Part shown: positions 1 to 64,000 of the stretch, piece by piece
How positions within the stretch are numbered: the stretch's first letter is position 1
How the letters are laid out: the number at the start of each line of letters is the position of its first letter
Assembly: GCA_030611415.1 (NCBI GenBank)
Contig: JAUWPW010000002.1
Span: 19,761 to 83,760, forward strand
From: Candidatus Bipolaricaulota bacterium
Lineage (GTDB): Bacteria; Bipolaricaulota; Bipolaricaulia; UBA7950; UBA9294
Reading direction: 5' to 3'
Length of the DNA: 64,000 nucleotides
The notes under the pieces: model-generated
What the model was told of the DNA's origin: nothing
What the model saw: the letters and a program-made list of their open reading frames with translations, nothing else
Database searches by the model: none
Program-made: the position numbers and the translations under genes

Positions 1-879
1 GTCAATGCCCTTACGGGAGCGGTTGGTCTTGGTTCCACTCTGGATAGCCTTCAACTTGGTCGCACCGTTGCTTTGGCAAACAAAGAAAGCCTGGTAATCG
101 GAGGAGAACTAATAGGTGAACTCTTGGCCAAATACAAAGGAAAGATCCTACCAATTGATAGCGAACATAATGCTCTTGTGCAGTGTTTGTGGGCAGGCAA
201 GCGGGCTGAGGTAGCCCGAGTGATCATTACTGCATCAGGTGGACCATTCTTAAATACACCTACAGAAGAACTCGTTCATGTTCGACCAGAGCAAGCCCTT
301 AGACACCCTAATTGGTTAATGGGCAAGCGAATCAGCGTCGATTCTGCGACGATGGTTAACAAGGGCTTTGAGGTAATCGAAGCTCATTACTTGTTTTCAC
401 TTCCCTACGAGAAAATCGATGTCATTATTCATCCGGGATCAGTAATACACTCATTTGTTGAATACTGCGATGGATCTATTCTTGCTGAGTTGGCAGCGCC
501 GGATATGCGTATCCCCATTCAGTATGCCTTGGTCTACCCTGCTCGTGTGGAGACAGGGCTTCCCCGACTTGATCTTGAGAAGATAGGAAGAATAGAGTTT
601 GAGGCACTGTCCCGAGAGCAGTTCCCTGCTTTTGCAACAGTTCTCAGCGCTGGCCAAATCGGAGGAACCGCTCCTGCTGCAATCAATGCAGCTGATGAGG
701 TACTTGTGGATCGATTTCTGAAAGGAAAAATTCCATTTACCGCACTTGCTGAAGGACTTGGGACAATTCTGTCTCGACACATGGATAAGAATACTGGCAC
801 CAAACAAAGAGTTGACTTTTCTGCAATCCTTGCTGCTGACAAGTGGGCACGCAAGGAGGCAAGGGATCTATTTCCTTAA
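1..879 (+). CDS. dxr: 1-deoxy-D-xylulose 5-phosphate reductoisomerase, C-terminal ~290 aa (5' end outside window)
   Basis: Frame 1 is open from nt 1 (VNALTGAVGLGSTL...ALANKESLV), continuous with the 73..879 ORF; matches the Dxr catalytic and C-terminal domains (NKGFEVIEAHYLF motif). Confidence 0.85.
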   Translation, partial: VNALTGAVGLGSTLDSLQLGRTVALANKESLVIGGELIGELLAKYKGKILPIDSEHNALVQCLWAGKRAEVARVIITASGGPFLNTPTEELVHVRPEQALRHPNWLMGKRISVDSATMVNKGFEVIEAHYLFSLPYEKIDVIIHPGSVIHSFVEYCDGSILAELAAPDMRIPIQYALVYPARVETGLPRLDLEKIGRIEFEALSREQFPAFATVLSAGQIGGTAPAAINAADEVLVDRFLKGKIPFTALAEGLGTILSRHMDKNTGTKQRVDFSAILAADKWARKEARDLFP

Positions 880-1027
880 TGAGGAATAGCTTTCCTGCAT
901 AATTGTCCCAATCTTGAGGTTAGCTTCGTATGGGATCCGCCATGGACCTTGGATCGAATGTCTGAGACGGCCAAGAAACATCTTAGCTATGATCGTTGAG
1001 AACAGCTTGGCGTAATCGTTATGGGAA

Positions 1028-2530
1028 CTAGTCTTTCCCACCCATCCACATAAGCTGCCACAATCCACTTAACCTGGCGTAGATCAAGTAAGAAACAACT
1101 GCAGCTGTCATTGGAATAATAACCTTCAACAGTTGTGAGGCCTCACCTGCCAGTGACCTGGCACACCAAGAAACAAGAAAAACCACTGTTGCTCCTCCTA
1201 TGATCTTTAGCAAGTGGGTAGCTAGTTCACTATCTGGATGAAACTTTCGCCAGAGGAATACTGCAAGTATGCTTGCGTTGACACAACCAGCAATTGAAGT
1301 GGCGAATGCTAATCCTGCTTCACGCATTGGCCCAACAAGCAGTAGATCAAAGGCAATGTTTGCCCCTACCGCACAAGCAGATGCAATTACTGGAACAAGC
1401 GTTTGACCGCTGGCGTAGAAAGCACGTGTGAAAATGGATACCAACCCATAGAAGAAGAGGCCAATTAGGTAAAAGGAAAGCACGTGTGCTGTGCGTATTG
1501 TTGCCGCTGGAGTGAAGCATCCGTGTTCAAACAAGAGGCGGATGACATCACCGCCAATCACGTACAAACCAACCATTGCCGGAAGCAGCATGAATGCCGT
1601 GGCACTTATTCCTTCACCAAGATATTTTGAGAACCTCTCATTGTCTCCATGGGCAAGAGCAGTTGAGAAGCGCGGCAATAAAGCAGCCGCAATACTTACC
1701 GCAAACATTCCAAGCGGGAGCTGAAATAGTCGCATTGCGTATTGGAGCGATGAAATTCCGCCCTCTCCCAAATGTGAGGCGAGCTTGTTGTCTACCAGTA
1801 GATTGATTTGAACAACAGCAAGCCCAAGAATAGCAGGTGCCATCAATCGCATCATCTTGCGAACGCCTGGATGCAATGGAAGCAAGGTGAAGTGAAATCG
1901 AAACCCCGCCCGGTAAAGAGCAGGAACCTGAATAAGGAGTTGTCCAGCGCCGCCAATTAGTACTCCGAATCCCAGCCCAAAAATCGGGTTAGGTAGGCGA
2001 GGAGAAAGGACAAGTGCCCCGGTGATCATCCCCAGGTTGAATAGAACTGGGGCAAGGGATGGGACGAAAAAACGACGATATCCATTGAGTATGCCCATGA
2101 AGACCGCCGAAAAACCAACAAGAGCAATGAATGGAAACAACAAACGGGAAAGACTTATGGCTAAATGAAGTTCTTCCTCAGCAAATCCGCTAGCTAAGAA
2201 AGACAGATAGGTCGGCGCAAACAGAATCCCTGCAGCAACAACTATTGGGAAAAGAAGTAGCAGGAGTGAAAGAACATTGCTGGCAAAACGGTTTGCGTCT
2301 TTGCCCACAACTAGTGAGTCAGTGAATACGGGAATAAATGCTGTGGATAGAGCGCCTTCTGCAAGGAGTCCGCGAAGAAAATGAGGGAGAAAGAACGCAA
2401 TTAGGAATGCATCATAAGTACTGCCGGCACCGAAACGATCCGCTATTGCTACATCACGAAACAGTCCAAATACACGTGAAATCCCGGTAGCCAGCGCCAT
2501 CAGCAGGACATCGCGTGCCAGGCGTTTCAT
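1028..2530 (-). CDS. murJ: lipid II flippase MurJ/MviN
   Basis: 500 aa polytopic membrane protein; N-terminus MKRLARDV...ISRVFGLFRDVAIADRFGAGSTYDAF is typical of MurJ. Confidence 0.85.
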   Translation of the reverse strand: MKRLARDVLLMALATGISRVFGLFRDVAIADRFGAGSTYDAFLIAFFLPHFLRGLLAEGALSTAFIPVFTDSLVVGKDANRFASNVLSLLLLLFPIVVAAGILFAPTYLSFLASGFAEEELHLAISLSRLLFPFIALVGFSAVFMGILNGYRRFFVPSLAPVLFNLGMITGALVLSPRLPNPIFGLGFGVLIGGAGQLLIQVPALYRAGFRFHFTLLPLHPGVRKMMRLMAPAILGLAVVQINLLVDNKLASHLGEGGISSLQYAMRLFQLPLGMFAVSIAAALLPRFSTALAHGDNERFSKYLGEGISATAFMLLPAMVGLYVIGGDVIRLLFEHGCFTPAATIRTAHVLSFYLIGLFFYGLVSIFTRAFYASGQTLVPVIASACAVGANIAFDLLLVGPMREAGLAFATSIAGCVNASILAVFLWRKFHPDSELATHLLKIIGGATVVFLVSWCARSLAGEASQLLKVIIPMTAAVVSYLIYARLSGLWQLMWMGGKD

Positions 2531-4230
2531 CGATTGTCAGGAATAAGAAGGAGGCCAGCGGCAACTTTTCCTCCTGTTCCAATTTCCCAGTAGATTGCGC
2601 CGTCCTTGAATACGAGGGAGCTCGAATGACCGCCATCGAACGCTATGGCGTTCTTTATCCTTACTGGCAGACTGTGAAGTATTGCGAGTAGATCAACAAA
2701 ATCCGCTCCAACCGATTCCGTACCCTTTACTACCGCAAGCAAGATCAATCCACCATACCAGTCAGTTGCAAGGACGCTGCGACTAGCAAGCCCACTAACC
2801 AGTGAAGAATTGAGACTAAAAGCTTCCTTTCCGGGATCGAGAACATCCTTACCGGCAACCATTAGAAGCGGCCCTGCGCTGACTGCATCAGTAATAAGTG
2901 GGCCGCCTTGATCGAGCACGTGTTCCACATTCACCTCATCGGAGATACCGATCATTGCCAATCTGGAACAAGCAACTCCGCTTGCCACAACAAGTGTTGC
3001 GGAGCTATCTCGTACTACGTACGGACTGTCTTCTGCTGCCACAACACGATTGGAGCGCACCTTGAGAATGCGGTATGACTTTAGAGATCCTCGGCTAATA
3101 GTACCTGTGTAACTTGGGGTATAAACGACTACCTCATCTGACTTGATCGGCCGATTTACATCATCAATGGTGATCTTCTCCCCGTTTACTCGTAGGAACA
3201 TCGTAATAGTAGGATTAAAAAACACCAGGTGTCCGAAGATATCAATGCCAAGGGCTCCTCGTCGCTCGTAGTTAGAACTCTGCACTTCACCGTTCACGAT
3301 TAGTAATCCCACCGGAATGTTTGTTGCGGTATCAAAGAAATTGGTGTTGATCGCCACAGGTGCGCCGTGGAATTGTGCTATGTCTCTTAGGTACGCAAGG
3401 CTGCCAACTCCGGTGTGGGGAATGGCTGGGGAAAGTCGGTAGTGGTCGCGCCAGCTATCAATGTACAAATAGTTGGTTCTTACTGTCCCATGGCCAAGAT
3501 CACTTTGGATCTGATTGTAGGTAATCCAGGGTAGGATTTCTTCTTTCTCTTTGGCCTGCAATTCATGGTCGAAAACAAGTGATAGTGAGTAGAAGCCTGC
3601 TGAGCTAAATCTCTTGAATTGGGGCAGGCAAGCACTGGAAAAACCGATTGTTAGCTCCACTGTTTGGTTCTTTCCTTCTCGCAACTCTACCGAGCTGATA
3701 GGGCCCTCGCTGAAGGCAAGCCATTGTGAGGCGGTAGCAAGAGAGCAGTGATAGAAACGAAGGCGGATCCTTCCACCGCCTGCTTCTATTGTTCTGCAGG
3801 GAACAAAGCCATCGAAGCGCGCTGTCACCTCATGAGATGTTGGATCGAAACAAGTAAGAGATGCTGGCTCAGTTTCTACATAGACTTCCTTGCCAATTGT
3901 ATGCATTCGCGCGCCAGTGAGCTCCGCAAGTTCTGTAAGTGAAACATAAGCAATTCTGTTGTGGATAAAGAAGTGTTCCACTGGAAACAGTTTCTTTCCC
4001 TTACTAGAACGTGTAAGAATAGATGCGTCTTGGTCGACATAAGATGCTTCTAGGCCAACAAAACGACCAAACTCAAGCAAGGGAACCATTACTCGCCCGG
4101 CATCTTGGAACGCTCGATGGAGAAGGATAACTTGATCGTTATTCACCCATAGAAGCACCCTATCACTAGCCGCAAGAACAGCGACAAAGACACACAACAA
4201 AGCAATCCCAGTTAGGCACCCGCTTCTCAT
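2527..4230 (-). CDS. secreted/membrane-anchored phosphodiester glycosidase family protein (NAGPA-like, DUF2233-type C-terminal domain)
   Basis: N-terminal signal/TM (GIALLCVFVAVLAAS). C-terminal region has VNTNFFD...VGLLIVNGE and AFDGGHSSSLVF motifs like NAGPA-family phosphodiester glycosidases. Stop/start overlaps murJ (2527-2530). Confidence 0.5.
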   Translation of the reverse strand: MRSGCLTGIALLCVFVAVLAASDRVLLWVNNDQVILLHRAFQDAGRVMVPLLEFGRFVGLEASYVDQDASILTRSSKGKKLFPVEHFFIHNRIAYVSLTELAELTGARMHTIGKEVYVETEPASLTCFDPTSHEVTARFDGFVPCRTIEAGGGRIRLRFYHCSLATASQWLAFSEGPISSVELREGKNQTVELTIGFSSACLPQFKRFSSAGFYSLSLVFDHELQAKEKEEILPWITYNQIQSDLGHGTVRTNYLYIDSWRDHYRLSPAIPHTGVGSLAYLRDIAQFHGAPVAINTNFFDTATNIPVGLLIVNGEVQSSNYERRGALGIDIFGHLVFFNPTITMFLRVNGEKITIDDVNRPIKSDEVVVYTPSYTGTISRGSLKSYRILKVRSNRVVAAEDSPYVVRDSSATLVVASGVACSRLAMIGISDEVNVEHVLDQGGPLITDAVSAGPLLMVAGKDVLDPGKEAFSLNSSLVSGLASRSVLATDWYGGLILLAVVKGTESVGADFVDLLAILHSLPVRIKNAIAFDGGHSSSLVFKDGAIYWEIGTGGKVAAGLLLIPDNR

Positions 4231-4236
4231 TGCGGG

Positions 4237-4710
4237 TTAATCCTCCCTTATCTCCTCCCTATCGACACGAATACGAAGCTCTACTGAAATATCCTTGTAC
4301 AAACTGATTAGCACCATGTGTGAGCCAAGGGTCTCAATAGGACGCTCCAACAGGACACGAGATGCCTCAATATGTTCTCCGAGCTCTTCTTCAATCTTAG
4401 AAACGATTTCCTCTGCTCGCACAGAGCCGTACAATTGATTATTGTCATGAGCTTTGCGAGCAAAGATGAAGTCACAGCCTCTAAGGGCGTTGCGCAGGCG
4501 AATGGCTTTTGCTTCTCGCTGTTCTATTTCCACCTCATGTACTAGTTTTGCTTTTGCATAGCGAGCAATGTTGTGCTCCGTTGGCGTAACAGCTAGCCCA
4601 CCAGGAAATAGGTAATTTCGTGCATAACCATTAGCAACATCTACTACTTCTCCTACATGCCCAAGCGAGGAAATAGTCTCCGTTAACAATATCTTAGTAA
4701 TGTTCATCAC
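4237..4710 (-). CDS. rplI: 50S ribosomal protein L9
   Basis: 157 aa; N-terminal MNITKILL...LGHVGEVVDVANGYARNYLFP is the L9 N-domain signature. Confidence 0.9.
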   Translation of the reverse strand: MMNITKILLTETISSLGHVGEVVDVANGYARNYLFPGGLAVTPTEHNIARYAKAKLVHEVEIEQREAKAIRLRNALRGCDFIFARKAHDNNQLYGSVRAEEIVSKIEEELGEHIEASRVLLERPIETLGSHMVLISLYKDISVELRIRVDREEIRED

Positions 4711-4809
4711 CTCTTTTCATTATTGGTACAAATTGTAGTCTGCACTTTGTGGGGCGTCAAATCGCTACTATATGGCTTTGCCTGTGTGTGGTATACTTGC
4801 AGTATTGAT

Positions 4810-5652
4810 ATGAACTGGTTAGAAAAATGGGAGGAGAAGAGGGATCGAGTACTAGTGATGGGGGTGTTGAATCTCACTCCGGACTCATTCTATGACGGAG
4901 GAAGCTATCCCACACAGAGGGCAGCGGTCAACCGTGCCCTGGAGATGGTGGATGAAGGAGCGGATATCATTGATATTGGCGGTGAGTCAAGCAGACCAGA
5001 CGCGGCGCCTGTCTCTGAACGTGAAGAGCTAGGCCGTGTTCTGCCAGTAATCAAGAGAATACGCAAGCAGAGCGAGATCATGTTATCCATTGATACTACC
5101 AAGGCAACGGTTGCCGCCGAGGCAATTGCGTGTGGTACAACAATCGTGAATGATATCAGTGCTCTTAGATCTGACCCTGGGATGGCTCGCGTGATAGCCA
5201 GAAACAAGGTCTTTCTCGTATTGATGCACATGCAAGGAACACCAAGGACAATGCAACACGACCCTATCTACGGTGATCCTGTTCGTGAGATTAGTGGCTT
5301 TCTGCAAGAACGAATCAAGGTTGCCCTAGGAGCTTCGATTCCTTGCCAGCGGATCATCGTTGATCCAGGAATTGGTTTCGGAAAGAAGCTTGAACATAAT
5401 CTAGTCATTCTACAAAACCTGAATAGATTTGCCACACTTGAGGTGCCAATACTTGTTGGGCTATCCCGTAAATCATTTATTGGACAGATCCTCGGCTCAG
5501 GTGCCGAGGATCGCTTGACTGCTACAATTGCCGCTAATGCGATCGCCGTAGCGAATGGAGCCAACATCATTCGCGTCCACGACGTAAAAGAAGGGAGAAG
5601 AACGGCTGACGTTGCTTGCCGTTTACGAAGAAGAAATGCTCAAGACAAATGA
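4810..5652 (+). CDS. folP: dihydropteroate synthase
   Basis: VMGVLNLTPDSFYDGG pterin-binding motif about 17 aa after the ATG at 4810. The ORF-track start 4723 adds a non-homologous N-terminus and is rejected. Confidence 0.85.
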   Translation: MNWLEKWEEKRDRVLVMGVLNLTPDSFYDGGSYPTQRAAVNRALEMVDEGADIIDIGGESSRPDAAPVSEREELGRVLPVIKRIRKQSEIMLSIDTTKATVAAEAIACGTTIVNDISALRSDPGMARVIARNKVFLVLMHMQGTPRTMQHDPIYGDPVREISGFLQERIKVALGASIPCQRIIVDPGIGFGKKLEHNLVILQNLNRFATLEVPILVGLSRKSFIGQILGSGAEDRLTATIAANAIAVANGANIIRVHDVKEGRRTADVACRLRRRNAQDK

Positions 5653-6085
5653 TTTCTTTGAACATCTTGGAAAAAAGCTCCCGGTAGAACTGTGTTTCAA
5701 AGGGATTTCAGCACCATCTCTGCAAGGATGCTTGCGAGAGGATATTGTTGCCGTCGGCCATGGCTTTGGGCAACTAGACAACATCTATTTGACACTCAGC
5801 ATTTCTACAACAATTGAGAGGCCTTGTTGCCGCTGCCTTGCTCCTGTCTACGCACGGATAAATCTGCGTGAGGTGTTCAAGATTAGAACTGAACCAACAG
5901 AGGACGAAATTGATCTATTGCCACATATTCTTGCGGCTATCCGCGCTTCACTTGATCCACATCCGCTTTGTCAACCCAATTGTCGGGGTCTGTGTCCAGT
6001 TTGCGGAATCAACCTTAATCAACACCCTGAACACAAACCACAATCGGCGGAAGTAGAGAAGCGAAAGCTGGCGGATTTCTTGTGA
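5612..6085 (+). CDS. DUF177 (YceD-like) protein with C-terminal Cys cluster
   Basis: About 150 aa with CCRC...C..C..C motif, placed like yceD. Start is ambiguous: TTG 5612 or ATG 5636. Both overlap the folP stop. Confidence 0.55.
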   Translation: MLAVYEEEMLKTNDFFEHLGKKLPVELCFKGISAPSLQGCLREDIVAVGHGFGQLDNIYLTLSISTTIERPCCRCLAPVYARINLREVFKIRTEPTEDEIDLLPHILAAIRASLDPHPLCQPNCRGLCPVCGINLNQHPEHKPQSAEVEKRKLADFL

Positions 6086-6588
6086 CTCAGAGAGTGATTG
6101 CCTTAGGTTTTGACCCGGGTCTTGCAACCACTGGATATGGGGTGGTACGAAAATCATCAAATGGCTGGGAAGTTGTGGCTGGAGGAACAATTGAGACACC
6201 GCCCGCCACTGCACGCGCCACTCGCTTTCAGAAGATTTATGAGGAAGCGCGTGCACTGATCCAGACCTACCATCCGGATGGTGTAGCAATTGAAGAGGTG
6301 TACATGGCTAAGAACACACTTACAGCAATGCTTACCGCAGAAACACGTGGCGTACTCCTTCTTGCCGCAGTAGATGTACCCATATACTGCTACACTCCGC
6401 TACAGGTAAAAAAACAGATCACCGGCTATGGTAGAGCAAACAAGAAACAGGTGCAATTGATGGTGAAAAGGCTCCTTCACCTTTCAGAGGTTCCACAACC
6501 AGATGACATGGCCGATGGCCTGGCTATTGCCCTTTGTTGTCTAATTGAGTTGAGCGGAGTGCAAATGGAGAAGCATGCTTACCTATAA
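6082..6588 (+). CDS. ruvC: crossover junction endodeoxyribonuclease RuvC
   Basis: RVIALGFDPGLATTGYGVV N-terminus of the RuvC RNase-H-fold resolvase. GTGA overlap with the upstream gene. Confidence 0.9.
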   Translation: MTQRVIALGFDPGLATTGYGVVRKSSNGWEVVAGGTIETPPATARATRFQKIYEEARALIQTYHPDGVAIEEVYMAKNTLTAMLTAETRGVLLLAAVDVPIYCYTPLQVKKQITGYGRANKKQVQLMVKRLLHLSEVPQPDDMADGLAIALCCLIELSGVQMEKHAYL

Positions 6589-9310
6589 GGAGCTACTAGG
6601 ACTGATAGAAGAACCCAGCAACAAAAGGATTCTACTGTTCGACGGGAATTACCTTGCCTACCGTTCCTTCTACGCCATCCGCGAACTTTCCACCAATGAC
6701 GGTCATCCGGTGAACGCAGTCTACGGGTTCTGGCGAATACTGATGAAAATGTTGCGTGAGTTTCCTTCTGCCTATGTCACGGTTGCCTTTGACTCTGGAG
6801 GGAAGACCTTTCGCCACGAGCTTTATCAAGCCTACAAGGCTACACGTAAAGAAACCCCGGCTGAACTTAGAGAGCAGTTTCCGGTTATCCGTAAACTGTT
6901 GCAACAATTAGGAATCAATGTGGTAATGCAACAAGGAGTGGAGGCAGATGACATTCTTGCCAGCATTGCTTGCCAGGCAGCAGAGAGTGCCCTTGATGTG
7001 CTTATCGTTTCTTCGGACAAAGACCTTGCGCAGCTTGTTAGTGACAAAATCTCGATCGTCCGTCCGTCTGCTCGTCGGACTAAAGATGTAGGGGAAATTC
7101 TAGATAGAGAAGGAGTACGCGCGCGCTTTAAGGTGCCACCAGAGAGGATTATTGATTTCCTTTCCCTTGCAGGGGACACCTCTGACAACATACCCGGTAT
7201 TCCGTCGGTGGGGAAAAAGCGGGCTTCACAACTTCTTGAACGGTTTGGCTCTCTGGATGCGATCTTGGAGCATCCAAATGAGATCAGAAGCGCAAGAGTA
7301 CGAGAGAACCTAATACAGCATGCCGACAAAGCCTTGCTCGCGCGCGAGCTTGTCACCCTCAGAAAAGATGTGGAAGTAGGGAGAATTCCTGAGGATTGCG
7401 CGCTGCAAGGAATAAGCACCGATGAACTGGTACAGCTACTGACAGAGCTTGAGTTCCGCTCTGTCGTCAGTGAGCTTGGTATCAAGAAGGAGGAACTTGG
7501 AAAACAAGACGAAGACAAGAAAGCTAGCTACCATACAATTTTGCTGCGTACTGAACTTGATTCACTGGTTACAAAGGTGGCGAAGCAAGAGATGTTTTCA
7601 ATTGATTTAGAGACAACCAGTCGTGACCCGATGCAAGCCGAGATCGTAGGAATCGCTATCTCGCCGCAGCCGTACGAAGGTTATTATATCCCGGTTGGCC
7701 ATGACTACCTCGGGGCTCCCGGCCAACTTACATGTAGTGAAGTTCTAGAAGCGCTACGCGGGCTGATTGAATCGACATGCCCACAGATCATTGGACAGAA
7801 TCTGAAATACGATCTGATCATCCTCTATAGATACGGACTGCATCCAAAAGGGATTTGCTTTGACACAATGCTTGCTTCGCATCTTGCCCAACCAGACGAA
7901 CCTCGGCACAACTTGGAGAAAATCGCAAGCTCATATCTAAACTACAAAATGCTCTCTTACGCCGAGCTTGCTGGCAAGGACGGCTCAATCGCCGCAGTTC
8001 CGATAGAACGCTCCACGTTCTATGCTGCGGAAGACGCGGAGATCGTCTTTCGCTTGAAAGCACCTCTGGAAAAGGCCCTCGACAAGGTGCGGGCAACCAA
8101 GCTCTTTCAAGAAGTGGAAATTCCTCTCATCTCAGTGTTGGCGAGAATGGAGCAGAATGGGATTCTTCTAGACAAGGAAATCCTGGCCATCCAAGGTGAG
8201 CAAATCAGAAAGAAGCTGACAGTTATCAAAGAGGACTTGTATGAAATTGCAGGTGAGCGCTTTAATCCCAGCTCCCCAAAACAGGTGGCCGAGGTGCTAT
8301 TTGATCACCTTGGTCTTCCAGTGATCGAGAGAACGAAGACGGGACCCTCGACAAGCGCGCGCGTATTAGCTAGGCTGGCGGCGGAACATCCGTTGCCTGG
8401 GGAGTTACTTACATATCGAGAGTTGGAAAAACTGATGAACACTTACATCAAGCGCCTACCTGCCGCGGTGAACCCACGAACCGGACGAATCCACACATCG
8501 TTTCATCAAACTTCTACTACCACCGGACGACTCTCTTCCTCTGACCCCAACCTACAAAACATTCCCATTCGCACCGAGGTAGGAGAGAGGATTCGCCGGG
8601 CGTTCATAGCTCCAAAAGGGTCGCTATTCATCGGAGCTGACTATTCGCAAATAGAACTACGATTACTGGCACACCTATCACAAGATAAAGGATTGATCGC
8701 AGCATTCGAGCATGGAGAGGACTTGCATCGCCTGACTGCGAGCCGCATCTTTGGGATTACCGAGGAAAAGGTAACTCACAGACTGCGCAACGCCGCCAAA
8801 CGGATCAACTTTGGGATCCTCTATGGGATTAGTCCGTACGGGCTGGCGCGAGAACTTTCCATTTCGCAGGTCGAAGCCAAGGCTTACATTGATCTGTTCT
8901 TCACTGCGTACCCAGAGGCAAAACATTGGATCGACAAGATGATAAAGCTTGCGGAAGAACGCGGTTACACAGAGACAATACTTGGCCGGCGCAGGCCACT
9001 TGTTCACATAAAATCGAGAAATATGGCAAGGCGGAATTTCGACAAGAGAAACGCGGTCAACACCCCCATTCAGGGAAGTGCTGCCGACCTGATCAAGCTC
9101 GCGATGCTTAGGATAGACCAGTTGATTGAGGAAGATGCAGTGAAGGCCAAGATGCTGCTACAAATCCATGACGAATTGGTCTTCGAGGTGAAGGAAGAGT
9201 ATTGTGAACAGGTGGCCAAACAAGTCAAACAGGAAATGGAACAGGTGATGGAATTACATCTCCCCTTGCAAGTTACAGTTAAGTGTGGTACAAAGTGGAG
9301 TGACATCTAA
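6575..9310 (+). CDS. polA: DNA polymerase I (5'-3' exonuclease + 3'-5' exo-like + polymerase domains)
   Basis: 911 aa. N-terminal FEN/5'-3' exo region, then polymerase motifs A (DYSQIELR), B (RRNAKRINFGILYG) and C (QIHDELVFE). Confidence 0.92.
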   Translation: MLTYKELLGLIEEPSNKRILLFDGNYLAYRSFYAIRELSTNDGHPVNAVYGFWRILMKMLREFPSAYVTVAFDSGGKTFRHELYQAYKATRKETPAELREQFPVIRKLLQQLGINVVMQQGVEADDILASIACQAAESALDVLIVSSDKDLAQLVSDKISIVRPSARRTKDVGEILDREGVRARFKVPPERIIDFLSLAGDTSDNIPGIPSVGKKRASQLLERFGSLDAILEHPNEIRSARVRENLIQHADKALLARELVTLRKDVEVGRIPEDCALQGISTDELVQLLTELEFRSVVSELGIKKEELGKQDEDKKASYHTILLRTELDSLVTKVAKQEMFSIDLETTSRDPMQAEIVGIAISPQPYEGYYIPVGHDYLGAPGQLTCSEVLEALRGLIESTCPQIIGQNLKYDLIILYRYGLHPKGICFDTMLASHLAQPDEPRHNLEKIASSYLNYKMLSYAELAGKDGSIAAVPIERSTFYAAEDAEIVFRLKAPLEKALDKVRATKLFQEVEIPLISVLARMEQNGILLDKEILAIQGEQIRKKLTVIKEDLYEIAGERFNPSSPKQVAEVLFDHLGLPVIERTKTGPSTSARVLARLAAEHPLPGELLTYRELEKLMNTYIKRLPAAVNPRTGRIHTSFHQTSTTTGRLSSSDPNLQNIPIRTEVGERIRRAFIAPKGSLFIGADYSQIELRLLAHLSQDKGLIAAFEHGEDLHRLTASRIFGITEEKVTHRLRNAAKRINFGILYGISPYGLARELSISQVEAKAYIDLFFTAYPEAKHWIDKMIKLAEERGYTETILGRRRPLVHIKSRNMARRNFDKRNAVNTPIQGSAADLIKLAMLRIDQLIEEDAVKAKMLLQIHDELVFEVKEEYCEQVAKQVKQEMEQVMELHLPLQVTVKCGTKWSDI

Positions 9311-9353
9311 GAGTAGATAGGGAGGAGAAATACTCAAGCTTGGCTACTGGCTA

Positions 9354-9569
9354 ATGATATTGGCGGGAGTACTTCTTGGAGGATATGTTAGCTACTTCTT
9401 GGTTCGCGCAATCATTACGGCCCCGGGAATCGGCAATTTCTTCAAAGTAGTAATCCTTGTTGGAACGGGTGGTCTTATCATTACTATCATTGGTTTAATC
9501 CGAGAACGAAGAAAGGAGGGTCATAATACTTCTGATAACGACCGAGACAATCAAGGGAAGAGAGATTAG
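9354..9569 (+). CDS. small 2-TM membrane protein (hypothetical)
   Basis: 71 aa with two hydrophobic helices and a charged tail. Its 3' end overlaps the homology-defined start of the ybjQ-like gene, so it is doubtful. Confidence 0.3.
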   Translation: MILAGVLLGGYVSYFLVRAIITAPGIGNFFKVVILVGTGGLIITIIGLIRERRKEGHNTSDNDRDNQGKRD

Positions 9570-9840
9570 CGAGGTACTTGGGCTTGTACGCGGGAACACA
9601 ATCCGGGCACGCCACATGGGACGAGATATCATGGCTGGCTTGCGCAATATTGTTGGTGGAGAAATCAAGGAGTACACACGGATGCTCTCTCAAGCACGCA
9701 ATCAAGCCGTTGAACGTATGGTGAAGGAAGCTGAGGAATTAGGAGCAGATGCTGTAATTGGAATGCGTTTTACTACTTCGCAGACCATGTCCGGTGCAGC
9801 AGAAATTCTTGCCTACGGAACAGCGGTTAAGTTGGTTTAA
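9532..9840 (+). CDS. YbjQ/UPF0145-family protein (heavy-metal-binding-like), non-canonical start
   Basis: Homology (ITTETIKGREISEVLGLVRG...GMRFTTSQ...AYGTAVKL) extends 28 codons upstream of the first ATG (9616). Only CTG (9532) or ATA (9523/9526) are available after a strong AAAGGAGGG SD. Confidence 0.55.
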   Translation: MITTETIKGREISEVLGLVRGNTIRARHMGRDIMAGLRNIVGGEIKEYTRMLSQARNQAVERMVKEAEELGADAVIGMRFTTSQTMSGAAEILAYGTAVKLV

Positions 9841-9853
9841 AGGAGGGGAACTC

Positions 9854-10855
9854 ATGGGTTTTGTGGATCGTGTACTGGAACAGAACGAGGATCAGGAAAA
9901 CCCAACTTGGCAAGATGGCATGCGCAAATTGCAGGGCTGGGTCGGTTGGTTGGTGATAGGTGCCATTATCATCATCTATTTCTTGACAGGAATCTATTCT
10001 ATTGGTCCATCGGAAGTGGGATTGTTGAAGCGGTTTGGGCGCTATGTGGAAACCGTTGATCCGGGTCTGCACTATCACCTTCCCGGCCCGATAGAAAGCG
10101 TGGTTATCGTAAATACACTGGGTATACGAAAGGAGGAAATCGGGTTTAGGACAATATCTCCTCCACCTAATCCACGATATCAAGAAATAGAGACAGAGGC
10201 ACTAATGCTCACTGGCGATGGAAATATCATACACATGGAAATGGTAGTTCAGTACAGAGTAAAGGATCCGGAGCAATTCGCGTTCAATCTGATTGACCCC
10301 AGAGTGATTACTAAGCAAGCCGCGGAGGCTGTGCTGCGAAAACAAGTAGCAACAAGAACGGTCGACGAGGCCTTAACCTCCGAGCGTGATCAAATCGGCA
10401 TGAACACACTTATTGCTTTACAGGCCCTCCTTGATAGCTATGGAGCAGGTATTGTAATAAGCAACGCGCAGTTGCAGGATGTAAAACCTCCACGCTCTGT
10501 TGTTTCCGCTTTTGATGATGTGAACAGCGCACGTCAGGACAAAGACAAGCTAATAAATCAAGGAGAGGAATACGCGCTTGATATCGTTCCACGTGCTCGT
10601 GGAAACGCACAAGAGATCTTAAATCAAGCGGCAGCGTACACACAAGAGAGGATCAAGCGGGCGGAAGGAGAAGTCTCCCGTTTTCTAGAAGTCCTTAAGA
10701 AGTACGAACTAGGAGAAGAGGTGACTAGAACACGCATATATATCGAGACAATGGAGAAGATCCTCCCAGGTATGGAGAAGATTATCTTGCCACAACAGGA
10801 TAACGGCATACTCAAGCTGCTCGATCTAAACAGGTTTCCAGAGGGAGGTGAGTAG
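9854..10855 (+). CDS. hflK: HflK, band-7/SPFH membrane protease modulator
   Basis: ATG with AAGGAGGGG SD; N-terminal TM followed by an SPFH domain. Directly followed by hflC. Confidence 0.85.
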   Translation: MGFVDRVLEQNEDQENPTWQDGMRKLQGWVGWLVIGAIIIIYFLTGIYSIGPSEVGLLKRFGRYVETVDPGLHYHLPGPIESVVIVNTLGIRKEEIGFRTISPPPNPRYQEIETEALMLTGDGNIIHMEMVVQYRVKDPEQFAFNLIDPRVITKQAAEAVLRKQVATRTVDEALTSERDQIGMNTLIALQALLDSYGAGIVISNAQLQDVKPPRSVVSAFDDVNSARQDKDKLINQGEEYALDIVPRARGNAQEILNQAAAYTQERIKRAEGEVSRFLEVLKKYELGEEVTRTRIYIETMEKILPGMEKIILPQQDNGILKLLDLNRFPEGGE

Positions 10856-10857
10856 AC

Positions 10858-11745
10858 ATGCGTAAGCTAGTAATCTTTGTTGGGATAGTAGTAGTAGCAT
10901 TGATTGCTTTCAACTTGTTTACCTTTACTGTAGATGAGACCAAAAAGGCTGCAGTTCTTCGCTTTGGAGAGATTATCCGAGTGGTTGAACAACCGGGCCT
11001 CCAACTTAAAATACCATTTATCAATAAGGTTGTATATCTTGACGACCGTGTCCTAAGTTATGACATTCAACCACGTGACATCCTCACCTCTGATCAGAAA
11101 CGATTAACCATCGATAACTATGCTATTTGGCGAGTAGGGGAACCGCAACTATTCATCGAAGCTAATGGGGGAAGGATTTCAACTGCACAGAGCCGCATCG
11201 ATGATATCGTTTACTCGGACTTGCGCGATGTCTTGGCCAAGCACAGCCTGGACGAAATCGTTTCAGAGAAACGGCTGGCGTACTTGCAGGAGGTAACGGC
11301 GACCAGTAGTGCTAAGTTGATAAAGTTTGGGATTAGGCTAATTGATGTGCGCATCAAACGCGCAGATTTGCCAACTGAAATTGAGCAAGCAGTGTTTGCC
11401 AGGATGCGTTCTGAGAGAGAGAGGATTGCTGCTCAGCTTAGAGCTGAGGGAGAGGAAGAAGCAAAGATAATCACCTCGCAAGCAGATAAGGAGCGACAGA
11501 TTATCTTGGCGGATGCACGCAAAGCAGCCGAAGAAGAAATGGGAATAGGGGATGCGCGGGCTTTGGAGATTTATGCCAACGCCTATAACCAAGACGCGGA
11601 TTTTTACCAATTCTGGCGTACCCTGGACTCCTATGAAACAGCGCTTAAGGGTAATACTTCTATCGTGCTCTCCACTGAGTCGGACTATCTCCGTTTCCTG
11701 GACAACTTAGCTGAAGAAAAGAAGGAAGAACAACCTAGCAACTGA
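10858..11745 (+). CDS. hflC: HflC, band-7/SPFH membrane protease modulator
   Basis: N-terminal TM (LVIFVGIVVVALIAF), SPFH domain, acidic coiled-coil tail; 2 nt after hflK. Confidence 0.85.
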   Translation: MRKLVIFVGIVVVALIAFNLFTFTVDETKKAAVLRFGEIIRVVEQPGLQLKIPFINKVVYLDDRVLSYDIQPRDILTSDQKRLTIDNYAIWRVGEPQLFIEANGGRISTAQSRIDDIVYSDLRDVLAKHSLDEIVSEKRLAYLQEVTATSSAKLIKFGIRLIDVRIKRADLPTEIEQAVFARMRSERERIAAQLRAEGEEEAKIITSQADKERQIILADARKAAEEEMGIGDARALEIYANAYNQDADFYQFWRTLDSYETALKGNTSIVLSTESDYLRFLDNLAEEKKEEQPSN

Positions 11746-11804
11746 CAGAGAGAATAAGGAGCGAGGCACAACCACATTTTGTGTGCCTCGCTCGGCCAAG
11801 GGTT

Positions 11805-12050
11805 CTATTCAAGTTCTTCGGGCGACGGAGAAGTGTTATCTTGTGGAGCAACATAACGTCGCCTGCCAAACATAGATCTAGCTATTGCCCCAGCAACAAA
11901 TCCTGCTATTGCGAGACCTGGATATAGCTGTTGTCGAGCAGCGCTAACCTTCCATCCAAGGAAAGTAATATCTACCTGACCGAAGTTCTCAACGATAAAG
12001 ATCGCTACAAGACCAGCAATGACCAAGACACTAAGAAGCTTTCCCTTCAT
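11805..12050 (-). CDS. small membrane protein, LapA/DUF1049-like
   Basis: About 82 aa MKGKLLSVLVIAGLVAIFIVENFGQVDITFLGW... with 2 TM; GGAGGG SD 4 nt upstream. The upstream 90 codons of the ORF-track call look non-coding. Confidence 0.45.
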   Translation of the reverse strand: MKGKLLSVLVIAGLVAIFIVENFGQVDITFLGWKVSAARQQLYPGLAIAGFVAGAIARSMFGRRRYVAPQDNTSPSPEELE

Positions 12051-12222
12051 TAGACCCTCCAATAACTGACAGGATACCATCTTTGCAGCGTTACGCCAAC
12101 TTATATGATCGAAGTCGCGGAAGGATACAGTTGTCCATTCCCTCTGCCTGAAACGCTCACTTGACCTGGGTGCGGTGTTCTGCCATACTTCTACCGGATG
12201 AGAGAGGTGAGGGGGGTACAAA

Positions 12223-12798
12223 GTGAAAAAACTTGTTGTCTTAATTGGCCATTCCGGGTCGGGAAAAACGATTTTTTGTGAGAGCCATCCAGACTGGGCA
12301 GTGGTATCGAAGGATCGCATTCGGCGAATGGTTTTCCATCGGGACTTCGACCTTTCCTATGAGGAAGCTGTGAATCGGATCTTCGCCGCCGTCCTTGTCG
12401 AGACAGTTGAATCCCCCGCGGAAGTTGTGTGTGTCGACAATACCAATCTAACACGTGAGCAGCGATGCTCCTTGGTTGAGGTGGCACTTGCCTCTGGACG
12501 CGAGCCGGTCGCACATGTCATGTCCCTCCTGCCCCTTGAACCCCTCTACAAACGGAAACAAGCCCAACTCCAGGAACTTGCTTCGGGATATCCGCAAGTC
12601 CGCGTGAGTGGGTTTGAACGGGTTCGCTACGAGCGCATCTATCTTTCTTATGAGGCGATCGGTAAAGATGAGGGGTTTGCTAGAGTCATCCAGGAGGCTC
12701 CGCTGCTTCAGCCACGACAGAGCAAACGAGTCCGTAAGGTGCGGCGTGCGCGTAGTAAAAGAGTCCCCGAGCTCAAGCCTCTTCCTCTCTTTACCTAG
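12223..12798 (+). CDS. P-loop kinase (AAA_33 / polynucleotide-kinase-like) with basic C-terminal tail
   Basis: GHSGSGKT Walker A after a GTG start with GAGGTGAGGGGGG SD; C-terminal RKVRRARSKR tail. Confidence 0.55.
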   Translation: MKKLVVLIGHSGSGKTIFCESHPDWAVVSKDRIRRMVFHRDFDLSYEEAVNRIFAAVLVETVESPAEVVCVDNTNLTREQRCSLVEVALASGREPVAHVMSLLPLEPLYKRKQAQLQELASGYPQVRVSGFERVRYERIYLSYEAIGKDEGFARVIQEAPLLQPRQSKRVRKVRRARSKRVPELKPLPLFT

Positions 12799-12972
12799 CC
12801 TCTCTCTATCCAAAGAGCTAATAGCACCCATTCGGCTTTCCACTCTATAAGAACCACGCCCTGCTACCGCAGTAACTTGAACAATACCTCATATCCCAGT
12901 CGTCCTTGCAGAGAGATGGAGGATGATATATGGTTTTGTACACATCTCTTGAAGCTGCAGGAGGAGACAGGA

Positions 12973-14013
12973 GTGAGAGAGCGGACAATACGGATCGTGC
13001 TCGTTGGCCTGGGAAATCTGGGCCGGCGTTTTGTACTGCTTCTCTCTAAGAAGGGCTCCACGCTTCGCGCATCCTATGGTCTCGATCTCCGCGTGGTTGG
13101 CGCGGCAGACTCCCGCGGTATCGCCGAGAACGCCAGTGGACTAGACCTTGAGAACCTCGTTCGGATCAAGGAGGCAGGCGGATCCGTGGGCGATTACCCA
13201 AAGGTAGGCAAGAGGGGCATTAGTGCATTGTCGCTTGTGGCCAAACTGGAGGCCGACATCCTCTGCGAGGCATCCCCTGTGCACCTGAATACCGGCGGCG
13301 AACCAGGAATCTCGTGCATCCGCACCGCTCTCTCGCGAGGTATGCACGTCGTGACACCGAACAAAGGGCCAATCGTTCTTGCCTACCGGGAACTAACCCA
13401 ACTCGCAGCAAAGCACGGCGTATGTCTTCGTTTCGGCGGGACGGTCGCTGGCGGCCTTCCCGTGCTCTATCTTGGAATGCGAGACCTACGCGGAGCCACG
13501 ATCGACTGCATCCAGGCGATTCCCAACCTTGTTACCGGGCTCATCCTTGACCTTCTTGGTGAGGGCATCACCTGGGAAGATGCGCTCACTCGCGCGCGGA
13601 CAGAAGGCGTACTTGAGGCAGACGAAAGTTGGGACATCGATGGCTGGGATGCGGCAGCGAAACTTGCGATCCTGGCTAATTCGGTCCTTGATTTTCCAGC
13701 TCGCCTGGAGGATGTCAAACGAAAGGGAATCAGGGAGATTGATCCCAACCTGGTAAGGCAAGAAGCTGAACATGGGCGAAAGATGCGGCTTCTTGCTGTC
13801 GCCACACGAACAGAGAAGGGAACGTACACACTTGTGGTCGAGCCACGCGCCCTTCCAGCCAAACACCCCTTGGGACGCCTTGGCGGGAAAGAGATGGGAA
13901 TCGTATATCACACCGACATTTACGGGACCATCACCGCAATTATTGAGGAGGCTACTCCGATGCCTTCCGCGGCGACAATGTTACGCGACATCCTGGATAT
14001 CACCATCTCATAG
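12973..14013 (+). CDS. hom: homoserine dehydrogenase
   Basis: IRIVLVGLGNLGRRF NAD-binding N-terminus and HSD catalytic domain. Start chosen at GTG 12973 after AGGAGGAG; alternative ATGs at 12916 and 12877. Confidence 0.75.
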   Translation: MRERTIRIVLVGLGNLGRRFVLLLSKKGSTLRASYGLDLRVVGAADSRGIAENASGLDLENLVRIKEAGGSVGDYPKVGKRGISALSLVAKLEADILCEASPVHLNTGGEPGISCIRTALSRGMHVVTPNKGPIVLAYRELTQLAAKHGVCLRFGGTVAGGLPVLYLGMRDLRGATIDCIQAIPNLVTGLILDLLGEGITWEDALTRARTEGVLEADESWDIDGWDAAAKLAILANSVLDFPARLEDVKRKGIREIDPNLVRQEAEHGRKMRLLAVATRTEKGTYTLVVEPRALPAKHPLGRLGGKEMGIVYHTDIYGTITAIIEEATPMPSAATMLRDILDITIS

Positions 14014-14050
14014 GCTGTTATGGCACCTGCGTAGTCTGTAGTATTATTGG

Positions 14051-15352
14051 CTAATCATCTGCTCTCGTGGCCTTTTCCTCTTTGACGAAATAGAGAGCAA
14101 ATAAAGCCATAGAGGCCAGGGCTGCCCAGAGAATAAAGGGTAAACTCAGATCGATATCAGCTAAGCTATTGCCAAAGAGAGGAGAAATAAGGCCACCTAG
14201 TTGGGAAAAGGCCATTACCAACCCCACCGCTGTTCCGGCACGAGTTACTCCAACCCCTTTTGTCTCTATGATCATGGTGATAAGGATTGCCATGAAGCCA
14301 TCGCGAACGATGCCAGCAACCGCCACTGAGACCCAAACCGCTGGGCCCCGAGCAATTGATAACAACCCCACTCCAATCGTAGTCATTAGCGTGGCTGCAA
14401 TGAGAACCACTTTCCTTGAGCCAAGCCTATCGGATAGTAAGGCCAGTGGGACAACGAAGACCGTGCTAATCCCGTGGAAAGCAGCCAATGCCCCATCAGC
14501 GCCAGTCGCCGGCCATCCAATCTCCCGCAAATACAGTGGCAGGTAGCCAAGCATCCCCTGGATACAGCCTCCTATGCCCAGCATGGCTAGTCCGAGAAGC
14601 CACACACTTCTGAGACGGACTACATGCAACAATGCCTGGCGTAGTGGCACTGCGCTTGCATTACTAGCTGATGGAGCCTTACCGGGTATGGGCCGTATGA
14701 AATGCCACAGGAAACTGATTGCAATCGAGATGAGACCGTAGAAAAACAGGACATTCCTCCAGCCACCAAGCCAGGGGGATAATACTGAAGCGCTAATCAT
14801 TGACCCGACCAGAAAACCAAGCGCCATGCCCATCGATACAATACTATTAGCCAGCCCCAAACGCCGTGCCGAAAACCAGGTGGCACAGGTTTTGTGAACG
14901 TTTGTTGGTATAGCTTGGATCAAGAAGCCAAACAGAAAGACAGTTACTGTCAAAGTAGCAAAGCTGCCCGAGAATCCCCTCAGTGCACCAACTACTCCAA
15001 CTAGTAAACAGGTTAGCTCCAGAGTGCGCTTTGCCCCAAACCGATCGCCGAGCGAGCCACCGATCAGTCCCGTGAGAATGCCGCTCGCAGAGCCTACACC
15101 CCATATCGCACCTATCTGAAGGAGGCTCAACCCCAAGTCCTCGGATATCTCCTTGAAGAGGACGGGCATGCACATCGTCGGCATGGCGACCGCAAAGGAG
15201 TGGGTTAGTGTCGCCAGGGCAAGTACACACCACTTGTATTTCGATTGGCTATTGCTGCTCTTCACATGAGCCTTTTGCAGAATGGCCTCGCAAGGTGTCG
15301 AGGTTGCTAGCACTGATAGTAGCCTAGTATCATCTGAAAAGCTATGATCCAA
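14051..15352 (-). CDS. MFS transporter
   Basis: 433 aa with about 12 predicted TM helices and an MFS-like D-R-x-G-R-R-type loop (LGDRFGAKR). Confidence 0.8.
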   Translation of the reverse strand: MDHSFSDDTRLLSVLATSTPCEAILQKAHVKSSNSQSKYKWCVLALATLTHSFAVAMPTMCMPVLFKEISEDLGLSLLQIGAIWGVGSASGILTGLIGGSLGDRFGAKRTLELTCLLVGVVGALRGFSGSFATLTVTVFLFGFLIQAIPTNVHKTCATWFSARRLGLANSIVSMGMALGFLVGSMISASVLSPWLGGWRNVLFFYGLISIAISFLWHFIRPIPGKAPSASNASAVPLRQALLHVVRLRSVWLLGLAMLGIGGCIQGMLGYLPLYLREIGWPATGADGALAAFHGISTVFVVPLALLSDRLGSRKVVLIAATLMTTIGVGLLSIARGPAVWVSVAVAGIVRDGFMAILITMIIETKGVGVTRAGTAVGLVMAFSQLGGLISPLFGNSLADIDLSLPFILWAALASMALFALYFVKEEKATRADD

Positions 15353-15394
15353 TACGACTATTCGCTTGATACTTGATCTGTCGGACGGCGTGCA

Positions 15395-15432
15395 AGAGTA
15401 CCTGTGTCAATATGCGTGAACGTAGGTACTCT
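15395..15432. promoter_or_regulatory. 9-bp inverted repeat AGAGTACCT-N20-AGGTACTCT in divergent intergenic region
   Basis: Perfect 9-bp arms read directly; lies between the MFS transporter (minus) and the 15478 gene (plus). Candidate operator. Confidence 0.35.
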
Positions 15433-15477
15433 CTTTCGTATACTTCATGAATACAGTGTGACGATCCTTGTAGTGAG

Positions 15478-16662
15478 GTGAAGAAAATGAGTAAATCGGC
15501 AGTAGAGCTTGCTCAGGATGCAATGTCAGCCTATGAACAGCTTGATAGCTTCGAGCTTACACAAAAGATCAATGCTGGAAAGATCAGTGTAGAGGCACAT
15601 ATCCGGTACAAGAAGCCGGGCAAGATGACGGTAGAGTATCGCACCTATCAGGATCCACTATCTGAATTTGAAGAAAGACTGGCAGGTGGAGTGGAGTTTG
15701 TGGGTAGTGAACTTATTGGGATGCAGCTCATATACGACGGACATGGCACGTGGATCTATGATGCTGGTAATAACGTAGCCTTACACAAGCCTGGAAAAAA
15801 GCTGTACTCACCACTTCGCGGGTCAAGTAGCCTGGGCGAGGTAGGCTTTTTGCGTGGGTTGACTCGTGATTTCCTACTACGAGATGAGAAGGCTCAGGCT
15901 ATCGCCGGCCGTAATGCACATTGTATAGGACTAAAACCAAAGGTGAGTCATCGCTCATTCTTACTGAAAGAAGAGAGCTTTCCGATAAAGAGGGCAACGT
16001 TAGTACTCGACGCAGAAACATCCTTTCCATTGAAAATCAGCTACTATCCGACACAGCTTTCCCCTACGGCTTATCTGGTAGCACCGGGTACGCCAATCGT
16101 AATAGAGTACGTCAACCCACAACTAAACAAGGTTGATGATCGAAGGTTTTCATTTACCCCACCTGAAGGGACGCGGGTGTTTCGTGAACAGGTAGTAGGA
16201 AAGGACAGGTTGGGCGAGCTGCTTCCGTTTGATCTGACATTAGAGGTGCTGGAGGGCGATGAAAAGTATGAGCTCTACAACGATAGGGCAATGCTAACAA
16301 TCAATGAAGAAGAGGATCGTGGTTATGCCTTGTTGACACTTGTGCCGCGACAGGAGAATGAAGAAGAGGAACGTGAGTCAGCCGTGCTTTCTTTGTGTGT
16401 TGGAAACTACCTGTCGCGAAATATGAACCGACGCCGAGCATTCCTCTCCGAGCAAGGAGAAAAACTGACACTAGGCAAGGTAACGGCACAGTTTCTCGAT
16501 CGCGGTGCATTGGTCGAAGACCAACTTCCTGCTGGAATGAAGCGAGAGATCATGGAGTTAGGATGGAAAAAGGGTGAAACTTACTGGTTTCTATTAGCGG
16601 AGGAACTCGATAAAGAATCCCTGGTGAAATATGCCAAAGCACTTGCTAAAACGGAAGAATGA
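15478..16662 (+). CDS. hypothetical protein (394 aa, no signal peptide, acidic C-terminal half)
   Basis: Long ORF with coding-like composition; no confident family assignment. Confidence 0.5.
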   Translation: MKKMSKSAVELAQDAMSAYEQLDSFELTQKINAGKISVEAHIRYKKPGKMTVEYRTYQDPLSEFEERLAGGVEFVGSELIGMQLIYDGHGTWIYDAGNNVALHKPGKKLYSPLRGSSSLGEVGFLRGLTRDFLLRDEKAQAIAGRNAHCIGLKPKVSHRSFLLKEESFPIKRATLVLDAETSFPLKISYYPTQLSPTAYLVAPGTPIVIEYVNPQLNKVDDRRFSFTPPEGTRVFREQVVGKDRLGELLPFDLTLEVLEGDEKYELYNDRAMLTINEEEDRGYALLTLVPRQENEEEERESAVLSLCVGNYLSRNMNRRRAFLSEQGEKLTLGKVTAQFLDRGALVEDQLPAGMKREIMELGWKKGETYWFLLAEELDKESLVKYAKALAKTEE

Positions 16663-16745
16663 CAGCGACAAACGACGAGAGACTTCAACCTGCGTAGAAA
16701 TATGCATGAGAAGCAGATTTAGCTAAGCTAAGGAGAGTAAGAACT

Positions 16746-18101
16746 ATGGCGAACAATCCTTCCTCGCACATTACCAAAGAGCAACTAGAAACCTTTGAAG
16801 ATGCATTCAATAGCAGCCCCAAGAACCGTCTTTCTCTTAATGCTGTAACAAAGAACTCCGTTCACTCCGTAGCATTAAACCGTTCAGTGGTGGCAGGCAC
16901 TAATCATACTTTCTCTCATGAGTTGCCGAGCAATGAAATCACCGAGCAAAAGAAGACTGGACGGTGTTGGTTATTCTCAGGGCTAAATGTGTTGCGAACT
17001 GAAGCGATAAGACACCTAAACGTAAAGAAGTTTGAGCTGTCACAAACCTACATGATGTTTTGGGATAAACTAGAGAAATCCAATTATTTCTTGGAAAGTG
17101 TAATCTCCACTGTTAGAGAGCCGATCAACGGACGCCTGTTCATGTTCTTACTCAAGAACCCGATTCAAGACGGTGGCCAGTGGGACATGTTCGTTAACTT
17201 GGTCAAGAAGTACGGCGTGGCGCCAAAGCAAGTAATGCCAGAAACGCAGAGCAGCAGTGACTCACGAGTGATGAATGCCATTATCACTGCAAAACTGCGT
17301 GAGTATGCGGCCGAGCTTCGTCGTGCGCATGAGCAAGGCGCGAATAGTGAGGTACTACAAGTGCGCAAGGTAGAAATGCTAAGCATCATCTACCGGATGC
17401 TCTCTATTCACCTGGGTCAACCACCTCGGCGATTCTTCTGGCAATGGCACGACAAAAAGGAGGAATTTCACCGTGCCGGTGAGATCACCCCGCTAGAATT
17501 CTTCGAGCGCTATGTGCAGTACGATCTTGACTCAATTGCATGCCTTATCAATTGCCCCACAGCCGACAAACCGTTCAATAAGCTGTACACAATAGAATAC
17601 TTGGGCAACGTCGTCGATGGCCGGATCATCCGCTATTTGAATGTAGAGATGTCCGTGTTTAAGCAGGCAGCTGTGAACATGATCAAGGCCAAACGACCTG
17701 TGTGGTTTGGGTGCGATGTAGGGAAAATGATGGAGCGTGACTTAGGGATTCTTGATCCAGGAATTTATGACTATGGGCTTGTTTATGGCTCCGAATTCAA
17801 GTTCGATAAGGCACAGCGTGTGGACTACGGGCAAAGCATGATGACACACGCAATGGTATTGACAGGAGTAGACCTCGACTCCTCAGATCTACCGACCAAG
17901 TGGCGGGTTGAGAACAGTTGGGGAGATAAACTCGGCGATAAGGGATTCTTCGTGATGAGTGATCGCTGGTTCAACGAGTACATATATGAGATCGCCCTAG
18001 AAAAGAAGTACCTACCCGATAAACTGCTTCCTATCCTAGAAACGGAGCCCGTTAGATTACCACCTTGGGATCCGATGGGAGCATTGGCGATTGCCCCCTA
18101 G
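16746..18101 (+). CDS. pepC: aminopeptidase C / bleomycin hydrolase (peptidase C1B)
   Basis: QKKTGRCWLFSGLN active-site Cys region; C1B length; AAGGAG SD. Confidence 0.85.
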   Translation: MANNPSSHITKEQLETFEDAFNSSPKNRLSLNAVTKNSVHSVALNRSVVAGTNHTFSHELPSNEITEQKKTGRCWLFSGLNVLRTEAIRHLNVKKFELSQTYMMFWDKLEKSNYFLESVISTVREPINGRLFMFLLKNPIQDGGQWDMFVNLVKKYGVAPKQVMPETQSSSDSRVMNAIITAKLREYAAELRRAHEQGANSEVLQVRKVEMLSIIYRMLSIHLGQPPRRFFWQWHDKKEEFHRAGEITPLEFFERYVQYDLDSIACLINCPTADKPFNKLYTIEYLGNVVDGRIIRYLNVEMSVFKQAAVNMIKAKRPVWFGCDVGKMMERDLGILDPGIYDYGLVYGSEFKFDKAQRVDYGQSMMTHAMVLTGVDLDSSDLPTKWRVENSWGDKLGDKGFFVMSDRWFNEYIYEIALEKKYLPDKLLPILETEPVRLPPWDPMGALAIAP

Positions 18102-18125
18102 CTCTCATTCTTCCGCATCCTGCAC

Positions 18126-19205
18126 TCAGGAAACGGGGAAAAGCAGCCCCGCACCAGGGGAAAAAGATAGTTTAACCTTACTCCCACTGCTGATGGTTTC
18201 GGCTTGGCGGGTATCCACCCGTGCACGGAGCAAACCAAACTGGGTTTTCAGGTGAACGATAGATGTCTCGCCACGGTATTGGCGTGAAGCCACCTGGGCA
18301 GAGATAGTGTTTTGTCCGCCTTCTCTGAGTTGCATGTGCTCCTCTTTGACAAACAGTGAAACGTGATCGCCTGGTGTTATCTGTGAAGTATCAAGGTCAT
18401 CCGGTAAACCTGCCTCACTGGTGACAAAGAAGAGGAACTCTCCCACTTTTACCGATATCAAGCCGTGTTTAATCACTGTTACCGTGCCCGAGAAACGGTT
18501 TGCTCGGCCAATAAATGAGGCGACAAACTCAGTTTGCGGATGCTCGTATACTTTCTGTGGTGTGCCGATTTGTTGGATCACTCCAGACTGCATTACCACG
18601 ATTCGATCGGCCAGAGATAATGCCTCTGCTTGATCATGGGTAACGTATACGGTGGATAAGGTTAACTCTTGTTGGATATTGCGAATTTGCATGCGTAGCG
18701 ACTCTCGCAAGCTGGCATCAAGTGCGGAGAGTGGTTCGTCTAAGAGAAGCAAGCGCGGACGTGGGGCAAGTGCACGTGCTAGTGCAACTCGTTGCTGTTG
18801 CCCAGAGGAAAGCTCGGCCGGGGTTCGTCGCTCGAATCCCCTAAGATCTACAAGATCTAGGAGTTCTCTTACACGACGTTTTGTGGGGATCCCCCGATTA
18901 AATCGAGTCCCGTAAGCAATATTTCTCGCCACGTTCATATGAGGAAACAGAGCATAGTTCTGAAAAACGAACCCAATCTGCCGATCTTCCGGTGGATCAT
19001 TCAAGATGCTGCGGCCATCGATTGTTATCCTGCCCCCATTTGGGCGATCAAATCCGGCGATAAGGCGCAAGGTGGTGGTCTTCCCACAACCCGATGGTCC
19101 AAGCAGAGTAAGGAATTCTCCTTGGCTAAGGGTAAAACTTATCCTGTACAGCGCATTTACTTTGCCAAATGACTTGGTGAGGTTCTCTACTACAAGCTCT
19201 GGCAC
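18126..19205 (-). CDS. ABC transporter ATP-binding protein with C-terminal TOBE domain (thiamine importer by context)
   Basis: GPSGCGKTT Walker A, LSGGQQQRVALARAL signature, TOBE-like C-terminus. Last gene of the riboswitch-controlled operon. Confidence 0.8.
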   Translation of the reverse strand: MPELVVENLTKSFGKVNALYRISFTLSQGEFLTLLGPSGCGKTTTLRLIAGFDRPNGGRITIDGRSILNDPPEDRQIGFVFQNYALFPHMNVARNIAYGTRFNRGIPTKRRVRELLDLVDLRGFERRTPAELSSGQQQRVALARALAPRPRLLLLDEPLSALDASLRESLRMQIRNIQQELTLSTVYVTHDQAEALSLADRIVVMQSGVIQQIGTPQKVYEHPQTEFVASFIGRANRFSGTVTVIKHGLISVKVGEFLFFVTSEAGLPDDLDTSQITPGDHVSLFVKEEHMQLREGGQNTISAQVASRQYRGETSIVHLKTQFGLLRARVDTRQAETISSGSKVKLSFSPGAGLLFPVS

Positions 19206-20890
19206 TTGGTACCCCTTTTTCCTAATCGGTCAATTGCCAGAAATGCAACGGCAGTGACCACAATAAGGATCATTCCCATGGCACTCGCTGCCCCAAATTG
19301 CCGTGCTGATAGGAGGCTATATACAGCAACGGGCATCGTACCAAGGCCAGGCCGCATGAGCATAATAGTTGCAGTCATCTCTCCAATACTGAGAGCAAAA
19401 GCAAATACTGCTGCCGCAAGCATTCCTGGGCCAATGAGCGGGAGTATCACCTCGAAGAATGCACGGTTTCGTGAGGCACCAAGTGACCTTGCTGCTTCTA
19501 CTAGTGACGGGTCGAGCCCCTCAAGAACAGGACGAATGACACGCACAACAAATGGGTAAGTAAGGATAGCATGTGCTAACGCGATTACGATCAGCGTTCC
19601 ACTAAGATGTAGTGGTGCCCCACCTAAGCCATACAAAACGGCAAACCCAATTGCCACTGATGAAACAGCAAGTGGAGCCATCAGGATGGCTTCTATTAAG
19701 CGACGACCAGGCAGGCGGCTGCGAACAGCAAACATTGCGATGAGTGTCCCCACCGGTAGAGAGATCGCAGTTGAGATTCCACCAATAAACAGACTGTTCA
19801 GTACAGTACGCAACGGAGAGACTCCTAGGAAAGGATTGTAGCTAAGCGCAAATATCTGCCGATAGCTTTCACAAGACCAGCGGCCAGCAACCCGCAAAGA
19901 ATCAACAAGAACAGAACTAATTGGTCCAAGAAAGAAAACACTGATAATAACGATGTATACTACAATAAGCACTCTCCCTATGCTCGCTTTCCGAACGAAT
20001 AATGGATATACCGCCAGTCTCCGCGAGCCCTGAGTCAGTACGGCAAAGCCCCCTTCTGCCTTTAGGTAAAGATAGGTGAAGCTTAACGAAAGAGCAGTCT
20101 CAACAAGGATAAGTGCCGAGCCCAATCTGTAGTCGAGCAGGGTACGAACTAGGGTGTAGATTCCCACCTCAATCGTGGCGTAACGTGCCCCGCCCAAAGT
20201 AAGCACGATGGGAAAGGAAAGAAAGCTGAAGATGAACACAAGAGCAGCGCTGCTTAACAGAGCCGGGGCAAGGAGCGGGAGGGTAATCCCAACAAAACGT
20301 CGTATCCCTCCAGCACCAAGAGATGATGCGGCCTCGTCAATCTCGGGATCGATTCCTTCCCAGGCAGCATTTACCACTCGTGTAACAATGGGAGCGTTGT
20401 AGAACGCATGGGCAAGAACGATGCCTGTTAGGGAGTACAAAATGTGAAGCGGTGGACTTGACAAATGAAACAACGACATCAGCCACTGGTTTACCCAACC
20501 ACTGTTTCCGAAAAACAGAATGAATCCCAAGGCAACAACAATAGCAGGTAGAACAAATGGGACGACAGTTAAGGAGCGAATCGCCGTTTTGCCAGGAAAG
20601 CTGTAGCGAGTAAGAAGGTACGCGCCAGGAAGCCCAATTCCTAAACTAAGTAAGGTACTCATAATGGCTTGTTTAAGAGAAAAAACGATTATGTGCAGGT
20701 AATAACCATCAGTTAATATGGTCCCCAAGGGGGAGAAGCTCCACTTCCCCCCCTCGGTCAATCCTCGCTGCAAGACACGAAACAATGGGTGATAGAAAAC
20801 CAATCCCAGAAAGGCAAGTAATCCAACAAAGAGGATAAACCCACCCTTTTTCACTTGGTCACGATCGCCCGCTCCCAGTCGTGCAGCCAC
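19190..20890 (-). CDS. ABC transporter permease, duplicated-domain type (ThiP/FbpB-like)
   Basis: 566 aa with two tandem permease modules. Confidence 0.8.
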   Translation of the reverse strand: MAARLGAGDRDQVKKGGFILFVGLLAFLGLVFYHPLFRVLQRGLTEGGKWSFSPLGTILTDGYYLHIIVFSLKQAIMSTLLSLGIGLPGAYLLTRYSFPGKTAIRSLTVVPFVLPAIVVALGFILFFGNSGWVNQWLMSLFHLSSPPLHILYSLTGIVLAHAFYNAPIVTRVVNAAWEGIDPEIDEAASSLGAGGIRRFVGITLPLLAPALLSSAALVFIFSFLSFPIVLTLGGARYATIEVGIYTLVRTLLDYRLGSALILVETALSLSFTYLYLKAEGGFAVLTQGSRRLAVYPLFVRKASIGRVLIVVYIVIISVFFLGPISSVLVDSLRVAGRWSCESYRQIFALSYNPFLGVSPLRTVLNSLFIGGISTAISLPVGTLIAMFAVRSRLPGRRLIEAILMAPLAVSSVAIGFAVLYGLGGAPLHLSGTLIVIALAHAILTYPFVVRVIRPVLEGLDPSLVEAARSLGASRNRAFFEVILPLIGPGMLAAAVFAFALSIGEMTATIMLMRPGLGTMPVAVYSLLSARQFGAASAMGMILIVVTAVAFLAIDRLGKRGTKCQSL

Positions 20891-21924
20891 CTCTCCATCC
20901 GCTCTCCTACCAAGTCAAGTGGAAGCATCAACGGGTCCTCAGGAATAACGAGGTATTCATCGTACTCTGGAGGAAGCTTTGCGTGTGAATTGGCAGGAAT
21001 CATGATCTCTGTCCCAGGAAGTTGCTCCTGAATCTCTATAGATAAGAGCAAATCAATGAATGCCTTTGCCAGTTCAGGCTTGGTTGTTTCTTTGACGATT
21101 CCTATACCGTATACTGTGCGGTATCCTTGGCCTCCTGGAGCAAAGGCGCGGTAGCGAATTGAATCTTCGTACATCGCCCCGTAAGCAGTGTCCGAGGAAA
21201 AACTTACAATAAGTGGCGCTTCTCCATGGCTAAGCATAGCCCATGCCTCGCTCCAGCCACTTGTAATAGTAAGAATTGTTGGATCGATCGCTTGCCAAAA
21301 GTCAAGATACCCCTCCTCGCCAAACCGAGCGATCGTCCACAATAAGAACGAGAATCCAGTAGATGAGGTACGTGGGTCCTCACAGACAAGCATCCGCGCG
21401 TAGCGGGGATCGCTCAACTGGTCAAGTGATCGAGGAAGCTCGTCCTCGGTTAAGACCTGCGAGTCATAGGTAAGAGTGATATACCCGTATTCATAAGGAA
21501 CAAATCCCCCACCAGGATCAAGGAGAAGTTCCTCGGGAACAAGTGCAAGATTGGGAATATCCTCCTTGGTTACAGGGAGAAACAGGTCATAGTTCATAAT
21601 CCGCGGGACCTCGTTCACCTCCGCCATGAACAGATCTGCCTTCGTCCCCGAAGCGTCACGCTCGGCAAGAAGACGAGAGAGTGTTGTCTTAGCTCCTCCG
21701 GCGGCTATAAATTGCAGATCACAGTCATGCTGCGATTCAAATACCTCCTCCAGGGCAGCGGCCGGACCCCACGATACGAAGCTGTCGTAGGTATAAACAA
21801 CAAGCCGTTCCTTACCCGTACCAATAACTACTGTTGCCAACAAAACAACCACAAAAAGAACCGTTAGTTTGTTGAACATTATCCACCTCCTGTTAGTGTT
21901 CATATCCTTTATCGGGAAGCTCAC
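20851..21924 (-). CDS. periplasmic substrate-binding protein (thiamine/TPP-binding, TbpA/ThiB-like)
   Basis: N-terminal signal/TM then SBP_bac_1-type fold; GTG start; sits between thiL and the permease. Confidence 0.7.
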   Translation of the reverse strand: MSFPIKDMNTNRRWIMFNKLTVLFVVVLLATVVIGTGKERLVVYTYDSFVSWGPAAALEEVFESQHDCDLQFIAAGGAKTTLSRLLAERDASGTKADLFMAEVNEVPRIMNYDLFLPVTKEDIPNLALVPEELLLDPGGGFVPYEYGYITLTYDSQVLTEDELPRSLDQLSDPRYARMLVCEDPRTSSTGFSFLLWTIARFGEEGYLDFWQAIDPTILTITSGWSEAWAMLSHGEAPLIVSFSSDTAYGAMYEDSIRYRAFAPGGQGYRTVYGIGIVKETTKPELAKAFIDLLLSIEIQEQLPGTEIMIPANSHAKLPPEYDEYLVIPEDPLMLPLDLVGERMERWLHDWERAIVTK

Positions 21925-22765
21925 AACCGTCTAGGAGAACCTCTCTCTTAATCACCCGCCCGATAACACTGCAGCAAACATGATTAGTACCACCTTTTAA
22001 CAAGTGTTGAGGAATTGTGAACAGAAGCTCGTAGTCCTCTCCACCGAAGAGGATCCTTTCTGAGCGTTCATGGGAAGGAAAAAGTTGATCCAGCTCTGAA
22101 AGAAATGGGAGTTTTCTTGCATCAATTGCAAATCCAACCCTTCCTTCTTGTGCCAATAAGTGTAACGAATGAGCAAGACCGTCAGAAATATCGATCATGC
22201 TGGTGGCAAGGCCTACGAGCTTCCTTCCCCAATAAACACGAGGAGAGAACTGGAAGAGCGCATTCGCTTGCTTAGTCTCTCCCTTTGCAAAGAGAGCGAG
22301 CGCTGCTTCGGTACGACCAAGTTCACCGGTTACACAGACAACTTCACCCGCATGCGCACCGGCTCGGCGAATCGGCTGCTTGGCTTCACCGATTCCCGTA
22401 CTTACCAGGGTCAACTCTTGATGGCGATCGATGTCTCCCCCAATAAGTGTGGTTCCTACCGACTTACAACAAGCCATCGCTCCTTCCAGCACTCCATTGA
22501 CGAATCCCTCTTCTAGCTTGGGATCACCCAAAGCGAGTAATATCCCCAACGGTTTGGCTCCCATTGCTGCCAGGTCGGAAAGGGAAACAGCAACGCTGCG
22601 CCAACCAATTGTGACCGGCGTCGCTCCAGCCGGAAAGTCACTTGTGCGATGGAGCATATCCGTAGTCAATATGAGGTGTGAATTGTGAAACGGGACGATT
22701 GCTGCGTCATCACCTGCAGCAGATACCTGACTACGAATAATCTCTAGAATCTTTGTTTCCCGCAT
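21893..22765 (-). CDS. thiL: thiamine-monophosphate kinase
   Basis: MRETKILEIIRS...AGDDAAIV N-terminus and AIRS-like fold. The ORF-track start (22828) lies inside the TPP riboswitch, so the internal ATG 22765 is chosen. Confidence 0.8.
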   Translation of the reverse strand: MRETKILEIIRSQVSAAGDDAAIVPFHNSHLILTTDMLHRTSDFPAGATPVTIGWRSVAVSLSDLAAMGAKPLGILLALGDPKLEEGFVNGVLEGAMACCKSVGTTLIGGDIDRHQELTLVSTGIGEAKQPIRRAGAHAGEVVCVTGELGRTEAALALFAKGETKQANALFQFSPRVYWGRKLVGLATSMIDISDGLAHSLHLLAQEGRVGFAIDARKLPFLSELDQLFPSHERSERILFGGEDYELLFTIPQHLLKGGTNHVCCSVIGRVIKREVLLDGCELPDKGYEH

Positions 22766-22809
22766 GAAGACCGACCCGAACCTTGGTCTTAGTTGCGTGG
22801 GATATACAA

Positions 22810-22897
22810 GATGTCCCTCCGCTGGCATTATCCAGATCAGGTTCCAAGGGTCGAGGTCTTACCTCCTCTCAGCCCAGAAATATGAGCTCCCCTGATA
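22810..22897 (-). promoter_or_regulatory. TPP (thiamine pyrophosphate) riboswitch aptamer
   Basis: Minus-strand reads cagGGGAGCucauauuucuGGGCUGAGAggagguaagaccucgACCCuugGAACCUGAUCUGGAUAAUGCCAGCGGAGGGA, the canonical THI-box core. Confidence 0.85.
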
Positions 22898-22902
22898 GAA
22901 TT

Positions 22903-22931
22903 ACTATACACCTACTAACGGCTCGAATCAA
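22903..22931 (-). promoter_or_regulatory. sigma70-like promoter for the riboswitch/thiL operon (TTGATT-17-TATAGT)
   Basis: Minus-strand -35 TTGATT (22931-22926), 17-nt spacer, -10 TATAGT (22908-22903). Predicted TSS falls at the riboswitch 5' end. Confidence 0.55.
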
Positions 22932-22949
22932 CTAACTAAGAACAAGAAG

Positions 22950-24017
22950 CTATGCGGGTATAAGGTTGGTCTCCTCATCGAGCCTTGCTACTGTATGAGC
23001 GATCAGCCTAGCGCTATTCTCAAGATCACCTGTATGTACAATCTCACATGGAGAATGCATGTAACGATTAGGAATGGAAATCAACCCCGTAGCCACACCA
23101 GCACGAGTAAGTTGGATTGCATTAGCATCGGTCCCGGTACCGCCTGGTGCACCCTCAATCTGGTAGGGGATATTCTCTTTTTGGGCTGTTTCTACAAACA
23201 ACTTAAACAAACCTGGATTGATATTCGGTCCACGAGCGATAACTGGGCCTTTTCCTATTGACAAGTCTCCAAGTTTCTTTTTCTCGGAGCTTAATCCTGG
23301 GGAATCAGTCGCATGGCAAACGTCGACAGCAATTCCCACCTGAGGGTCGATTCCAAAGGCGCTGGTCCGCGCTCCACGTAGGCCAATCTCCTCTTGCACG
23401 GTTGCTACTGCGTATACCGCGGTCTTCGGTTTCATCGCTGCCAGCAAGCGCGCCGCTTCTAGAACGACAAACGCCCCTACACGATCATCAAATCCACGTG
23501 CAACAACCAGATTGTTGCGCAACTTCGCAAACCCGTAATCAAGCACGGCAGGGTCGCCAATCTCTACGAGTGAGACTGCTTCGTCCTTGTCCTTTGCTCC
23601 GATATCTATCCATAGGTCCTCGACTTTTACTGGCTTCTTTCGCTGTTCTTCATCAAGCAGATGGATTGCTTTGCGACCAATTGCCCCAAGAATAGGTCCT
23701 TTCTTTCCTTGAATCCATACCCGTTGCCCGGGGAGGATCTGAGTATCCCAACCACCAATGCTGGCAAATGAAAGGAAACCATCTTTGTCGATGTAAGTAA
23801 TCATCAGTCCAATCTCATCGGCGTGCCCAGCCAGCATTACTCGAGGAATCCCACCCTCGTTTACAACGGCAAACGAATTACCGTGTATGTCAACCCAGGT
23901 GCGATCGGTAAACCGATCAGCCTCCGTCCGCCATACACAGGACATCTCTTCTTCAAAACCGGATGGGCAAACGGTTTCCATACATCGACGTAGAAACTCC
24001 AGCCGTTCCTCATTCAT
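22950..24017 (-). CDS. M42-family metallo-aminopeptidase (FrvX/YpdE/cellulase-M-like)
   Basis: 355 aa with M42 hallmark metal ligands (HxD...D...EE...D...H pattern). Confidence 0.8.
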   Translation of the reverse strand: MNEERLEFLRRCMETVCPSGFEEEMSCVWRTEADRFTDRTWVDIHGNSFAVVNEGGIPRVMLAGHADEIGLMITYIDKDGFLSFASIGGWDTQILPGQRVWIQGKKGPILGAIGRKAIHLLDEEQRKKPVKVEDLWIDIGAKDKDEAVSLVEIGDPAVLDYGFAKLRNNLVVARGFDDRVGAFVVLEAARLLAAMKPKTAVYAVATVQEEIGLRGARTSAFGIDPQVGIAVDVCHATDSPGLSSEKKKLGDLSIGKGPVIARGPNINPGLFKLFVETAQKENIPYQIEGAPGGTGTDANAIQLTRAGVATGLISIPNRYMHSPCEIVHTGDLENSARLIAHTVARLDEETNLIPA

Positions 24018-24094
24018 TTATCCTCCTCTGATCTGTTGCTCAAGAGTGTAACCACCTTTCGCAAAATGGTCTGAACCGACGAGACGAGCACAGC

Positions 24095-24442
24095 CTAACA
24101 GGTAAGATGCAAACAGGCAATTACATCTTCCCCTTGATCAATAAGCCTATTATATTCCTTAATCGCTGCTCCTGTCTTGAATCCGCGCAGGTTAATCCCC
24201 ATCTCATTTAGACATTTCACTACTTCCCTTGAAATATACAACCTTCCGAAAGCCCCCGTTCCCACGATGACAACCCTTGGATGAAGGGCAAGTGCCCAGG
24301 AAAGATCTTCAAGAAAGAGGCGATGTCCTTCCTTGCGCTCCCACGGTGACAGAACCTGCTCACCACAGACGATTACATCCCGCGAGTAAGTATGCCCGGC
24401 AACCTTGACACAGCCAAAGGAGTAATCAGTAATCCACGCCAT
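24095..24442 (-). CDS. Mth938-like domain protein (DUF498 family)
   Basis: 115 aa with RVVIVGTGAFGRL motif typical of Mth938-like proteins. Confidence 0.55.
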   Translation of the reverse strand: MAWITDYSFGCVKVAGHTYSRDVIVCGEQVLSPWERKEGHRLFLEDLSWALALHPRVVIVGTGAFGRLYISREVVKCLNEMGINLRGFKTGAAIKEYNRLIDQGEDVIACLHLTC

Positions 24443-24679
24443 ATTAGTATTTTACCCGCTTAACAACCCAAACCAAACAAACGCCTATACGATCTATTCT
24501 TCAAATAATCTACCCCAGTTGTCTCCAGCGATCTGCGCTTTGAGGTGGATGAGTGGGTAGATTACCGGAGCGCGGATTTGGTGTAAGGCTCATCCTATCT
24601 GCGGAGTCCCAGGGGTTGCCCTATCGTAAGATATGGAAGCTGCTGCTGCCAGGTACTTGAAAAGTGAAATTTTTCCGCT

Positions 24680-25264
24680 ATGCTAAAAGATATGAAACAC
24701 GAGGATGTAGTGGGTAAAGGGGTTCGTGCTTTGCGACAACACAAGGGATGGACGCTAGAGGAACTCTCCTCCCGTTGTCGTCTTTCGATAAGTTTCCTTT
24801 CCCAGATTGAACGGGGCCTTTCTTCTCTTTCGATCTCGTCGCTTCATTCGATCTGTGAAGCGCTGGAAGTGCCGATGACCCACTTTTTTGCTACTACTAC
24901 CGCAGAGGGGCCCCTTGTGGTGAGAGCAGGTAAACCCCGTAGCAGGCTACGGATCGAGGATTCACAGGTAACGTACAACTTCTTGTCTAGATTGACGCCC
25001 GAGCGGGTGCTCGAGGCGTTGATCGCGGAATATCCGCCTCACTACAACCCTCCGCTTGTCACGCACGAGGGCGAGGAGTTTGGCTACGTCCTTGAAGGAA
25101 AGGTTTTGCTACACGTCACCGATCAGGAAGAGATGCTCGTACCAGGCGATAGTTTCCACATCATTTCCTCACAGCTGCACACGGTTCAAAACACGTCGGA
25201 TAAGCCGGCAAGGATCTTGTGGGTACTCACAATGAAACTCTTAGAAAGAGGAGGACATCTGTAA
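24680..25264 (+). CDS. XRE-family HTH + C-terminal cupin transcriptional regulator
   Basis: N-terminal HTH_3 (LRQHKGWTLEELSSRCRLSISFLSQIERG) and C-terminal cupin (GEEFGYVLEGKVLL). First gene of the plus-strand supercluster; TAATG overlap with hyuA. Confidence 0.75.
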   Translation: MLKDMKHEDVVGKGVRALRQHKGWTLEELSSRCRLSISFLSQIERGLSSLSISSLHSICEALEVPMTHFFATTTAEGPLVVRAGKPRSRLRIEDSQVTYNFLSRLTPERVLEALIAEYPPHYNPPLVTHEGEEFGYVLEGKVLLHVTDQEEMLVPGDSFHIISSQLHTVQNTSDKPARILWVLTMKLLERGGHL

Positions 25265-27324
25265 TGGCAAAACGGGTAGCCATCGATATTGGCGGAACGT
25301 TTACCGATCTTGTTGCCATGGATGAGGTAACGGGTGAGGTCGTTTTGGAGAAGGATCTCACCACGCCAGAGAACTTCGCCAAGGGTGTTACTCATACCAT
25401 GCGAAAAAGCAAAATTGACCCAAAGGAGATTTCTCAATTTGTACATGGCACTACAGTAGTGGTAAACGCCTTGACCGAGCGAACGGGAGCGAAAACAGCT
25501 CTCGTTACCACGCATGGCTTTCGTGATGTTCTTGAAATTCAGCGAGCGAATAGGACAGACATGTACAATCTTTTCTATCAAAAACCTAAGCCATTTGTTC
25601 CACGCAGGTTTCGATTCGAGGTGCGAGAACGGCTCAATTACCGGGGTGAAGTACTGCAAGCGCTAGTAGAAGAAGATGTGGTTGCAGCAGTAAATGAATG
25701 CAAGAAGGCCGGCATAAGGGCAATAGCTGTTTGTTATATTCATGCATACGCCAATAATGAACACGAACAAAGAACACGAGAGATCATAAAGAAGATGTAT
25801 CCTGAGGCATCTGTAACTGTGTCGCATGAGATAACTCAGGAGTGGCGGGAATACGAGCGCACCAATACAACAGTATTTAACGCCTACGTTCAACCATCAT
25901 CACAGCTGTACCTCTCTACTTTAGATGAGGAGCTCTCTACGATGGGAGTAGTAAGTACAAGATACGCCATGCAGTCGAATGGAGGAACAGCAACCTTCCT
26001 ACAGGCCAAACAGGTTCCTATCCACTTGGTCGAATCAGGACCGGTTGGTGGAGTGATCGGGGCAAGTATTATTGCTGAAGTAGTAGACGCAAAGAGCGTT
26101 ATCTCATTTGATATGGGAGGGACCACTGCCAAGGTGAGCCTCATAGATAATGGACAATTGAAGATCAATACTTCCTATAATTTGGAGAAAACGGCTACGT
26201 CAGCAGGGTATCCGGTAAAGATCCCTGTGCTTGACATCGTCGAAGTAGGAGCAGGGGGCGGTTCAATCGCATGGATTGATCACGGGAATGCGTTGCATGT
26301 GGGACCGCGAAGTGCAGGTGCTGATCCCGGACCAGCGTGTTATAACCTTGGTGGGACCCAACCCACCGTTACCGACGCAAACCTTGTCACAGGCCGATTG
26401 AGCCCAGATTACTTTCTTGGCGGACAGATGAAACTGGACGTTGATCGTGCCAAACAAGCGGTTCAGAAGATTGCCAAGCCGTTTGGAATATCGGTGCTGG
26501 AAGCTGCTTTAGGGATTATCAGGCTTGCTAATGCTAACATGCAGGCGGCGTTGGAACGGGTGAGCATCGAGCGGGGATACGACCCACGGGAATTTGCTCT
26601 TGTCGCTTCGGGCGGTGCAGGTGCCCTGCATGGGGCAACACTCGCCCGGGATCTACATATGCGCAAGGTGATCGTTCCGCGTGCCCCGGGTCAGTTCTCC
26701 GCTTGGGGAATGCTGATGACCAACCTGCGTCACGACTTAATCCGGACTCGGTTAATGTCTTGTAACATCTCTACGTTGCCAGAGATCGCTCAATCTTTCT
26801 CTAAATTGGAAGAAGAGACTCGAGAGACATTCCGCCAGGAGAGATTTCCCTTGGAGCGAGTGTGGTTGGAGCGCTTCTTGGATCTTCGTTATGAGGGCCA
26901 AGAGCATACAGTGCGTACCCCAGTATATGAAGAAGACCTGCACGACAAAGATGGTTTTGCAGCTCTGATTGACAAGTTCCATGAGCTGCACGAACAGGCA
27001 TACTCGTTCCGCCAAGATGACCCAGTGGAGATTGTGAACTTCCACATGGTAGGCTGGGGGAAGGTGGACAAACCCTCCTTTAAACCATTAGATGAACAAG
27101 GGCGAGACTTCGACGGTGCGTTCAAGGGAGAAAGACCGCTACACTTCGAGGGGATAGGCACAGTACAAAGCAAGGTCTACGAAAGGGATTTGCTCCCACC
27201 CTTCTGTGTCATTGATGGCCCAGCTGTAGTTGAGGAAGCAGCGTGTACAACCATCGTCTGTCCGAAGCAACGCCTGACAGTGGACCGCTTCGGAAACCTG
27301 GTCATTACGGAGGTGACAAAGTGA
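25264..27324 (+). CDS. hyuA: hydantoinase/oxoprolinase family protein, A subunit (HyuA / N-methylhydantoinase A-like)
   Basis: About 686 aa; N-terminal VAIDIGGTFTDLV motif and full Hydantoinase_A architecture. Confidence 0.85.
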   Translation: MAKRVAIDIGGTFTDLVAMDEVTGEVVLEKDLTTPENFAKGVTHTMRKSKIDPKEISQFVHGTTVVVNALTERTGAKTALVTTHGFRDVLEIQRANRTDMYNLFYQKPKPFVPRRFRFEVRERLNYRGEVLQALVEEDVVAAVNECKKAGIRAIAVCYIHAYANNEHEQRTREIIKKMYPEASVTVSHEITQEWREYERTNTTVFNAYVQPSSQLYLSTLDEELSTMGVVSTRYAMQSNGGTATFLQAKQVPIHLVESGPVGGVIGASIIAEVVDAKSVISFDMGGTTAKVSLIDNGQLKINTSYNLEKTATSAGYPVKIPVLDIVEVGAGGGSIAWIDHGNALHVGPRSAGADPGPACYNLGGTQPTVTDANLVTGRLSPDYFLGGQMKLDVDRAKQAVQKIAKPFGISVLEAALGIIRLANANMQAALERVSIERGYDPREFALVASGGAGALHGATLARDLHMRKVIVPRAPGQFSAWGMLMTNLRHDLIRTRLMSCNISTLPEIAQSFSKLEEETRETFRQERFPLERVWLERFLDLRYEGQEHTVRTPVYEEDLHDKDGFAALIDKFHELHEQAYSFRQDDPVEIVNFHMVGWGKVDKPSFKPLDEQGRDFDGAFKGERPLHFEGIGTVQSKVYERDLLPPFCVIDGPAVVEEAACTTIVCPKQRLTVDRFGNLVITEVTK

Positions 27325-29054
27325 GAAAAAAAAGCGCTATTGACCCCTTTACAGTGGAAGTGATCAAGAGAGCGTTAATCTCTGCCGCAGAACAGATGTT
27401 TGTTGCTTTCGGCCGTACGAGCAAGAGCTCAGTCATCTACGAGGTGCTCGACTATGGTTGTGCAGTTACCGATGCGCGTGCACGCATGATTGCCCAAGCG
27501 AACGGGATACCTCCGTTCATTGGCGTACTTGGCGATGCAGTCAAAGAAGTGCTCGACAAGTTCGGCTTAGATGAGCTTGACGAAGGAGACGTAATCATCC
27601 TAAACGACCCCTACATGGGTGGAGCTACCCATCAGAATGATGTGGTATTGCTGATGCCTGTTTTCTACGAGGGGCACCCAGTCATGTTTGCGGCAAGTAA
27701 AGGTCACTGGAACGATATTGGTGGAAAGGATCCTGGCAGCTGGTCTCCCAATGCAACCGAGATTTACCAAGAGGGACTACAGTTTCCAGCTGTCAAACTA
27801 TTTGAGGGCGGCAAGGAAGTTCAGGGGATTGTGGACATCTTGACGCGCAACATCCGAATTCCAGAGATGATCCTGGGAGATATGCGGGCGCAGGCAGCCT
27901 CGTTGCAGGTTGCGGGGAACCGCATCACTCAGATTTGCGACAAGTACGGACTCGATACGGTCCTTGAGTCGATCGAGATCTATCTGGAACAGGGTAGACA
28001 AGAAGCGCTTGAGGAGCTGAAGTCTTTGCCCAAAGGGGAATTCATCGCAGAGGAATACATTGATGATGATGGACTGGGTGGCGATCCGGTGCTGGTCAAA
28101 GTGAAGGTAACAATCACTGATGACGAGTTTGTGGTCGATTACACCGGAACAGGGAAGACATGCCGTGGCCCGATCAACGCTCCCTTATCGGCATTAATCA
28201 GTACAGCGAAATTCGCCTACAAGGCTGTGGTTAGTCCGCACGGCTCCTCAAATGAAGGTTTGTTTGCCCCGTTGAAGGTGATCGTTCCCGAAGACACGGT
28301 CTTCAACCCTAAGCGTCCCGCTCCAGTCAGCACATATTGGGAATCGGATAGTTACGCAGGAGACGTAGTCTGGAAGGCGTTGGCTGATGCAATTCCGGAA
28401 CGGATTACAGCCGGACACTTTCTAAGCGTCTGTGGTACCACGGTAAGCGGTATTGATGATGAGTCAGGCGAATGGTTCTTCTCTGTTGAACCAAACGCTG
28501 GTGGTTGGGGGGCAGGCAAGGGCAAAGATGGAGAGAACGGTCTTGTTTGTTCCGGAGACGGCGAGACATACGTTCTATCGGTGGAAGTTGCAGAAACTCG
28601 ATATCCATTCATTGTTGACCAATTCTGTCTAAGTATAGCTAACGGCGGACACGGTAAATGGCGTGGTGGATATGGGCTAGTGAAGGACTATCGTATCACG
28701 AACTCCAAGACCTTTGTGACCGCAAGTTTCGGGCGGAACAAGTTCCCTCCGTGGGGACTCGCCAAGGGGATGCCCGGCACTCCGAACTCGGTCGAGGTTC
28801 GAACTGCAGCTGGCAACGTGGAACAGCGAGGACGCTTCTCCAAGGAAGAACTAGCGACCGGGGACGTGGTCCGGTTTATCACTGGTATGGGAGGTGGGTA
28901 CGGAGATCCCATGAAACGCGATCCTCAAGCCGTGCTCGATGACGTCCTCGATGGTTATATCACGCCCCAGATAGCTCGAAAGGTGTATGGAGTTGCTGTT
29001 GTTGGCGATCCAGTGGGGATCGATGAGGTCAAGACAAATCAACTAAGGGAGTGA
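27321..29054 (+). CDS. hyuB: hydantoinase B / oxoprolinase family protein (HyuB / N-methylhydantoinase B-like)
   Basis: About 577 aa; GTG start after GGAGGTG, GTGA overlap with hyuA; DPFTVEVIKRAL N-terminus typical of HyuB. Confidence 0.85.
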   Translation: MRKKSAIDPFTVEVIKRALISAAEQMFVAFGRTSKSSVIYEVLDYGCAVTDARARMIAQANGIPPFIGVLGDAVKEVLDKFGLDELDEGDVIILNDPYMGGATHQNDVVLLMPVFYEGHPVMFAASKGHWNDIGGKDPGSWSPNATEIYQEGLQFPAVKLFEGGKEVQGIVDILTRNIRIPEMILGDMRAQAASLQVAGNRITQICDKYGLDTVLESIEIYLEQGRQEALEELKSLPKGEFIAEEYIDDDGLGGDPVLVKVKVTITDDEFVVDYTGTGKTCRGPINAPLSALISTAKFAYKAVVSPHGSSNEGLFAPLKVIVPEDTVFNPKRPAPVSTYWESDSYAGDVVWKALADAIPERITAGHFLSVCGTTVSGIDDESGEWFFSVEPNAGGWGAGKGKDGENGLVCSGDGETYVLSVEVAETRYPFIVDQFCLSIANGGHGKWRGGYGLVKDYRITNSKTFVTASFGRNKFPPWGLAKGMPGTPNSVEVRTAAGNVEQRGRFSKEELATGDVVRFITGMGGGYGDPMKRDPQAVLDDVLDGYITPQIARKVYGVAVVGDPVGIDEVKTNQLRE

Positions 29055-29332
29055 ATGCTGCGGAGCGCTTTCGATTGATAGACACTACGAGTTGACTGAT
29101 CTCGATTGTAGAAGAGGAGAAAATATAGAGTGGCCGACTTGAAACGATACGAAAGAAAATTGACACCGGTAAGTACTCTATGATGGGCGATACCGCGCAG
29201 TTCGAGTCGTTCTCTGACTCTCTTGTCGATAGTGTTGTCGATCATGTAGGCTTTCAGGAGAGGAGGTGATCAGAAAAAGGAAAGGCAAGAAGTTGAAGGA
29301 AAACGTTTACTTTCTTTCTTAAGGAGGCTAAC

Positions 29333-30907
29333 ATGAAAGGAAAGATTGTTGTTGTTGTTGGTTTGGTGATTTTGAGTATCGGTTTGGTCGCATGGGGCGG
29401 AGGTCCTTTGCGAGCTACTTTTGCTTGGCCAACTTACATTGACCCAGCAGTAGGATCTGACTTCTCCAGTTCCTCATCGCTCGTTAATCTGTACGACTCC
29501 CTTGTCTACCCGGATGCAAAAGGGGATCCTCTGCCACATGTAGCCACTGCGTGGGAAACGTCCGATGATACACTGATCTGGACTTTCCATCTGCGTGACG
29601 ACGTTACGTTCCACGACGGAACTCCTCTCACGGCGGAGGATGTAAAGTACTCCATGGACCGTCTGACGACGATCGGGGAGGGATACGCGTTCCTGTTCTT
29701 GGGACGATTGGCAAGCACGGATGTGATTGATGATTACACTGTGCAGTTCAATCTAGCTCAACCGTTTGGACCTTTCCTCTCCACACTTTACCGATTGTAC
29801 ATCCTGAACAAGGATGTTGTGGAGGCTAATATCGAGACGCCTGGCCCCTATGGAGATAAGGGCGACTATGGAAAGGGATATCTCCTTGTCAACGATGCTG
29901 GCAGTGGCCCGTACGTGTTGAAGGAGTTCAGGCTCGAAGAAGAGCTGGTGATGACGAAGAATCCGAACTACTGGATTCCCATTGACGTCGACGCACCTGA
30001 CGAAGTCCGGTTCATAGGAACGACCGAGGCAGCGACGGTCCGTACGATGATGTCGCGCAAGGAACTGGAGATCGCCGATCAGTGGCAGTCTCAAGAAGCA
30101 CTGGTCGCTTTGGATGCGATGGAAGGTGTGGATATCGCTGCATTCTCACCGGGGACCGCGTTTTACCTGATGATGAATACGCGTATTCCACCCACAGACG
30201 ATATCCATTTCCGCAAGGCAATGGCCTGGGCGACCGACTACGCGACGGTGGTGGAGTACATCTTCCCAGGTGCGTTCCAAGCCTGCGGTCCCATTCCTCA
30301 GAACATTCCTGGGGCAGATCCGACCGTCTTCCAGTACTATCGAGACCTCGATAAGGCGCGCGAGGAGCTTGCACTCTCCAAGTACTCTGCTGATGAGTAC
30401 GAGATTGAGTTCCACTGGATTGCCGAAGTCCCGGACGAGGAGAAGGTCGCGCTCTCCTTCATGTCCAACATGGCCGATATCGGGATCAACATAAAGGTCG
30501 TCAAGGTTCCGTGGATGTCGGTTGTCGAGGAGATGGGGGCAGTTGAAACCAGCCCGCACATCGTCTCGATCTTCGATTCATCTCACTACCCTGAGGCGGG
30601 CTCCCTGCTTGAATCGCGCTACCACTCAAACTCGGCTCCTACATGGGAGCAGAACGAGTGGCTGCTCGACACTGGACTTGATGCCATGCTTGAGTCGGCG
30701 ATAAACACGGTCGACTGCGCAGAGCGATTCGCGAAGTACGCAGGATTACAGCACATGATCACCGCTCTGTGTCCGACCATCTTCCTCTTTGAGCAGGTGG
30801 AGAAGCATGCCTATCAGTCGGCTTATATAGATTGGCCGACGGCGGCTGGCGAGGTGAACCCAGTGATGGGCTACAACCTGGCGGCTCGCTTCATCAAGGT
30901 GGATTAG
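29333..30907 (+). CDS. ABC transporter substrate-binding protein, family 5 (peptide/opine/nickel type)
   Basis: Signal peptide plus SBP_bac_5 fold; TAAGGAGG SD. Confidence 0.85.
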   Translation: MKGKIVVVVGLVILSIGLVAWGGGPLRATFAWPTYIDPAVGSDFSSSSSLVNLYDSLVYPDAKGDPLPHVATAWETSDDTLIWTFHLRDDVTFHDGTPLTAEDVKYSMDRLTTIGEGYAFLFLGRLASTDVIDDYTVQFNLAQPFGPFLSTLYRLYILNKDVVEANIETPGPYGDKGDYGKGYLLVNDAGSGPYVLKEFRLEEELVMTKNPNYWIPIDVDAPDEVRFIGTTEAATVRTMMSRKELEIADQWQSQEALVALDAMEGVDIAAFSPGTAFYLMMNTRIPPTDDIHFRKAMAWATDYATVVEYIFPGAFQACGPIPQNIPGADPTVFQYYRDLDKAREELALSKYSADEYEIEFHWIAEVPDEEKVALSFMSNMADIGINIKVVKVPWMSVVEEMGAVETSPHIVSIFDSSHYPEAGSLLESRYHSNSAPTWEQNEWLLDTGLDAMLESAINTVDCAERFAKYAGLQHMITALCPTIFLFEQVEKHAYQSAYIDWPTAAGEVNPVMGYNLAARFIKVD

Positions 30908-31016
30908 TCGCAAAATAAGCAGATCCCTCTTATCGGGGATTCATGCGCCAATGGGTGGGAAAGGTTTATCTCTTTCCCACCCCTCCTTGGGACCCACAAG
31001 AGAAGGACGGCAATTG

Positions 31017-32045
31017 ATGAGTATGTTGAAGTTCTTGGGTAAACGGTTGGCGTTATCGCTCTTCGTCCTGTTTGGACTCTCTATCCTGATCTTTACAATC
31101 TCGCGGATCTTGCCTGGCGATCCGGTTCGCATGGCCTTGGGATCGCGAGCCCCCCAGTGGGCTGTTGATAACCTTCGCGAGCAGATGCACCTGAACGACC
31201 CTCTCTACGCGCAATATTACTACTGGCTCACCGGCGCAGTGCGTGGCGACTTAGGTCAATCTCTGTTTACCCGGCGGGCGGTGATCGAGGATGTGAGGGA
31301 ATTTCTCCCTGCAACGATGGAACTCGCTCTGTCCGCTGGGGTGATCATGGCGGTCTTCGGGATCCTTCTCGGTGCAGTCTCCGGTCGCTACAGCAACACG
31401 TGGATCGACAACAGCGTTCGCATCTTCTCGTATATCGGGATCGTTACACCATCTTTTGTCTTTGCTATCCTGTTCTTGTTGTTGTTCGGCTATGTGCTGA
31501 ACGTGCTGCCGACCATGGGACGGCTTAGTCCATGGATAGCGCGCCCTCCCGTGATAACAGGAATGGTCTCCCTGGATGCCCTGCTGAGTGGCAACTTCGC
31601 TGCTTTTGGTGATGCTATTAGACACCTGATTCTCCCGGCGGTCAGCTTGGCATTGGGAGGAATGGCCCAGGAGGCACGGATCACCCGTTCCACGATCAGT
31701 GACAATCTGCGCAAGGACTACATCGCATCGGCAAAGGGATTTGGGGTCCCTGAGCGCTTGGTTATGTTCAAATACCTCCTCAAGCCGTCTTTGATCCCAA
31801 CCGTCTCCATTCTGGGGTTAGATTTTGCCTCCCTCATCGGAAACGCTTTCTTAGTGGAACTCATATTCAACTGGCCCGGTTTTTCACGGTATGGGATCCA
31901 CGCCATGTTGAACAAGGATCTGAATGCCGTTTCCGCCGTGGTGATGGTCCTAGGAGTGATCTTTATCATCGTCAACATCCTCGTTGACTTGATAGTGGCA
32001 TGGCTTGATCCACGTATCCGGCTGGGCGCCGAAAGGGGCAAATAA
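31017..32045 (+). CDS. ABC transporter permease (DppB/OppB-like)
   Basis: MSMLKFLGKRLALSLFVLFGLSILIFTISRILPGDP N-terminus; the ORF-track start 30951 is rejected. Confidence 0.85.
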   Translation: MSMLKFLGKRLALSLFVLFGLSILIFTISRILPGDPVRMALGSRAPQWAVDNLREQMHLNDPLYAQYYYWLTGAVRGDLGQSLFTRRAVIEDVREFLPATMELALSAGVIMAVFGILLGAVSGRYSNTWIDNSVRIFSYIGIVTPSFVFAILFLLLFGYVLNVLPTMGRLSPWIARPPVITGMVSLDALLSGNFAAFGDAIRHLILPAVSLALGGMAQEARITRSTISDNLRKDYIASAKGFGVPERLVMFKYLLKPSLIPTVSILGLDFASLIGNAFLVELIFNWPGFSRYGIHAMLNKDLNAVSAVVMVLGVIFIIVNILVDLIVAWLDPRIRLGAERGK

Positions 32046-32047
32046 AC

Positions 32048-32932
32048 ATGAACTACTCGCGGAATACTTTGCTGAAACGTCGTGCGGAGGGGTTCAAGAA
32101 GGGTTGGTATAAATTCTCTCGAAATCCTGTCTCCGTACTGGGATTATTCTTCGTATTGACGGTCTCGTTTCTTGCGATCTTTGCCCCTTACGTGTCGCCG
32201 TACCCAACACACGCTAGCCGGTTCGTCAATTTTGCCGAGGCTGGTCAGCCCCCGAGCTTGAAACACCTGTTTGGAACGGATGTATTTGGGCGGGATATCC
32301 TGTCACGAGTCTTCTTTGGCTTCCGCTATTCGTTGATGATGGGGGTCGTCGTTCTGTCGCTTGTAGTTATTCCAGGAGTTGTATTAGGGTTGGTTGCCGG
32401 GTACTACCGTGGGACGTGGATCGATACAGTGATCATGCGGACTACCGATATCTTCCTTGCCGTTCCGCCACTTATCCTGGCTTTGGCCATCTGTTCGGTC
32501 CTTACCCCAAGCGTTTTCAACGCGATGATGGCCGTATCTTTGATGTGGTGGCCGTGGTATACCCGACTGGTCTACGGTCTTTCCTCGTCGTTGCGTACCG
32601 AGTTCTTCGTGCAGGCGGCCGAGGTTACCGGAGCGAGCCGTTCTCACATCCTATTCCGCGAGATCCTTCCCAACTGTGTCTCCAGTATCTTCACCAAGAT
32701 GAGCTTGGATATGGGGTGGGTGATCCTTATCGGTTCGGCTCTGAGTTTTGTTGGGTTGGGGGCTCAGCCTCCGATCCCGGACCTGGGCACTATGGTGGCC
32801 GATGGGGCCAAATACCTACCGGATCAGTGGTGGATTACGATCTTCCCTGCCTTCGCGATCATGATCACGGTCCTTGGCTTCAATCTGATTGGCGACGGGT
32901 TCCGCGATTTGTTCGCGCTTGAGGAGGTCTAG
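32048..32932 (+). CDS. ABC transporter permease (DppC/OppC-like)
   Basis: 294 aa BPD_transp_1 permease, 2 nt after the previous gene. Confidence 0.85.
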   Translation: MNYSRNTLLKRRAEGFKKGWYKFSRNPVSVLGLFFVLTVSFLAIFAPYVSPYPTHASRFVNFAEAGQPPSLKHLFGTDVFGRDILSRVFFGFRYSLMMGVVVLSLVVIPGVVLGLVAGYYRGTWIDTVIMRTTDIFLAVPPLILALAICSVLTPSVFNAMMAVSLMWWPWYTRLVYGLSSSLRTEFFVQAAEVTGASRSHILFREILPNCVSSIFTKMSLDMGWVILIGSALSFVGLGAQPPIPDLGTMVADGAKYLPDQWWITIFPAFAIMITVLGFNLIGDGFRDLFALEEV

Positions 32933-32933
32933 G

Positions 32934-33920
32934 ATGGGAGAAACTTTGCTGGAGATCGGGAACCTGCACGTCGAGTTCAAGGTCTACGAGGGACGTCTCC
33001 GAGTCCTGAACGGCGTCAACCTGTCGGTTCAAGTTGGAGAAAGGGTGGGTTTGGTCGGGGAGGCGGGTTGTGGGAAGACGACCACAATGAAGTGTGTGCT
33101 TAAGATCCTTACCTCTCCTCCAGGAAAGATCACGGAAGGGAAGATTCTACTTCACGATAAGGATGTCTTGACCATGGGATCACAGGAGATGCAGCGAGTT
33201 CGCGGACACGGGATCTCCATGATCTTCCAGGATCCGACCGCTGCGTTGAATCCCGTGTTCACCGTGGGTGATCAGTTGATGTCGGTCATTAAGTACGGAT
33301 CCAAGGGGTCCCTCTCGAAAAAGGAGATCAAAAAGCGGGCGATCGGAACGCTACGGGAGGTACGGCTCCCCGATCCGGAGCGAATATTCACCAACTATCC
33401 CGTGCAACTCTCCGGGGGGATGCGGCAGCGGGTCTGCATCGCGATGGCGCTTTCCACCGAACCAGAGCTGCTGCTCGCAGATGAACCAACTACCTCGCTC
33501 GATGTAACGATCCAGGATCAAGTCCTCCGTTTGTTGAATGAGCTTGTTGAGAGGCATGGAACTTCTGTTATCTTCATCACCCACAGTTTGGGGGTAGTGC
33601 GCGAGATGGCCGACCGTGTCTACGTAATGTACGCGGGAAACATCATCGAAGGGGCGCGTAAGGAGGAACTATTCGCCAACTGGTTGCATCCATATACCCT
33701 TGGTCTGATGAACGCCCTCCCCAAGCTAACCGGTGGCGGGATTGCAGAAGGAATCCCAGGGAGGATCCCGGAGTACCTCGATCCACCGTCCGGCTGTCGG
33801 TTCCATCCGCGTTGCCCACGGGCAATGCAGCAATGCAGTCAGTCAATCCCACCTGTTGTGCACGCAGCTGACGATCACGATGTAGCTTGTTTCCTGTACC
33901 GAGGTGAGACCGATGAATAG
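32934..33920 (+). CDS. ABC transporter ATP-binding protein (DppD/OppD-like, with oligopeptide C-terminal domain)
   Basis: GEAGCGKTT Walker A, LSGGMRQRVCIAMAL signature. Confidence 0.85.
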   Translation: MGETLLEIGNLHVEFKVYEGRLRVLNGVNLSVQVGERVGLVGEAGCGKTTTMKCVLKILTSPPGKITEGKILLHDKDVLTMGSQEMQRVRGHGISMIFQDPTAALNPVFTVGDQLMSVIKYGSKGSLSKKEIKKRAIGTLREVRLPDPERIFTNYPVQLSGGMRQRVCIAMALSTEPELLLADEPTTSLDVTIQDQVLRLLNELVERHGTSVIFITHSLGVVREMADRVYVMYAGNIIEGARKEELFANWLHPYTLGLMNALPKLTGGGIAEGIPGRIPEYLDPPSGCRFHPRCPRAMQQCSQSIPPVVHAADDHDVACFLYRGETDE

Positions 33921-34911
33921 CAAGATCCTTGAGGTCGAAAAGCTGCGCAAGTTCTTCATCACCTCTCGCGGAACGGTGCGTGCGGTCGATGAGGTCTCGT
34001 TCTCCGTGGAGGAAGGGGAGACGTTGGGACTGGTTGGGGAATCGGGCTCGGGTAAGAGTACGGTTGCGTACACCGTGGTCGGGCTCCACTCGCCAACTTC
34101 AGGACAGATCCGATTCAAGGGAGAGGATATCTCGCGGCCGGTATCGAAACGCCCCAAAGCACTGAAACAATCGATCCAGATCGTCTTTCAGGATCCAGGA
34201 ACATCGCTCAATTCACGGCGAACGATCCAACAGATCCTTGAGCTCCCGCTCAAGGTGCACCACTTGGGAAACTCACGCGACCGCAAGGAACGTGTAGTGG
34301 AGCTCTTGGAGCGCGTAGAGCTCCCGCCAGACTACATGTACAAGTCCCCAAACATGTTGGGCGGCGGAGAACGGCAGATGGTAGCGATCGCCCGCGCACT
34401 GGCGACAAACCCGAAGTTGGTTATTCTCGACGAACCAACTTCCGCATTGGATGTATCCATTCAGGCAAAGATCATCAACATGCTGCTCCGGTTTCAGGAA
34501 GAGATGAAACTCTCCTATCTCTTTATCACACATGATTTGAGCTTGATGAGGAATGTCTCTACACGGGTCGCCATCATGTACTTGGGAAAGATTTGTGAGG
34601 TGGCCCCAACGATGAAGTTCTTCTCAAATCCGTTTCATCCATATACAAAGATGCTCCTCTCCTCTATTCCTGTTGTGCTGCCAGAGGAAGAGGCGGTGAA
34701 GCCGGCGAAGATCACTTCGGAAGGGGAGATCCCCAGCCCGGTGAATGTCCCGCCCGGTTGCGGATTTCACACACGCTGCAGGGAGGTAAATGGGATCTGT
34801 TCACAGAAGATTCCTGAGATGATGGAGGTGGAACCTGGGCACTTTGTCTGGTGCCACCTGTTTCCCGTGGTCACGACCCCGACAAACTTAGAAAAAGGAG
34901 TGAGCGTATGA
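33913..34911 (+). CDS. ABC transporter ATP-binding protein (DppF/OppF-like)
   Basis: GESGSGKST Walker A, LGGGERQMVAIARAL signature; overlaps the previous gene by 8 nt. Confidence 0.85.
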   Translation: MNSKILEVEKLRKFFITSRGTVRAVDEVSFSVEEGETLGLVGESGSGKSTVAYTVVGLHSPTSGQIRFKGEDISRPVSKRPKALKQSIQIVFQDPGTSLNSRRTIQQILELPLKVHHLGNSRDRKERVVELLERVELPPDYMYKSPNMLGGGERQMVAIARALATNPKLVILDEPTSALDVSIQAKIINMLLRFQEEMKLSYLFITHDLSLMRNVSTRVAIMYLGKICEVAPTMKFFSNPFHPYTKMLLSSIPVVLPEEEAVKPAKITSEGEIPSPVNVPPGCGFHTRCREVNGICSQKIPEMMEVEPGHFVWCHLFPVVTTPTNLEKGVSV

Positions 34912-35678
34912 GCAAGATACTGTGGATCGATCCGGTGGGAACTGATCTTTTCGATCAGCCGATCAAGGAGTTCTTGGAGACGGCGAAGGGCCCGGAGACA
35001 AAGCTTGATGTTGTCTCTCTCGCGCGAGGACCGATGCACCTTGAGTATCATTACTACGAGGCTTTGATCCTAACCGATACGCTACATGCCGTGCGGAAGG
35101 CTGAGCTCGACGGATACGACGCTGCTGTAATCGGCTGCTTCTACGACCCCGGACTTCGCGAAGCCCGCGAGCTCAGCGAGCGACTTGTCGTGACCGCGCC
35201 GGCTGAGGCAGCGATGCACATCGCCACAACCCTGGGTCATACCTTCTCCATCCTCGTCGGGCGGAAGAAGTGGATCCCCAAGATGCATGAAAACGTAGTG
35301 AAGTACGGCTTCACCGATCAGCTTGCCTCGTTCAAATCGCTTGGAATGGGGGTCTACGAGTTCCAGAAGGATCCTGCGGAGACTGCACGCCGGATGCGTG
35401 CGGCGGCGAGGGAAGCGGTGGAGGTTGATGGAGCAGAGGTGATCATCCTTGGATGCACCATCGAGTTCGGCTTCTACAAGGAACTACAGGAAGAGTTAGG
35501 GGTTCCTGTTATCGATGCCGTTCTCGCACCGCTCAAGTTCGCGGAGTTCCTGACGGGGCTGAAGGATCAATTCAATTGGACACACAGCAAGATCTACGGG
35601 TATCAATCCCCTCCACGAGAGGAGATCGTTGAGTGGAAGCTGGAAGAACAGTACGGAACCTCGGGGTTGTGGGGGTAG
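34908..35678 (+). CDS. Asp/Glu/hydantoin racemase-family protein (hydantoin racemase HyuE-like)
   Basis: About 256 aa; two conserved Cys motifs (VIGCFYDPG and IILGCTIEFG) like the catalytic Cys pair of hydantoin racemases. ATGA overlap with the ATPase gene. Confidence 0.7.
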   Translation: MSKILWIDPVGTDLFDQPIKEFLETAKGPETKLDVVSLARGPMHLEYHYYEALILTDTLHAVRKAELDGYDAAVIGCFYDPGLREARELSERLVVTAPAEAAMHIATTLGHTFSILVGRKKWIPKMHENVVKYGFTDQLASFKSLGMGVYEFQKDPAETARRMRAAAREAVEVDGAEVIILGCTIEFGFYKELQEELGVPVIDAVLAPLKFAEFLTGLKDQFNWTHSKIYGYQSPPREEIVEWKLEEQYGTSGLWG

Positions 35679-35683
35679 GGAAT

Positions 35684-37285
35684 ATGGAGACGAAGAGAGA
35701 GTTGCGCGTTGGATTCGATGTTGGAGGGACCTTCACTGATGGGGTGCTCATGTGTGGGCGGGAGGTGTTGGCCAAGGCGAAATCACTGACGACCCCGGAC
35801 GTAACCGGAGGGATCGTTGAGGCCCTTGAGGCGGTGATGACAAAATCCGGGGCCAATCCGGCAGAAGTAGCCATGGTCTCGTTGGGTACTACCCATACGA
35901 CGAACGCCCTTATTGAGCGGAGGAACCTGAATCAGGTGGGGATCTTCCGGTTGGGAGCTCCAGCGACAACGGCCATCCCTCCGTTGACCGGCTGGCCGGA
36001 GAGCCTAAAGGAGGCGATCGGCGGACACGAACTCGTGCATATCATCCGCGGTGGATCGGAGTATGACGGGCGCGACATCGTTCCGCTCGACAAGAAAGCG
36101 ATCGAGGACGCCTGCAAATCGATGAAGGGAAAGGTCGATTCGGTGTCAATTACCGGGGTCTTCTCCCCGATCATCAACGACCACGAGGAGCAATCAGCGG
36201 AGATTGTGCGCAATGTGCTCGGGGAAGATATTCCCATTACGCTCTCCCACCGCATTGCCACCATCTCACTCCTGGAACGGGAGAACTCGACCATCCTCAA
36301 CGCTTCCGTCATTACGGTGATGCGGCGCGCGGTCAACTCCTTGAAAGCTGCTGTGCGCAAGCGAGGGATCGATGCTCCTCTATTCATCGTGCAGAACGAC
36401 GGAAGCGTGATGTCTGCCGACTACGCTATCGACTACCCGATATTCACCGTTGCTTCCGGGCCGGCGGCGAGCGTCCGCGGGTCGGTATACCTTTCGGGAA
36501 TCGAGGACGGGGTGGTGGTCGATATCGGAGGGACATCAACCGATGTAGCCTACATCGTCAAGGGGTTCCCACGGGAGTCGTCGATCACGGTGAACATCGG
36601 TGGGGTCAAGACGAACATCCGCTGCCCCGACCTGCTGTCCATTGCTCTTGGCGGCGGGACGATCGTTAAACACAAGGATGATGATGTAATCGAACTCGGA
36701 CCGGAGAGCGTCGGCTACAACCTAGTTCGACTAGGTAAGTCGTTCGGCGGGCCGCTGCTAACCGTGCATGACACAGCAGTCGCGTTGGGCAAGCTACAAC
36801 AGAAGCTCGATGTTTTTAAGACCGATTACGTCACCCACCCCGAGAAGATCAACGCTGTGCCGAAGGCGTTAATCAAGAACGCATGGGTTGCGATCAAGAC
36901 TACGATTGAGGAGGTCATCGACAAGATGAAGACGACACCCGAACCGGTCCCCGCCATCTTTATCGGTGGTGGAGCGTTGGTTGTCCCTAGGGAGAAGATC
37001 ATCGGTGTCAGTGAGGTCCTCATGCCAGATCACTTTGAAGTGGGAGGCGCCGTGGGAACAACGATTGCTGAGATCGGAGCCTATGCGGAAGGAGTCGTCG
37101 ATCTTGATATTGAAGACCGCGCCGAGGCAATCGTCGAGGTAACTGAACGCGCCAAGGATAACGCCGAGGCAGCCGGGGCGATTCGTAACACCGTAGAGGT
37201 GATTGACGTAGAAGAGATTCCCTTTACGTACATGCCTGGGAAGCGCGAGAAGATCCGGATTAGGGTGAAAGGGCAGGTGCTCTAA
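35684..37285 (+). CDS. hydantoinase/oxoprolinase-family protein, HyuA-like but about 150 aa shorter
   Basis: ELRVGFDVGGTFTDGVL N-terminus and Hydantoinase_A-type middle domain. Start is ATG 35684 or GTG 35633. Confidence 0.7.
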   Translation: METKRELRVGFDVGGTFTDGVLMCGREVLAKAKSLTTPDVTGGIVEALEAVMTKSGANPAEVAMVSLGTTHTTNALIERRNLNQVGIFRLGAPATTAIPPLTGWPESLKEAIGGHELVHIIRGGSEYDGRDIVPLDKKAIEDACKSMKGKVDSVSITGVFSPIINDHEEQSAEIVRNVLGEDIPITLSHRIATISLLERENSTILNASVITVMRRAVNSLKAAVRKRGIDAPLFIVQNDGSVMSADYAIDYPIFTVASGPAASVRGSVYLSGIEDGVVVDIGGTSTDVAYIVKGFPRESSITVNIGGVKTNIRCPDLLSIALGGGTIVKHKDDDVIELGPESVGYNLVRLGKSFGGPLLTVHDTAVALGKLQQKLDVFKTDYVTHPEKINAVPKALIKNAWVAIKTTIEEVIDKMKTTPEPVPAIFIGGGALVVPREKIIGVSEVLMPDHFEVGGAVGTTIAEIGAYAEGVVDLDIEDRAEAIVEVTERAKDNAEAAGAIRNTVEVIDVEEIPFTYMPGKREKIRIRVKGQVL

Positions 37286-38463
37286 TGAGCAATCCGCGAT
37301 CAAACGCACGTGCCATCCTTGAGAAGTGGGGGATCAAGAACTTCCGCGTTATCGATAAGGAGGCAATCAGCGAGATCACGCTGGGAGCCTCCATCCTCGC
37401 TACAGGTGGCGGAGGAGATCCGGAGATCGGTCTCCTATGGACCTACAAGGTGATCGATGAGGGGAAGGAGATCCTCATGGTCGATCCAATAGATGTTCCC
37501 GATGGTATCCAAACAGCGAGCACGGCCTGCCTGGGAGCGGCGATTGTCCTCACGGAGAAGCCGCCGAGTGGAGAGGTGTTAAACCTGGCGATGGGGCGCC
37601 TCGAACAGTACCTGGGAAGACCGATCCAGGCGACGATCCCACTCGAATGTGGAGGGGTCAACTCTCCTGTCGCCTACGCTGCTGCCGGAGAACTTGGTGT
37701 TCCCGTAATCGATGTTGATGGGATGAATCGCGCCTTCCCCGAACTACAAATGACATCGTGGGTGACACATGGTGTACACTCCTCTCCCACTGTCTCGGTG
37801 GATAACAGGAAGAACGTTACCGTGATCGATACCGGAGACGATGATGTGTTAGCGGAGACACTCGCCCGTCGGGTAGCGATGGCCTATGGTGGTATCTCGT
37901 GGATCGCCACCTACCCTCTGACTGGGAAGCAGGTGAAAGAGACCTCCATCCTCTACTCGCAGAGCATTGCCTGGGCGGTGGGACGTGCAGTTATGCGTGC
38001 CCGCAGGGAACACCTGGATCCGATTGGGGAGCTTCTGAAGAGCCTGAAGAAGGAGCGAAACGTGGAAGGGTTCCGCGTGTTTAGCGGAAAGATTGTGGAT
38101 ATCAACCGCGACTTCGGTTCGGAGACAAATAAGGGATTTACATTAGGATCGGTTACTGTAGATGGTATCGATACGTACAAGGGTCAGACAGCTACCCTCG
38201 ATTTTCAGAACGAGTGGCTAAACCTGCGCATCGATGGGAAGGTTCTCTGTTTGCCACCGGACCTTATCGCAATCCTCGACTCAGAGACCGGAGAACCGAT
38301 CCGCACCGACATCATGAAGTACGGCTATCGGGGAACCATTGTCCTCATCCCGGCGCACGAGCGGATGAGAACAGCAAAAGGGATCGAGATGTTCGGTCCG
38401 CGTCACTTCGGCTACGACCTGGATTATGTCCCTGTAGAAGAGCTTAACAGTGACAGGAGGTGA
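37285..38463 (+). CDS. DUF917-family protein, copy 1
   Basis: ASILATGGGGDPEIGLLW and PLECGGVN...GVPVIDVDGMNRAFPELQMT motifs as I recall for DUF917; TAATG overlap with the HyuA-like gene. Confidence 0.7.
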   Translation: MSNPRSNARAILEKWGIKNFRVIDKEAISEITLGASILATGGGGDPEIGLLWTYKVIDEGKEILMVDPIDVPDGIQTASTACLGAAIVLTEKPPSGEVLNLAMGRLEQYLGRPIQATIPLECGGVNSPVAYAAAGELGVPVIDVDGMNRAFPELQMTSWVTHGVHSSPTVSVDNRKNVTVIDTGDDDVLAETLARRVAMAYGGISWIATYPLTGKQVKETSILYSQSIAWAVGRAVMRARREHLDPIGELLKSLKKERNVEGFRVFSGKIVDINRDFGSETNKGFTLGSVTVDGIDTYKGQTATLDFQNEWLNLRIDGKVLCLPPDLIAILDSETGEPIRTDIMKYGYRGTIVLIPAHERMRTAKGIEMFGPRHFGYDLDYVPVEELNSDRR

Positions 38464-38472
38464 GAGAAAGAT

Positions 38473-38742
38473 ATGGATCTGAAAGCCATTATCGAATCTG
38501 ATGCAAGGTACCGCAACGTGCTTCAGGAGATTATCGATACCCCGTACATCGAACGGTCGACGTTGGAGGAGAAACTGAACCTCCCCCGAGCCGATCTAGA
38601 GTCGCTGTTGACGGTTCTTTCTGAGAAGATGTTGATCCTAGAGCTTGCTGGCCAGGCGGATTCAAGCGTTGAGTCACGTGTATTGAAAACAGTGTACCTG
38701 GTCAACCCTGAGGAAGAGAAGGGCATTCGTGAACACCTCTAA
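38473..38742 (+). CDS. small hypothetical protein (89 aa, acidic)
   Basis: AGGAGGTG SD about 11 nt upstream; overlaps the M24 start by 14 nt. Confidence 0.4.
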   Translation: MDLKAIIESDARYRNVLQEIIDTPYIERSTLEEKLNLPRADLESLLTVLSEKMLILELAGQADSSVESRVLKTVYLVNPEEEKGIREHL

Positions 38743-39847
38743 CTCTACGGAACACGCAAGGCGGCTTGACGCGCTGCTTGAACGGATGCGCGAGCATGAG
38801 TTGGGGCTCGTCCTTCTCTTCGATCGGGACAATATTCGCTACTTCACGGGTTTCCGGTTGAACCGGGTGGTCGCCTCCATCTTGGCGATCTCCCCTGAGG
38901 AAGGTCCGACTTACATCGTGGCGAAATTGGACCTAAACCGTGCGAAAAGGGATGGATGGATCGAGCGGGTCATCCCGTTTCCAGAGGACACCCCAAATTA
39001 CCTCGACGCTCTGCGTCCTCTGTTCGGCAATTCGGGCAAACGGATCGGCGTTGAAAAGGACTCGCTGACTCTGTCGCAGGCCGAGTATCTACGTGGTTTG
39101 AGTAGTGAGAAGAGTGAGTTCGTCGATGTGCGCGCTATCACATCCGAGTTGCGTGCAATCAAGTCTGATGAGGAGATCGCCTGCCTTCGGCGAGCGGCCG
39201 AGATTGCCAGTAATGTCATGGAACTGGTGCAGGGTGCTATTCGGCCGGGCGTTCGCGAGATCGAGCTCTCCTCCTGGACAGAGTACCTCATTGGACAGGA
39301 AGGCGCGGAAGGTGCCTCGTTTGAACCGTTCTTCATGTCGGGCGAGAACGCGTGGCTTCCGCAGCGAATCTCATCGCAGAAGGTGTTGGCTGAAGGGGAA
39401 CTGGCTCTGTTGGATATGGGCGCGATCTACGATGGTTATTGCTCAGATATCACACGGACTTTTGCCATTGGTGACATCTCACCGGAGCAAGAGCAAATCT
39501 TTCGGGTTGCACGAGAGGCGCAACAAGCGGGGATCGAAGCGATTCGTCCCGGTGTTCGTGCCTGTGATGTTGATGCCGCTGCACGAACTGTGATCGAGGA
39601 CGCTGGCTTCGGGGAGTACTTCCCGCACCTCACTGGGCATGGAATTGGGATCTCCTCGCATGAGATGCCGATTGCGGACCGCGGGGTAGAGACGATCCTC
39701 CAATCGAGTATGGTCCTGACCGTGGAACCGGGGATCTATCTTCCGGGGATAGGTGCAGCGCGCGTCGAGGACATGGTGGTCGTCACCCCACTCGGATGTG
39801 AGGTTCTGACCAGCGCTCCGCGTGGACTAACGGGGAAAAAGGAGTAA
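38729..39847 (+). CDS. M24-family Xaa-Pro peptidase/creatinase-fold hydrolase
   Basis: Creatinase_N-like N-domain (RLDALLERMREHELGLVLLFDRDNIRYFTGF) plus pita-bread metal-ligand region (D..D...H...E..E pattern). Confidence 0.8.
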   Translation: MNTSNSTEHARRLDALLERMREHELGLVLLFDRDNIRYFTGFRLNRVVASILAISPEEGPTYIVAKLDLNRAKRDGWIERVIPFPEDTPNYLDALRPLFGNSGKRIGVEKDSLTLSQAEYLRGLSSEKSEFVDVRAITSELRAIKSDEEIACLRRAAEIASNVMELVQGAIRPGVREIELSSWTEYLIGQEGAEGASFEPFFMSGENAWLPQRISSQKVLAEGELALLDMGAIYDGYCSDITRTFAIGDISPEQEQIFRVAREAQQAGIEAIRPGVRACDVDAAARTVIEDAGFGEYFPHLTGHGIGISSHEMPIADRGVETILQSSMVLTVEPGIYLPGIGAARVEDMVVVTPLGCEVLTSAPRGLTGKKE

Positions 39848-39849
39848 AA

Positions 39850-40995
39850 GTGGGTGTAAGAGAGATCCTTCGCAAGTGGGGAGTTACCGACTTCCAAGTG
39901 ATCGATAAGAAGGCGCTTTCGGAGATCACCTTAGGTGCGTCGATCCTGGCCACCGGAGGCGGGGGAGATCCTGAGATCGGCCTTCTGTGGGCGTATAACG
40001 TGGTCGATCAGGGAAAGGAGATCCTCCTTATTGACCCTGAGGCGATGCCCGATGAGGCTTTGGCGGCGATCGCCGGGTGCCTTGGAGCAGCGCTTGTTCT
40101 CACCGAGAAACCACCGAATGGTCAAGAGCTCTTCTGGTGTTATGACAGTCTGCGCCGTTACATGGGCAAGTCGATCGAGGCTGTTGTTCCCCCGGAGGCC
40201 GGTGGGGTCAATACGCCGGTCCCGATGGCCGTGGCTGGGGCAGTCGGGATTCCCGTCATCGACGCCGATGGTATGGGACGCGCCTTTCCCGAGCTGCAGA
40301 TGACCTCCTTCTACATCCACGGGGTCTCCCCGTCGCCAACGGCGGCGGCGGATGAGAAGGGACACGTGACTATCTGCGACGCATCAGATGCACTGCTGAC
40401 GGAGCGGATCATCCGCAACGCGGCGATGGCCTACGGGGGTATCTCATGGATCGCGGGGTATCCGATGACCGGGCGCCAGCTCAAGGATACGGCGATCTTG
40501 CGATCTATATCCATGGCCTGGGATCTGGGGAAGCGCGTATTCAACGCGCGGCGCAAGCACCTCGATCCTATTGCTGAGGCTATTAATCTCACCGGAGGAT
40601 ACCGTGCGTTTCAAGGGAAGATCGTCGACATCGATCGGGAATTCGGGGCGGAGAAGACTAAGGGTTTCTCCCTTGGGCGGATCACGGTGGAGGGGACCGA
40701 CGATTTCAAGGGACGGACCGTCGTCGTCGATTTCCAGAACGAGTGGTTGAACCTGGAGATCGATGGAGAAGTTCGCTGCATGCCGCCGGATCTGATCTGC
40801 ATCCTCGACCCGGCGACCGGGGAACCGATCCGCACAGACATCGTGCGCTACGGATATCGAGGGACTGTGCTTCTCATCCCCGCACACGAACGGATGCGGA
40901 CAGAACGGGGGATCGCCACGTTCGGTCCTCGCTACTTCGGTTACGATCGGGACTACATCCCTGTGGAGAGGCTCATGGAGAGCACAAGTGGATGA
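39850..40995 (+). CDS. DUF917-family protein, copy 2 (paralog of 37285..38463)
   Basis: Same motifs as copy 1 (ASILATGGGGDPEIGLLW, GGVNTP...GIPVIDADGMGRAFPELQMT), high identity by eye; GTG after AAGGAG. Confidence 0.7.
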   Translation: MGVREILRKWGVTDFQVIDKKALSEITLGASILATGGGGDPEIGLLWAYNVVDQGKEILLIDPEAMPDEALAAIAGCLGAALVLTEKPPNGQELFWCYDSLRRYMGKSIEAVVPPEAGGVNTPVPMAVAGAVGIPVIDADGMGRAFPELQMTSFYIHGVSPSPTAAADEKGHVTICDASDALLTERIIRNAAMAYGGISWIAGYPMTGRQLKDTAILRSISMAWDLGKRVFNARRKHLDPIAEAINLTGGYRAFQGKIVDIDREFGAEKTKGFSLGRITVEGTDDFKGRTVVVDFQNEWLNLEIDGEVRCMPPDLICILDPATGEPIRTDIVRYGYRGTVLLIPAHERMRTERGIATFGPRYFGYDRDYIPVERLMESTSG

Positions 40996-41975
40996 GGATT
41001 CAGCGTTTTGTCCAAGTCGTCGACACTCATACTGCTGGTGAACCGACGCGTGTGGTCCTTGACGGACTTCCTCCCATCCCCGGCAAAACGATGGCCGAGC
41101 GGCGTGCGTGGTTCGATGGACCGGGCAACGACCTGCGGCGGTTCCTCCTGCGGGAACCACGTGGACACACGGATATGTTCGGAGCAGTTATCACCCCGCC
41201 CATTAACCCGGCAGCAGATTATGGACTGATCTTCCTCGATAACGGCGGGACGCTTTCGATGTGCGGGCATGGAACGATCGGAGCAGTGACCGCCCTGGCT
41301 GAACTAGGACGAATCCACAAGAAAGAGGTTCTACTCGATACTCCATCCGGCCTTGTGACCTGTCACCTTCATTGGAAAGAGGGCGAGGTTCAGGATGTTA
41401 CCTTTCGTAATGTTCCTTCTTTCTTCCTAAGGACTGTGCAATGGAAAGGGGTCCCGCTTCACCTTTCCTACGGGGGGAATCTCTTTGCTCTAGTGGAGGC
41501 AAGTTCCCTGGGCGTTGAACTTAAGCGGCAGAATATACGTGAGATCGTGGATCTTGGAATGATGATCAGAAGCTGGACCAACCGGAACCTCACCTTTCAC
41601 CATCCCGCGACAGGGAATCCTTTGTTAGTAGATCTGGTGGAATTCTACGAGGAGACCGATCCTCCGAGGAATGTTGTCGTTTTCGGAAGGGGACAGGTCG
41701 ACCGGTCCCCTTGTGGAACGGGAACCTGCGCCAAGATGGCTTTTCTCCACGCGGAAGGGAAGCTCGCTGTGGGGGAGGAATACCGCTACCAAAGCATCTT
41801 GAAGACAGAGTTTACAGGAAAAATAATCTCTGAGACGAACGTAGGAGATACCCCAGGGATCATCCCCGAGGTGAGAGGATCTGCTTACGTAATGGCTCTT
41901 GGCTCCCTCGTTCTTACGAAGGACGATCCGTTTCCGGCAGGCTTTGATCTGGAAAATGAAGAGGTAAAGCACTAA
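40992..41975 (+). CDS. proline racemase / 4-hydroxyproline 2-epimerase family enzyme (Cys/Cys type)
   Basis: MRIQRFVQVVDTHTAGEPTRVV N-terminus; both catalytic Cys motifs (SMCGHGTIG and DRSPCGTGTCAKMA). ATGA overlap with DUF917 copy 2. Confidence 0.85.
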   Translation: MRIQRFVQVVDTHTAGEPTRVVLDGLPPIPGKTMAERRAWFDGPGNDLRRFLLREPRGHTDMFGAVITPPINPAADYGLIFLDNGGTLSMCGHGTIGAVTALAELGRIHKKEVLLDTPSGLVTCHLHWKEGEVQDVTFRNVPSFFLRTVQWKGVPLHLSYGGNLFALVEASSLGVELKRQNIREIVDLGMMIRSWTNRNLTFHHPATGNPLLVDLVEFYEETDPPRNVVVFGRGQVDRSPCGTGTCAKMAFLHAEGKLAVGEEYRYQSILKTEFTGKIISETNVGDTPGIIPEVRGSAYVMALGSLVLTKDDPFPAGFDLENEEVKH

Positions 41976-42053
41976 CATCGAGCGAAAAATGAGGGTGCCG
42001 TATTGTCGTCACGAGAGCCAAGCTGGTTTAGCAGAGGCACAATCAGGGAGAAC

Positions 42054-44150
42054 ATGACAGACTATCGAATCAAGAAACATCCTATTTTGTCGGTTGAATC
42101 AAGCAAGAACATCACCTTCTATTGGCAGGGACAACCGCTTATCGCCAAGGAAGGCGAGATGATTACTTCTGCTCTTTTTGCCAATGGAGTCAAGACCTTT
42201 GGACATCATTCCAAAGATGGTGCGCCGCAGGGTATCTTTTGTGCCAATGGTCAGTGCGCCCAATGCCTGGTAATTGCGGAGGGGGTACCGGTAAAGGCCT
42301 GTATGACGCCAGTTGAGGCAGGTATGCGCGTCGAGCCAAGTGCTGGCTTGCCTGATCTGCCCAAGGTAGAACAAGTTCCATCTATGAGCAAAACGGAAAG
42401 CATAGCCGTGCCTGTGCTCATTATCGGTGGCGGCCCGGCAGGAATGTCAGCAGCTGCCGAACTTGGAAGCCACGGGATCAGAGCGCTACTTGTAGATGAC
42501 AGGCATCGCCTGGGAGGGAAGCTTGTATTACAAACTCATCGCTTTTTTGGTTCTACCAATGCTGTTCACGCTGGAACACGGGGAATTGATATTGCTACAC
42601 AACTGGAGAACGAGACCAAGAAACATGACACAACCGATGTCTGGCTAAATAGCGTAGCTGTTGCAGTTTTCAGCGATCACAAAGTAGGTATTCTCCAGGA
42701 TAACAGAACCTATGTTCTTGTTCGACCACAGGTACTACTGGTAGCAACAGGAGCACGTGAACGGTCACTGGTCTTTAGGGGAAACACGCTGCCGGGTGTT
42801 TATGGTGCTGGGGCGTTTCAAACACTGGTCAATCGTGACTTGGTAAAACCTAGCAAACGGTTGTTTATCGTCGGTGGAGGGAATGTTGGATTAATTGCTG
42901 GCTATCACGCCCTTCAAGCCGGCATCCAAGTGGTAGGGTTAGTTGAGGCTTTGCCCGAGTGCGGCGGCTACAAAGTCCACAGGGATAAGTTGGTTCGCAT
43001 GGGCGTCCCTATTTACACTTCGCATACTGTTCTTAGTGCCAATGGTGAAACGCAAGTGAAATCTGTAACGATTGCTCGAGTTGACGAACATTTCCAAGCG
43101 ATTCGCGGAACGGAGAAATCATTTGCCTGTGACACAGTATTGATTGCCGTGGGATTGAATCCCGTGAATGAGTTCTACGAAAAGGCCCAGGAATACAAGA
43201 TGCAAGTATTTGCTGCGGGTGATGCACAAGAGATTGCCGAGGCATCCGCGGCAATGTTCACTGGTAAGATTGCGGGGCTAAAAGTAGCTAGAGCGCTTGG
43301 GGTAGATGTTGGGGAAATCCCTTCGGAATGGGCCCGGATGGCTGAGATCCTCAAGTCTGGTCATGGAAAAGTTGACCCGGAAGGAATTCCGACTCAGACG
43401 GAAGGTGTCTTTCCTATTCTTCACTGTTACCAAGAAATCCCGTGTGATCCTTGCGCATATGCTTGCCCATTAGGACTCATTGACATTGATGAAAGTGATA
43501 TCAGACATCGTCCCAAGTTTATCGGGCCTGAGATTGGCAAGAAGTGCATTGGCTGCGAGAATTGCATTACAGCTTGCCCGGGACTGGCAATCACATTGGT
43601 TGATTACCGGCAGGACAAACAGATGCCAACTGTGGCTCTTGCTTATGAGTTTCTTCAAGAGAGTATCAAGCAAGGGCAAACCGTTACCGTAGTCGACACT
43701 GAGGGAGAGGTGCTGGGTGAAGTAGAAGTGAAAAGCGTTCAACTCGCTGCAAAGAGAGATCATACTGCGGTTGTGAAAGTAGAGGCTCCCAAAGCTTATG
43801 CCAAACGCATTGCCGGAATCCGCGTACAGAAACCGTTGGTGTCTGCTCCGCTATCTGAGGTACCCGAGAACATGAAAGATGAGATGATCGTATGTCGCTG
43901 TGAACGGGTGACTGCAGGTGAAATCCGTCAACTGATTCGCGAGGGCTGCCGTGACATGAACGAGATCAAAGCGATAACACGAGCGGGAATGGGCGCATGC
44001 GGCGGTAAGACTTGCACTGAACTAATCAGACGAATCTTCCGTGAGGAAGGGATTTGTATAGAAGAGGTCAGCGAACTCGTTAAGCGTCCGTTGTTTGTTG
44101 AAGTTCCATTTGGGTCCTTCGCTGGCGTGAAGGAGGATAACGATGGATAG
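42054..44150 (+). CDS. Fe-S flavoprotein oxidoreductase alpha-like subunit (N-terminal 2Fe-2S, FAD/NAD(P) domain, 4Fe-4S, BFD-like 2Fe-2S)
   Basis: Cys clusters CANGQCAQC..C, CIGCENCITACP and CRCERVTAGEIR...ACGGKTC; GGGPAG and GGGNVG dinucleotide folds. Architecture like OoxA/HcnB/PdhA-type subunits. Start ATG 42054 or TTG 42003. Confidence 0.75.
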   Translation: MTDYRIKKHPILSVESSKNITFYWQGQPLIAKEGEMITSALFANGVKTFGHHSKDGAPQGIFCANGQCAQCLVIAEGVPVKACMTPVEAGMRVEPSAGLPDLPKVEQVPSMSKTESIAVPVLIIGGGPAGMSAAAELGSHGIRALLVDDRHRLGGKLVLQTHRFFGSTNAVHAGTRGIDIATQLENETKKHDTTDVWLNSVAVAVFSDHKVGILQDNRTYVLVRPQVLLVATGARERSLVFRGNTLPGVYGAGAFQTLVNRDLVKPSKRLFIVGGGNVGLIAGYHALQAGIQVVGLVEALPECGGYKVHRDKLVRMGVPIYTSHTVLSANGETQVKSVTIARVDEHFQAIRGTEKSFACDTVLIAVGLNPVNEFYEKAQEYKMQVFAAGDAQEIAEASAAMFTGKIAGLKVARALGVDVGEIPSEWARMAEILKSGHGKVDPEGIPTQTEGVFPILHCYQEIPCDPCAYACPLGLIDIDESDIRHRPKFIGPEIGKKCIGCENCITACPGLAITLVDYRQDKQMPTVALAYEFLQESIKQGQTVTVVDTEGEVLGEVEVKSVQLAAKRDHTAVVKVEAPKAYAKRIAGIRVQKPLVSAPLSEVPENMKDEMIVCRCERVTAGEIRQLIREGCRDMNEIKAITRAGMGACGGKTCTELIRRIFREEGICIEEVSELVKRPLFVEVPFGSFAGVKEDNDG

Positions 44151-45297
44151 TCATGACGTTATCATCATCGGTGCGGGAAGTGTGGGTATTCCTGCTGCCC
44201 TGGCAATGGCACGGGCCGGTCTCAAGATATTGGTGCTTGATAGGTTTGCCAGTGAGGGTCAAGGTTCAAGCAAATCTGCGATCGGCGGTGTCCGTGCCAC
44301 TCACTCTGACCCAACAAAGATCCGTTTGTGTAAGCGTTCCCTCGAAATCCTTTCTACATGGAAAGAAACTTATGGCCATGACATTGAATGGACTACAGGT
44401 GGCTATTCGTTTGTTGCCTACCGCGAGCAAGAGGAGAAAACACTTAAAGATTTGCTTAGAATACAACGCGCCTATGAGCTCAATATTGATTGGTGTGACA
44501 GGAATGAATTGCTCGATGTCATCCCCGATCTGAACCCAATCGATCTTATCGGCGGAACCTTCTCGCCCGATGATGGTCATTGCTCTACCCTGCTTGTTGC
44601 CCACGCTCTATACGAAGAGGCAAAGCGCACAGGAGCAGTCTTTCACTTTGGCGAGACGGTTGAAGCCATTCTCATCAACGGAGGACGTATACAGGGGGTA
44701 AGAACCAATAGGTGCGAATACCCCGCTAGGGTAGTACTAAATGCTGCCGGAGCGTGGGCAAAGCAAGTGGGAAGAATGGTGGGGTTTGAACACCCTGTGA
44801 ATCCCGATTCTCACGAAGCAGGAATTACTGAACCGGTTGCTCACTTTCTTGATCCAATGGTAGTTGATATCCGTCCCGCGCCAGGCTCACTAAACTACTA
44901 CTTCTACCAGCTTTCTACCGGACAGGTTGTATTCTGCATTACGCCAAGTCCAAGTATTTGGGGGTTTGACTGTTCAGAAACCAGCACATTCTTGCCAATG
45001 ATCTCCCATCGCATTGTTGACTTGATGCCACGACTGGCAAACATCCGCGTGCGTCGCAGTTGGCGTGGTCTTTACCCAATGACTCCGGATGGCTCACCAC
45101 TAGTTGGGTGGGCCAAGGAGATAGAGGGATATCTAATGGCAATTGGAATGTGTGGTCAGGGGCTCATGCTCGGGCCAGGTTTAGGCGAGCTTCTTGCTCG
45201 CATGGTCACACAAGACGAACTGTCTTCGAAAGATCAGGAAACCTTGGGATACCTGTCACCGTATCGAGATTTCTCTGCCGCGGAACAACTCAAATAG
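44143..45297 (+). CDS. FAD-dependent oxidoreductase beta-like subunit (DAO family; sarcosine-oxidase-beta / D-hydroxyproline dehydrogenase-like)
   Basis: DVIIIGAGSVGIPAALAMARAG FAD fold, 384 aa; AGGAGG SD; overlaps the alpha stop. Confidence 0.8.
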   Translation: MDSHDVIIIGAGSVGIPAALAMARAGLKILVLDRFASEGQGSSKSAIGGVRATHSDPTKIRLCKRSLEILSTWKETYGHDIEWTTGGYSFVAYREQEEKTLKDLLRIQRAYELNIDWCDRNELLDVIPDLNPIDLIGGTFSPDDGHCSTLLVAHALYEEAKRTGAVFHFGETVEAILINGGRIQGVRTNRCEYPARVVLNAAGAWAKQVGRMVGFEHPVNPDSHEAGITEPVAHFLDPMVVDIRPAPGSLNYYFYQLSTGQVVFCITPSPSIWGFDCSETSTFLPMISHRIVDLMPRLANIRVRRSWRGLYPMTPDGSPLVGWAKEIEGYLMAIGMCGQGLMLGPGLGELLARMVTQDELSSKDQETLGYLSPYRDFSAAEQLK

Positions 45298-45434
45298 CCT
45301 CGAACCCTAGAAAACAGCAAGTCTTTCTGTTGATACTCACCTAAATCTATCTACTTCTGACTAATTAATACAAGAAACGATTCTCTAAAAGCTAGTCACA
45401 ATCTGATAAATTCCCAACCTAACATGTTGTTCTC

Positions 45435-45463
45435 TTGACACAGGACATAATATATGATAAAAT
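45435..45463 (+). promoter_or_regulatory. sigma70-like promoter TTGACA-17-TAAAAT upstream of the glycine-zipper gene
   Basis: Read directly: TTGACA 45435-45440, 17-nt spacer, TAAAAT 45458-45463; sits in a 270-nt AT-rich intergenic region. Confidence 0.5.
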
Positions 45464-45563
45464 AGGAGTAGACCAGAGAAGAGAGTAAGAGGAGGTGTTA
45501 TATATGATGTTCTAGGTATTGATGGTTGTCTCTTTTGGATTATGACAATCTAGTGGACCTTTC

Positions 45564-45983
45564 ATGCCGTACACAAGGAGGCAAGAAGTGACGAAATTGA
45601 AGAGTGTTGTTAGCGTTATGCTGGTTCTATTGATGGTGACCGTACCGGTTTTCGGATCGTTTGCTCAAACTCCCGTCACAACAGCAAGTCAAGAACAAAG
45701 AGAGGATCAACTACTGGTTTGCCCCTTCCAACAGATAGAAAAACAAGGAGGTAAAGAAGTAGATGACGAGAAACTGGGAGAGGAAGAAGGGGAAGGATTC
45801 TTCACGTGGGCTGGAGCTACACTAGTGGGTGCAATCGGGGGAACAGTTACAGCAATTGGGGTCTACGGGGTAAGCAACTGGGGGCATTGGAGCACGCGTG
45901 GACTCGCTCATGCAGCACGAGTTGGCGCTGCGGCTGGTGCTGGCTGGGGTGCTACAGTGGGTTACTTCATCCCTTGGTTCTAA
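45564..45983 (+). CDS. secreted glycine-zipper protein (Sec signal, acidic linker, Gly/Ala-rich amphipathic C-terminus ending PWF)
   Basis: Signal peptide ...VVSVMLVLLMVTVPVFGSFA|QTP; C-terminal GATLVGAIGGTVTAIGVYGV and AAAGAGWGATVGYF GxxxG repeats. Alternative start GTG 45588 after AAGGAGG. Confidence 0.6.
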   Translation: MPYTRRQEVTKLKSVVSVMLVLLMVTVPVFGSFAQTPVTTASQEQREDQLLVCPFQQIEKQGGKEVDDEKLGEEEGEGFFTWAGATLVGAIGGTVTAIGVYGVSNWGHWSTRGLAHAARVGAAAGAGWGATVGYFIPWF

Positions 45984-46052
45984 TCAAATAGCACGTGATC
46001 ATGCCAGAGGCCAGATATCTACTGACCTCTGGCAAATAGAAGGAGTATGACA

Positions 46053-46361
46053 ATGCCATACTGGCTTACCTATCTAGAGCTAACAGCTTTAGGAGTGCTC
46101 TTGTTCTTTGTTATTGGCATAACGTGTGTTGCTTGCATTGTGTTCTTTCGATGCATAGTAATGCACAAGGGGCTTAACGATACAGTGCGGTACTGCAAGA
46201 TGTATAAATGGACAATTCTCTTGGTAGTAGCCATAACGGTACTGTTTTGGGGTCTGCATATGGGAATAAGGATACCGTGCTTCTCGATTATTGAGACTGG
46301 CCTTTTTGTTATAGGAACCATTTGGGTAGCTCGAGGAGTGCTTCCAGCACTGTTTACATGA
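46053..46361 (+). CDS. small 3-TM membrane protein (immunity-protein-like)
   Basis: About 102 aa, three hydrophobic helices; AGGAG SD 8 nt upstream; ATGA overlap with the next gene. Confidence 0.55.
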   Translation: MPYWLTYLELTALGVLLFFVIGITCVACIVFFRCIVMHKGLNDTVRYCKMYKWTILLVVAITVLFWGLHMGIRIPCFSIIETGLFVIGTIWVARGVLPALFT

Positions 46362-47053
46362 ATCCTGCCACGCACAACAACCCACCTAGTTTCCATCATA
46401 GCATAACAGGTTTGTTCCTGGCAGGCATTATCACGGCCACATTCTGGCTCTCAACCAACGGGTGGCCAGTGATCTCTTACAGGGAGCTCAGATACGAGAA
46501 CGTCGATCGACAAGAGGACTTTTACAGCTGTGGGCCAGCTGCACTTGCCACTATCTTCTCAGACTTCTTTGGAGTTCAGGTTAGTGAGAATGAATTTGCC
46601 AACTTCATTTCACATTATTCACGCCAGGATCCAGACAACAAATCAACCAAAGAGATTCCAGAGAACGGTGTTTCAATGCTCGATTTGAAACAGGCCAGTA
46701 TCAAGAAAGGGATCCCAGCTAAGGGATATGAAATACCCAAAGGTAACCTGGGCACAATCTTACACGAGCTCTCCCTACCCGTCCTAATTCACTTGGATAC
46801 ACCTGATGAACACTTTGTGGTCGCGGTAACTCAGGTTGGCCAGAGAATTGTGTTGGCTGATCCCTCATGGGGAATGAGGGTGATTTCTTTGGCAGAGCTT
46901 TGTCGGTGCTGGGACGGATTAGTCTTAGCATTCGCTCCAAACCAAAGAAGTGCGGATCGAGTCAAAGTGGTAATCCGACAGATTCAAGGAAAGATAGTGG
47001 AAGGAATGAAGACCCTTCAACTCTCCAAGATATTTCTATGGACACTGAGCTAA
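46358..47053 (+). CDS. membrane-anchored standalone papain-fold cysteine peptidase, C39-like domain
   Basis: N-terminal TM (GLFLAGIITATFWL), then DFYSCGPAALATIF (Cys), HFVVAV (His) and ADPSWG (Asp) in C39 order. Confidence 0.6.
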   Translation: MNPATHNNPPSFHHSITGLFLAGIITATFWLSTNGWPVISYRELRYENVDRQEDFYSCGPAALATIFSDFFGVQVSENEFANFISHYSRQDPDNKSTKEIPENGVSMLDLKQASIKKGIPAKGYEIPKGNLGTILHELSLPVLIHLDTPDEHFVVAVTQVGQRIVLADPSWGMRVISLAELCRCWDGLVLAFAPNQRSADRVKVVIRQIQGKIVEGMKTLQLSKIFLWTLS

Positions 47054-47793
47054 CTAAAAAGGTGTCGATTAGTATCATTTGCACACTAATAACACTTCTA
47101 CTCACTGCAACTACTGCCCAAGGGATAGATGCGCTCCAATTTCGGCAAGGAGAAAAGGCTTGGCAAATTACAGCACAAGTTTCAAGATACATCAATACCA
47201 TTCCGTACTATTCTGTAGATGATTGCGGCTTATGGCACAATGTTGACAAAACCGTTGGGCTCGTATTCAGCTTTGCCAGTTTCTTAGATATCACCAGCAA
47301 ATTGGCTGTTCAAGGCCAGTTCTCTCTTCATAGCGCCTCTGTATGGACTCGAAGGCTCAACCTTTACTACGGCACAGAACAGACCATAATGACTAAGACA
47401 AAAGAACTAGGACAAAGCTCTCTTAAGATAAGATACGTTTTTTACCAGACCCCAGACATAAAGGCCCATCTATCAATCCCCCTAATAGGGGACACTATCG
47501 GGATTGGATTCAGTTGGACGAGTGACCCTGTCATGGTTCTCCCAGAGATCAGGATTTCACCCACAGGCATTGAACTCCTGAGCGGGCTTACATTTGTCGC
47601 AAACACTAAGCTTGCACTAACGGCAAGAATACGCTTAGTAGAGCAAGCTGCTAGCTCAAAGATTGCCTTATCCATTGGCTTAGTTTACAGAAAAACAGAT
47701 TACGAAGGTGTTCAAGTTGTTGGAACAATAGTAAGGGGAGATTCCACTCAGGTAAATATCCAGCTAGGTGTATGTTATGGGAGAGAGCAGTAA
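47038..47793 (+). CDS. secreted beta-strand-rich protein (hypothetical)
   Basis: Signal peptide KKVSISIICTLITLLLTATTAQG followed by alternating hydrophobic/polar strands; overlaps the previous gene by 16 nt. Confidence 0.5.
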   Translation: MDTELTKKVSISIICTLITLLLTATTAQGIDALQFRQGEKAWQITAQVSRYINTIPYYSVDDCGLWHNVDKTVGLVFSFASFLDITSKLAVQGQFSLHSASVWTRRLNLYYGTEQTIMTKTKELGQSSLKIRYVFYQTPDIKAHLSIPLIGDTIGIGFSWTSDPVMVLPEIRISPTGIELLSGLTFVANTKLALTARIRLVEQAASSKIALSIGLVYRKTDYEGVQVVGTIVRGDSTQVNIQLGVCYGREQ

Positions 47794-47868
47794 CGACACC
47801 ACGCATTGACAACAACATGGCTTGACAGCGATCCATGATTGACTTATATTGCAACGTGGGATCTTATT

Positions 47869-47940
47869 GGGCCCATAGCTCAGCGGCAGAGCAACCGGCT
47901 CATAACCGGTCGGTCCCAGGTTCGAACCCTGGTGGGCCCA
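47869..47940 (+). tRNA. tRNA-Met (anticodon CAT; elongator type, could be tRNA-Ile2 if lysidinylated)
   Basis: Cloverleaf folds by hand: acceptor GGGCCCA/TGGGCCC, D stem GCTC/GAGC, anticodon stem ACCGG/CCGGT with loop CTCATAA, T stem CCAGG/CCTGG with TTCGAAC loop. The 1:72 pair is intact, so it is not an initiator. CCA not encoded. Confidence 0.85.
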
Positions 47941-47949
47941 CAGGAAACT

Positions 47950-48471
47950 ATGGAGAAACTATTTGTTTACGTGGCCGGTAAGGTACGAGGTAAGCCAGGA
48001 GCGGCTGCGATCGGGATTGCTATTACAGACAAACAGGGAAACGTCATAGAAGAGGTTTCCAGGCTCATTGGCAGGAGTATCCCACAAGCAGTTGTGTACC
48101 AAGCCCTGATAGAAGGATGCAAACGAACGCTTGCTTACTCGCCACAGTCAGTGATATTCTTCATCGACAACCAATCCGTAGTGAATCAACTGAATGGGAT
48201 CTTGGAAAGTCGACAACCCCACCTACAGCATCTGCTAGAAATAAGCAAGGGTTACCTGAACAAGTTCCCAGAATGGCGGGTTAATTTCATCGATAGCAAT
48301 GTTAATCGGAAGGCACCCCGTCTTGTCGAACGAGCGTTCCATAATCGTATCCAGGCAGAAATGACGCATGAACACCTCGATCTACGCTTACTGGCCTATA
48401 CAGCTTCGCTCAGTAATTCCGATATGGAGCAATTGATTGAGCACGCCAAGCACTTGCAGGATAAGAGGTAA
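47950..48471 (+). CDS. RNase H type-1-like domain protein
   Basis: LFVYVAGKVRGKPGAAAIGIAITD resembles the DGASRGNPGPAG motif of RNase HI-like proteins. Starts 10 nt after the tRNA; the ORF-track start 47839 overlaps the tRNA and is rejected. Confidence 0.6.
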   Translation: MEKLFVYVAGKVRGKPGAAAIGIAITDKQGNVIEEVSRLIGRSIPQAVVYQALIEGCKRTLAYSPQSVIFFIDNQSVVNQLNGILESRQPHLQHLLEISKGYLNKFPEWRVNFIDSNVNRKAPRLVERAFHNRIQAEMTHEHLDLRLLAYTASLSNSDMEQLIEHAKHLQDKR

Positions 48472-48476
48472 AGATC

Positions 48477-48917
48477 GTGCGTGTTGTGCTGCAGCGGGTC
48501 AGCCAAGCCTCAGTTAGTGTTGATAATGCGACTCCTATTACAATCGGGCAGGGAGTTCTCTTGCTGATTGGCATCGGCAGGAATGATAGTGATGTTGGTT
48601 TTTCCCGGCTGGCAAGAAAAGTCGTAAACCTTCGCGTTTTCGAAGATAGCCAAGGGAAGATGAATCTCTCTTTGCGTGATGTCGGCGGGGAGATCCTTGC
48701 TGTGTCCCAGTTCACTCTGTACGGAGATACACAAAGAGGGCGTCGTCCGAGTTTCTCTACAGCTGCCCCATCAACTGAAGCAAAAGCCCTCTTTTCGGCT
48801 TTTGTTTCAGCCCTTGTCGCAGAGGAGATCCCCGTAAAGACGGGAAAATTTGGCGCTAAAATGTCAGTGGAGCTTGTCAATGAAGGGCCGGTAACACTCC
48901 TTTTTGAAACCCCTTGA
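48477..48917 (+). CDS. dtd: D-aminoacyl-tRNA deacylase
   Basis: MRVVLQRV...SQFTLYGDTQRGRRPSF signature; GTG start with AAGAGG SD. Confidence 0.85.
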   Translation: MRVVLQRVSQASVSVDNATPITIGQGVLLLIGIGRNDSDVGFSRLARKVVNLRVFEDSQGKMNLSLRDVGGEILAVSQFTLYGDTQRGRRPSFSTAAPSTEAKALFSAFVSALVAEEIPVKTGKFGAKMSVELVNEGPVTLLFETP

Positions 48918-48991
48918 CCTTGTGCTTGTACAATAGCACGGTTAAACTGTTAAGGAAATTTGAAAGTCCATACACGTTAAGGAGAAAACAG

Positions 48992-49180
48992 ATGCCTGTA
49001 CCCAAGTATCGAACGTCACGATCAAAGGCACGAATGCGCCGCTCACATCAAGCAATGTCCGTACTGACAGTGAGCGAGTGCCCCCACTGCCATGAACCAA
49101 AACTTCCTCACCGTGTCTGTCCACACTGTGGCTACTACAACGGAATAGAGGTCATTGCGGTTTCCAAGAAAGAAAAGTAG
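48992..49180 (+). CDS. rpmF: 50S ribosomal protein L32
   Basis: MPVPKYRTSRSKARMRRSH N-terminus plus CPHC...CPHCG zinc ribbon; GGAG SD. Confidence 0.85.
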   Translation: MPVPKYRTSRSKARMRRSHQAMSVLTVSECPHCHEPKLPHRVCPHCGYYNGIEVIAVSKKEK

Positions 49181-49394
49181 ACACTGCCTCACCAACTTGT
49201 TTATCTTCCCGATCGATCTCGTACATCTTATTTCGTTTTCCGGCTGTTTCGTACTCCTTTCATGGCTTGGGCGGCTTGGTTCCTATAAAGGGATACCTGT
49301 ACTGTCGAGAAAAACCCATCTTCCTTGCCCACTGCATATACCCAGCCTATTGACTTTTCCCCTTTGCATACGGAGAATTGTCTAGAGACCAAAA

Positions 49395-50759
49395 ATGGCA
49401 AACAAAGAGCAGACCGACAACTTACACCCGGAGAGCAAGGTAGCTGATAATTGGCGAGCGGTGCTAGCAGCTATTGACGACCGCATCCTTCGAGTGTGCC
49501 TCCCCAAGGACCCTGAGCGTATCACACTTGACAAGGAGCAAATTATCATTGCAGTAGACAGCGAGTTCAAGAAGGAATACTGCCAGCGCAAACTTCCCAA
49601 GATAGAGGAAACGGTTGCCAAAGTATTTGGGCCACGGTGTGTCGTAATAGGCGAACCGCCGCTTGTTGAACGTGCTCGTCAAACACAACCCCACGCAAGG
49701 ATATCTGCGCACATTGCAGTCTTAGGAATTGGCGATGGTGGAATAAATGCCATCAACAGAATGCGTGAAGAAAACCTTCAGGGGGTAAAACTAATCGCAG
49801 TCGATACTGACAAGCAGATATTAGGGATTTCTCGTGCTCATGACACCCTTCAACTTGGTCTTGACATCACCGGTGGGCGCGGAACAGGTGGCGATGTAAC
49901 AAAGGGGCGAAAAGCGGCAATAGAATCCCATTGGGAAATTGCAAACCTACTAGAAGGCATGGATCTTGTGTTTGTTACTGCCGGGCTCGGCGGAGGAACT
50001 GGAACGGGAGCTGCTCCGATTATTGCTGAGATCGCCAAAGAGAACCACGCGCTGACAATCGGTGTCGTAACCAAACCCTTTTCCTTTGAAGGGATTGTGC
50101 GGGCAAAGCGGGCCGAGGACGGATTAGCTCAGCTGGCAGAAGCAACAGATGTCTCGATCACTATCTCCAACGATCGCCTACTTGAGACTGCCGCTAAGGG
50201 AATAGCGATGACGAAGGCGTTCGAACTAGCTGATAGAATCCTTTTTCAGGGGGTACAAGGAATATCAGATCTAATAACAATTCGTGGTTTAGTCAACCTT
50301 GATTTCGCTGACATTCGCAATGTTCTCATCAATGCAGGTACAGCAATGATGGGAATGGGGAAAGCACGTGGAGACCAACGAGCAATTGCTGCTGCCAAAT
50401 CAGCAAGCACGAATCCACTCCTGGAGGGAGGCTCAATCCGAGGAGCGCGAAAGATGATTATGAATGTCACTGGGGGACAAGATCTGACACTGCAAGAGGT
50501 AACACAAGCTGCAGATGTAATCCGCAAGATGGCAGCAATCGAGTGTGACCTTGTGTTTGGCGCAGTCATACGTGAAAACCTCGGAAACCAGACACAGATC
50601 ACCGTAATTGCTGCTGACTTTCAGGAGACATCGCAGGAAGGACTACTAAGCGAAGGCAAGCCCCGCCGTGAGCGAATCAACAAAGATACAGACCTTACTA
50701 TTCCTGCTTTTGTGCGAAGGAGGCGCGACACTGAAAGTAAGTCCGATTCAACCGGCTAA
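49395..50759 (+). CDS. ftsZ: cell division GTPase FtsZ with about 100-aa N-terminal extension
   Basis: Core GIGDGGINAINRM and GGGTGTGAAPIIA tubulin motifs start at about residue 105. No in-frame ATG/GTG/TTG separates the extension from the core. Confidence 0.8.
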   Translation: MANKEQTDNLHPESKVADNWRAVLAAIDDRILRVCLPKDPERITLDKEQIIIAVDSEFKKEYCQRKLPKIEETVAKVFGPRCVVIGEPPLVERARQTQPHARISAHIAVLGIGDGGINAINRMREENLQGVKLIAVDTDKQILGISRAHDTLQLGLDITGGRGTGGDVTKGRKAAIESHWEIANLLEGMDLVFVTAGLGGGTGTGAAPIIAEIAKENHALTIGVVTKPFSFEGIVRAKRAEDGLAQLAEATDVSITISNDRLLETAAKGIAMTKAFELADRILFQGVQGISDLITIRGLVNLDFADIRNVLINAGTAMMGMGKARGDQRAIAAAKSASTNPLLEGGSIRGARKMIMNVTGGQDLTLQEVTQAADVIRKMAAIECDLVFGAVIRENLGNQTQITVIAADFQETSQEGLLSEGKPRRERINKDTDLTIPAFVRRRRDTESKSDSTG

Positions 50760-50803
50760 TCTCTTGCCACAGAGCCGAACTGCTTCCCGGGAAGTAAGGT
50801 TAC

Positions 50804-51751
50804 TCAACAACAAGAACTCTTGCCTGCACGTTGGCTTTCATTCTCTTCATAGGCTTGTATGATTCGTGCCACAAGGGGATGGCGTACAACATCCCTCTTG
50901 TCAAGGATAACAAACGAAATATCATCAATCCCTTTCAGGATTCCCTGCACAGCAGCAAGACCGGACGCTCCTTCCTCAAGATCAATCTGGGTTATGTCAC
51001 CAGTGACAACAGCCTTGGAATGGAACCCCAAGCGTGTTAAGAACATCTTCATCTGGATCGATGTTGTGTTTTGCGCTTCATCGAGGATGACGAAGCTGTT
51101 GTTCAGCGTACGGCCACGCATAAATGCTAGCGGTGCCATCTCAATTCTGCCAAGCTCAACCAACTTCTCAAACTCTCCAGCTGGAATCATGTCATAGATT
51201 GCGTCATACAACGGACGTAGGTATGGGTTTACCTTAGCCTGAATATCACCAGGAAGAAACCCAAGTTCCTCGCCAGCCTCTACTGCAGGCCGTGTAAGAA
51301 TAATGCGTTTTACCTTTCCTTTCTTTAGCCAATCAATTGCCATTGCAATTGCGAGGTAGGTTTTCCCCGTTCCTGCTGGCCCAATGGAGAAGACAATATC
51401 CTTGTTACGAATAGCCTCAATGTAGAGATGCTGTCCAGCTGTCTTGGCACGAATCTCCTCACCCCAGTGAGTTACACGTACAACATCAGAAAGAACACCA
51501 TCAAGGCTTCTTCCTTCCTTGACTTGCGTGATTAAGTAGCGCAGCTCGTCCAAACTGGGAACGTGCTCACTCTTGACAACATCAATAAGTTTGTTGAACA
51601 GTGAACGAACTTGCTCAACCTCCTCACTTGTTCCTTCAATACGGATAATTTCTCCGCGGGCAACTACCGTTGCAGAGAATGACTTCTCGATCTCCTTCAC
51701 GTTGCAGTTGAACTTGCCAAGAAGAGCCGTTGGTTCCACAGTGTCACGCAA
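50804..51751 (-). CDS. phoH: PhoH-like ATPase
   Basis: GPAGTGKTYLAIAMA Walker A and PhoH domain, 315 aa. Confidence 0.85.
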   Translation of the reverse strand: MRDTVEPTALLGKFNCNVKEIEKSFSATVVARGEIIRIEGTSEEVEQVRSLFNKLIDVVKSEHVPSLDELRYLITQVKEGRSLDGVLSDVVRVTHWGEEIRAKTAGQHLYIEAIRNKDIVFSIGPAGTGKTYLAIAMAIDWLKKGKVKRIILTRPAVEAGEELGFLPGDIQAKVNPYLRPLYDAIYDMIPAGEFEKLVELGRIEMAPLAFMRGRTLNNSFVILDEAQNTTSIQMKMFLTRLGFHSKAVVTGDITQIDLEEGASGLAAVQGILKGIDDISFVILDKRDVVRHPLVARIIQAYEENESQRAGKSSCC

Positions 51752-51758
51752 CGTAATC

Positions 51759-53066
51759 TCAACGCTTGTCTGTTTTATTTTCTTTCACCCCCACTAAGCA
51801 ATTGTTGCTCACTTTCACAATCCGCACATCTACTTCATCCCCGGGTGCAACGCTTGGCTCACCCAATAGATGAGTGTCGAAATAATCCCGCGTATATCCC
51901 CGCCATTCCCCATCACTCTTGTTTTCGATCAGTACCTTCTTCCGCTTTCCCAGCAACCGTTCCGCTTCTATCGATCGAATTGCTTGTCCAAGAGACGCTA
52001 TGCTATGTGCGCGTTCTTTCTTCGTTTGCTCCATAACAAGGTTCAAGAAACCGGCTGCTATTGTCCCATATCTAGGAGAGTAGCGAAAGATGTGAAGGTT
52101 AGCAAATCTTACCTCCTTAATCAATAAACACGTTTGCAGGAAAGCAGACTCGGTTTCCCCAGGAAAGCCAACCATTATGTCAGTCCCAAATATTGCGTCT
52201 GGAATAACACTGCGAATCATACCCACACGGGAAAGGTAAAAAGCAGCGGTATATCCCCGCGCCATGTGGCGCAAAACAAGGTCGTCTCCACTCTGAAGTG
52301 GAAGATGGAAGTGCGGACAAGCGCGAGGATCACTAGCAAATACGTCCACTAGCTCTGCGCTGATTCCAGCTGGGTTAATCGAGGAAAGACGAAGACGACG
52401 CAACCCATCTATTGCCAAGATACCTCGTGCAAGTGACCCTAGATTACCATCAGGTGGCGCATACTGAGCTAAGTTGATCCCAGCAATGATAATTTCTGAA
52501 TAGCCGCGTGCAACAAGTTCACGTGCTTCGCAAAGCGCGGAAACAACCGGCTTGCTGCGTGAGCGACCACGAACTTGCGTAGTGCGACAAAATGTGCATG
52601 CCAGGTCGCATCCATCCTGGACCTTGAGAAAAGCACGTACACGACCAACATGTTCCTTAATATGCTCTTCCGCTAACGGGGACAGCTCAACTGCTGGGAG
52701 TAACCCCTGCTGGTTTCCAAGAGCACGCCTCACAACATCGCAAATCCTCATCTTCCAGGCATTTCCAGCCAGAAGATCAGCTCCTTCAATCTGCGTTAGT
52801 CCTTGAGATACGGAATCAGCAAGACAGCCAATTACCACAATCTTCGCGAGCGGATACTCGCGACGCAGTTTCCGCATTGCTTGGCGAGCCTTGCGTTCAG
52901 CAAGAGAGGTCACCGTACATGCATTCAGCAGGAAAAGATCTGCCTTGCCATCTACAATATCAAAACGAGGAATCAGTAGCGATCTCATCACTTCGCTTTC
53001 ATATTGATTCACTCGACAACCAAAGGTAATAATGCGTACACGTGGACGGTCATTGCGTCTGATCAT
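51759..53066 (-). CDS. radical-SAM methylthiotransferase, MtaB/MiaB family
   Basis: RVRIITFGCRVNQYESE MTTase N-domain, CDLACTFCRTT radical-SAM CxxxCxxC, C-terminal TRAM-like region. Start 53066 chosen from the typical N-terminus; alternative 53117. Confidence 0.75.
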   Translation of the reverse strand: MIRRNDRPRVRIITFGCRVNQYESEVMRSLLIPRFDIVDGKADLFLLNACTVTSLAERKARQAMRKLRREYPLAKIVVIGCLADSVSQGLTQIEGADLLAGNAWKMRICDVVRRALGNQQGLLPAVELSPLAEEHIKEHVGRVRAFLKVQDGCDLACTFCRTTQVRGRSRSKPVVSALCEARELVARGYSEIIIAGINLAQYAPPDGNLGSLARGILAIDGLRRLRLSSINPAGISAELVDVFASDPRACPHFHLPLQSGDDLVLRHMARGYTAAFYLSRVGMIRSVIPDAIFGTDIMVGFPGETESAFLQTCLLIKEVRFANLHIFRYSPRYGTIAAGFLNLVMEQTKKERAHSIASLGQAIRSIEAERLLGKRKKVLIENKSDGEWRGYTRDYFDTHLLGEPSVAPGDEVDVRIVKVSNNCLVGVKENKTDKR

Positions 53067-53207
53067 TCTAGTAATCTCTTTGCGCAAGAATCCATCATGG
53101 TTTCCTGGCAAGACCAAGGATATCCGTTCTTAGGGAACAAGTCGAGATACCTGTACAAGGTCAAGCATGCAGTTGACATTCCTTACTCCTTGTGATAGCG
53201 TCATAGG

Positions 53208-54407
53208 ATGAAGATGGGGGGAAGAATCATCCGTAGGCGTATCGCTGTTCTTGCCTGTGTTGCTGTTGTGATTATCGTCGCACTTGTTTCATACTACTTT
53301 TTGACACAACGCAATGTAGGGCCTCTGATCAGTGAAGGGAAACACACGAACATTCTGTTCTTAGGCTTGGACAATGCTGGGGACAGGAACCGGAGCGATA
53401 CTATGATGCTCGTAAGCCTGGCTCCGGGGGAGGACATTGCCCTACTCTCACTTCCCCGAGATTTGCGGGTCAAGTTCAATAACGGAGAGTTTCACAAACT
53501 TAACGCAAGCTATGCGATTGGTGGATCAAATCTTGCTTGTGAGACAGTTTCCAGCCTGCTTGGGGTTAGCGTTCCATTCTATCTCACGCTCGACTATGTG
53601 GGATTCGAACAACTAATAGATCACTTCGGCGGAGTAGATATCACGGTAAAGGAGCCAATGAAATATGATGACTACCGTGCCGATCCACCCTTGCACATTG
53701 ATATCCAAGCAGGCACACAGAGACTTGATGGGAAGACTGCCCTTGATTACATTCGTTATCGAGGAGGTGACTCCGGCGACATGGGTAGGATCGCACGTCA
53801 ACAGAAGTTGATTGGTGCTATACTGGAGAAAGGATTACAGAACCAAAATATCGGATCAATCAAGGACATCGTTAGAGCCATCTATCCTTACTTACATACT
53901 AATCTTTCCCTCATTGACCTATACGATTTGGCTAAGCTTCTGCATGGACTGGATCGCACACACCTGCAGATGGCCACTGTCCCAGGAGTACCCGTATCAA
54001 TCGATGAAATCAGCTACCTTGAACCTCAAGTAATAGAGATGGAGCAGCTTGTCGTCCGCTTGATCAAGGGGATCAACATACTTACTCCCGATCAGATTAG
54101 TGTAGCTGTATTCAATGGGAATGGACAGCCTTTGGTAGCAAGTAGTACAGCTACCTATCTACATGAGCGCGCGTTCAGAATTAGCAGGGTCGCCAACGCG
54201 GAAACCTTTGACTACGATCAGACCTATATTGTTGCCTTAACCGGCAAAGAGGCGGCACAAATCCTCGAAAGCACCCTTCCAAAGGCATCGACTATTGTCT
54301 TCCCCGAGGAGTTTGAACCCCACTATTCTGAACTCAAACCCCTAGTCCCTGCTGGAACCAACCTCATCTTGGTTACCGGCGCTGGTTTCAAGGTTGACAA
54401 TGGGTGA
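53208..54407 (+). CDS. LytR-CpsA-Psr (LCP) family protein
   Basis: N-terminal TM, then ILFLGLDNAGDRNRSDTMMLVSL LCP motif. Confidence 0.85.
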   Translation: MKMGGRIIRRRIAVLACVAVVIIVALVSYYFLTQRNVGPLISEGKHTNILFLGLDNAGDRNRSDTMMLVSLAPGEDIALLSLPRDLRVKFNNGEFHKLNASYAIGGSNLACETVSSLLGVSVPFYLTLDYVGFEQLIDHFGGVDITVKEPMKYDDYRADPPLHIDIQAGTQRLDGKTALDYIRYRGGDSGDMGRIARQQKLIGAILEKGLQNQNIGSIKDIVRAIYPYLHTNLSLIDLYDLAKLLHGLDRTHLQMATVPGVPVSIDEISYLEPQVIEMEQLVVRLIKGINILTPDQISVAVFNGNGQPLVASSTATYLHERAFRISRVANAETFDYDQTYIVALTGKEAAQILESTLPKASTIVFPEEFEPHYSELKPLVPAGTNLILVTGAGFKVDNG

Positions 54408-54759
54408 GACTGATCTCTTACGTACCGCGATCAAATTAATCGATGAGAAAAAAGGTGAAGAAACGGTCATAATCGACCTGCAAGAGGAATCTATTCCCAC
54501 TAGCTACTTTGTCATTACAGAAGCCGATAATCCAATTCACGTGAAGGCAATAATCTCTAACCTCAGCGAAAACCTGCCCGCCAAATTACTGCACCGCGAA
54601 GGCTTGCGCGAGCGGCGATGGGTCGTTCTAGATTATGGACAAATCGTAATTCATGTTCTCTTAAAGGAAGCACGTGCTTTCTATGATATTGACTCCTTGT
54701 GGAAAGATCGAATTATCGACAAAGACAGCCTGCTAGTCAGAAAAGAAACCTTTGTGTAG
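54400..54759 (+). CDS. rsfS: ribosomal silencing factor RsfS (Iojap)
   Basis: LLRTAIKLIDEKKGEETVIIDL...SYFVITEADNPIHVKAI...WVVLDYGQIVIHV matches RsfS; immediately upstream of the rRNA promoters. Confidence 0.8.
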   Translation: MGETDLLRTAIKLIDEKKGEETVIIDLQEESIPTSYFVITEADNPIHVKAIISNLSENLPAKLLHREGLRERRWVVLDYGQIVIHVLLKEARAFYDIDSLWKDRIIDKDSLLVRKETFV

Positions 54760-54823
54760 AGGCTTTCGCTGGTCTTCAATCACTCAATCCCGTAAGTCTT
54801 TCACCCCATAGGTAAGTTTTAGC

Positions 54824-54908
54824 TTGACAAAGCAAGACCTTTTGAGTAAAGTTCTCTCTGCAAGTCGTGCAGAATGACTTGACATGCAATATGGTAAGGC
54901 ATTAGTAT
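54824..54908 (+). promoter_or_regulatory. tandem rRNA promoters P1 (TTGACA-17-TAAAGT) and P2 (TTGACA-18-TAGTAT)
   Basis: Read directly: P1 -35 54824-54829 and -10 54847-54852; P2 -35 54879-54884 and -10 54903-54908; 60-140 nt upstream of the 23S 5' end. Confidence 0.6.
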
Positions 54909-54964
54909 ATGAGTTTGCATGTTTGATTTCTGCAAATGATCCTTGAAAAGTGAATAGAGTGTGT

Positions 54965-58072
<3,108 letters not shown>

Positions 58073-58105
58073 ACACCCTGTTTGCTTTTCAAGGAATGTT
58101 GAGAT

Positions 58106-58223
58106 TCCAGGTGATATATAGCAGAGGGGTCACACCCGTTACCATACCGAACACGGAAGTTAAGTCCTCTAGCGCCGATGGTACTAGCCTTGCGAGGGGC
58201 TGGGAGAGTAGGTCATTGCCTGG
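58106..58223 (+). rRNA. rrf: 5S ribosomal RNA
   Basis: CCGAACACGGAAGTTAAG...AGCGCCGATGGTACT...GAGAGTAGG conserved 5S blocks; terminal helix CCAGGUGAU / AUUGCCUGG. Confidence 0.85.
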
Positions 58224-58233
58224 TTTCTTTTTT
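58205..58233 (+). terminator. T-tract (TTTCTTTTTT) following the 5S terminal helix
   Basis: U-run directly after the 5S closing stem; end of the rRNA operon. Confidence 0.4.
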
Positions 58234-58328
58234 GTCACTTGTTATCCAAGTAACACGTGATACAAGGCGTAACAATGTGCAACAACTAGAACTAGAACTT
58301 CATAAGCCGATATACATAACCAGGCTAA

Positions 58329-58934
58329 CTAGAGATCAAGGCTGCCCTGTTCCAAAGCCAGGAGCCGCTCCTTTAGTGCGAGCCCACCACCAAACCCAAC
58401 AAGCTTACCATTTTTTCCGATGACCCTGTGGCAAGGAACGATAATAGGAAGTGGATTTGCGCTAACTGCCCCTCCTACCGCGCGAGCCGCGCACGGTCTT
58501 CCAATTGCTGCGGCAATACCGCTATAAGAGCAGGTTCTTCCATAAGGAATCTCTAATACTGCGTCCCACACTGACCGTTGAAATGGGGTCCCTTGCATGT
58601 ACGGCGGAGGACTAAAAGCTCTCCTTTGCCCTGCTAGATATTCACGAAGTTCGTGTAGAATGGAGAAATTGTGATAATCATCGGGCACAACCGTGCTGTG
58701 TAACTCGCGGCTTAGCTCTGTGAGAGGGGTTCCGCAAAGATCAATGTAACACGTGCCTTCTTGCGAAGAAACAACAACGAACTGCCATCCCTCCCAACAA
58801 ATCATGCTTGCATACAATCGTTCCTTCATAGTCACAATAGGCCAATGCCAAATTCGTTCTTGTTCCGATACTTCTTCCTCTCTGCCAGCTGACTGATAGC
58901 CCATTTCAGCGAGTACATCACAGGGATATGTCAC
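58329..58934 (-). CDS. ogt: methylated-DNA-protein-cysteine methyltransferase
   Basis: C-terminal IPYGRTCSYSGIA...PCHRVIGKNGKLVGFGGG active-site PCHRV motif. Confidence 0.85.
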   Translation of the reverse strand: MTYPCDVLAEMGYQSAGREEEVSEQERIWHWPIVTMKERLYASMICWEGWQFVVVSSQEGTCYIDLCGTPLTELSRELHSTVVPDDYHNFSILHELREYLAGQRRAFSPPPYMQGTPFQRSVWDAVLEIPYGRTCSYSGIAAAIGRPCAARAVGGAVSANPLPIIVPCHRVIGKNGKLVGFGGGLALKERLLALEQGSLDL

Positions 58935-59595
58935 CTTCTACAAAGTGAAATACATGATAGATTTCAACCCGTGGAAGTGGGCTAGTCTGCCAGCAATCAA
59001 TACAAGCTCCCTGTTTCTCACAGAGGGAAGACAGAAACTCTACCGGATCTGGAAGTTGCTCCCATACCTGGGGAAGGTACGTTGATGTCCCAGTAGTGGT
59101 AGTGAGAATCACTCCGTCTTTTCCTGGATTAAGTTTCTCGAGTAATTCCTCAGGGTCGTCAAACGCAAGCGGCCTGGGTATGTCGAGAATACTGATCCCA
59201 ATTCGGATTTTGTCGAGTTCATCAACTCTCACTGGCGAGAACCGCCGATCCACTGTTGCAGCGAGTACAACGTTCCGTAAGACGTTCTTGTACAGTGGCT
59301 CATGTGGGCGAAAGTCATCAATGATGCAACCGCGCAAAGCCTCATCCTTTGTCAAGGTAAGAAAACACGCTGCTCGTCTTTTCAGACTTGCAGAGAGGCT
59401 GCCTGCGTTGACTACAATCCCCGATTTTCCTGCCAGTTCCTCCTCTAGTTGCCGACGAGCAAGCTGGAGAAGCTGTAACTGCTCTGCATTAGAAAGAAGA
59501 ATCGATTCAGCCTTGCTATGCATTAGCCAACCTCTTCCAAGTAGTACGATCGGAACCAATCCAATAATGATCAAGATTACTAACCACTTTTGCAT
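58918..59595 (-). CDS. AMMECR1-domain protein with N-terminal TM anchor
   Basis: ACFLTLTKDEALRGCIIDDF...AATVDRRFSPV matches the AMMECR1 core (LRGCIG); MQKWLVILIIIGLVPIVLLG hydrophobic N-terminus. Start at 59595; the ORF-track 59643 adds 16 codons. Confidence 0.6.
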   Translation of the reverse strand: MQKWLVILIIIGLVPIVLLGRGWLMHSKAESILLSNAEQLQLLQLARRQLEEELAGKSGIVVNAGSLSASLKRRAACFLTLTKDEALRGCIIDDFRPHEPLYKNVLRNVVLAATVDRRFSPVRVDELDKIRIGISILDIPRPLAFDDPEELLEKLNPGKDGVILTTTTGTSTYLPQVWEQLPDPVEFLSSLCEKQGACIDCWQTSPLPRVEIYHVFHFVEGDISL

Positions 59596-59824
59596 CTCAC
59601 CCCTTTCACAACAAACAATAGAGCCTATCAAGCATGTTGTCAACTAGGGCTAAAGCAACTATGATGTTAGGAGTAAACTGTGCTAGACGCTTTTGGGAAC
59701 CTGATTGTTATCTCAAGATGATGACAAAACAAAGCAAGTTTATTCAGAGTACTCATAAAGAAAGCGGACGTCTCGCAGATTTAGCCTAAGGAGATTAAAC
59801 AACGAATCTCACAAGACAAAAGGA

Positions 59825-60370
59825 GTGATGATGAAGTCAAGTAAAGAGGAGATCATCCTTGAAGTTATCAAGGAGCGAAGGAGCATCCGGTCATATACCG
59901 ATGAGAAAGTATCTCGGGAGATGCTCATGAAGATCTTGGAAGCAGGGCAATGGGCTCCTACTCCTAGCAATGTACAGTCCTGGCGATTTATCGTGGTTCA
60001 GGGAGCCGAACAATTCAGGACGCTCAAGGCCCTTTCCCCTGGTTTTCCCAGAGAAGCCACAACTGCCATCGTGGTGTGTTCAGACCAAAGACGTACAAGA
60101 AGCTTTGGAGAGACATTGAGCCCGATCCTCGCCGCTGAAGAGGTAGCTATGGCAGTGCAAAACATGCTACTTATGGCCCATTCTCTGAATCTTGGCTCCT
60201 GTGCTGTAGCGTCCTTTTCTGAAGCTGGAATAAAGGAACTGTTGGAGCTAACTAATGGAATCTCACCTATCTTGCTCGTTGCGCTCGGTTTTCCGAACGA
60301 GCATCCTATCGCGCCACAGAGGGAAAACCTCTCACAGATAACATCTTGGGAAAGATATCAGGAGGTATAA
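59825..60370 (+). CDS. nitroreductase-family protein
   Basis: IKERRSIRSYTD...WAPTPSNVQSW nitroreductase fold; 181 aa. Confidence 0.8.
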   Translation: MMMKSSKEEIILEVIKERRSIRSYTDEKVSREMLMKILEAGQWAPTPSNVQSWRFIVVQGAEQFRTLKALSPGFPREATTAIVVCSDQRRTRSFGETLSPILAAEEVAMAVQNMLLMAHSLNLGSCAVASFSEAGIKELLELTNGISPILLVALGFPNEHPIAPQRENLSQITSWERYQEV

Positions 60371-60645
60371 TGGAAAAAGGTGAGTTATTTGGTATATGTA
60401 CTTATATAGCGGCAAGTGCAGAAAAACTAAAGGATGAACCGAAAGAGTATGGACCGTTACGTCTCCTTGAGGTGCTCAGCCAGCTAGCAACACTGGGGGC
60501 TACGGAATATGACGACAACTTCTTAAGAGAGGTTGCCCAACAGGTGAAAGAAAAACAAGGCCTTGTCATGACCGACAGAAAGGCGTTTTACGATTTCCTT
60601 ACCCAACTCGTCATCCAGTTCGCAAAGGAAGCAAAGAAGAGATAA
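60370..60645 (+). CDS. small hypothetical protein (about 91 aa)
   Basis: GGAGG SD 5 nt upstream of ATG 60370; TAATG overlap with the nitroreductase gene. Confidence 0.45.
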   Translation: MEKGELFGICTYIAASAEKLKDEPKEYGPLRLLEVLSQLATLGATEYDDNFLREVAQQVKEKQGLVMTDRKAFYDFLTQLVIQFAKEAKKR

Positions 60646-60662
60646 CGTAAAGGAGGCACTAC

Positions 60663-61736
60663 ATGGAACGCATCGCCAAACAGTTTTGTGACATGGTAAG
60701 AATCGACAGTGAGTCAGGTGAAGAGGCTCAGTTCATCGACTATTTGAAAGAGCTATTTGAGAAAGAGCTGGGGGCAGACTGCGCGCTAGATGCTTTTGGG
60801 AACCTGATTGCCCGGGTTGCGGCGAAAAACTCAGAAGAAACCGAACCAGTTCTATTGTGTTCGCATGCCGATACAGTAAAACCCGGAAAAGGCATTGAGC
60901 CGATCATCAAAGACGGCGTAATCAGTTCTGCGGGAGATACAGTCCTTGGGGCTGATGATAAAGCTGGAATTGCTGAGATCTTTGAAGCAGTACTTACAGC
61001 GAAGCGGCGACCACCGATAGAAATCCTTATCACCCGCAGTGAGGAAATTGGCTTGGTAGGAGCCAAGAACGTTGATTGCTCTATGCTGCAGGCCAAAATG
61101 GGGTTTGTCATTGATGGCGACGAGCCCGACACAATAACTATCGGTGGACCATCTCATATGTCAATTGATATCGAGATCATTGGGAAGGCTGCCCATGCCG
61201 GGATGGAGCCAGAGAATGGGATCTCTGCAATTCGCGTTGCTGCTAAGGCTATCACTTCAATGCCCGAAGGACGTATCGATGAAGAAACCACCGCCAATAT
61301 AGGGATCATCCAAGGGGGAATAATTCGAAACGGTGTACCGGAGAAGGCCACAATAAAAGCCGAATGTCGCAGTCTTAACCATGATAAGTGCATGCATCAG
61401 GCTGAGGTAATGAAACATGCATTCGAAGAAGCGGCAAATGAGTTTGGAGCAAAGGTTAAGGTAAATCTTGACCTAGAATATGAGGCCTTCCAGGTTTCGG
61501 ATACGGCGCCAGCGGTACAAGTTGCCAAGCAGGCAATAGCTTCTGCTGGCCTTCAGCCAAAAACCGTGGTAATCACTGGAGGAACGGACGCCCTTGTTCT
61601 AAGCAGGAGAGGAATCACCTCTGTTGTTCTTGGTTACGGCGGCAAAAAGGAACATTCCAACGAAGAATGGATTGCAATCACCAGTATGGAACAAGCGGCT
61701 ACAATCATCAGGCATCTCCTTCAAGCTCTTGCATAA
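60663..61736 (+). CDS. M20-family metallopeptidase (PepT/tripeptidase-like)
   Basis: CSHADTV...GADDKAGIA...EEIGLVGA M20 metal-ligand motifs; 357 aa; AAAGGAGG SD. Confidence 0.8.
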   Translation: MERIAKQFCDMVRIDSESGEEAQFIDYLKELFEKELGADCALDAFGNLIARVAAKNSEETEPVLLCSHADTVKPGKGIEPIIKDGVISSAGDTVLGADDKAGIAEIFEAVLTAKRRPPIEILITRSEEIGLVGAKNVDCSMLQAKMGFVIDGDEPDTITIGGPSHMSIDIEIIGKAAHAGMEPENGISAIRVAAKAITSMPEGRIDEETTANIGIIQGGIIRNGVPEKATIKAECRSLNHDKCMHQAEVMKHAFEEAANEFGAKVKVNLDLEYEAFQVSDTAPAVQVAKQAIASAGLQPKTVVITGGTDALVLSRRGITSVVLGYGGKKEHSNEEWIAITSMEQAATIIRHLLQALA

Positions 61737-61784
61737 GAGCTCTGGTTGACGCTAGTTAATTCAAGGTATAGAATAGGAGTATAT

Positions 61785-61860
61785 TCCTCGGTAGCTCAAT
61801 TGGCAGAGCGCTCGGCTGTTAACCGAATGGTTGTAGGTTCGAGTCCTACCCGGGGAGCCA
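61785..61860 (+). tRNA. tRNA-Asn (anticodon GTT), CCA encoded
   Basis: Acceptor TCCTCGG/CCGGGGA, D stem GCTC/GAGC, anticodon loop CTGTTAA, T arm GTAGG-TTCGAGT-CCTAC, 3' GCCA. Confidence 0.8.
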
Positions 61861-62091
61861 GGACGTAGACTAGAAGAAGGAAAGCGGATATTCCTCTCTT
61901 TCTCTCCTGTCAGATGAGAAAGAAAACGAAGGTAACAAGATCATTCTCTCAGACTCAGAGAGGAAATACCAAGGGCGGGGAACTCTAGTTTTCCACTTGG
62001 CGAACGGCTGAACGGCTGCCTGCAGCTGTCATCCTGGGCTAGATTGTGTATAAGTACCACTTGCTGCGAGGGTCAGAAGCCAACTTGTGGT

Positions 62092-62442
62092 CTATTCTTT
62101 CCGATTAGCTTTCAACTGTTCTTCGATTCTCTCCAGCGTTTTCTGTAAATCGCTACTCCTTGACGAAATGTCGTCCACAAGATTCTTCAGGCGGTACTGA
62201 ATATTGCCAAGGCCCTTTAAGTGCATAAAAACATCAGCAGCTGCAAGGACAAGCATCCCCGATATAATCCCTGCAAACAGCCACGTCAACGCTGGGGCAT
62301 ATGCTGAGAATAACAAACGGTACTGTAAGTCATCTACCCCTGGCAATAGCTTTGCACACAGTATAACCCCTCCGATGATCTGAAGAATCCCCATGATATA
62401 TAGGACTACTGTTAGTCTAGGAATTGCAGATTTGGCATTCAT
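62092..62442 (-). CDS. small 2-TM membrane protein with C-terminal coiled coil (hypothetical)
   Basis: MNAKSAIPRLTVVLYIMGILQIIGGVIL... 2 TM, then heptad-like LKNLVDDISSRSSDLQKTLERIEEQLK. Confidence 0.45.
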   Translation of the reverse strand: MNAKSAIPRLTVVLYIMGILQIIGGVILCAKLLPGVDDLQYRLLFSAYAPALTWLFAGIISGMLVLAAADVFMHLKGLGNIQYRLKNLVDDISSRSSDLQKTLERIEEQLKANRKE

Positions 62443-62466
62443 TTGTCCCCTCCTGTATTCTGGCAA

Positions 62467-62895
62467 TCATTCTGCATGTCTAAACGGCCACCACCACCGA
62501 CCCCTAGGCAATGCCAGCGGAGTAAGTTGGCTGACCTGGCCGCGGAGGAACAAGACTTCACCTTCCAGGCGCCGGATCTCCCTCTCCAGGGCATTGATCA
62601 ATTGATCCTTGACCCCTCTGCTATCAGGGTGATAATCGCTAGATAAACCATCTCCCTTGATCTTCCGTCCAACTTCCTTCACTGCGTCTAACAGTCGCAT
62701 GTTGTGGTTGCGCACAAGCGCCTCAACGTCTCTCAACATGTTGAGGACCGCCGGACTATATTCCAGTCTCCCTTTCAAGCCCTTGCGGACCTGACCCTCA
62801 AGCAGGCCATCCATGCTAGCAAGGGCCTCAAGCCGCTCCCTTAGCTGAGGATAGCTCAGCGCTAAGATCCGCATTAGATCGTGTCTAGTATTCAT
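62467..62895 (-). CDS. hypothetical coiled-coil protein (about 142 aa; ORF track extends to 63192)
   Basis: Coding-like from MNTRHDLMRILALSYPQLRERLEAL...; the upstream 100 codons of the long ORF are low-complexity with no RBS. Start uncertain. Confidence 0.35.
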   Translation of the reverse strand: MNTRHDLMRILALSYPQLRERLEALASMDGLLEGQVRKGLKGRLEYSPAVLNMLRDVEALVRNHNMRLLDAVKEVGRKIKGDGLSSDYHPDSRGVKDQLINALEREIRRLEGEVLFLRGQVSQLTPLALPRGRWWWPFRHAE

Positions 62896-63350
62896 AGTAA
62901 CGTTGATTATAGTTTGCGGGAAGGATAGCAGAGGATACACCGGACCCCTTTCAGGGTGATTTTCGAGAGATTCGTGAGGTATTCTTGAGCTCCTTTTGAG
63001 GCAATGTTGAGGTTCCTGAGAGATAAACTTGAGGAAGCCGAGAGAGGAGATCGCCAATGGGAAGCTGAAGCAGGTGCCTGCGCGAAGGGCGGGGTTCGTC
63101 TCCATCACAAATAGAAGGCAGTCCCTAGGATGGTCCTGGGTTTTCAGTACCTTCTTGGTCGCGGACACCGCGCGGGTCACGGATCGGTTCAACGGACTCC
63201 GTTAACTGCTCCAGAGATACGCAACATAGCATATAGTTATGCCATGTTTTGTTGTGTAGTTTGTCAAGTGGATAACTCTCTCTTTGGAGAGTTATGGAGT
63301 GAACCACCGTTTAGAAGGGCAATAAGATAGGTTGATGGTTCTGCGAACTC

Positions 63351-63378
63351 ATGCAACACAATAGGTATTGTGTTGCAT
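63351..63378. promoter_or_regulatory. perfect 13-bp-arm palindrome ATGCAACACAATA-GG-TATTGTGTTGCAT
   Basis: Read directly; intergenic, between the HD-GYP gene stop (63450) and the 62467-63192 gene. Confidence 0.45.
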
Positions 63379-63449
63379 AGCTTACTACCGTGTCTTTCGC
63401 TGCAAGAGAGTTCTTGTGGTGTGAGGTATTTGAGGAAGCCAGCTTGGGG

Positions 63450-64000
63450 CTAGCTTTCGAATGTGAACCGATCTTCAGCGAAAAGCTTCAGACAGGCGTC
63501 AACAACTTTGAGATCGTATAGTGTTCCCTTGTTCTTCTCGATCTCCTCCAGCGCCTTGTCAATCCCTAGTGCCGGACGATACGGACGGTGAGAAGACATC
63601 GCCTCCACGATATCAGCTACAGCGATAATCCGTGCCTCAAGCAGTATCTCCTCACCCTTAAGCCCTTGGGGATAACCTGAGCCATCCAGCCATTCGTGGT
63701 GCTCAAGCACTATCTTGGCCACCGGCCAGGGGAAGTTGATCTCCTTCAGGACGTTGTAGGCAGATTGAGGGTGCGCTTGAATCAGACCAAACTCGACGTC
63801 GGTCAACGGGCCAGGTTTGCTAAGGATCTCGGCAGGTACACTGATCTTGCCAATATCGTGAATTAGGCCGGCCATCCGGAGCCCCTTAGTCTGCTCTTGG
63901 GGAAGTCCCAGCTCCTTGGCGATGGCACAGGCAAGCGCGGTCACCCGTCGTTGATGACCAGCGGTATAGGGGTCCCGCAGCTCGACCACTGATGCCAGGG
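63450..64000 (-). CDS. HD-GYP domain phosphodiesterase, C-terminal part (5' end beyond window)
   Basis: HD motif (AGLIHDIGK) and HHEWLDGSGYP signature; frame stays open to the window edge. Confidence 0.8.
   Translation of the reverse strand, partial: LASVVELRDPYTAGHQRRVTALACAIAKELGLPQEQTKGLRMAGLIHDIGKISVPAEILSKPGPLTDVEFGLIQAHPQSAYNVLKEINFPWPVAKIVLEHHEWLDGSGYPQGLKGEEILLEARIIAVADIVEAMSSHRPYRPALGIDKALEEIEKNKGTLYDLKVVDACLKLFAEDRFTFES

Follow-up and report, generated by a model that had tools for sequence, protein, structure and literature searches.

What compound is handled by a tightly packed run of genes for ring-opening, racemising, peptide-cleaving and proline-oxidising enzymes in a Candidatus Bipolaricaulota bacterium? 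The run occupies positions 24680-45297 of the 64,000-nt stretch of DNA that we analysed (the window). Same-strand runs with tight spacing are frequent in bacteria, but this block is more than chance because its synteny is conserved. From its sequence, we propose that it is a catabolic island, modular and laterally mobile, that breaks down cyclic amides derived from peptides, with proline-containing 2,5-diketopiperazines, cyclo(Xaa-Pro), as the likeliest substrates. We consider this reading about evenly poised between right and wrong.

Gene content and conservation

The original prediction counted 20 co-directional plus-strand ORFs. Strand and coordinates stand, but the 20.6 kb hold 17 intact genes and one pseudogene (Table 1). 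Independent gene callers called the core genes identically on near-identical contigs. All quoted overlaps proved correct: TAATG at 25262-25266 (regulator gene and hyuA), GTGA at 27321-27324 (hyuA and hyuB), ATGA at 34908-34911, TAATG at 37283-37287, ATGA at 40992-40995, and ATGGATAG at 44143-44150 between the alpha and beta subunit genes. Only three gaps exceed 10 nt: 278 nt (29055-29332), 109 nt (30908-31016) and 78 nt (41976-42053). They had been placed correctly; the first is not empty but holds the pseudogene.

Table 1 Features of the cluster and of the distal cyclodipeptide oxidase (CDO) locus, numbered from the first letter of the window
Feature	Coordinates	Strand	Length (aa)	Family or basis
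XRE-type HTH and cupin transcriptional regulator	24680..25264	+	194	Pfam HTH_3 5e-11, Cupin_2 3e-17
HyuA, full-length ATP-dependent hydantoinase/oxoprolinase/lactamase alpha subunit	25264..27324	+	686	Pfam Hydant_A_N, Hydantoinase_A, Hydant_A_C
HyuB, hydrolytic beta subunit	27321..29054	+	577	Pfam Hydantoinase_B 7e-167
DUF6092 (CDO B subunit) pseudogene remnant in 278-nt gap	29069..29248	+		tblastn
Substrate-binding protein (SBP), family 5 (Opp/Dpp/Nik-type)	29333..30907	+	524	Pfam SBP_bac_5 1.5e-67
Perfect 11-bp GC-rich hairpin in 109-nt gap	30953..30982	+		GGGTGGGAAAG-N8-CTTTCCCACCC
ABC permease 1, OppB/DppB-like	31017..32045	+	342	Pfam BPD_transp_1, BPD_transp_1_N
ABC permease 2, OppC/DppC-like	32048..32932	+	294	Pfam BPD_transp_1, OppC_N
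ABC ATPase 1, OppD-like	32934..33920	+	328	Pfam ABC_tran, oligo_HPY
ABC ATPase 2, OppF-like, GTG start uncertain	33904..34911	+	335	Pfam ABC_tran, oligo_HPY
Asp_Glu_race racemase (PF01177)	34908..35678	+		Pfam Asp_Glu_race 4.5e-34
HyuA2, short HyuA-like ATPase	35684..37285	+	533	Pfam Hydant_A_N, Hydantoinase_A only; no HyuA C-terminal domain
DUF917a, S-Me-THD-like	37285..38463	+	392	
Winged-helix protein, second regulator or subunit	38473..38742	+	89	Conserved position, AF2/Foldseek
M24B Xaa-Pro dipeptidase (prolidase)-like enzyme	38729..39847	+	372	Pfam Creatinase_N, Peptidase_M24
DUF917b, ancient DUF917a paralogue	39850..40995	+	381	Pfam S-Me-THD_N, S-Me-THD_C
Proline racemase/hydroxyproline epimerase-type enzyme	40992..41975	+	327	Pfam Pro_racemase 4e-97
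Alpha subunit, Fe-S flavoprotein electron transfer; alternative TTG start 42003	42054..44150	+	698	Pfam Fer2_4, Pyr_redox_2, Fer4_7, Fer2_BFD
Beta subunit, DAO-family amine/imino-acid dehydrogenase	44143..45297	+	384	Pfam DAO 2e-62
Distal intact CDOA-like nitroreductase	59825..60370	+	181	Pfam Nitroreductase 2e-31
Distal intact CDOB-like DUF6092 protein	60370..60645	+	91	Pfam DUF6092 (PF19585) 2.8e-17, above cut-off
M20 peptidase/amidohydrolase adjoining the distal CDO pair	60663..61736	+	357	Pfam Peptidase_M20, M20_dimer

The predicted family assignments all hold in Pfam, although the listed order needed correction: HyuA-like, DUF917, an 89-aa protein missing from the prediction's title, M24 and DUF917. 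None of the products reaches a curated equivalog cut-off in NCBIfam, so each represents an uncharacterised subfamily.

We surveyed 76 metagenomic loci and several genomes, counting for each gene only the loci long enough to judge. The block is a conserved neighbourhood in relatives, the point on which the prediction had staked itself, and gene order is kept across Bipolaricaulota, Aerophobetes and Bacillota. Bacteria in culture that carry the core include Biomaibacter acetigenes and Cytobacillus oceanisediminis. A six-gene core, each member of which occurs in 92-100% of judgeable loci, consists of the racemase (38/39), HyuA2 (41/41), DUF917a, the 89-aa winged-helix protein (46/47, at the equivalent position), the M24 prolidase (43/43) and DUF917b (34/37). 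Peptide importer genes are present in 19-28 of 27-36 loci (~70-80%), the proline racemase in 24 of 32 (75%) and the alpha subunit in 14 of 25, or ~56% for the alpha/beta module. The cluster is built of modules: the regulator plus HyuAB, the peptide importer, the core of six genes, and the proline racemase together with alpha/beta.

This modularity speaks against the proposed single unit under the regulator at its head. XRE-cupin homologues are linked to the cluster in relatives, but they and HyuAB take different positions. The regulator itself is PuuR-like, far under the equivalog cut-off (75 bits against 211). The 89-aa protein found no match in Pfam or NCBIfam; its wing motif ELxxQAxSxxESRVPK..Y..NPE is invariant. 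Its AF2 model (pLDDT 81) resembles MarR/ArsR-type winged-helix regulators in Foldseek (TM 0.65-0.75, E ~1e-3), and it is possibly a second regulator inside the core. The set would be regulated by the XRE-cupin protein and possibly also by this small protein.

A modular cluster in which the regulator and HyuAB move about, and from which the proline racemase and alpha/beta are absent in a quarter to nearly half of loci, could also be a mosaic with no single pathway. It would then combine independent modules for scavenging peptides, all serving amino-acid fermentation: an importer of oligopeptides, a prolidase, an oxidation route for proline, and enzymes of the 5-oxoprolinase type that act on pyroglutamate or another lactam. 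The surrounding peptidases (M42, PepC-like and M20 here; C69, M19 and NicX/M29-like in relatives) fit such a role. We nevertheless regard this as rather unlikely. The core order is identical and its genes almost always occur together from Bipolaricaulota to Bacillota, and the importer, CDO pair and HyuB keep their relative order across ~50-90% protein identity. The junctions overlap or span a few nucleotides, and such conservation would be unusual for unrelated functions.

A cyclodipeptide oxidase linked to the cluster

The DUF6092 remnant in the 278-nt gap matches the in-cluster DUF6092 of relatives L001 (55% identity over 60 aa, tblastn E 1e-17) and L084 (46% over 57 aa), and its frame carries two in-frame stops. 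At the same position, relatives encode intact nitroreductase and DUF6092 genes; of the 18 loci that extend far enough, 15 have the pair immediately upstream of the SBP gene, and in many relatives a HyuB orthologue directly precedes both. The DUF6092 family, PF19585, is that of the CDO B subunit (CDOB; bioRxiv 10.1101/2023.09.25.559410). The L084 nitroreductase has AlbA (6e-34) and 9EXV_A as its best PDB matches, with ordinary nitroreductases twelve orders of magnitude behind.

Farther downstream, 14.5 kb from the cluster, the window has an intact pair (59825-60645). Its nitroreductase best matches 9EXV_A, which was deposited with an AlbB chain, and AlbA (8UC3_A), both at E ~1e-24, and shares 39-40% identity with the CDOA encoded in the clusters of relatives. 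Its DUF6092 protein matches AlbB weakly (9EXV_C, E 0.048). The adjoining M20 enzyme is 59% identical to the L001 M20, which sits immediately upstream of the L001 CDO pair. The distal CDOA is probably linked functionally to the cluster, though it lies outside it. A CDO is not obligatory, because the Bacillota core versions L003 and L086 lack the pair and the in-cluster copy in the window is dead.

The only known substrates of cyclodipeptide oxidases are cyclic dipeptides, and PF01177, DUF917, dipeptide ABC transporters and peptidases are over-represented in gene clusters that have a CDO but no cyclodipeptide synthase (CDPS), a co-occurrence reported in 2023 without explanation (bioRxiv 10.1101/2023.09.25.559410). 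The original prediction knew of no described pathway of this composition; that stands, although part of the gene association is already in that study.

A racemase and two candidate ring-opening systems

The PF01177 racemase keeps both catalytic cysteines: its Cys77 and Cys183 correspond in the alignment to Cys79/Cys184 of KpAllR. Its specificity positions V10, F15, V117 and G118 match Ile20, Phe25, Leu131 and position 132 of OpaE, whereas allantoin racemases have Asn, Met, Thr and Thr (PMC12661438). Among 54 orthologues linked to the cluster, 49-53 share this signature. The enzyme thus carries the hydrophobic pocket signature of OpaE-type cyclic-peptide epimerases and not the allantoin/hydantoin type. 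NozR, of the same subfamily, takes part in cyclo-D-Trp-D-Trp synthesis (PMC12661438). The OpaE substrate, however, is a fused tripeptide-derived heterocycle, unlike a simple diketopiperazine, which counts against our reading.

HyuA carries a DIGGTFTD ATPase motif, and its closest curated family is the caprolactamase CapA (551 bits against a cut-off of 1000); HyuB scores 279 bits with CapB (cut-off 1000). HyuA2 has an invariant DVGGTFTD motif and keeps 58-98% identity throughout Bipolaricaulota, Aerophobetes and Bacillota; it adjoins DUF917 in 41/41 loci and is never paired with HyuB. Canonical HyuA loci are the opposite, with HyuB in 64/79 and DUF917 in 0/79. DUF917b shares 55-62% identity with DUF917a, against 61-88% with its orthologues from other phyla. 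The association suggests a second machine, in which the lactam oxygen would be phosphorylated by HyuA2 and DUF917 would take over hydrolysis from HyuB.

These genes also recall the classical hydantoin route, in which imported 5-substituted hydantoins would be racemised, opened by HyuAB (and HyuA2/DUF917) and passed to an M20-type carbamoylase that cleaves the N-carbamoyl amino acid, with the prolidase and proline genes as add-ons. HyuA, HyuB and the racemase belong to the hyuA/hyuB/hyuE gene families, M20 enzymes of the L-carbamoylase family flank the cluster in relatives and occur in the window, and the sole named DUF917 relatives work on thiohydantoins. The CDO study likewise read such neighbourhoods as hydantoin- or allantoin-related (bioRxiv 10.1101/2023.09.25.559410). 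We think this route unlikely here. Asn/Asp12, which is 100% conserved among allantoin-hydantoin racemases, is absent from the racemase of the cluster, as are the Thr118/Thr119 contacts, and the window cluster has no carbamoylase inside it. The invariant core prolidase, with its dipeptidase metal site intact, would have no role, and the CDO linkage, peptide-type importer and proline enzymes would go unaccounted for. The DUF917 fold, moreover, resembles no solved structure except the uncharacterised 2O3I.

All characterised CDOs are biosynthetic, as are NozR and OpaE, so the genes might instead tailor a modified cyclic dipeptide natural product. That is highly improbable: neither a CDPS nor an NRPS was found in the window cluster or any locus inspected, the transporter is a binding-protein-dependent importer, the prolidase and proline dehydrogenase are degradative, and the carriers are streamlined fermentative lineages.

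Prolidase and predicted proline oxidation

The M24 enzyme best matches the prolidases 3Q6D (1e-65) and 1PV9 (7e-61). Creatinases lack the five M24 metal ligands. All are kept here (D229, D240, H304, E333 and E347), which identifies a prolidase and excludes a creatinase; of the predicted Xaa-Pro or amidino hydrolysis, only the former survives. The proline racemase (346 bits against the NCBIfam cut-off of 556) has Cys91 and Cys241 within SMCGH and DRSPCGTG motifs, a pair that marks a racemase/epimerase and not a dehydratase (PMC4364671). In Thermococcus, a proline racemase also clusters with L-proline dehydrogenase genes (PMC4364671). Among PDB entries, the beta subunit is closest to its counterpart in the L-proline dehydrogenase complex of Pyrococcus horikoshii (1Y56_B, 1e-52; the next match is at 1e-23). 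The alpha subunit best matches PH1363 (1Y56_A, 6e-23, N-terminal 276 residues only) and sarcosine oxidase alpha.

The 2Fe-2S, flavin, BFD-like and DAO domains of alpha/beta form an architecture like that of the opine oxidase and D-hydroxyproline dehydrogenase families. Together with the weak similarity of the SBP to the staphylopine-binding protein CntA, this could indicate catabolism of opine-like or N-alkylated imino acids, the SBP importing an opine-type conjugate, alpha/beta oxidising it and the lactamases opening an opine lactam. Very little favours this once it is considered that alpha/beta is the least conserved module (~56% of loci), that the beta subunit best matches an L-proline dehydrogenase, and that the CDO, prolidase and OpaE-like racemase would have no place. 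A creatinine/creatine route, with HyuAB as N-methylhydantoinase (the family to which it belongs), M24 as creatinase (it has a Creatinase_N domain) and alpha/beta as sarcosine oxidase/dehydrogenase (it matches those families), deserves almost no credence, being largely refuted by the metal site and prolidase match, by the poorer match of the beta subunit to sarcosine oxidase beta (5e-14), by the absence of creatinine deaminase and carbamoylsarcosine amidase, and by the unexplained proline racemase and peptide importer.

A candidate route for cyclo(Xaa-Pro) breakdown

A 2,5-diketopiperazine substrate is indicated by the CDO pair in relatives, the decayed DUF6092 with the intact distal pair, and the OpaE-type racemase pocket. 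Proline-containing cyclic dipeptides had been among the substrates first suggested, and the CDO linkage, the racemase pocket and the intact prolidase metal site now favour them. In the route that we propose, each step is assigned from family membership and gene linkage. A cyclic dipeptide would enter through the family-5 binding protein and Opp/Dpp-type importer, and the two-cysteine racemase, with its OpaE-like hydrophobic pocket, could epimerise D/L stereocentres on the piperazinedione ring. One ring amide would be opened at the expense of ATP by HyuA/HyuB and/or by HyuA2 with the two DUF917 paralogues. The M24 prolidase may then cleave the Xaa-Pro dipeptide, and the proline racemase and PDH1-like alpha/beta dehydrogenase would convert D/L-proline to pyrroline carboxylate and pass electrons on. 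The CDOA/CDOB pair belongs to the same cluster in most relatives, with a decayed copy here and the intact pair 14.5 kb away.

Several points weigh against this proposal. No product reaches an equivalog cut-off, the in-cluster CDO copy is dead, and the proline racemase and alpha/beta do not occur in 25-45% of loci. The named DUF917 relatives are only thiohydantoin desulfurases, whose substrates are five-membered rings, and the scheme does not explain why the ATP-dependent system and DUF917 each come in two versions. Characterised CDOs are also O2-dependent, whereas the lineages here are probably anaerobic (bioRxiv 10.1101/2023.09.25.559410). On the other hand, many annotated oxoprolinases have been proposed to be lactamases or cyclic dipeptide hydrolases (Otzen et al., PMC6061476), and PMC3852281 describes diketopiperazine-degrading enzymes as mostly unknown. 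The cluster is widely conserved yet uncharacterised.

Importer genes and intergenic signals

The SBP reaches no NCBIfam equivalog and begins with a hydrophobic signal-like segment. Its gene is separated from that of permease 1 by the hairpin, and we prefer the permease start at 31017 over 30951 because the hairpin sits between them. In 17/17 other lineages examined, this gap also contains a hairpin, of 10-14 bp and different sequence. The hairpin has no T-tract and is therefore not called an intrinsic terminator. At the other end of the cluster, an AT-rich spacer that carries a near-consensus promoter (45435-45463) comes after the beta-subunit stop.

Gene content and organization of the cluster

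The cluster under study is real, conserved and uncharacterised, and it is catabolic. Its best-supported reading, which we consider about evenly balanced between right and wrong, is the import and ATP-driven opening of proline-containing 2,5-diketopiperazines, after which a prolidase would cleave the product and proline would be oxidised. Diketopiperazines are abundant compounds that arise spontaneously from peptides, above all proline-containing ones, and are also synthesised as signals and antibiotics; ordinary peptidases do not readily attack them. Which genes break them down is essentially unknown (PMC3852281), and our literature search found no paper describing a diketopiperazine catabolic gene cluster.

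The cluster comprises 17 intact genes, all in the same direction, and not the 20 of the original prediction; the gene overlaps quoted there are each present where it had placed them. Only three junctions exceed 10 nt (278, 109 and 78 nt). All Pfam assignments lie well over the gathering thresholds. None of the cluster proteins reaches an NCBIfam equivalog cut-off, and each product is thus an uncharacterised subfamily of a known family. Its close homologues carry a Candidatus Bipolaricaulota annotation, and the genes flanking the cluster are of the chromosomal housekeeping kind: PolA, FtsZ, rRNA, a thiamine operon.

Features of the cluster, in gene order, and of its surroundings, with the number of loci carrying each gene among those long enough to contain it
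Feature	Position	Strand	Assignment	Present/eligible loci
C1 peptidase gene	16746-18101	+	PepC/bleomycin-hydrolase-like	
thiL-like and importer genes	18126-22903	-	Probable thiamine operon	
TPP riboswitch	22797-22903	-		
M42 gene	22950-24017	-	Aminopeptidase	
Cluster	24680-45297	+	17 intact genes	
Regulator		+	XRE-HTH/cupin	
HyuA	25264-27324	+	PF05378, PF01968, PF19278, above gathering scores	
HyuB	27321-29054	+	PF02538 (7e-167); 4-nt overlap with HyuA	
CDOB relic	29069-29248		DUF6092	
Binding protein		+	Family 5	
Two permeases		+		
Two ATPases		+		
Racemase		+	Asp/Glu/hydantoin type	38/39
HyuA2		+	Short HyuA-like ATPase	41/41
DUF917a		+	S-Me-THD-like	
89-aa protein	38473-38742	+	Winged helix (model)	46/47
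M24 peptidase		+		43/43
DUF917b		+	S-Me-THD-like	34/37
Proline racemase		+		24/32
Alpha		+	698-aa Fe-S flavoprotein	14/25
Beta		+	DAO-family flavoprotein	13/23
Predicted promoter	45435-45463		Sigma-70 type	
RNase HI-like ORF	47839-48471			
tRNA	47869-47940			
23S rRNA	54968-58069	+		
5S rRNA	58107-58224	+		
Distal CDO-like pair with M20 gene	59825-61736	+		
Distal CDO-like pair	59825-60370/60370-60645	+	PF00881/PF19585	
M20 gene	60663-61736	+	M20 enzyme	

No plus-strand terminator-like site was found within the intergenic gaps of the cluster, and an Rfam search of it returned neither a riboswitch nor any other RNA element. Scans for promoter and terminator consensus sequences were uninformative, with counts under those of shuffled sequences. 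A perfect 11-bp hairpin occupies the gap separating the binding-protein gene from the first permease gene, and every other lineage examined has a strong hairpin of differing sequence in this same gap. It may be a transcript-stabilising or attenuating element that raises expression of the binding protein. An AT-rich spacer 3' of beta contains a near-consensus sigma-70-type promoter (TTGACA-17-TAAAAT with an upstream TG, 11/12 matches) that precedes a 139-aa ORF without a family match. Spacer and predicted promoter probably mark the end of the cluster unit.

Conservation and modularity across phyla

Tight packing and co-directionality are on their own weak evidence of a functional unit, and synteny is the decisive test. 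Among the inspected contigs with HyuA2 orthologues, the genes from the binding protein to beta occur in the same order in other Bipolaricaulota (loci L001/L002 and L084) and in Aerophobetes (L085). A six-gene core of racemase, HyuA2, DUF917a, small protein, M24 and DUF917b is kept in the Bacillota Biomaibacter acetigenes (L003) and Cytobacillus oceanisediminis (L086).

Searching metagenomes with DUF917a gave 76 loci, onto which the 17 window proteins were mapped, counting for each gene only the loci long enough to contain it. The ABC genes are present in 19-28 of 27-36 eligible loci, and many of the 76 loci have HyuB at their left end, immediately upstream of the importer. The genes are not scattered among relatives, an outcome that would have refuted the original prediction.

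The cluster is modular. The regulator and HyuAB lie downstream of beta in two loci (L001 and L099), and in L104-L111 a regulator sits between the proline racemase and alpha. We considered a mosaic of unrelated peptide-scavenging modules, with which such rearrangements would be compatible; it is less well supported than a diketopiperazine pathway, and the core genes recur together in nearly all eligible loci. The central block may have spread laterally, as suggested by its raised GC content (0.546-0.571 at 30000-42000, importer through proline racemase, versus ~0.48-0.50 in HyuAB, alpha/beta and the flanks) and by the ~70% identity of HyuA2 and DUF917a between Bipolaricaulota and Bacillota.

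Some differences between loci are strain-level variation. In L087 (Ga0307428_1000511) the core is 93-99% identical to that of the window, and other permease genes replace alpha/beta after the proline racemase. The Aerophobetes locus L085 carries an IS element (rve/HTH_Tnp_1) at 14385-15548 in the position of DUF917b. In the Cytobacillus locus (JAEMEG010000001.1) the core, here counted as five genes, is surrounded by three HyuA/HyuB pairs, one of them cut by the locus end, together with a second M24 gene, an MFS transporter, a DUF3830 protein and an M19 dipeptidase; neither an ABC importer nor a proline racemase occurs within 10 kb.

Two candidate ring-opening systems

HyuA has the full domain set of its family and is adjoined by the HyuB gene. 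Full domain sets and overlapping genes are features shared with the HyuAB, OplAB and CapAB lactamases, in which A phosphorylates the lactam and B hydrolyses it (PMC6061476). Caprolactamase is the nearest curated family, with scores of roughly half the cut-off or lower: unlike CapAB, the window proteins remain far under the equivalog cut-offs of 1000 bits (551 for CapA, 279 for CapB). Scores against acetophenone carboxylase (Apc) models are much lower than those for CapA/CapB. Otzen et al. suggested lactamase or cyclic dipeptide hydrolase activity for many proteins annotated as oxoprolinases (PMC6061476).

The ASKHA-type DxGGTxTD motif is present in both HyuA and HyuA2. HyuA2 is nevertheless no canonical HyuA: at 533 aa versus 686 aa, it has no match to the C-terminal domain PF19278, and two DUF917 proteins take the place of a HyuB partner. 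HyuA2 is followed by DUF917 in all 41 loci. A scan of contigs with the HyuA2 alignment served as a control: generic HyuA motifs retrieved almost exclusively distant HyuA/HyuB loci, usable as a negative set, and of these 79 canonical HyuA loci 64 contain HyuB and none contains DUF917. We infer that HyuA2 and DUF917a/b may constitute a second ATP-dependent cyclic-amide hydrolase with DUF917 in the hydrolytic role.

Both DUF917 proteins have the PF06032 + PF20906 architecture and the 2O3I fold of the DUF917/S-Me-THD family; 2O3I, which is uncharacterised, was the only DUF917-type structure found by PDB searches. The two are ancient paralogues, sharing 55-62% identity with each other and 61-89% with their respective orthologues from other phyla. 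The named members of the family, the thiohydantoin and S-methyl-thiohydantoin desulfurases (NCBIfam NF058529 and NF058532), have the same two-domain Pfam architecture. The window proteins differ from them in forming a pair of paralogues that is invariably linked to a HyuA-like ATPase, and they score 60-89 bits against the desulfurase cut-offs of 440-450. An exact-sequence look-up of DUF917a gave no match. Our literature searches found no paper on thiohydantoin desulfurase, S-Me-THD, PF06032 or ergothioneine catabolism that addresses DUF917 chemistry; the DUF917 papers found merely list the gene.

The 89-aa protein has no family match in Pfam or NCBIfam. Its predicted structure (pLDDT 81) is a winged helix like those of MarR/ArsR regulators (TM 0.65-0.75, E ~1e-3). 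The invariant portion is the wing (ESRVPK..Y..NPE) and not the recognition helix, so a role as subunit or adaptor is as plausible as one as regulator. The wing motif ESRVPK, otherwise at least 90% conserved, reads ESRVLK (Pro-to-Leu) in the window and its closest relatives.

A bolder claim, which we regard as possible yet rather improbable, is that this would be the first genetically defined microbial pathway of 2,5-diketopiperazine catabolism, and that its invariant core of HyuA2, DUF917a and DUF917b, perhaps joined by the winged-helix protein, would represent a new kind of ATP-dependent cyclic-amide hydrolase, with the DUF917 fold in place of HyuB. All parts belong to known families, and the gene association has been partly noted in the literature and never explained.

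The racemase and its cyclic-peptide relatives

The racemase has the two catalytic cysteines of allantoin/hydantoin racemases. Cys77 and Cys183 align with Cys79 and Cys184 of KpAllR, the positions changed to Ser in 3QVK, and the second catalytic cysteine is invariant in 54/54 orthologues. In allantoin-hydantoin racemases the substrate pocket has Asn/Asp12 (100% conserved), Met17, Thr/Ser118 and Thr119 in KpAllR numbering, whereas OpaE-like enzymes show [VIL]20, [YFW]25, [VIL]131 and [GP]132 (PMC12661438). In the window racemase V10, F15, V117 and G118 align with these four OpaE positions and match the hydrophobic OpaE-like pattern, an assignment by residue pattern and not by phylogenetic placement. 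The polar contacts (Asn/Asp12, Thr/Ser118, Thr119) are absent, and F15 replaces Met17. A classical hydantoin pathway, which would employ the same HyuAB and racemase families, is less well supported than diketopiperazine breakdown. The OpaE-type signature is kept in 49-53 of 54 distinct cluster-linked racemases.

OpaE epimerises a residue within a cyclised non-ribosomal peptide, and NozR, of the OpaE subfamily, takes part in making cyclo-D-Trp-D-Trp (PMC12661438). The likeness to both comprises the two catalytic cysteines and hydrophobic residues at the four pocket positions. In the PDB search the match to OpaE is modest (E 1e-17), and the top match is still KpAllR. This kinship could point to biosynthetic tailoring of a cyclic dipeptide, a reading with less support than catabolism: OpaE and NozR, of fungal and actinomycete origin, serve biosynthesis, whereas the window racemase is part of a catabolic, importer-linked cluster.

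Two tandem racemase copies occur in L001 (8369-9989) and in seven other relatives' loci (L098, L099, L130, L132, L133, L151 and L153); the window has one. The tandem copies are mostly 62-75% identical to the window copy, those of L151/L153 being 55-61% identical and on the opposite strand.

Linkage to cyclodipeptide oxidases

In relatives, the interval from HyuB (or from an M20 gene) to the binding-protein gene contains a PF00881 nitroreductase gene and a DUF6092 (PF19585) gene. This adjacent pair is present in 15/18 loci that reach far enough, and Andreas and Giessen (bioRxiv 10.1101/2023.09.25.559410) identify the two families as subunits A and B of cyclodipeptide oxidase (CDO). In PDB searches, the CDOA-like protein of the Bipolaricaulota locus L084 is closest to AlbA (8UC3_A, 6e-34) and to 9EXV_A (1.4e-33), ahead of the next nitroreductase at 5.5e-22. 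The cluster itself has no intact CDO pair between its ends, only a CDOB pseudogene remnant in the 278-nt gap, with 55% identity over 60 aa and two in-frame stops. An intact adjacent CDOA/CDOB-like pair with an M20 gene lies elsewhere in the window. Its CDOA matches 9EXV_A (1.8e-24) and 8UC3_A (4e-24), and its CDOB matches AlbB weakly (E 0.048). AlbA/AlbB, over generic nitroreductases, are thus the closest solved relatives.

Among CDO neighborhoods, 88% are without a cyclodipeptide synthase; overrepresented in these are PF01177 racemases, DUF917, dipeptide ABC transporters and peptidases, and no function has been established for them (bioRxiv 10.1101/2023.09.25.559410). The cluster and its relatives share with these neighborhoods CDOA and CDOB, the PF01177 racemase, DUF917 (PF06032), a dipeptide/oligopeptide ABC transporter and peptidases, and anaerobes are included; the window differs in that its in-cluster CDO is a pseudogene. 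That study stops at the enrichment, suggests purine metabolism or biosynthesis as the role, and defines neither a core nor a gene order or pathway. New here are a defined core and its ties to a prolidase, a proline racemase and dehydrogenase, and HyuAB.

Proposed import, dipeptide cleavage and proline oxidation

The importer is of the Opp/Dpp type, with a family-5 binding protein, two OppB/C-type permeases and two oligo_HPY ATPases; the binding protein reached no equivalog.

The proline racemase has a Cys91/Cys241 pair in MCGH and DRSPCGTG motifs. A Cys-Cys pair marks racemases and epimerases, and a Cys-Thr pair dehydratases (PMC4364671). The enzyme belongs to the proline racemase/hydroxyproline 2-epimerase type, with either substrate possible. 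At 346 versus a cut-off of 556 the proline racemase equivalog was not reached. Beta is closest to 1Y56_B (PH1364, the beta subunit of Pyrococcus L-proline dehydrogenase) at 1e-52, the next match being 1e-23. Alpha aligns with 1Y56_A (PH1363) over residues 13-276 only (6e-23) and has three extra Fe-S domains; at 698 aa it is longer than PH1363, to which it adds N-terminal 2Fe-2S, 2x[4Fe-4S] and BFD-like 2Fe-2S domains. A Cys-Cys racemase beside a DAO-type beta and a flavoprotein alpha is reminiscent of the Thermococcales proline racemase and dye-linked L-proline dehydrogenase (PDH1 alpha4beta4), and in Thermococcus the proline racemase gene adjoins the L-proline dehydrogenase genes (PMC4364671). 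Opine catabolism, in which these flavoproteins would act on an opine, is less well supported than diketopiperazine breakdown.

The M24 protein consists of Creatinase_N and an M24 pita-bread domain, with prolidase matches up to 1e-65. All five dinuclear-metal ligands (D229, D240, H304, E333 and E347) are kept, and their motifs align with the prolidase 3Q6D. It scores 230 bits against the cut-off of 630 for the PepQ equivalog NF040821. By domains and ligands it is predicted to be an M24B Xaa-Pro dipeptidase and not a creatinase or amidinohydrolase, and the amidino hydrolysis offered in the original prediction is abandoned. Creatinase has the M24 fold without the metal-binding ligands. We rejected this assignment given the intact ligands and the lack of any creatinase among the best PDB matches, and a creatinine route through the cluster is essentially excluded.

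Implications

Under the bolder claim above, HyuA-like/DUF917 pairs, which occur in many bacteria (Clostridioides difficile and Lactobacillus rhamnosus among them), would gain a function, and the 88% of CDOs outside biosynthetic clusters a catabolic role. The cluster would also assign functions to DUF917, to short HyuA-like ATPases and to these CDOs. The multi-phylum cluster offers concrete testable candidates: a peptide-type importer, a cyclic-peptide-type epimerase, two ATP-dependent ring openers, a prolidase and proline oxidation. It also suggests how subsurface fermenters (Bipolaricaulota and Aerophobetes) use recalcitrant dead-cell material. The hypothesis is directly testable because cultured organisms, namely Biomaibacter, Cytobacillus, Sporosarcina and Salinicoccus, carry the core.

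Genomic surroundings

Several peptidase genes lie near the cluster. The PepC-like C1 gene is in its vicinity, the M42 gene is directly upstream on the opposite strand and the M20 gene adjoins the distal CDO-like pair; relatives have further NicX/M29-like, C69 and M19 genes.

The 23S and 5S rRNA genes occur without a 16S rRNA gene in the 64-kb window, which suggests a split rRNA operon. Downstream of the TPP riboswitch come a thiL-like gene for thiamine-phosphate kinase and the three genes of an ABC importer (SBP_bac_6, a fused permease and a TOBE-domain ATPase), together probably an operon for thiamine salvage and uptake. The mechanical ORF start of ThiL overlaps the riboswitch, so its true start should be further downstream. 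Similarly, the 5' end of the mechanical RNase HI-like ORF includes the tRNA; since the protein resembles RNase H only from residue 35 onward, its true start should follow the tRNA.

Follow-up and report, generated by a model that had tools for sequence, protein, structure and literature searches.

The window analyzed here is a 64,000-nucleotide stretch of a Bipolaricaulota (Acetothermia) genome that contains, at positions 35684-40995, five consecutive genes encoding, in order, a short HyuA-like protein (HyuAs), a DUF917 protein (DUF917-a), an 89-aa protein, an M24 prolidase-like enzyme, and a second DUF917 protein (DUF917-b). These core genes lie within an operon that extends over ~24.7-45.3 kb, and every gene of the operon described below is encoded on the forward strand. 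The core genes are identical or near-identical across six independent metagenome assemblies, and none of the five is disrupted; their dN/dS of 0.04-0.17 versus orthologues shows purifying selection throughout. Pseudogene status, which the preliminary description of this DNA had advised checking, was thereby excluded.

The operon probably begins with a gene for an XRE-type HTH and cupin regulator (24680-25264; Pfam HTH_3 and Cupin_2, with a weak PuuR-like NCBIfam match). It is followed by a classical full-length HyuA of 686 aa (25264-27324), which carries Hydant_A_N, Hydantoinase_A, and Hydant_A_C (residues 506-676) and comes closest in NCBIfam to the caprolactamase alpha model (551 bits, under the cut-off of 1000), and by a classical HyuB (27321-29054; Hydantoinase_B, 556 bits), the start of which is uncertain, with a GTG at 27321 overlapping the HyuA stop. 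The Pfam domains of these two genes bear out the classical HyuA/HyuB pair that had been proposed upstream of the core. Five genes for a Dpp/Opp-type ABC importer (29333-34911) were assigned from precomputed Pfam families of the identical genes in locus L001, namely a substrate-binding protein (29333-30907, also with NCBIfam matches), two permeases (31017-32045 and 32048-32932), and two ATPases (32934-33920 and 33913-34911). An Asp/Glu/hydantoin-family racemase (34908-35678; PF01177, 118 bits) directly precedes the core; both candidate catalytic Cys motifs (GCFYDPG and LGCT) are present in its translation, and among solved structures it lies nearest to hydantoin and allantoin racemases and to the epimerase OpaE. 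Downstream, a proline racemase family gene (40992-41975; Pfam, 326 bits) overlaps DUF917-b at an ATGA. Its product contains both catalytic Cys motifs (SMCGHG and DRSPCGTG), comes closest among solved structures to true proline racemases (7pb3, 6r76, and 1w61), and scores 343 against an NCBIfam equivalog cut-off of 556. The last unit, identified by Pfam, is a two-subunit flavin/Fe-S dehydrogenase (42054-45297; alpha 42054-44150, beta 44143-45297) nearest to 1y56_A and 1y56_B, the Pyrococcus horikoshii L-proline dehydrogenase complex.

HyuAs (35684-37285, 533 aa, with an alternative GTG start at 35633) matches the Pfam domains Hydant_A_N and Hydantoinase_A at 129 and 134 bits, and its ASKHA nucleotide-binding motifs (DxGGTxTD, DIGGT, and GGG) are kept across 72 homologues. 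No Hydant_A_C domain was found in HyuAs by the Pfam scan, and its last 101 aa matched no Pfam family. The preliminary description had called this protein truncated, being short of about 150 C-terminal residues relative to the upstream HyuA. It is indeed shorter, but the term misleads: because the classical HyuA carries Hydant_A_C at its C-terminal end, the shortfall corresponds to the absence of one whole domain. The short architecture is the norm in the HyuAs subfamily and not the result of a broken gene. HyuAs is most similar to HyuA-type subunits that phosphorylate their substrate, for example those of 5-oxoprolinase (6yra) and N-methylhydantoinase (7hk5).

The assignment of the two adjoining proteins to DUF917 held in profile-HMM searches: with a gathering cut-off of 27 bits, PF06032 and PF20906 (the S-Me-THD-like N and C domains) score 147 and 207 bits in DUF917-a (37285-38463) and 174 and 212 bits in DUF917-b (39850-40995, with a GTG start 2 nt past the M24 stop). 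The two copies share 62% identity over 379 residues and the motif GGGGDPEIG, in keeping with the near-identical paralogues described earlier. All 42 residues conserved in at least 95% of 102 sequences are present in both, as are the family-wide motifs (GGGG, E..GG.N, D.D..RAFPE, NE, and PD) and a universal polar core (E86, E116, N121, D138, D140, R144, E148, K212, N297, E298, and D314). DUF917-a belongs to a clade of its own with fixed changes beside the conserved motifs, and DUF917-b, an ancient paralogue, has retained the generic states of these motifs; the latter may supply another specificity or form a heteromer with DUF917-a. The earlier statement that DUF917 is uncharacterised no longer wholly applies, as Pfam now names the domains S-Me-THD-like and NCBIfam holds equivalogs for thiohydantoin and S-methyl thiohydantoin desulfurases (NF058529 and NF058532), model names that place hydrolytic enzymes acting on hydantoin-like rings within the family. 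The window proteins share the two-domain architecture of these desulfurases and align to both models over their full length. However, they score 60-89 bits against cut-offs of 440 and 450, and assignment as either desulfurase was rejected in favor of distant paralogy. Unlike the desulfurases, the window clade is associated with HyuAs, M24, and proline enzymes, and no ergothioneine-pathway genes are found among those annotated at 24.7-45.3 kb. Foldseek retrieved only 2o3i (E 4e-17, TM 0.70), a structural-genomics DUF917 entry (CV_3147 of Chromobacterium violaceum) that is the sole solved structure with this fold and shares 19-20% identity with the window proteins.

At the junction of HyuAs and DUF917-a the sequence reads ctcTAATGagc, which agrees with the TAATG overlap first noted; through this overlap DUF917-a is translationally coupled to HyuAs. 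This association is general, since a same-strand DUF917 gene lies within 100 nt (median 24) of 82/82 short HyuA-like genes in 80 genomes (loci L007-L086, spanning Bacteria and Archaea). Moreover, at least 18 proteins among the 150 best DUF917 representatives measure 920-1067 aa, and the full-length ones scanned contain Hydant_A_N, Hydantoinase_A, S-Me-THD_N, and S-Me-THD_C; such natural fusions of HyuAs and DUF917 occur in eukaryotes including Ancoracysta, Anaeramoeba, and Sulcionema. No homology between DUF917 and HyuB was detected by hhalign (probability <1%). Adjacency, fusion, and dissimilarity to HyuB together favor the two-component unit distinct from HyuA/HyuB that had been suggested previously, and HyuAs and DUF917 are thus a fixed pair, predicted to act as one functional unit. 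The pair resembles the ATP-dependent hydantoinases, 5-oxoprolinases, and caprolactamases (HyuA+HyuB, OplAB, and CapAB) in its Hydant_A_N and Hydantoinase_A ASKHA core with common nucleotide-binding motifs, in the adjoining obligatory partner gene, and in its cyclic-amide and amino-acid catabolic contexts. In contrast to HyuA, OplA, and CapA, HyuAs has no Hydant_A_C and is partnered by DUF917, which is similar to HyuB in neither sequence nor fold, while a classical HyuA/HyuB pair stands separately in the same operon.

Between the DUF917 copies lie the small open reading frame and M24 enzyme of the preliminary description, the latter now confirmed by Pfam Creatinase_N and Peptidase_M24. The 89-aa protein (38473-38742) has a GGAGG ribosome-binding site, is kept in all cassette loci (dN/dS 0.12-0.15), and matches no Pfam model; no precomputed Pfam domains are found in 263 clusters of its family, and its matches to curated HTH families are sub-threshold (best E-value ~0.001). 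Its AF2 model (pLDDT 80) retrieves MarR/ArsR-type winged helices in Foldseek (TM 0.65-0.77, probability 1.0), and the modelled fold points to a cassette-specific winged-helix family, which may serve either to regulate the cassette specifically or as a small subunit. The M24B Xaa-Pro dipeptidase-like metalloenzyme (38729-39847) is nearest to the proline dipeptidases 3q6d, 1pv9, and 1wy2. Upon alignment to 3q6d, the D, D, H, E, E metal-ligand motifs are kept (LDxG, SDITRT, GHGIG, VEPG, and R(V/I)ED), and the enzyme is closer to prolidases (225 bits) than to creatinase (78 bits), while its PepQ score of 230 bits does not reach the equivalog cut-off of 630.

The same five genes occur in the same order in Bipolaricaulota, several thermophilic Bacillota, Coprothermobacterota, and cultured Bacilli; cultured carriers of the cassette include Sporosarcina ureilytica, Biomaibacter acetigenes, Cytobacillus oceanisediminis, Salinicoccus roseus, and Pseudogracilibacillus. 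The arrangement originally singled out is therefore a conserved cassette that recurs across phyla and not a chance neighbourhood. Its importers are interchangeable (Dpp-type ABC, NCS1, or MFS), and recurrent recruits are a hydantoin-type racemase, a proline racemase (14 of ~22 cassette loci), and either of two unrelated proline dehydrogenases, 1y56-like in the window versus PutA-type Pro_dh in S. roseus. M19 dipeptidases are among the recruited enzymes as well. No proline racemase or dehydrogenase is found near the cassettes at L018, L019, L088-L090, and L092. The downstream genes of the window resemble the true proline racemases and 1y56 dehydrogenase of Thermococcales proline racemase/L-proline dehydrogenase clusters, but here the proline genes are accessory to the HyuAs/DUF917/M24 core and the PutA-type enzyme can substitute. 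A classical HyuA/HyuB pair often adjoins the cassette (the window, L007, L019, L023, L090, and L091), so that a given ring may be opened by either enzyme.

The flanking genes, which encode a hydantoin-type racemase, a proline racemase, a proline dehydrogenase, and a transporter, indicate a substrate from which proline is released. Our best reading, in which we infer both chemistry and substrate, is that HyuAs and DUF917 would together open the ring of a proline-containing cyclic amide at the expense of ATP, and we give even chances to the view that a catabolic operon that moves laterally has these five genes as its invariant core and is built around this reaction. The imported amide would be epimerised by the racemase where needed, after which HyuAs and ATP would activate the ring N-H amide carbonyl in the manner of HyuA of hydantoinase, oxoprolinase, and caprolactamase. 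DUF917 would bind the ring and perform the hydrolytic step in the role of HyuB, the M24 prolidase would cut the linear Xaa-Pro product, and D/L-proline would then be racemised and oxidised. In this scheme the consumption of ATP, the phosphorylation of an intermediate, and the hydrolytic step of the pair are all argued by analogy with these known enzymes. Among substrates, the leading candidate is a 2,5-diketopiperazine that contains proline, cyclo(Xaa-Pro), in which the secondary amide alone can tautomerise and be O-phosphorylated; cleavage at this amide yields exactly Xaa-Pro, the substrate of prolidase. Cyclic peptides and cyclic amides are further suggested by the surroundings of orphan cyclodipeptide oxidases, which are enriched in DUF917 and hydantoin racemases as well as dipeptide ABC transporters and peptidases (bioRxiv 10.1101/2023.09.25.559410), and by the NCS1 permeases that lie directly upstream of the generic HyuAs/DUF917 pair in 51/61 loci.

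A hydantoin-type pathway would account for part of the same evidence. In such a pathway a 5-substituted hydantoin or 2-substituted imidazolone-like ring would enter via NCS1 or ABC carriers, the racemase would be a true hydantoin racemase, and HyuAs/DUF917 would be an ATP-dependent hydantoinase, or DUF917 would hydrolyse the C2 substituent as thiohydantoin desulfurases do, with M24 taking off a group of the carbamoyl or amidino type. Hydantoins, allantoin, and nucleobases, rather than diketopiperazines, are the compounds with which NCS1 carriers are chiefly associated, and an NCS1 permease accompanies the generic pair in the 51/61 loci just mentioned, with a CN_hydrolase in 3 loci; the nearest structures of the racemase and the desulfurase names within the DUF917 family agree with this. 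DUF917 proteins were also taken as putative hydantoinases in the study of orphan cyclodipeptide oxidases (bioRxiv 10.1101/2023.09.25.559410). However, the five-gene core includes no carbamoylase, the M24 enzyme has complete metal ligands and prolidase rather than creatinase affinity, and ordinary hydantoins would leave unexplained why a proline racemase and proline dehydrogenases of two unrelated types recur. M19 dipeptidases are recruited, too. Thus, we consider a hydantoin-type pathway unlikely, though deserving of weight.

It is also conceivable that DUF917 is the sole catalyst, as a cofactor-independent or metal hydrolase, and that HyuAs is an ATP-driven activase or chaperone that does not phosphorylate the substrate, like GlmL/MutL, the accessory protein of glutamate mutase. 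Characterised DUF917 relatives, the thiohydantoin desulfurases of the ergothioneine pathway, appear to act alone, so that DUF917 may do likewise, and DUF917 paralogues with no adjoining HyuAs gene exist (L011 19711-20769, L021 16237-17322, and DUF917-b itself). However, the matches of HyuAs to MutL/GlmL (PF13941 27.5 bits; NF040745) and BcrAD_BadFG are weak, short, and marginal when set against its similarity to substrate-phosphorylating subunits, and we hold an accessory role for HyuAs to be quite improbable. Acetone and acetophenone carboxylases are members of the HyuA superfamily as well, and HyuAs matches their subunits at 42-74 bits. Nevertheless, the cassette contains neither a HyuB-like Mn/Zn subunit nor a homologue of the small gamma subunit, and its surrounding genes are those of peptide and amino-acid catabolism, which makes an ATP-dependent carboxylase or other non-hydrolytic enzyme very improbable indeed.

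The enzymes that degrade diketopiperazines were described as unidentified, and some hydantoin-cleaving strains of Bacillus, Leifsonia, and Rhizobium cleave diketopiperazines too (PMC3852281). We tentatively put forward, as a rather speculative proposal, that HyuAs and DUF917 are the missing ATP-dependent diketopiperazine (cyclic dipeptide) hydrolase, with DUF917 as a non-homologous replacement for HyuB, and that the cassette is a widespread bacterial pathway, especially in thermophiles, for scavenging peptidase-resistant proline diketopiperazines formed spontaneously from peptides. The cassette would then offer candidate genes for the degradation of these abundant compounds, a long-standing problem. 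If DUF917 is shown to be the obligatory partner of HyuAs, the pair would establish another kind of ATP-dependent cyclic amidase, the second so far and unrelated in structure to the first. Finally, we note that the DUF917 family comprises 3067 representatives at 50% identity from Bacteria, Archaea, and eukaryotes, and occurs on 151 sequenced plasmids, where NCBI annotation still reads "DUF917 domain-containing protein".

The five-gene core of the cassette was recovered by ORF mapping and domain scans, all on the forward strand, and every element named in the preliminary description was found. The short HyuA-like protein HyuAs (35684-37285, 533 aa, with a GTG at 35633 as another possible start) contains Hydant_A_N and Hydantoinase_A only, whereas the classical HyuA of the same window (25264-27324) carries an extra Hydant_A_C domain at residues 506-676. 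The two proteins share 26% identity across their common core, and the C-terminal 101 residues of HyuAs had no match in the Pfam scan. HyuAs is joined to DUF917-a (37285-38463) by the expected TAATG overlap (ctcTAATGagc). Between the DUF917 genes lie an ORF of 89 aa (38473-38742) with a GGAGG ribosome-binding site and an M24 gene (38729-39847) whose start overlaps this ORF by 14 nt. The GTG start of DUF917-b (39850-40995) is located 2 nt past the M24 stop, and the gene that follows begins via an ATGA overlap. Profile-HMM searches placed both copies in DUF917 with strong matches to PF06032 and PF20906, and their proposed paralogy is evident from 62% identity and a GGGGDPEIG motif in both.

Six independent metagenome contigs carry the core genes with 98-100% identity. 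Compared with orthologues from four related genomes, dN/dS was 0.04-0.06 for DUF917-a, 0.05-0.08 for DUF917-b, 0.05-0.11 for HyuAs, 0.11-0.17 for M24, and 0.12-0.15 for the 89-aa ORF (0.51 in one near-identical pair, that with locus L007, which has few substitutions). The preliminary description had allowed for the DUF917 copies being pseudogenes; both are intact in the six contigs, with dN/dS of 0.04-0.08. More generally, the range of 0.04-0.17 and cross-phylum synteny rule out pseudogenes or chance neighbours.

HyuAs and DUF917 are one unit. When the window proteins were mapped onto 80 genome loci around DUF917 homologues, all 82 HyuAs genes were found within 100 nt of a same-strand DUF917 gene (median 24 nt), in both gene orders and in Bacillota, Bipolaricaulota, Chloroflexota, Actinomycetota, Desulfurococcales, Archaeoglobus, Thaumarchaeota, and others. 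The sole exceptions to adjacency were matches of 25-30% identity to full-length classical HyuA. Moreover, an exhaustive search with DUF917-a gave 3067 representatives at 50% identity, and at least 18 among the best 150 are long proteins (920-1067 aa) whose C-terminal part is DUF917. Each full-length fusion scanned contains Hydant_A_N, Hydantoinase_A, S-Me-THD_N, and S-Me-THD_C, and this domain order equals the gene order in the window. Such fusions occur in the deep-branching eukaryotes Ancoracysta twista, Anaeramoeba flamelloides, and Sulcionema specki (proteins P0389, P0407, and P0469). The ASKHA phosphate and adenosine motifs of HyuAs are kept in 72 of 72 sequences compared. DUF917 gave hhalign probabilities below 1% against HyuB, HyuA, and HyuAs profiles, and Foldseek comparison of its AF2 model (pLDDT 79) with the PDB returned one match, the structural-genomics protein 2o3i; on these grounds we ruled out that DUF917 is a divergent HyuB or the lost HyuA C-domain. 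The two-component module that had been proposed is thus distinct from HyuA/HyuB by adjacency, natural fusion, and the lack of HyuB homology: HyuA is partnered by HyuB, but HyuAs is partnered by the unrelated DUF917.

The earlier view of DUF917 as an uncharacterised family is out of date for the family as a whole, since Pfam now names it S-Me-THD-like and NCBIfam holds equivalogs for thiohydantoin desulfurase and S-methyl thiohydantoin desulfurase. These desulfurases carry out hydrolytic steps of ergothioneine catabolism. DUF917-a and DUF917-b align full-length to the desulfurase models at only 60-89 bits against cut-offs of 440-450, which rules out orthology; they are distant paralogues. Literature searches on thiohydantoin desulfurase, ergothionase with hydantoin, and named diketopiperazine hydrolases yielded nothing usable; the functions of characterised DUF917 enzymes were therefore taken from Pfam/NCBIfam model names and general background. 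Plasmid copies in NCBI still bear the product name 'DUF917 domain-containing protein', and a 2023 preprint still calls DUF917 uncharacterised and reports that, like hydantoin racemases, dipeptide ABC transporters, and peptidases, it is enriched near cyclodipeptide oxidase genes without an accompanying cyclodipeptide synthase (10.1101/2023.09.25.559410).

When 102 DUF917 sequences were placed in a neighbour-joining tree, the orthologues of the two copies formed sister clades that are jointly sister to the clade of generic, NCS1-linked pairs. Each of the two clades includes several phyla; thus, the duplication is old, with both copies kept ever since. The 42 residues conserved family-wide are all present in both. 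At six motif-adjacent positions, DUF917-b has the generic state whereas DUF917-a carries fixed changes (E93V, A117C, P125A, G143N, F154W, and K170R), which suggests that the HyuAs-coupled copy has become specialised.

The conserved unit is the five-gene core, and its surroundings differ between genomes. The core, with a small protein of 82-96 aa, occurs in the same order in Bipolaricaulota, Thermacetogeniaceae, Coprothermobacterota, Thermovenabulum, Thermoanaerobacterales, an uncultured bacterium, and Bacillus canaveralius, as well as in cultured Sporosarcina ureilytica, Biomaibacter acetigenes, Cytobacillus oceanisediminis, Salinicoccus roseus, and Pseudogracilibacillus. Variants lack M24 at its usual position (locus L019) or are without DUF917-b (L021 and L022). 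The importer is of Dpp-type ABC, NCS1, or MFS type and the regulator is XRE-cupin or PucR, while sigma-54 activators occur mainly next to generic pairs. Recurring accessory genes encode hydantoin-type racemase, proline racemase, proline dehydrogenase (1y56-like in the window, PutA-type Pro_dh in S. roseus), M19 dipeptidases, and extra classical HyuA/HyuB pairs. The latter are found beside the cassette repeatedly (window 25264-29054, L007, L019, L023, L090, and L091), with three pairs in C. oceanisediminis, suggesting two different ATP-dependent ring openers in one pathway. The GC content is 55-57% at 30-42 kb and mostly about 46-51% elsewhere in the window, apart from two 2-kb blocks at 54-55%, a hint that the stretch was acquired laterally. 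Cassette proteins of Bipolaricaulota and Bacillota are 70-75% identical. Together these compositional and identity data suggest that the cassette is laterally mobile.

The module reading of the preliminary description was right, but its account of the surrounding genes was incomplete. From 24680 to 45297 all genes lie on the forward strand with small gaps: an XRE/cupin regulator, classical HyuA and HyuB (25264-29054; nearest to caprolactamase, under equivalog cut-offs), a Dpp/Opp-type ABC importer, a hydantoin-family racemase, the five-gene core, an enzyme of the proline racemase family that has the two catalytic Cys motifs, and a two-subunit flavin/Fe-S dehydrogenase. A promoter/terminator scan of 24-43.9 kb gave fewer sites than shuffled controls. 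The nearest genomes are Candidatus Acetothermia/Bipolaricaulota MAGs. The closest solved structures are proline dipeptidases for M24, true proline racemases for the proline racemase family enzyme, hydantoin/allantoin racemases and the epimerase OpaE for the upstream racemase, and 1y56 chains A and B for the dehydrogenase subunits; 1y56 is the L-proline dehydrogenase complex of Pyrococcus horikoshii. Downstream (46322-47793) is an unrelated cluster of a Peptidase_C39-like protein and several domain-less proteins, as read from precomputed Pfam matches of identical genes at locus L001.

If the pair works in the manner of HyuA/HyuB-type enzymes, HyuAs would activate the carbonyl of a ring amide at the expense of ATP, and DUF917 would bind and hydrolyse the ring; it is also possible that HyuAs acts as an 'activase'. 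A creatinine/creatine pathway, with look-alikes of N-methylhydantoinase, creatinase, and sarcosine oxidase, was set aside, as M24 has intact metal ligands and scores 225 bits against prolidases versus 78 against creatinase, and the flanking enzymes are instead proline racemase and proline dehydrogenases. The invariant prolidase-like M24, a proline racemase that recurs, and proline dehydrogenases of two unrelated types suggest proline as a product. The substrate, judging by the racemase and by importers of NCS1 or dipeptide type, would be a cyclic amide that is small and chiral. We hypothesize that a proline diketopiperazine fits best. In cyclo(Xaa-Pro) the secondary amide alone is open to O-phosphorylation, and its cleavage would yield Xaa-Pro, a prolidase substrate; proline diketopiperazines also resist ordinary peptidases. 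This fit is further favoured by the literature found, in which no diketopiperazine-degrading enzyme is identified and certain hydantoin-cleaving strains also degrade diketopiperazines (PMC3852281). Hydantoin-like substrates are a possible alternative to diketopiperazines. The HyuAs-DUF917 pairing is already visible in existing annotations and is therefore not categorically new; in the literature searched, no publication was found that describes the five-gene cassette or an experimental test of a HyuAs-DUF917 enzyme, and both are testable in cultured strains.

The family of the 89-aa protein (263 clusters, all of about 90 aa) was encountered inside this cassette only, and has no Pfam domain and no Pfam or NCBIfam model. 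Its invariant motif is PYIE...LEL.SQADSS.ESRVPKK.YL.NPE. The predicted structure (pLDDT 80) is a winged helix like MarR/ArsR with the conserved basic stretch as the wing. The protein could be a cassette-specific regulator. Most loci already have a separate regulator, so that a role as a small subunit is possible as well.

Other DUF917 arrangements were also observed. In Anaerolineales UBA6055 (L061, 7395-14352), one HyuAs gene lies amid five DUF917 paralogues, with the group preceded by a Dpp-type ABC transporter, and tandem DUF917 pairs are also found in L081 and L086. DUF917 homologues occur on 151 plasmids, among them those of Rhizobium, Lactiplantibacillus, and Haloferax. Plasmid pGEOTH01 of Parageobacillus thermoglucosidasius (L087, 3492-11684) bears a minimal module of sigma-54 activator, DUF917, HyuA N-terminal-like protein, cytosine-type permease, DUF917, and hydantoinase-family protein. 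At L069 (4291-5571, reverse strand), a 426-aa protein without Pfam match lies beside a sigma-54 activator and a DUF917 paralogue of only about 30% identity, as also seen in L071, L073, L026, L048, and L054. This protein may be an ASKHA partner that has diverged strongly; the equivalent region of L073 has a HyuAs match of 19% identity.

Follow-up and report, generated by a model that had tools for sequence, protein, structure and literature searches.

In the textbook view, C39 peptidases process double-glycine leaders in the cytoplasm, in association with ABC exporters. A locus of Candidatus Bipolaricaulota bacterium raises the question of what such a peptidase would serve when it stands alone in a cassette of four small genes, and whether this cassette is a recent arrival beside its tRNA gene. 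The window, that is the whole stretch of DNA analysed, covers 64,000 nt (assembly GCA_030611415.1, contig JAUWPW010000002.1, positions 19,761-83,760, forward strand). Four co-oriented ORFs, genes A-B-C-D, were confirmed at 45298-47868. Their positions agree with the original prediction, as do the adjoining tRNA-Met and both overlapping junctions, an ATGA at 46358 shared by the stop of B and the start of C, and 16 nt common to C and D (47038-47053). No ABC transporter was found in the cassette or in its annotated flanks. A-B-C-D is a conserved operon, and is best read as a new variant within the Fap/Nap kind. Its features are as follows.

45435..45463, + strand: sigma-70-type promoter, TTGACA-17 nt-TAAAAT with an upstream TG (11/12 consensus matches)
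45489..45515, + strand: strong conserved Shine-Dalgarno sequence GAGGAGGTG and mini-ORF in the 5′ UTR (upstream alignment, sequence)
45588..45983, + strand: gene A, 131-aa pre-pro-peptide, GTG start, Shine-Dalgarno AAGGAGG at 45575-45581
45588-45668: Sec signal peptide of A (aa 1-27)
45669-45797: acidic pro-region of A (aa 28-70), net charge -8
45798-45980: mature glycine-zipper domain of A (aa 71-131), 61 aa, 41% Gly+Ala, net charge +2
46002..46034, + strand: stem-loop between A and B, 13-nt arms (inverted repeat and RNA fold)
46053..46361, + strand: gene B, 102-aa 3-TM inner-membrane protein (start favoured by Shine-Dalgarno AAGGAG at 46040-46045)
46358..47053, + strand: gene C, 231-aa free-standing C39 cysteine peptidase, FapD/NapP-like (Pfam PF03412)
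47038..47793, + strand: gene D, 251 aa, signal peptide and 12-stranded outer-membrane β-barrel (AF2, Foldseek, family profile)
47869-47941: tRNA-Met(CAT), adjoining the four-gene operon

The sequence of C identifies it as a bona fide C39 peptidase with an intact active site. It matches Pfam Peptidase_C39 (PF03412) with E=4.9e-20 and 72.2 bits against a cut-off of 22, over profile positions 3-132 of 133. The catalytic residues Q52/C58/H152/D168 (oxyanion Gln; Cys, His, Asp) are conserved in 17 relatives, as expected from the C39-like triad first proposed, and the PDB profile matches are double-glycine protease domains. The best NCBIfam match is the equivalog C39_FapD (NF058616), at 68 bits, far under its curated cut-off of 330; Neisseria NapP is 28% identical (E=2e-15). 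The protein carries an N-terminal hydrophobic anchor or signal at aa ~15-33 and is not fused to an ABC transporter. Its homologues in loci L036, L037 and L038 have classical cleavable signal peptides. Judging from this N-terminal signal or anchor, the catalytic domain of C would be periplasmic.

The start of gene A, originally placed at 45564, was moved to GTG 45588, which is preceded by an invariant AAGGAGG; the ATG at 45564 reads ATA in relatives. Within the window's clade A is 82-93% identical, and its mature domain is a double glycine zipper. No Pfam or NCBIfam family matched A, and none of the curated leader, bacteriocin or glycine-zipper models reached threshold. The pro-region contains the invariant motif F47-xx-I-E-xx-G-G/A-xx-V58-x4-L63-x4-G68-E69-G70, of which the double-glycine-like part V-x4-L-x4-G-E-G closes the pro-region directly before the glycine-zipper domain. 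In distant relatives no part of A is better conserved than this motif region, residues 46-70 keeping 48-68% identity, compared with 15-31% for the mature part. Thus the cargo does have the predicted Sec signal, but not in place of a double-glycine leader, since a double-glycine-like motif follows the signal peptide. The canonical leader is L-x3-E-L-x2-[IV]-x-G-[GAS] at the extreme N-terminus, whereas the motif of A is internal (aa 58-70, after the Sec signal). In the canonical register GEG would place Glu at -1, which is no known C39 site, and the scissile bond in A is therefore uncertain. The invariant I-E-x-x-G-G/A further upstream may provide an alternative cleavage site. More canonical leaders occur in the cargo of L036 (LTDTELAQIEGS; Pfam ComC E=9e-4, 19.4 bits, against a cut-off of 20.4) and in that of Pseudanabaena (LTDVEAAKVEGE). 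These two cargo ORFs are the sole matches of the strict leader expression among 2,559 ORFs.

Comparison of distant loci revealed an exchange of sequence behind the motif. L030 is 95-96% identical at the nucleotide level to L025 and L027 through codon 77 of A (ending ...KKGEG); no similarity is then seen across the mature peptide and the small membrane-protein gene(s), and ~80% identity resumes in the C39 gene. L012 and L014 compared with L010 give the same pattern. The breakpoint falls exactly after the GEG of A and marks the leader/mature boundary. This exchange was seen in the distant clade; in the window's clade A and B are conserved instead. Swapping of the mature peptide together with the small membrane protein behind a conserved leader is a toxin–immunity signature. 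Together with the C39 residues and the leader-like motif, it supports the module for production, processing and immunity of a toxin or bacteriocin-like peptide that had been predicted here, its activity being putative. Gene B, for which an alternative ATG at 46047 would give 104 aa, is 92-97% identical in close relatives and is the best conserved of the four genes. It matched no Pfam or NCBIfam family. The equivalent position in distant loci is occupied by one to four divergent small membrane proteins, with which B shares no detectable homology (hhalign probability 2-7%). Its location in the immunity position suggests a putative immunity or accessory protein.

Gene D had been described as a secreted β-rich protein. 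The signal peptide and β content stand, but AF2, Foldseek and the family profile make it a 12-stranded outer-membrane barrel. The AF2 model (pLDDT 94.2, pTM 0.80) has 12 strands, and Foldseek retrieves outer-membrane barrels including FapF with TMq of 0.41-0.48, FadL scoring similarly. A profile of 60 D-family sequences run against the PDB matched FapF with E=1.6e-9, the next best match being at 2e-3, and the family hallmarks RDPVVL and GFVAN align with FDPAVL and AFALNE of FapF. In D the hallmarks are I-D-x-L near the N-terminus, D163-P164 and F186-V-A-N189. The window's D alone matches no FapF model; NCBIfam FapF is matched by one of the 60 members (1.8e-4) and Pfam OMP_b-brl by seven of them. 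The D profile did not match the short FA1090 allele of NapF significantly. The signal peptide is followed after about 13 residues by strand 1, and neither the N-terminal coiled coil and linker of FapF nor an obvious plug helix was found in the AF2 model.

In all D-family loci examined D is immediately preceded by a C39 gene, and the two usually overlap; among these loci are L015, L032, L036, L037, L038 of Pseudanabaena, and truncated L034, L035, L039 and L040. Such C-D pairs were seen in Bipolaricaulota, a Pseudanabaena cyanobacterium, a MAG labelled Anaerolineae and unassigned metagenome contigs, and some loci consist of C and D only, with no adjacent cargo. We regard the barrel fold of D and the strict linkage of C and D across phyla as established, and a relationship of D to FapF as likely from the family profile. 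D is a putative FapF-like channel, presumably working in the direction of export.

We consider it fairly probable that the operon secretes a bacteriocin-like glycine-zipper peptide in two steps, dependent on Sec and independent of an ABC exporter, through a FapD-like C39 peptidase and a FapF-like barrel, with B as putative immunity protein. The single promoter would drive A-B-C-D, with the conserved hairpin downstream of A probably favouring expression of A over that of B, C and D. Pre-pro-A would cross the inner membrane by Sec, signal peptidase removing aa 1-27, and the acidic pro-region would hold the hydrophobic glycine-zipper domain inactive in the periplasm. There the pro-region may display a double-glycine-type recognition helix, V-[SD]-x-x-x-L-x-x-x-x-G-E-G, to membrane-anchored C, which would cut at or next to G68-E69-G70 and release a ~61-aa peptide of two glycine-zipper helices. 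D would carry this peptide through the outer membrane of an atypical diderm. Bipolaricaulota are regarded as such, with Omp-alpha/beta and a BamA-type gene (bioRxiv 10.1101/2021.05.31.446380; PMC6092417). Once exported, the peptide may insert in target membranes or aggregate on the cell surface like glycine-zipper bacteriocins of the Cdz type, while 3-TM B would shield the producer's inner membrane. What we infer in this scheme is where exactly C cuts, in which direction D transports, that A is toxic and that B confers immunity.

The layout was predicted not to be that of a textbook class II bacteriocin. This holds in that there is no C39-ABC exporter, but the arrangement has precedents in FapD/FapF of the Pseudomonas Fap system and NapP/NapF of the Neisseria nap island (PMC5557850, PMC11798529). 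FapD is periplasmic and required for export through FapF (PMC5557850), and co-located fapD-fapF homologues in five further phyla were noted in a 2018 review (PMC6173800). As in Fap, a free-standing, Sec-exported C39 peptidase is encoded beside a 12-stranded outer-membrane barrel (PMC5557850, PMC6173800). The likeness extends to FapD as best NCBIfam match of C, to the FapF match of the D profile with common DP and (F/A)xxN motifs, and to the Fap substrates, which are Sec-exported with GG/GA-type sites. However, the operon has no homologues of FapA/B/C/E and no amyloid-repeat subunits, D lacks the coiled coil and linker of FapF, and the score of C lies far from the FapD cut-off. Moreover, the pro-region of its glycine-zipper cargo is explicitly double-glycine-like, the cassette includes genes for small polytopic membrane proteins, and the mature-peptide block is polymorphic.

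The nap island of Neisseria gonorrhoeae comprises the C39 peptidase NapP, the FapF homologue NapF, the GG peptides NapA-C, the immunity-like NapI and the 3-TM NapH, and NapP/NapF are proposed to process and export the GG peptides (PMC11798529). Small GG-type peptides, small membrane proteins, a stand-alone C39 peptidase with signal peptide, a FapF-type channel and the missing ABC exporter are common to both systems, in addition to the identity of C with NapP. The Nap peptides, however, are short, cationic and devoid of a Sec signal, whereas A has its own signal peptide for the inner-membrane step. The nap locus is a low-GC acquired island of variable presence, unlike the syntenic, compositionally normal operon described here; no similarity was found between B and NapH, and what has been proven for Nap is a role in autolysis.

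Class II bacteriocins and microcins with C39-ABC exporters (PCATs) share with the operon a C39 domain with a conserved Q/C/H/D active site, an amphipathic acidic leader with a Gly-containing end followed by a Gly-rich, membrane-active-looking peptide, and a small polytopic membrane protein beside the structural gene. In both, variation affects the mature peptide and the putative immunity gene but spares the leader, here in the distant clade. The peptidase of the operon is not ABC-fused and would face the periplasm, the leader lies within the precursor after a Sec signal and has G-E-G instead of GG/GA/GS, and export across the outer membrane is proposed to use a FapF-like barrel, not TolC. Caulobacter makes contact-dependent bacteriocins of the glycine-zipper type, for which a small inner-membrane protein provides immunity (CdzC/D with CdzI; PMC5380434). 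These too are small hydrophobic glycine-zipper toxins, and an aggregation-prone cargo of this sort would suit an amyloid-type exporter. Family searches gave no sequence relationship between Cdz and A.

Recent horizontal acquisition of the cassette as an islet integrated beside tRNA-Met, as first proposed, is largely refuted and now very improbable. The block 45298-47868 does abut a tRNA gene, and its GC content of 0.450 is the lowest of all 2571-bp segments of the window (mean 0.504, sd 0.030, about -1.8 sd). However, the GC3 of A-D (0.42-0.50 per gene) lies within that of ordinary window genes (0.39-0.56 outside the 29-41 kb block), and their codon-usage scores of -1.20 to -1.27 are in the ordinary range (window genes: mean -1.207, sd 0.048). 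Two sources account for the low GC of the block: the promoter spacer, which is AT-rich, and the first and second codon positions of genes for membrane and barrel proteins. The cassette is syntenic in 14 related contigs, retrieved through gene C and thus all cassette-bearing, with a DAO gene on one side and tRNA-Met/RNase H-like/Dtd/FtsZ on the other wherever the contig includes the flank; the housekeeping neighbours there are 88-98% identical to the window's at the protein level. The original prediction itself had named conservation of the genes in syntenic position as an observation against an islet, and this is what the related contigs display. The expected direct repeat of the tRNA 3′ end was searched for, and only chance-level repeats of 12-17 nt, none tRNA-derived, were found; the precomputed Pfam annotation of neighbouring genes contains no integrase. 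The tRNA has its own promoter and is part of the downstream unit. In distant relatives the cassette occupies other contexts (beside pur genes in L005, near tRNA-Val in L010, L025 and L031), and has thus moved over deep time. A recently acquired island is not supported.

Three other readings accept much of the machinery and differ in the fate of the peptide. Its target might be the producing population itself, lysed in stationary phase or by programmed autolysis of the Nap type, B being holin-like or modulating. The Nap peptides, from the sole studied system said to use NapP/NapF, did promote autolysis and did not kill competitors (PMC11798529), and stable inheritance of the cassette in the window's clade, with B as its most conserved gene, would agree with such a role. 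We nevertheless judge it unlikely: block exchange behind a conserved leader is typical of antagonistic toxin–immunity diversification, A is a neutral hydrophobic glycine-zipper protein with a Sec signal, in contrast to the Nap peptides, and B does not resemble NapH. An equally unlikely reading makes mature A the self-assembling subunit of a minimal Fap-like functional amyloid or surface fibre, activated by C, exported by D and assembled or anchored with B. The homology of C to FapD and the likely one of D to FapF point that way, as do the fapD-fapF pairs noted outside Proteobacteria (PMC6173800); amyloids often contain glycine zippers, and the surface aggregates of glycine-zipper bacteriocins resist SDS (PMC5380434). 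Yet A has no Asn/Gln-rich imperfect repeats of FapB/C type, matches no Fap subunit model and is only ~61 aa when mature. Structural subunits would not be expected to swap with neighbouring membrane proteins, and equivalents of FapA/B/C/E are absent. As improbable as the islet is an envelope-resident A of the SlyB/YMGG stress type, kept in the producer's membranes with D as outer-membrane partner and C as maturation or quality-control protease. The operon is core-like in its clade, and fragments of distant A homologues match Gly-zipper_YMGG and the YiaD glycine-zipper model, but all these matches are sub-threshold (E=0.002-0.3) and A lacks a lipobox. The leader-like motif, the cross-phylum linkage of C39 and barrel and the cassette swapping would be left unexplained.

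The secretion of a glycine-zipper peptide by C and D thus remains our preferred reading, and it bears on the natural substrates of periplasmic C39 peptidases such as FapD and NapP, cleavage by the latter being predicted. Candidate substrates in the operon family are unusually clean: the peptidase gene is directly preceded by one small cargo gene, the cargo carries an invariant leader-like motif, and a natural recombination breakpoint marks where leader and mature peptide meet. With these, FapD-type recognition and ATP-free peptide export by a 12-stranded barrel become directly testable. With this family, toxin–immunity diversification of the bacteriocin-like kind reaches Bipolaricaulota, a deep-branching phylum with hardly any cultured members, whose outer envelope is Thermotoga-like; D represents a putative outer-membrane protein family for this envelope. 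More tentatively, FapD/FapF-type pairs may be a widespread ATP-independent route of diderms for double-glycine peptides, the leader being read in the periplasm after Sec, not in the cytoplasm by an ABC transporter, and cleavage being coupled to passage through the barrel. In Bipolaricaulota this route would carry glycine-zipper toxins that are polymorphic and are paired with immunity proteins of the inner membrane that evolve fast, and Fap and Nap would be specialised offshoots of an older bacteriocin-type exporter.

The predicted TTGACA-17-TAAAAT promoter is real: besides its consensus matches, the -35 element TTCTCTTGACA is invariant across nine relatives in the upstream-region alignment, and the -10 element is kept as TA[AG]A[AC]T (TANAAT/TAGACT). 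The stem-loop between A and B folds with -19.9 kcal/mol (z=-2.8). Its arms are identical in 10 of 11 sequences, and the sole arm change, in L021, perfects the stem. It probably sets the ratio of A to BCD expression, by mRNA stability or partial termination. Finally, the mini-ORF of the 5′ UTR, ATG ATG TTC TAG in the window and a 13-codon ORF in relatives, is possibly a leader or regulatory uORF.

Four co-oriented genes, here called A to D, occupy 45298-47868 as the original prediction had it, and both of the junctions it described, an ATGA at 46358 and a 16-nt overlap at 47038-47053, are legible in the sequence. The predicted upstream promoter was recovered as a promoter-like site with 11 of 12 matches and a TG upstream, and the adjacent tRNA-Met(CAT) was located by both ARAGORN and Rfam.

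Features of the four-gene cassette and its downstream neighbours
45435-45463, promoter-like site TTGACA-17-TAAAAT
45489-45515, strong Shine-Dalgarno GAGGAGGTG and start codon in the 5′ UTR of gene A, invariant in the upstream alignment
45588-45983, plus strand, gene A, putative glycine-zipper pre-pro-peptide
46002-46034, hairpin between genes A and B
46053-46361, plus strand, gene B, small 3-TM protein
46358-47053, plus strand, gene C, free-standing C39 peptidase
47038-47793, plus strand, gene D, predicted FapF-like barrel
47822-47850, promoter-like site TTGACA-17-TATATT of tRNA-Met, from the promoter search
47869-47941, tRNA-Met(CAT)
47950-48471, RVT_3/RNase H-like gene, starting 9 nt after tRNA-Met
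48477-48917, D-aminoacyl-tRNA deacylase (Dtd), next after the RNase H-like gene

The order of the genes stands, but the start first assigned to gene A does not. In the upstream regions of nine relatives the ATG at 45564 is replaced by ATA, whereas the GTG at 45588 and its AAGGAGG (45575-45581) are both invariant; gene A is therefore 131 aa long. In gene B, an AAGGAG Shine-Dalgarno sequence (46040-46045) points to the ATG at 46053 (102 aa), where gene callers likewise place the start in related contigs. The hairpin between A and B has 13-bp arms (-19.9 kcal/mol, z=-2.8), which are unaltered in 10 of 11 sequences; the sole arm change, in locus L021, makes the stem perfect. It plausibly increases the output of gene A over that of B, C and D. 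The mini-ORF at 45489-45515 has 3 codons in the window (MMF, then stop) and 13 in relatives (MMISVMFVVPFRL, then stop), and may be a regulatory leader ORF. An Rfam search of the whole window gave no match within 45.3-47.9 kb apart from the tRNA, and no paralogues of A-D were found elsewhere in the window.

Low GC content and a tRNA neighbour had suggested a recently acquired, tRNA-targeted islet. Indeed, no other 2571-bp window of the 64 kb has a GC content as low as that of 45298-47868 (0.450; mean of the windows 0.504, sd 0.030), but synonymous composition is not atypical. GC3 of genes A-D (0.42-0.50) and their codon-usage log-likelihoods (-1.20 to -1.27) both lie within the ranges seen in typical genes nearby (GC3 0.39-0.56 when the 29-41 kb block is set aside; codon score mean -1.207, sd 0.048). 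The GC deficit arises in the AT-rich promoter spacer (0.37) and in codon positions 1 and 2 of the membrane and barrel proteins. A search for a direct repeat of the tRNA 3′ end found no tRNA-derived (att) repeat, and the annotated neighbourhood of the cassette contains no integrase. The tRNA-Met gene has its own promoter-like site and is followed after 9 nt by the RNase H-like gene, and thus belongs to the downstream unit. The tRNA-Met/RNase H-like/Dtd arrangement is kept in all close relatives and suggests that this tRNA is co-transcribed with an mRNA. Finally, in 14 related contigs, a cassette-bearing sample retrieved through gene C, the cassette lies in the same place wherever the flank is on the contig, between a DAO gene and tRNA-Met/RNase H-like/Dtd/L32/FtsZ. 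Flanking proteins share 88-98% identity with their counterparts in the window, and identities within the cassette are 82-93% for A, 92-97% for B, 72-97% for C and 84-95% for D. The genome matches were without exception MAGs of Candidatus Bipolaricaulota/Acetothermia, and two carry a Thermotogae label. In this sample, the shared syntenic position largely refutes recent acquisition at the tRNA; it is an outcome that the original prediction had itself named as counting against it.

In composition, the true outlier within the window is not the four-gene operon but a block at 29333-41975. Its approximately 11 co-oriented catabolic genes have GC3 values of 0.64-0.71 (last gene 0.55) against 0.39-0.56 in most others, in a Pfam context of hydantoinase/oxoprolinase-like, S-Me-THD, creatinase/M24 and proline racemase families. 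This block is a better candidate for horizontal acquisition than the operon.

The C39-like peptidase anticipated for gene C was borne out by a match to Pfam Peptidase_C39 (E=4.9e-20). The oxyanion Gln52 and the catalytic Cys58, His152 and Asp168 are conserved in 17 relatives, and the PDB profile matches are double-glycine protease domains of PCAT/ComA transporters. As predicted, the peptidase is free-standing and probably membrane-anchored: it carries no transporter fusion and has a hydrophobic N-terminal segment, and its homologues bear classical cleavable signal peptides. FapD is the top NCBIfam model, at 68 bits far under the equivalog cut-off of 330, and Neisseria NapP (sequence taken from S1 Fig of PMC11798529) is 28% identical (E=2e-15). 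Of the four genes, C39 evolves fastest, with 72-78% identity in contigs where B shows 92-97%. An 18-aa insertion at residues ~83-100 (NFISHYSRQDPDNKSTK-like) is missing in homologues P0002 and P0005. In locus L005, a 579-aa Peptidase_C39_2-like protein and a PKD-repeat protein are encoded ~4 kb downstream of the cassette (13888-16582), and may form a second, unrelated C39-type system. PADLOC and PHROGs searches with the four proteins gave a single match, to an endolysin (17 bits) in the C39 core; the operon is thus not a defence system, nor is it a phage module.

Gene D had been described as a secreted β-rich protein. Its signal peptide and β content hold, and the model specifies a 12-stranded barrel. 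Alone, gene D matches no Pfam or NCBIfam family. Word-indexed searches, with the single sequence or a profile, returned almost only close relatives, and an exhaustive representative search was used instead. This profile search yielded ~100 clusters at 50% identity, nearly all of 250-280 aa; 7 of 60 family members touch Pfam OMP_b-brl. AlphaFold2 gave an unusable pLDDT of 52.6 with 8 sequences and 94.2 with 60 (pTM 0.80). In the latter model, the signal peptide is followed by ~13 residues and 12 β strands. Foldseek against the PDB returned outer-membrane barrels only, with FadL and FapF on top (TMq 0.41-0.49). The family sequence profile matches FapF at E=1.6e-9, the runner-up reaching 2e-3, and its hallmarks R-D-P-V-V-L and G-F-V-A-N align with F-D-P-A-V-L and A-F-A-L-N of FapF. 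Unlike FapF, gene D lacks the periplasmic coiled coil. An I-D-x-L segment at its N-terminus is conserved. The D profile gave no significant match to the short NapF allele, whose sequence was OCR-derived. An outer-membrane barrel is plausible in this phylum, since Bipolaricaulota are treated as atypical diderms, having an Omp85-type gene and an Omp-alpha/beta system like that of Thermotoga (bioRxiv 10.1101/2021.05.31.446380; PMC6092417).

In every inspected D-family locus, the C39 gene lies directly upstream of D, mostly overlapping it. These loci comprise the window clade, the distant loci L005, L010-L013, L024, L025, L028 and L031, loci L015 and L032, which hold C and D only, loci L036 and L037, Pseudanabaena sp. 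ABRG5-3 (L038, a complete genome), and four contig-end cases. In the contig-end cases the few leftover upstream bases encode the C39 C-terminus (P0087, P0086 and P0097 lie at contig ends). A 2018 review noted co-located fapD-fapF homologues in five phyla beyond Proteobacteria, in one sentence and naming no cargo (PMC6173800). In the distant clade, a secreted 580-655-aa protein with DUF3857 and a transglutaminase-like (cysteine-protease fold) domain is encoded directly after the barrel gene, with tRNA-Val further downstream in L010, L025 and L031. It may be an extra component or merely a conserved neighbour.

DUF3857 + transglutaminase-like genes
L013, 1365-3332
L031, 1035-2774
L028, 1283-end
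L024, 1933-end

The product of gene A consists of a signal peptide (residues 1-27, ending GSFA|Q), a 43-aa pro-region of net charge -8, and a 61-aa C-terminal domain with 41% Gly+Ala, net charge +2 and two glycine-zipper runs. It matches no curated family in Pfam or NCBIfam, and leader and glycine-zipper models match its fragments at sub-threshold level only. Outside the signal peptide, F47, I50, E51, G54, L63, G68 and G70 are invariant in 12 homologues; V58 and E69 are nearly so. This motif region is the best-kept part in distant relatives (48-68% identity; mature domain 15-31%). The canonical double-glycine leader has the form L-S-x-x-E-L-x-x-I-x-G-G. The second half of the motif resembles it: V-S-E-E-E-L-N-Q-V-E-G-E-G in L011, L-T-D-V-E-A-A-K-V-E-G-E-K in the Pseudanabaena cargo and L-T-D-T-E-L-A-Q-I-E-G-S in L036, whose motif approaches Pfam ComC (E=9e-4, 19.4 bits, cut-off 20.4). 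Among 2,559 ORFs, a strict leader regex matches these cargo ORFs only. The Sec-type signal originally predicted is thus present, not in place of a double-glycine leader but together with an internal motif of that type. In the canonical register the putative cleavage would place Glu69 at -1; another candidate site is I-E-x-x-G-G/A, which lies upstream.

Comparison of distant loci revealed block swapping within the cassette. L030 and L025/L027 share 95-96% nucleotide identity from upstream of A to codon 77 of A, ending in K-K-G-E-G. Beyond GEG there is no similarity across the part of A that encodes the mature peptide or across the next small membrane-protein gene(s), and similarity returns at ~80% within the C39 gene. 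The same block is replaced in L012 and L014 relative to L010, with flanks ~80% identical. A kept leader followed by an exchangeable mature-peptide/membrane-protein module, before conserved processing and export genes, is characteristic of bacteriocin or polymorphic-toxin loci. The breakpoint independently marks GEG as the leader/mature boundary. Gene B has no family assignment and encodes a 3-TM protein whose first loop is basic; at its position distant relatives encode 1-4 small polytopic proteins forming a family of their own, with long and short versions. B shows no significant homology to these proteins, only a local YKW motif, and no similarity to NapH.

Block swapping, the leader motif and the intact C39 site uphold the predicted function in outline, whereas synteny and normal codon usage contradict the predicted origin. 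We propose that a single promoter would drive an A-B-C-D transcript and that Sec would export pre-pro-A. The acidic pro-region would mask the glycine-zipper domain and offer its leader helix to the C39 peptidase, which would be anchored in the membrane on the periplasmic side. A cut near GEG would set free a peptide of ~61 aa, which would exit via the barrel D. This peptide may be toxic, and B would shield the inner membrane of the producer. Individual steps have precedents: FapC export via FapF depends on the catalytic Cys of the periplasmic FapD (PMC5557850); in Neisseria, processing and export of GG-peptides by NapP and NapF has been proposed (PMC11798529); in Caulobacter, the bacteriocin-like glycine-zipper proteins CdzC/D form aggregates on the outer membrane of the producer, and the small inner-membrane protein CdzI neutralises them (PMC5380434).

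The same machinery could serve a Nap-like self-lysis, the peptide acting on the producer population, but the swapping pattern speaks for antagonism and makes this unlikely. We consider a minimal Fap-like fibre equally improbable, as A has no amyloid repeats and the remaining Fap components are missing. That A is a resident envelope glycine-zipper protein is less probable still: the matches are sub-threshold only, A has no lipobox, and the leader motif and C-D linkage would be left unexplained. The preferred reading is a secreted antagonistic peptide. The architecture of the operon is of a known kind, that of the FapD/FapF and NapP/NapF systems. To our knowledge, and in the literature searched, the new elements are a cargo class in which a glycine-zipper domain is joined to a Sec signal and an internal leader of double-glycine type; a FapF-like barrel in minimal form, lacking the coiled coil; the evidence for polymorphic toxin-immunity-like modules here; and the presence of the system in Bipolaricaulota and of relatives in a cyanobacterium at least.

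Three RNA features lie elsewhere in the window.

54968-58069, complete 23S rRNA (Rfam), no 16S gene upstream
58107-58224, 5S rRNA (Rfam)
22797-22903, minus strand, TPP riboswitch

An RsfS-like gene ends at 54759, before the 23S rRNA; with no 16S gene upstream, this points to an unlinked rRNA operon. The TPP riboswitch (71.9 bits, above the gathering threshold) is upstream of the minus-strand gene starting at 22828.
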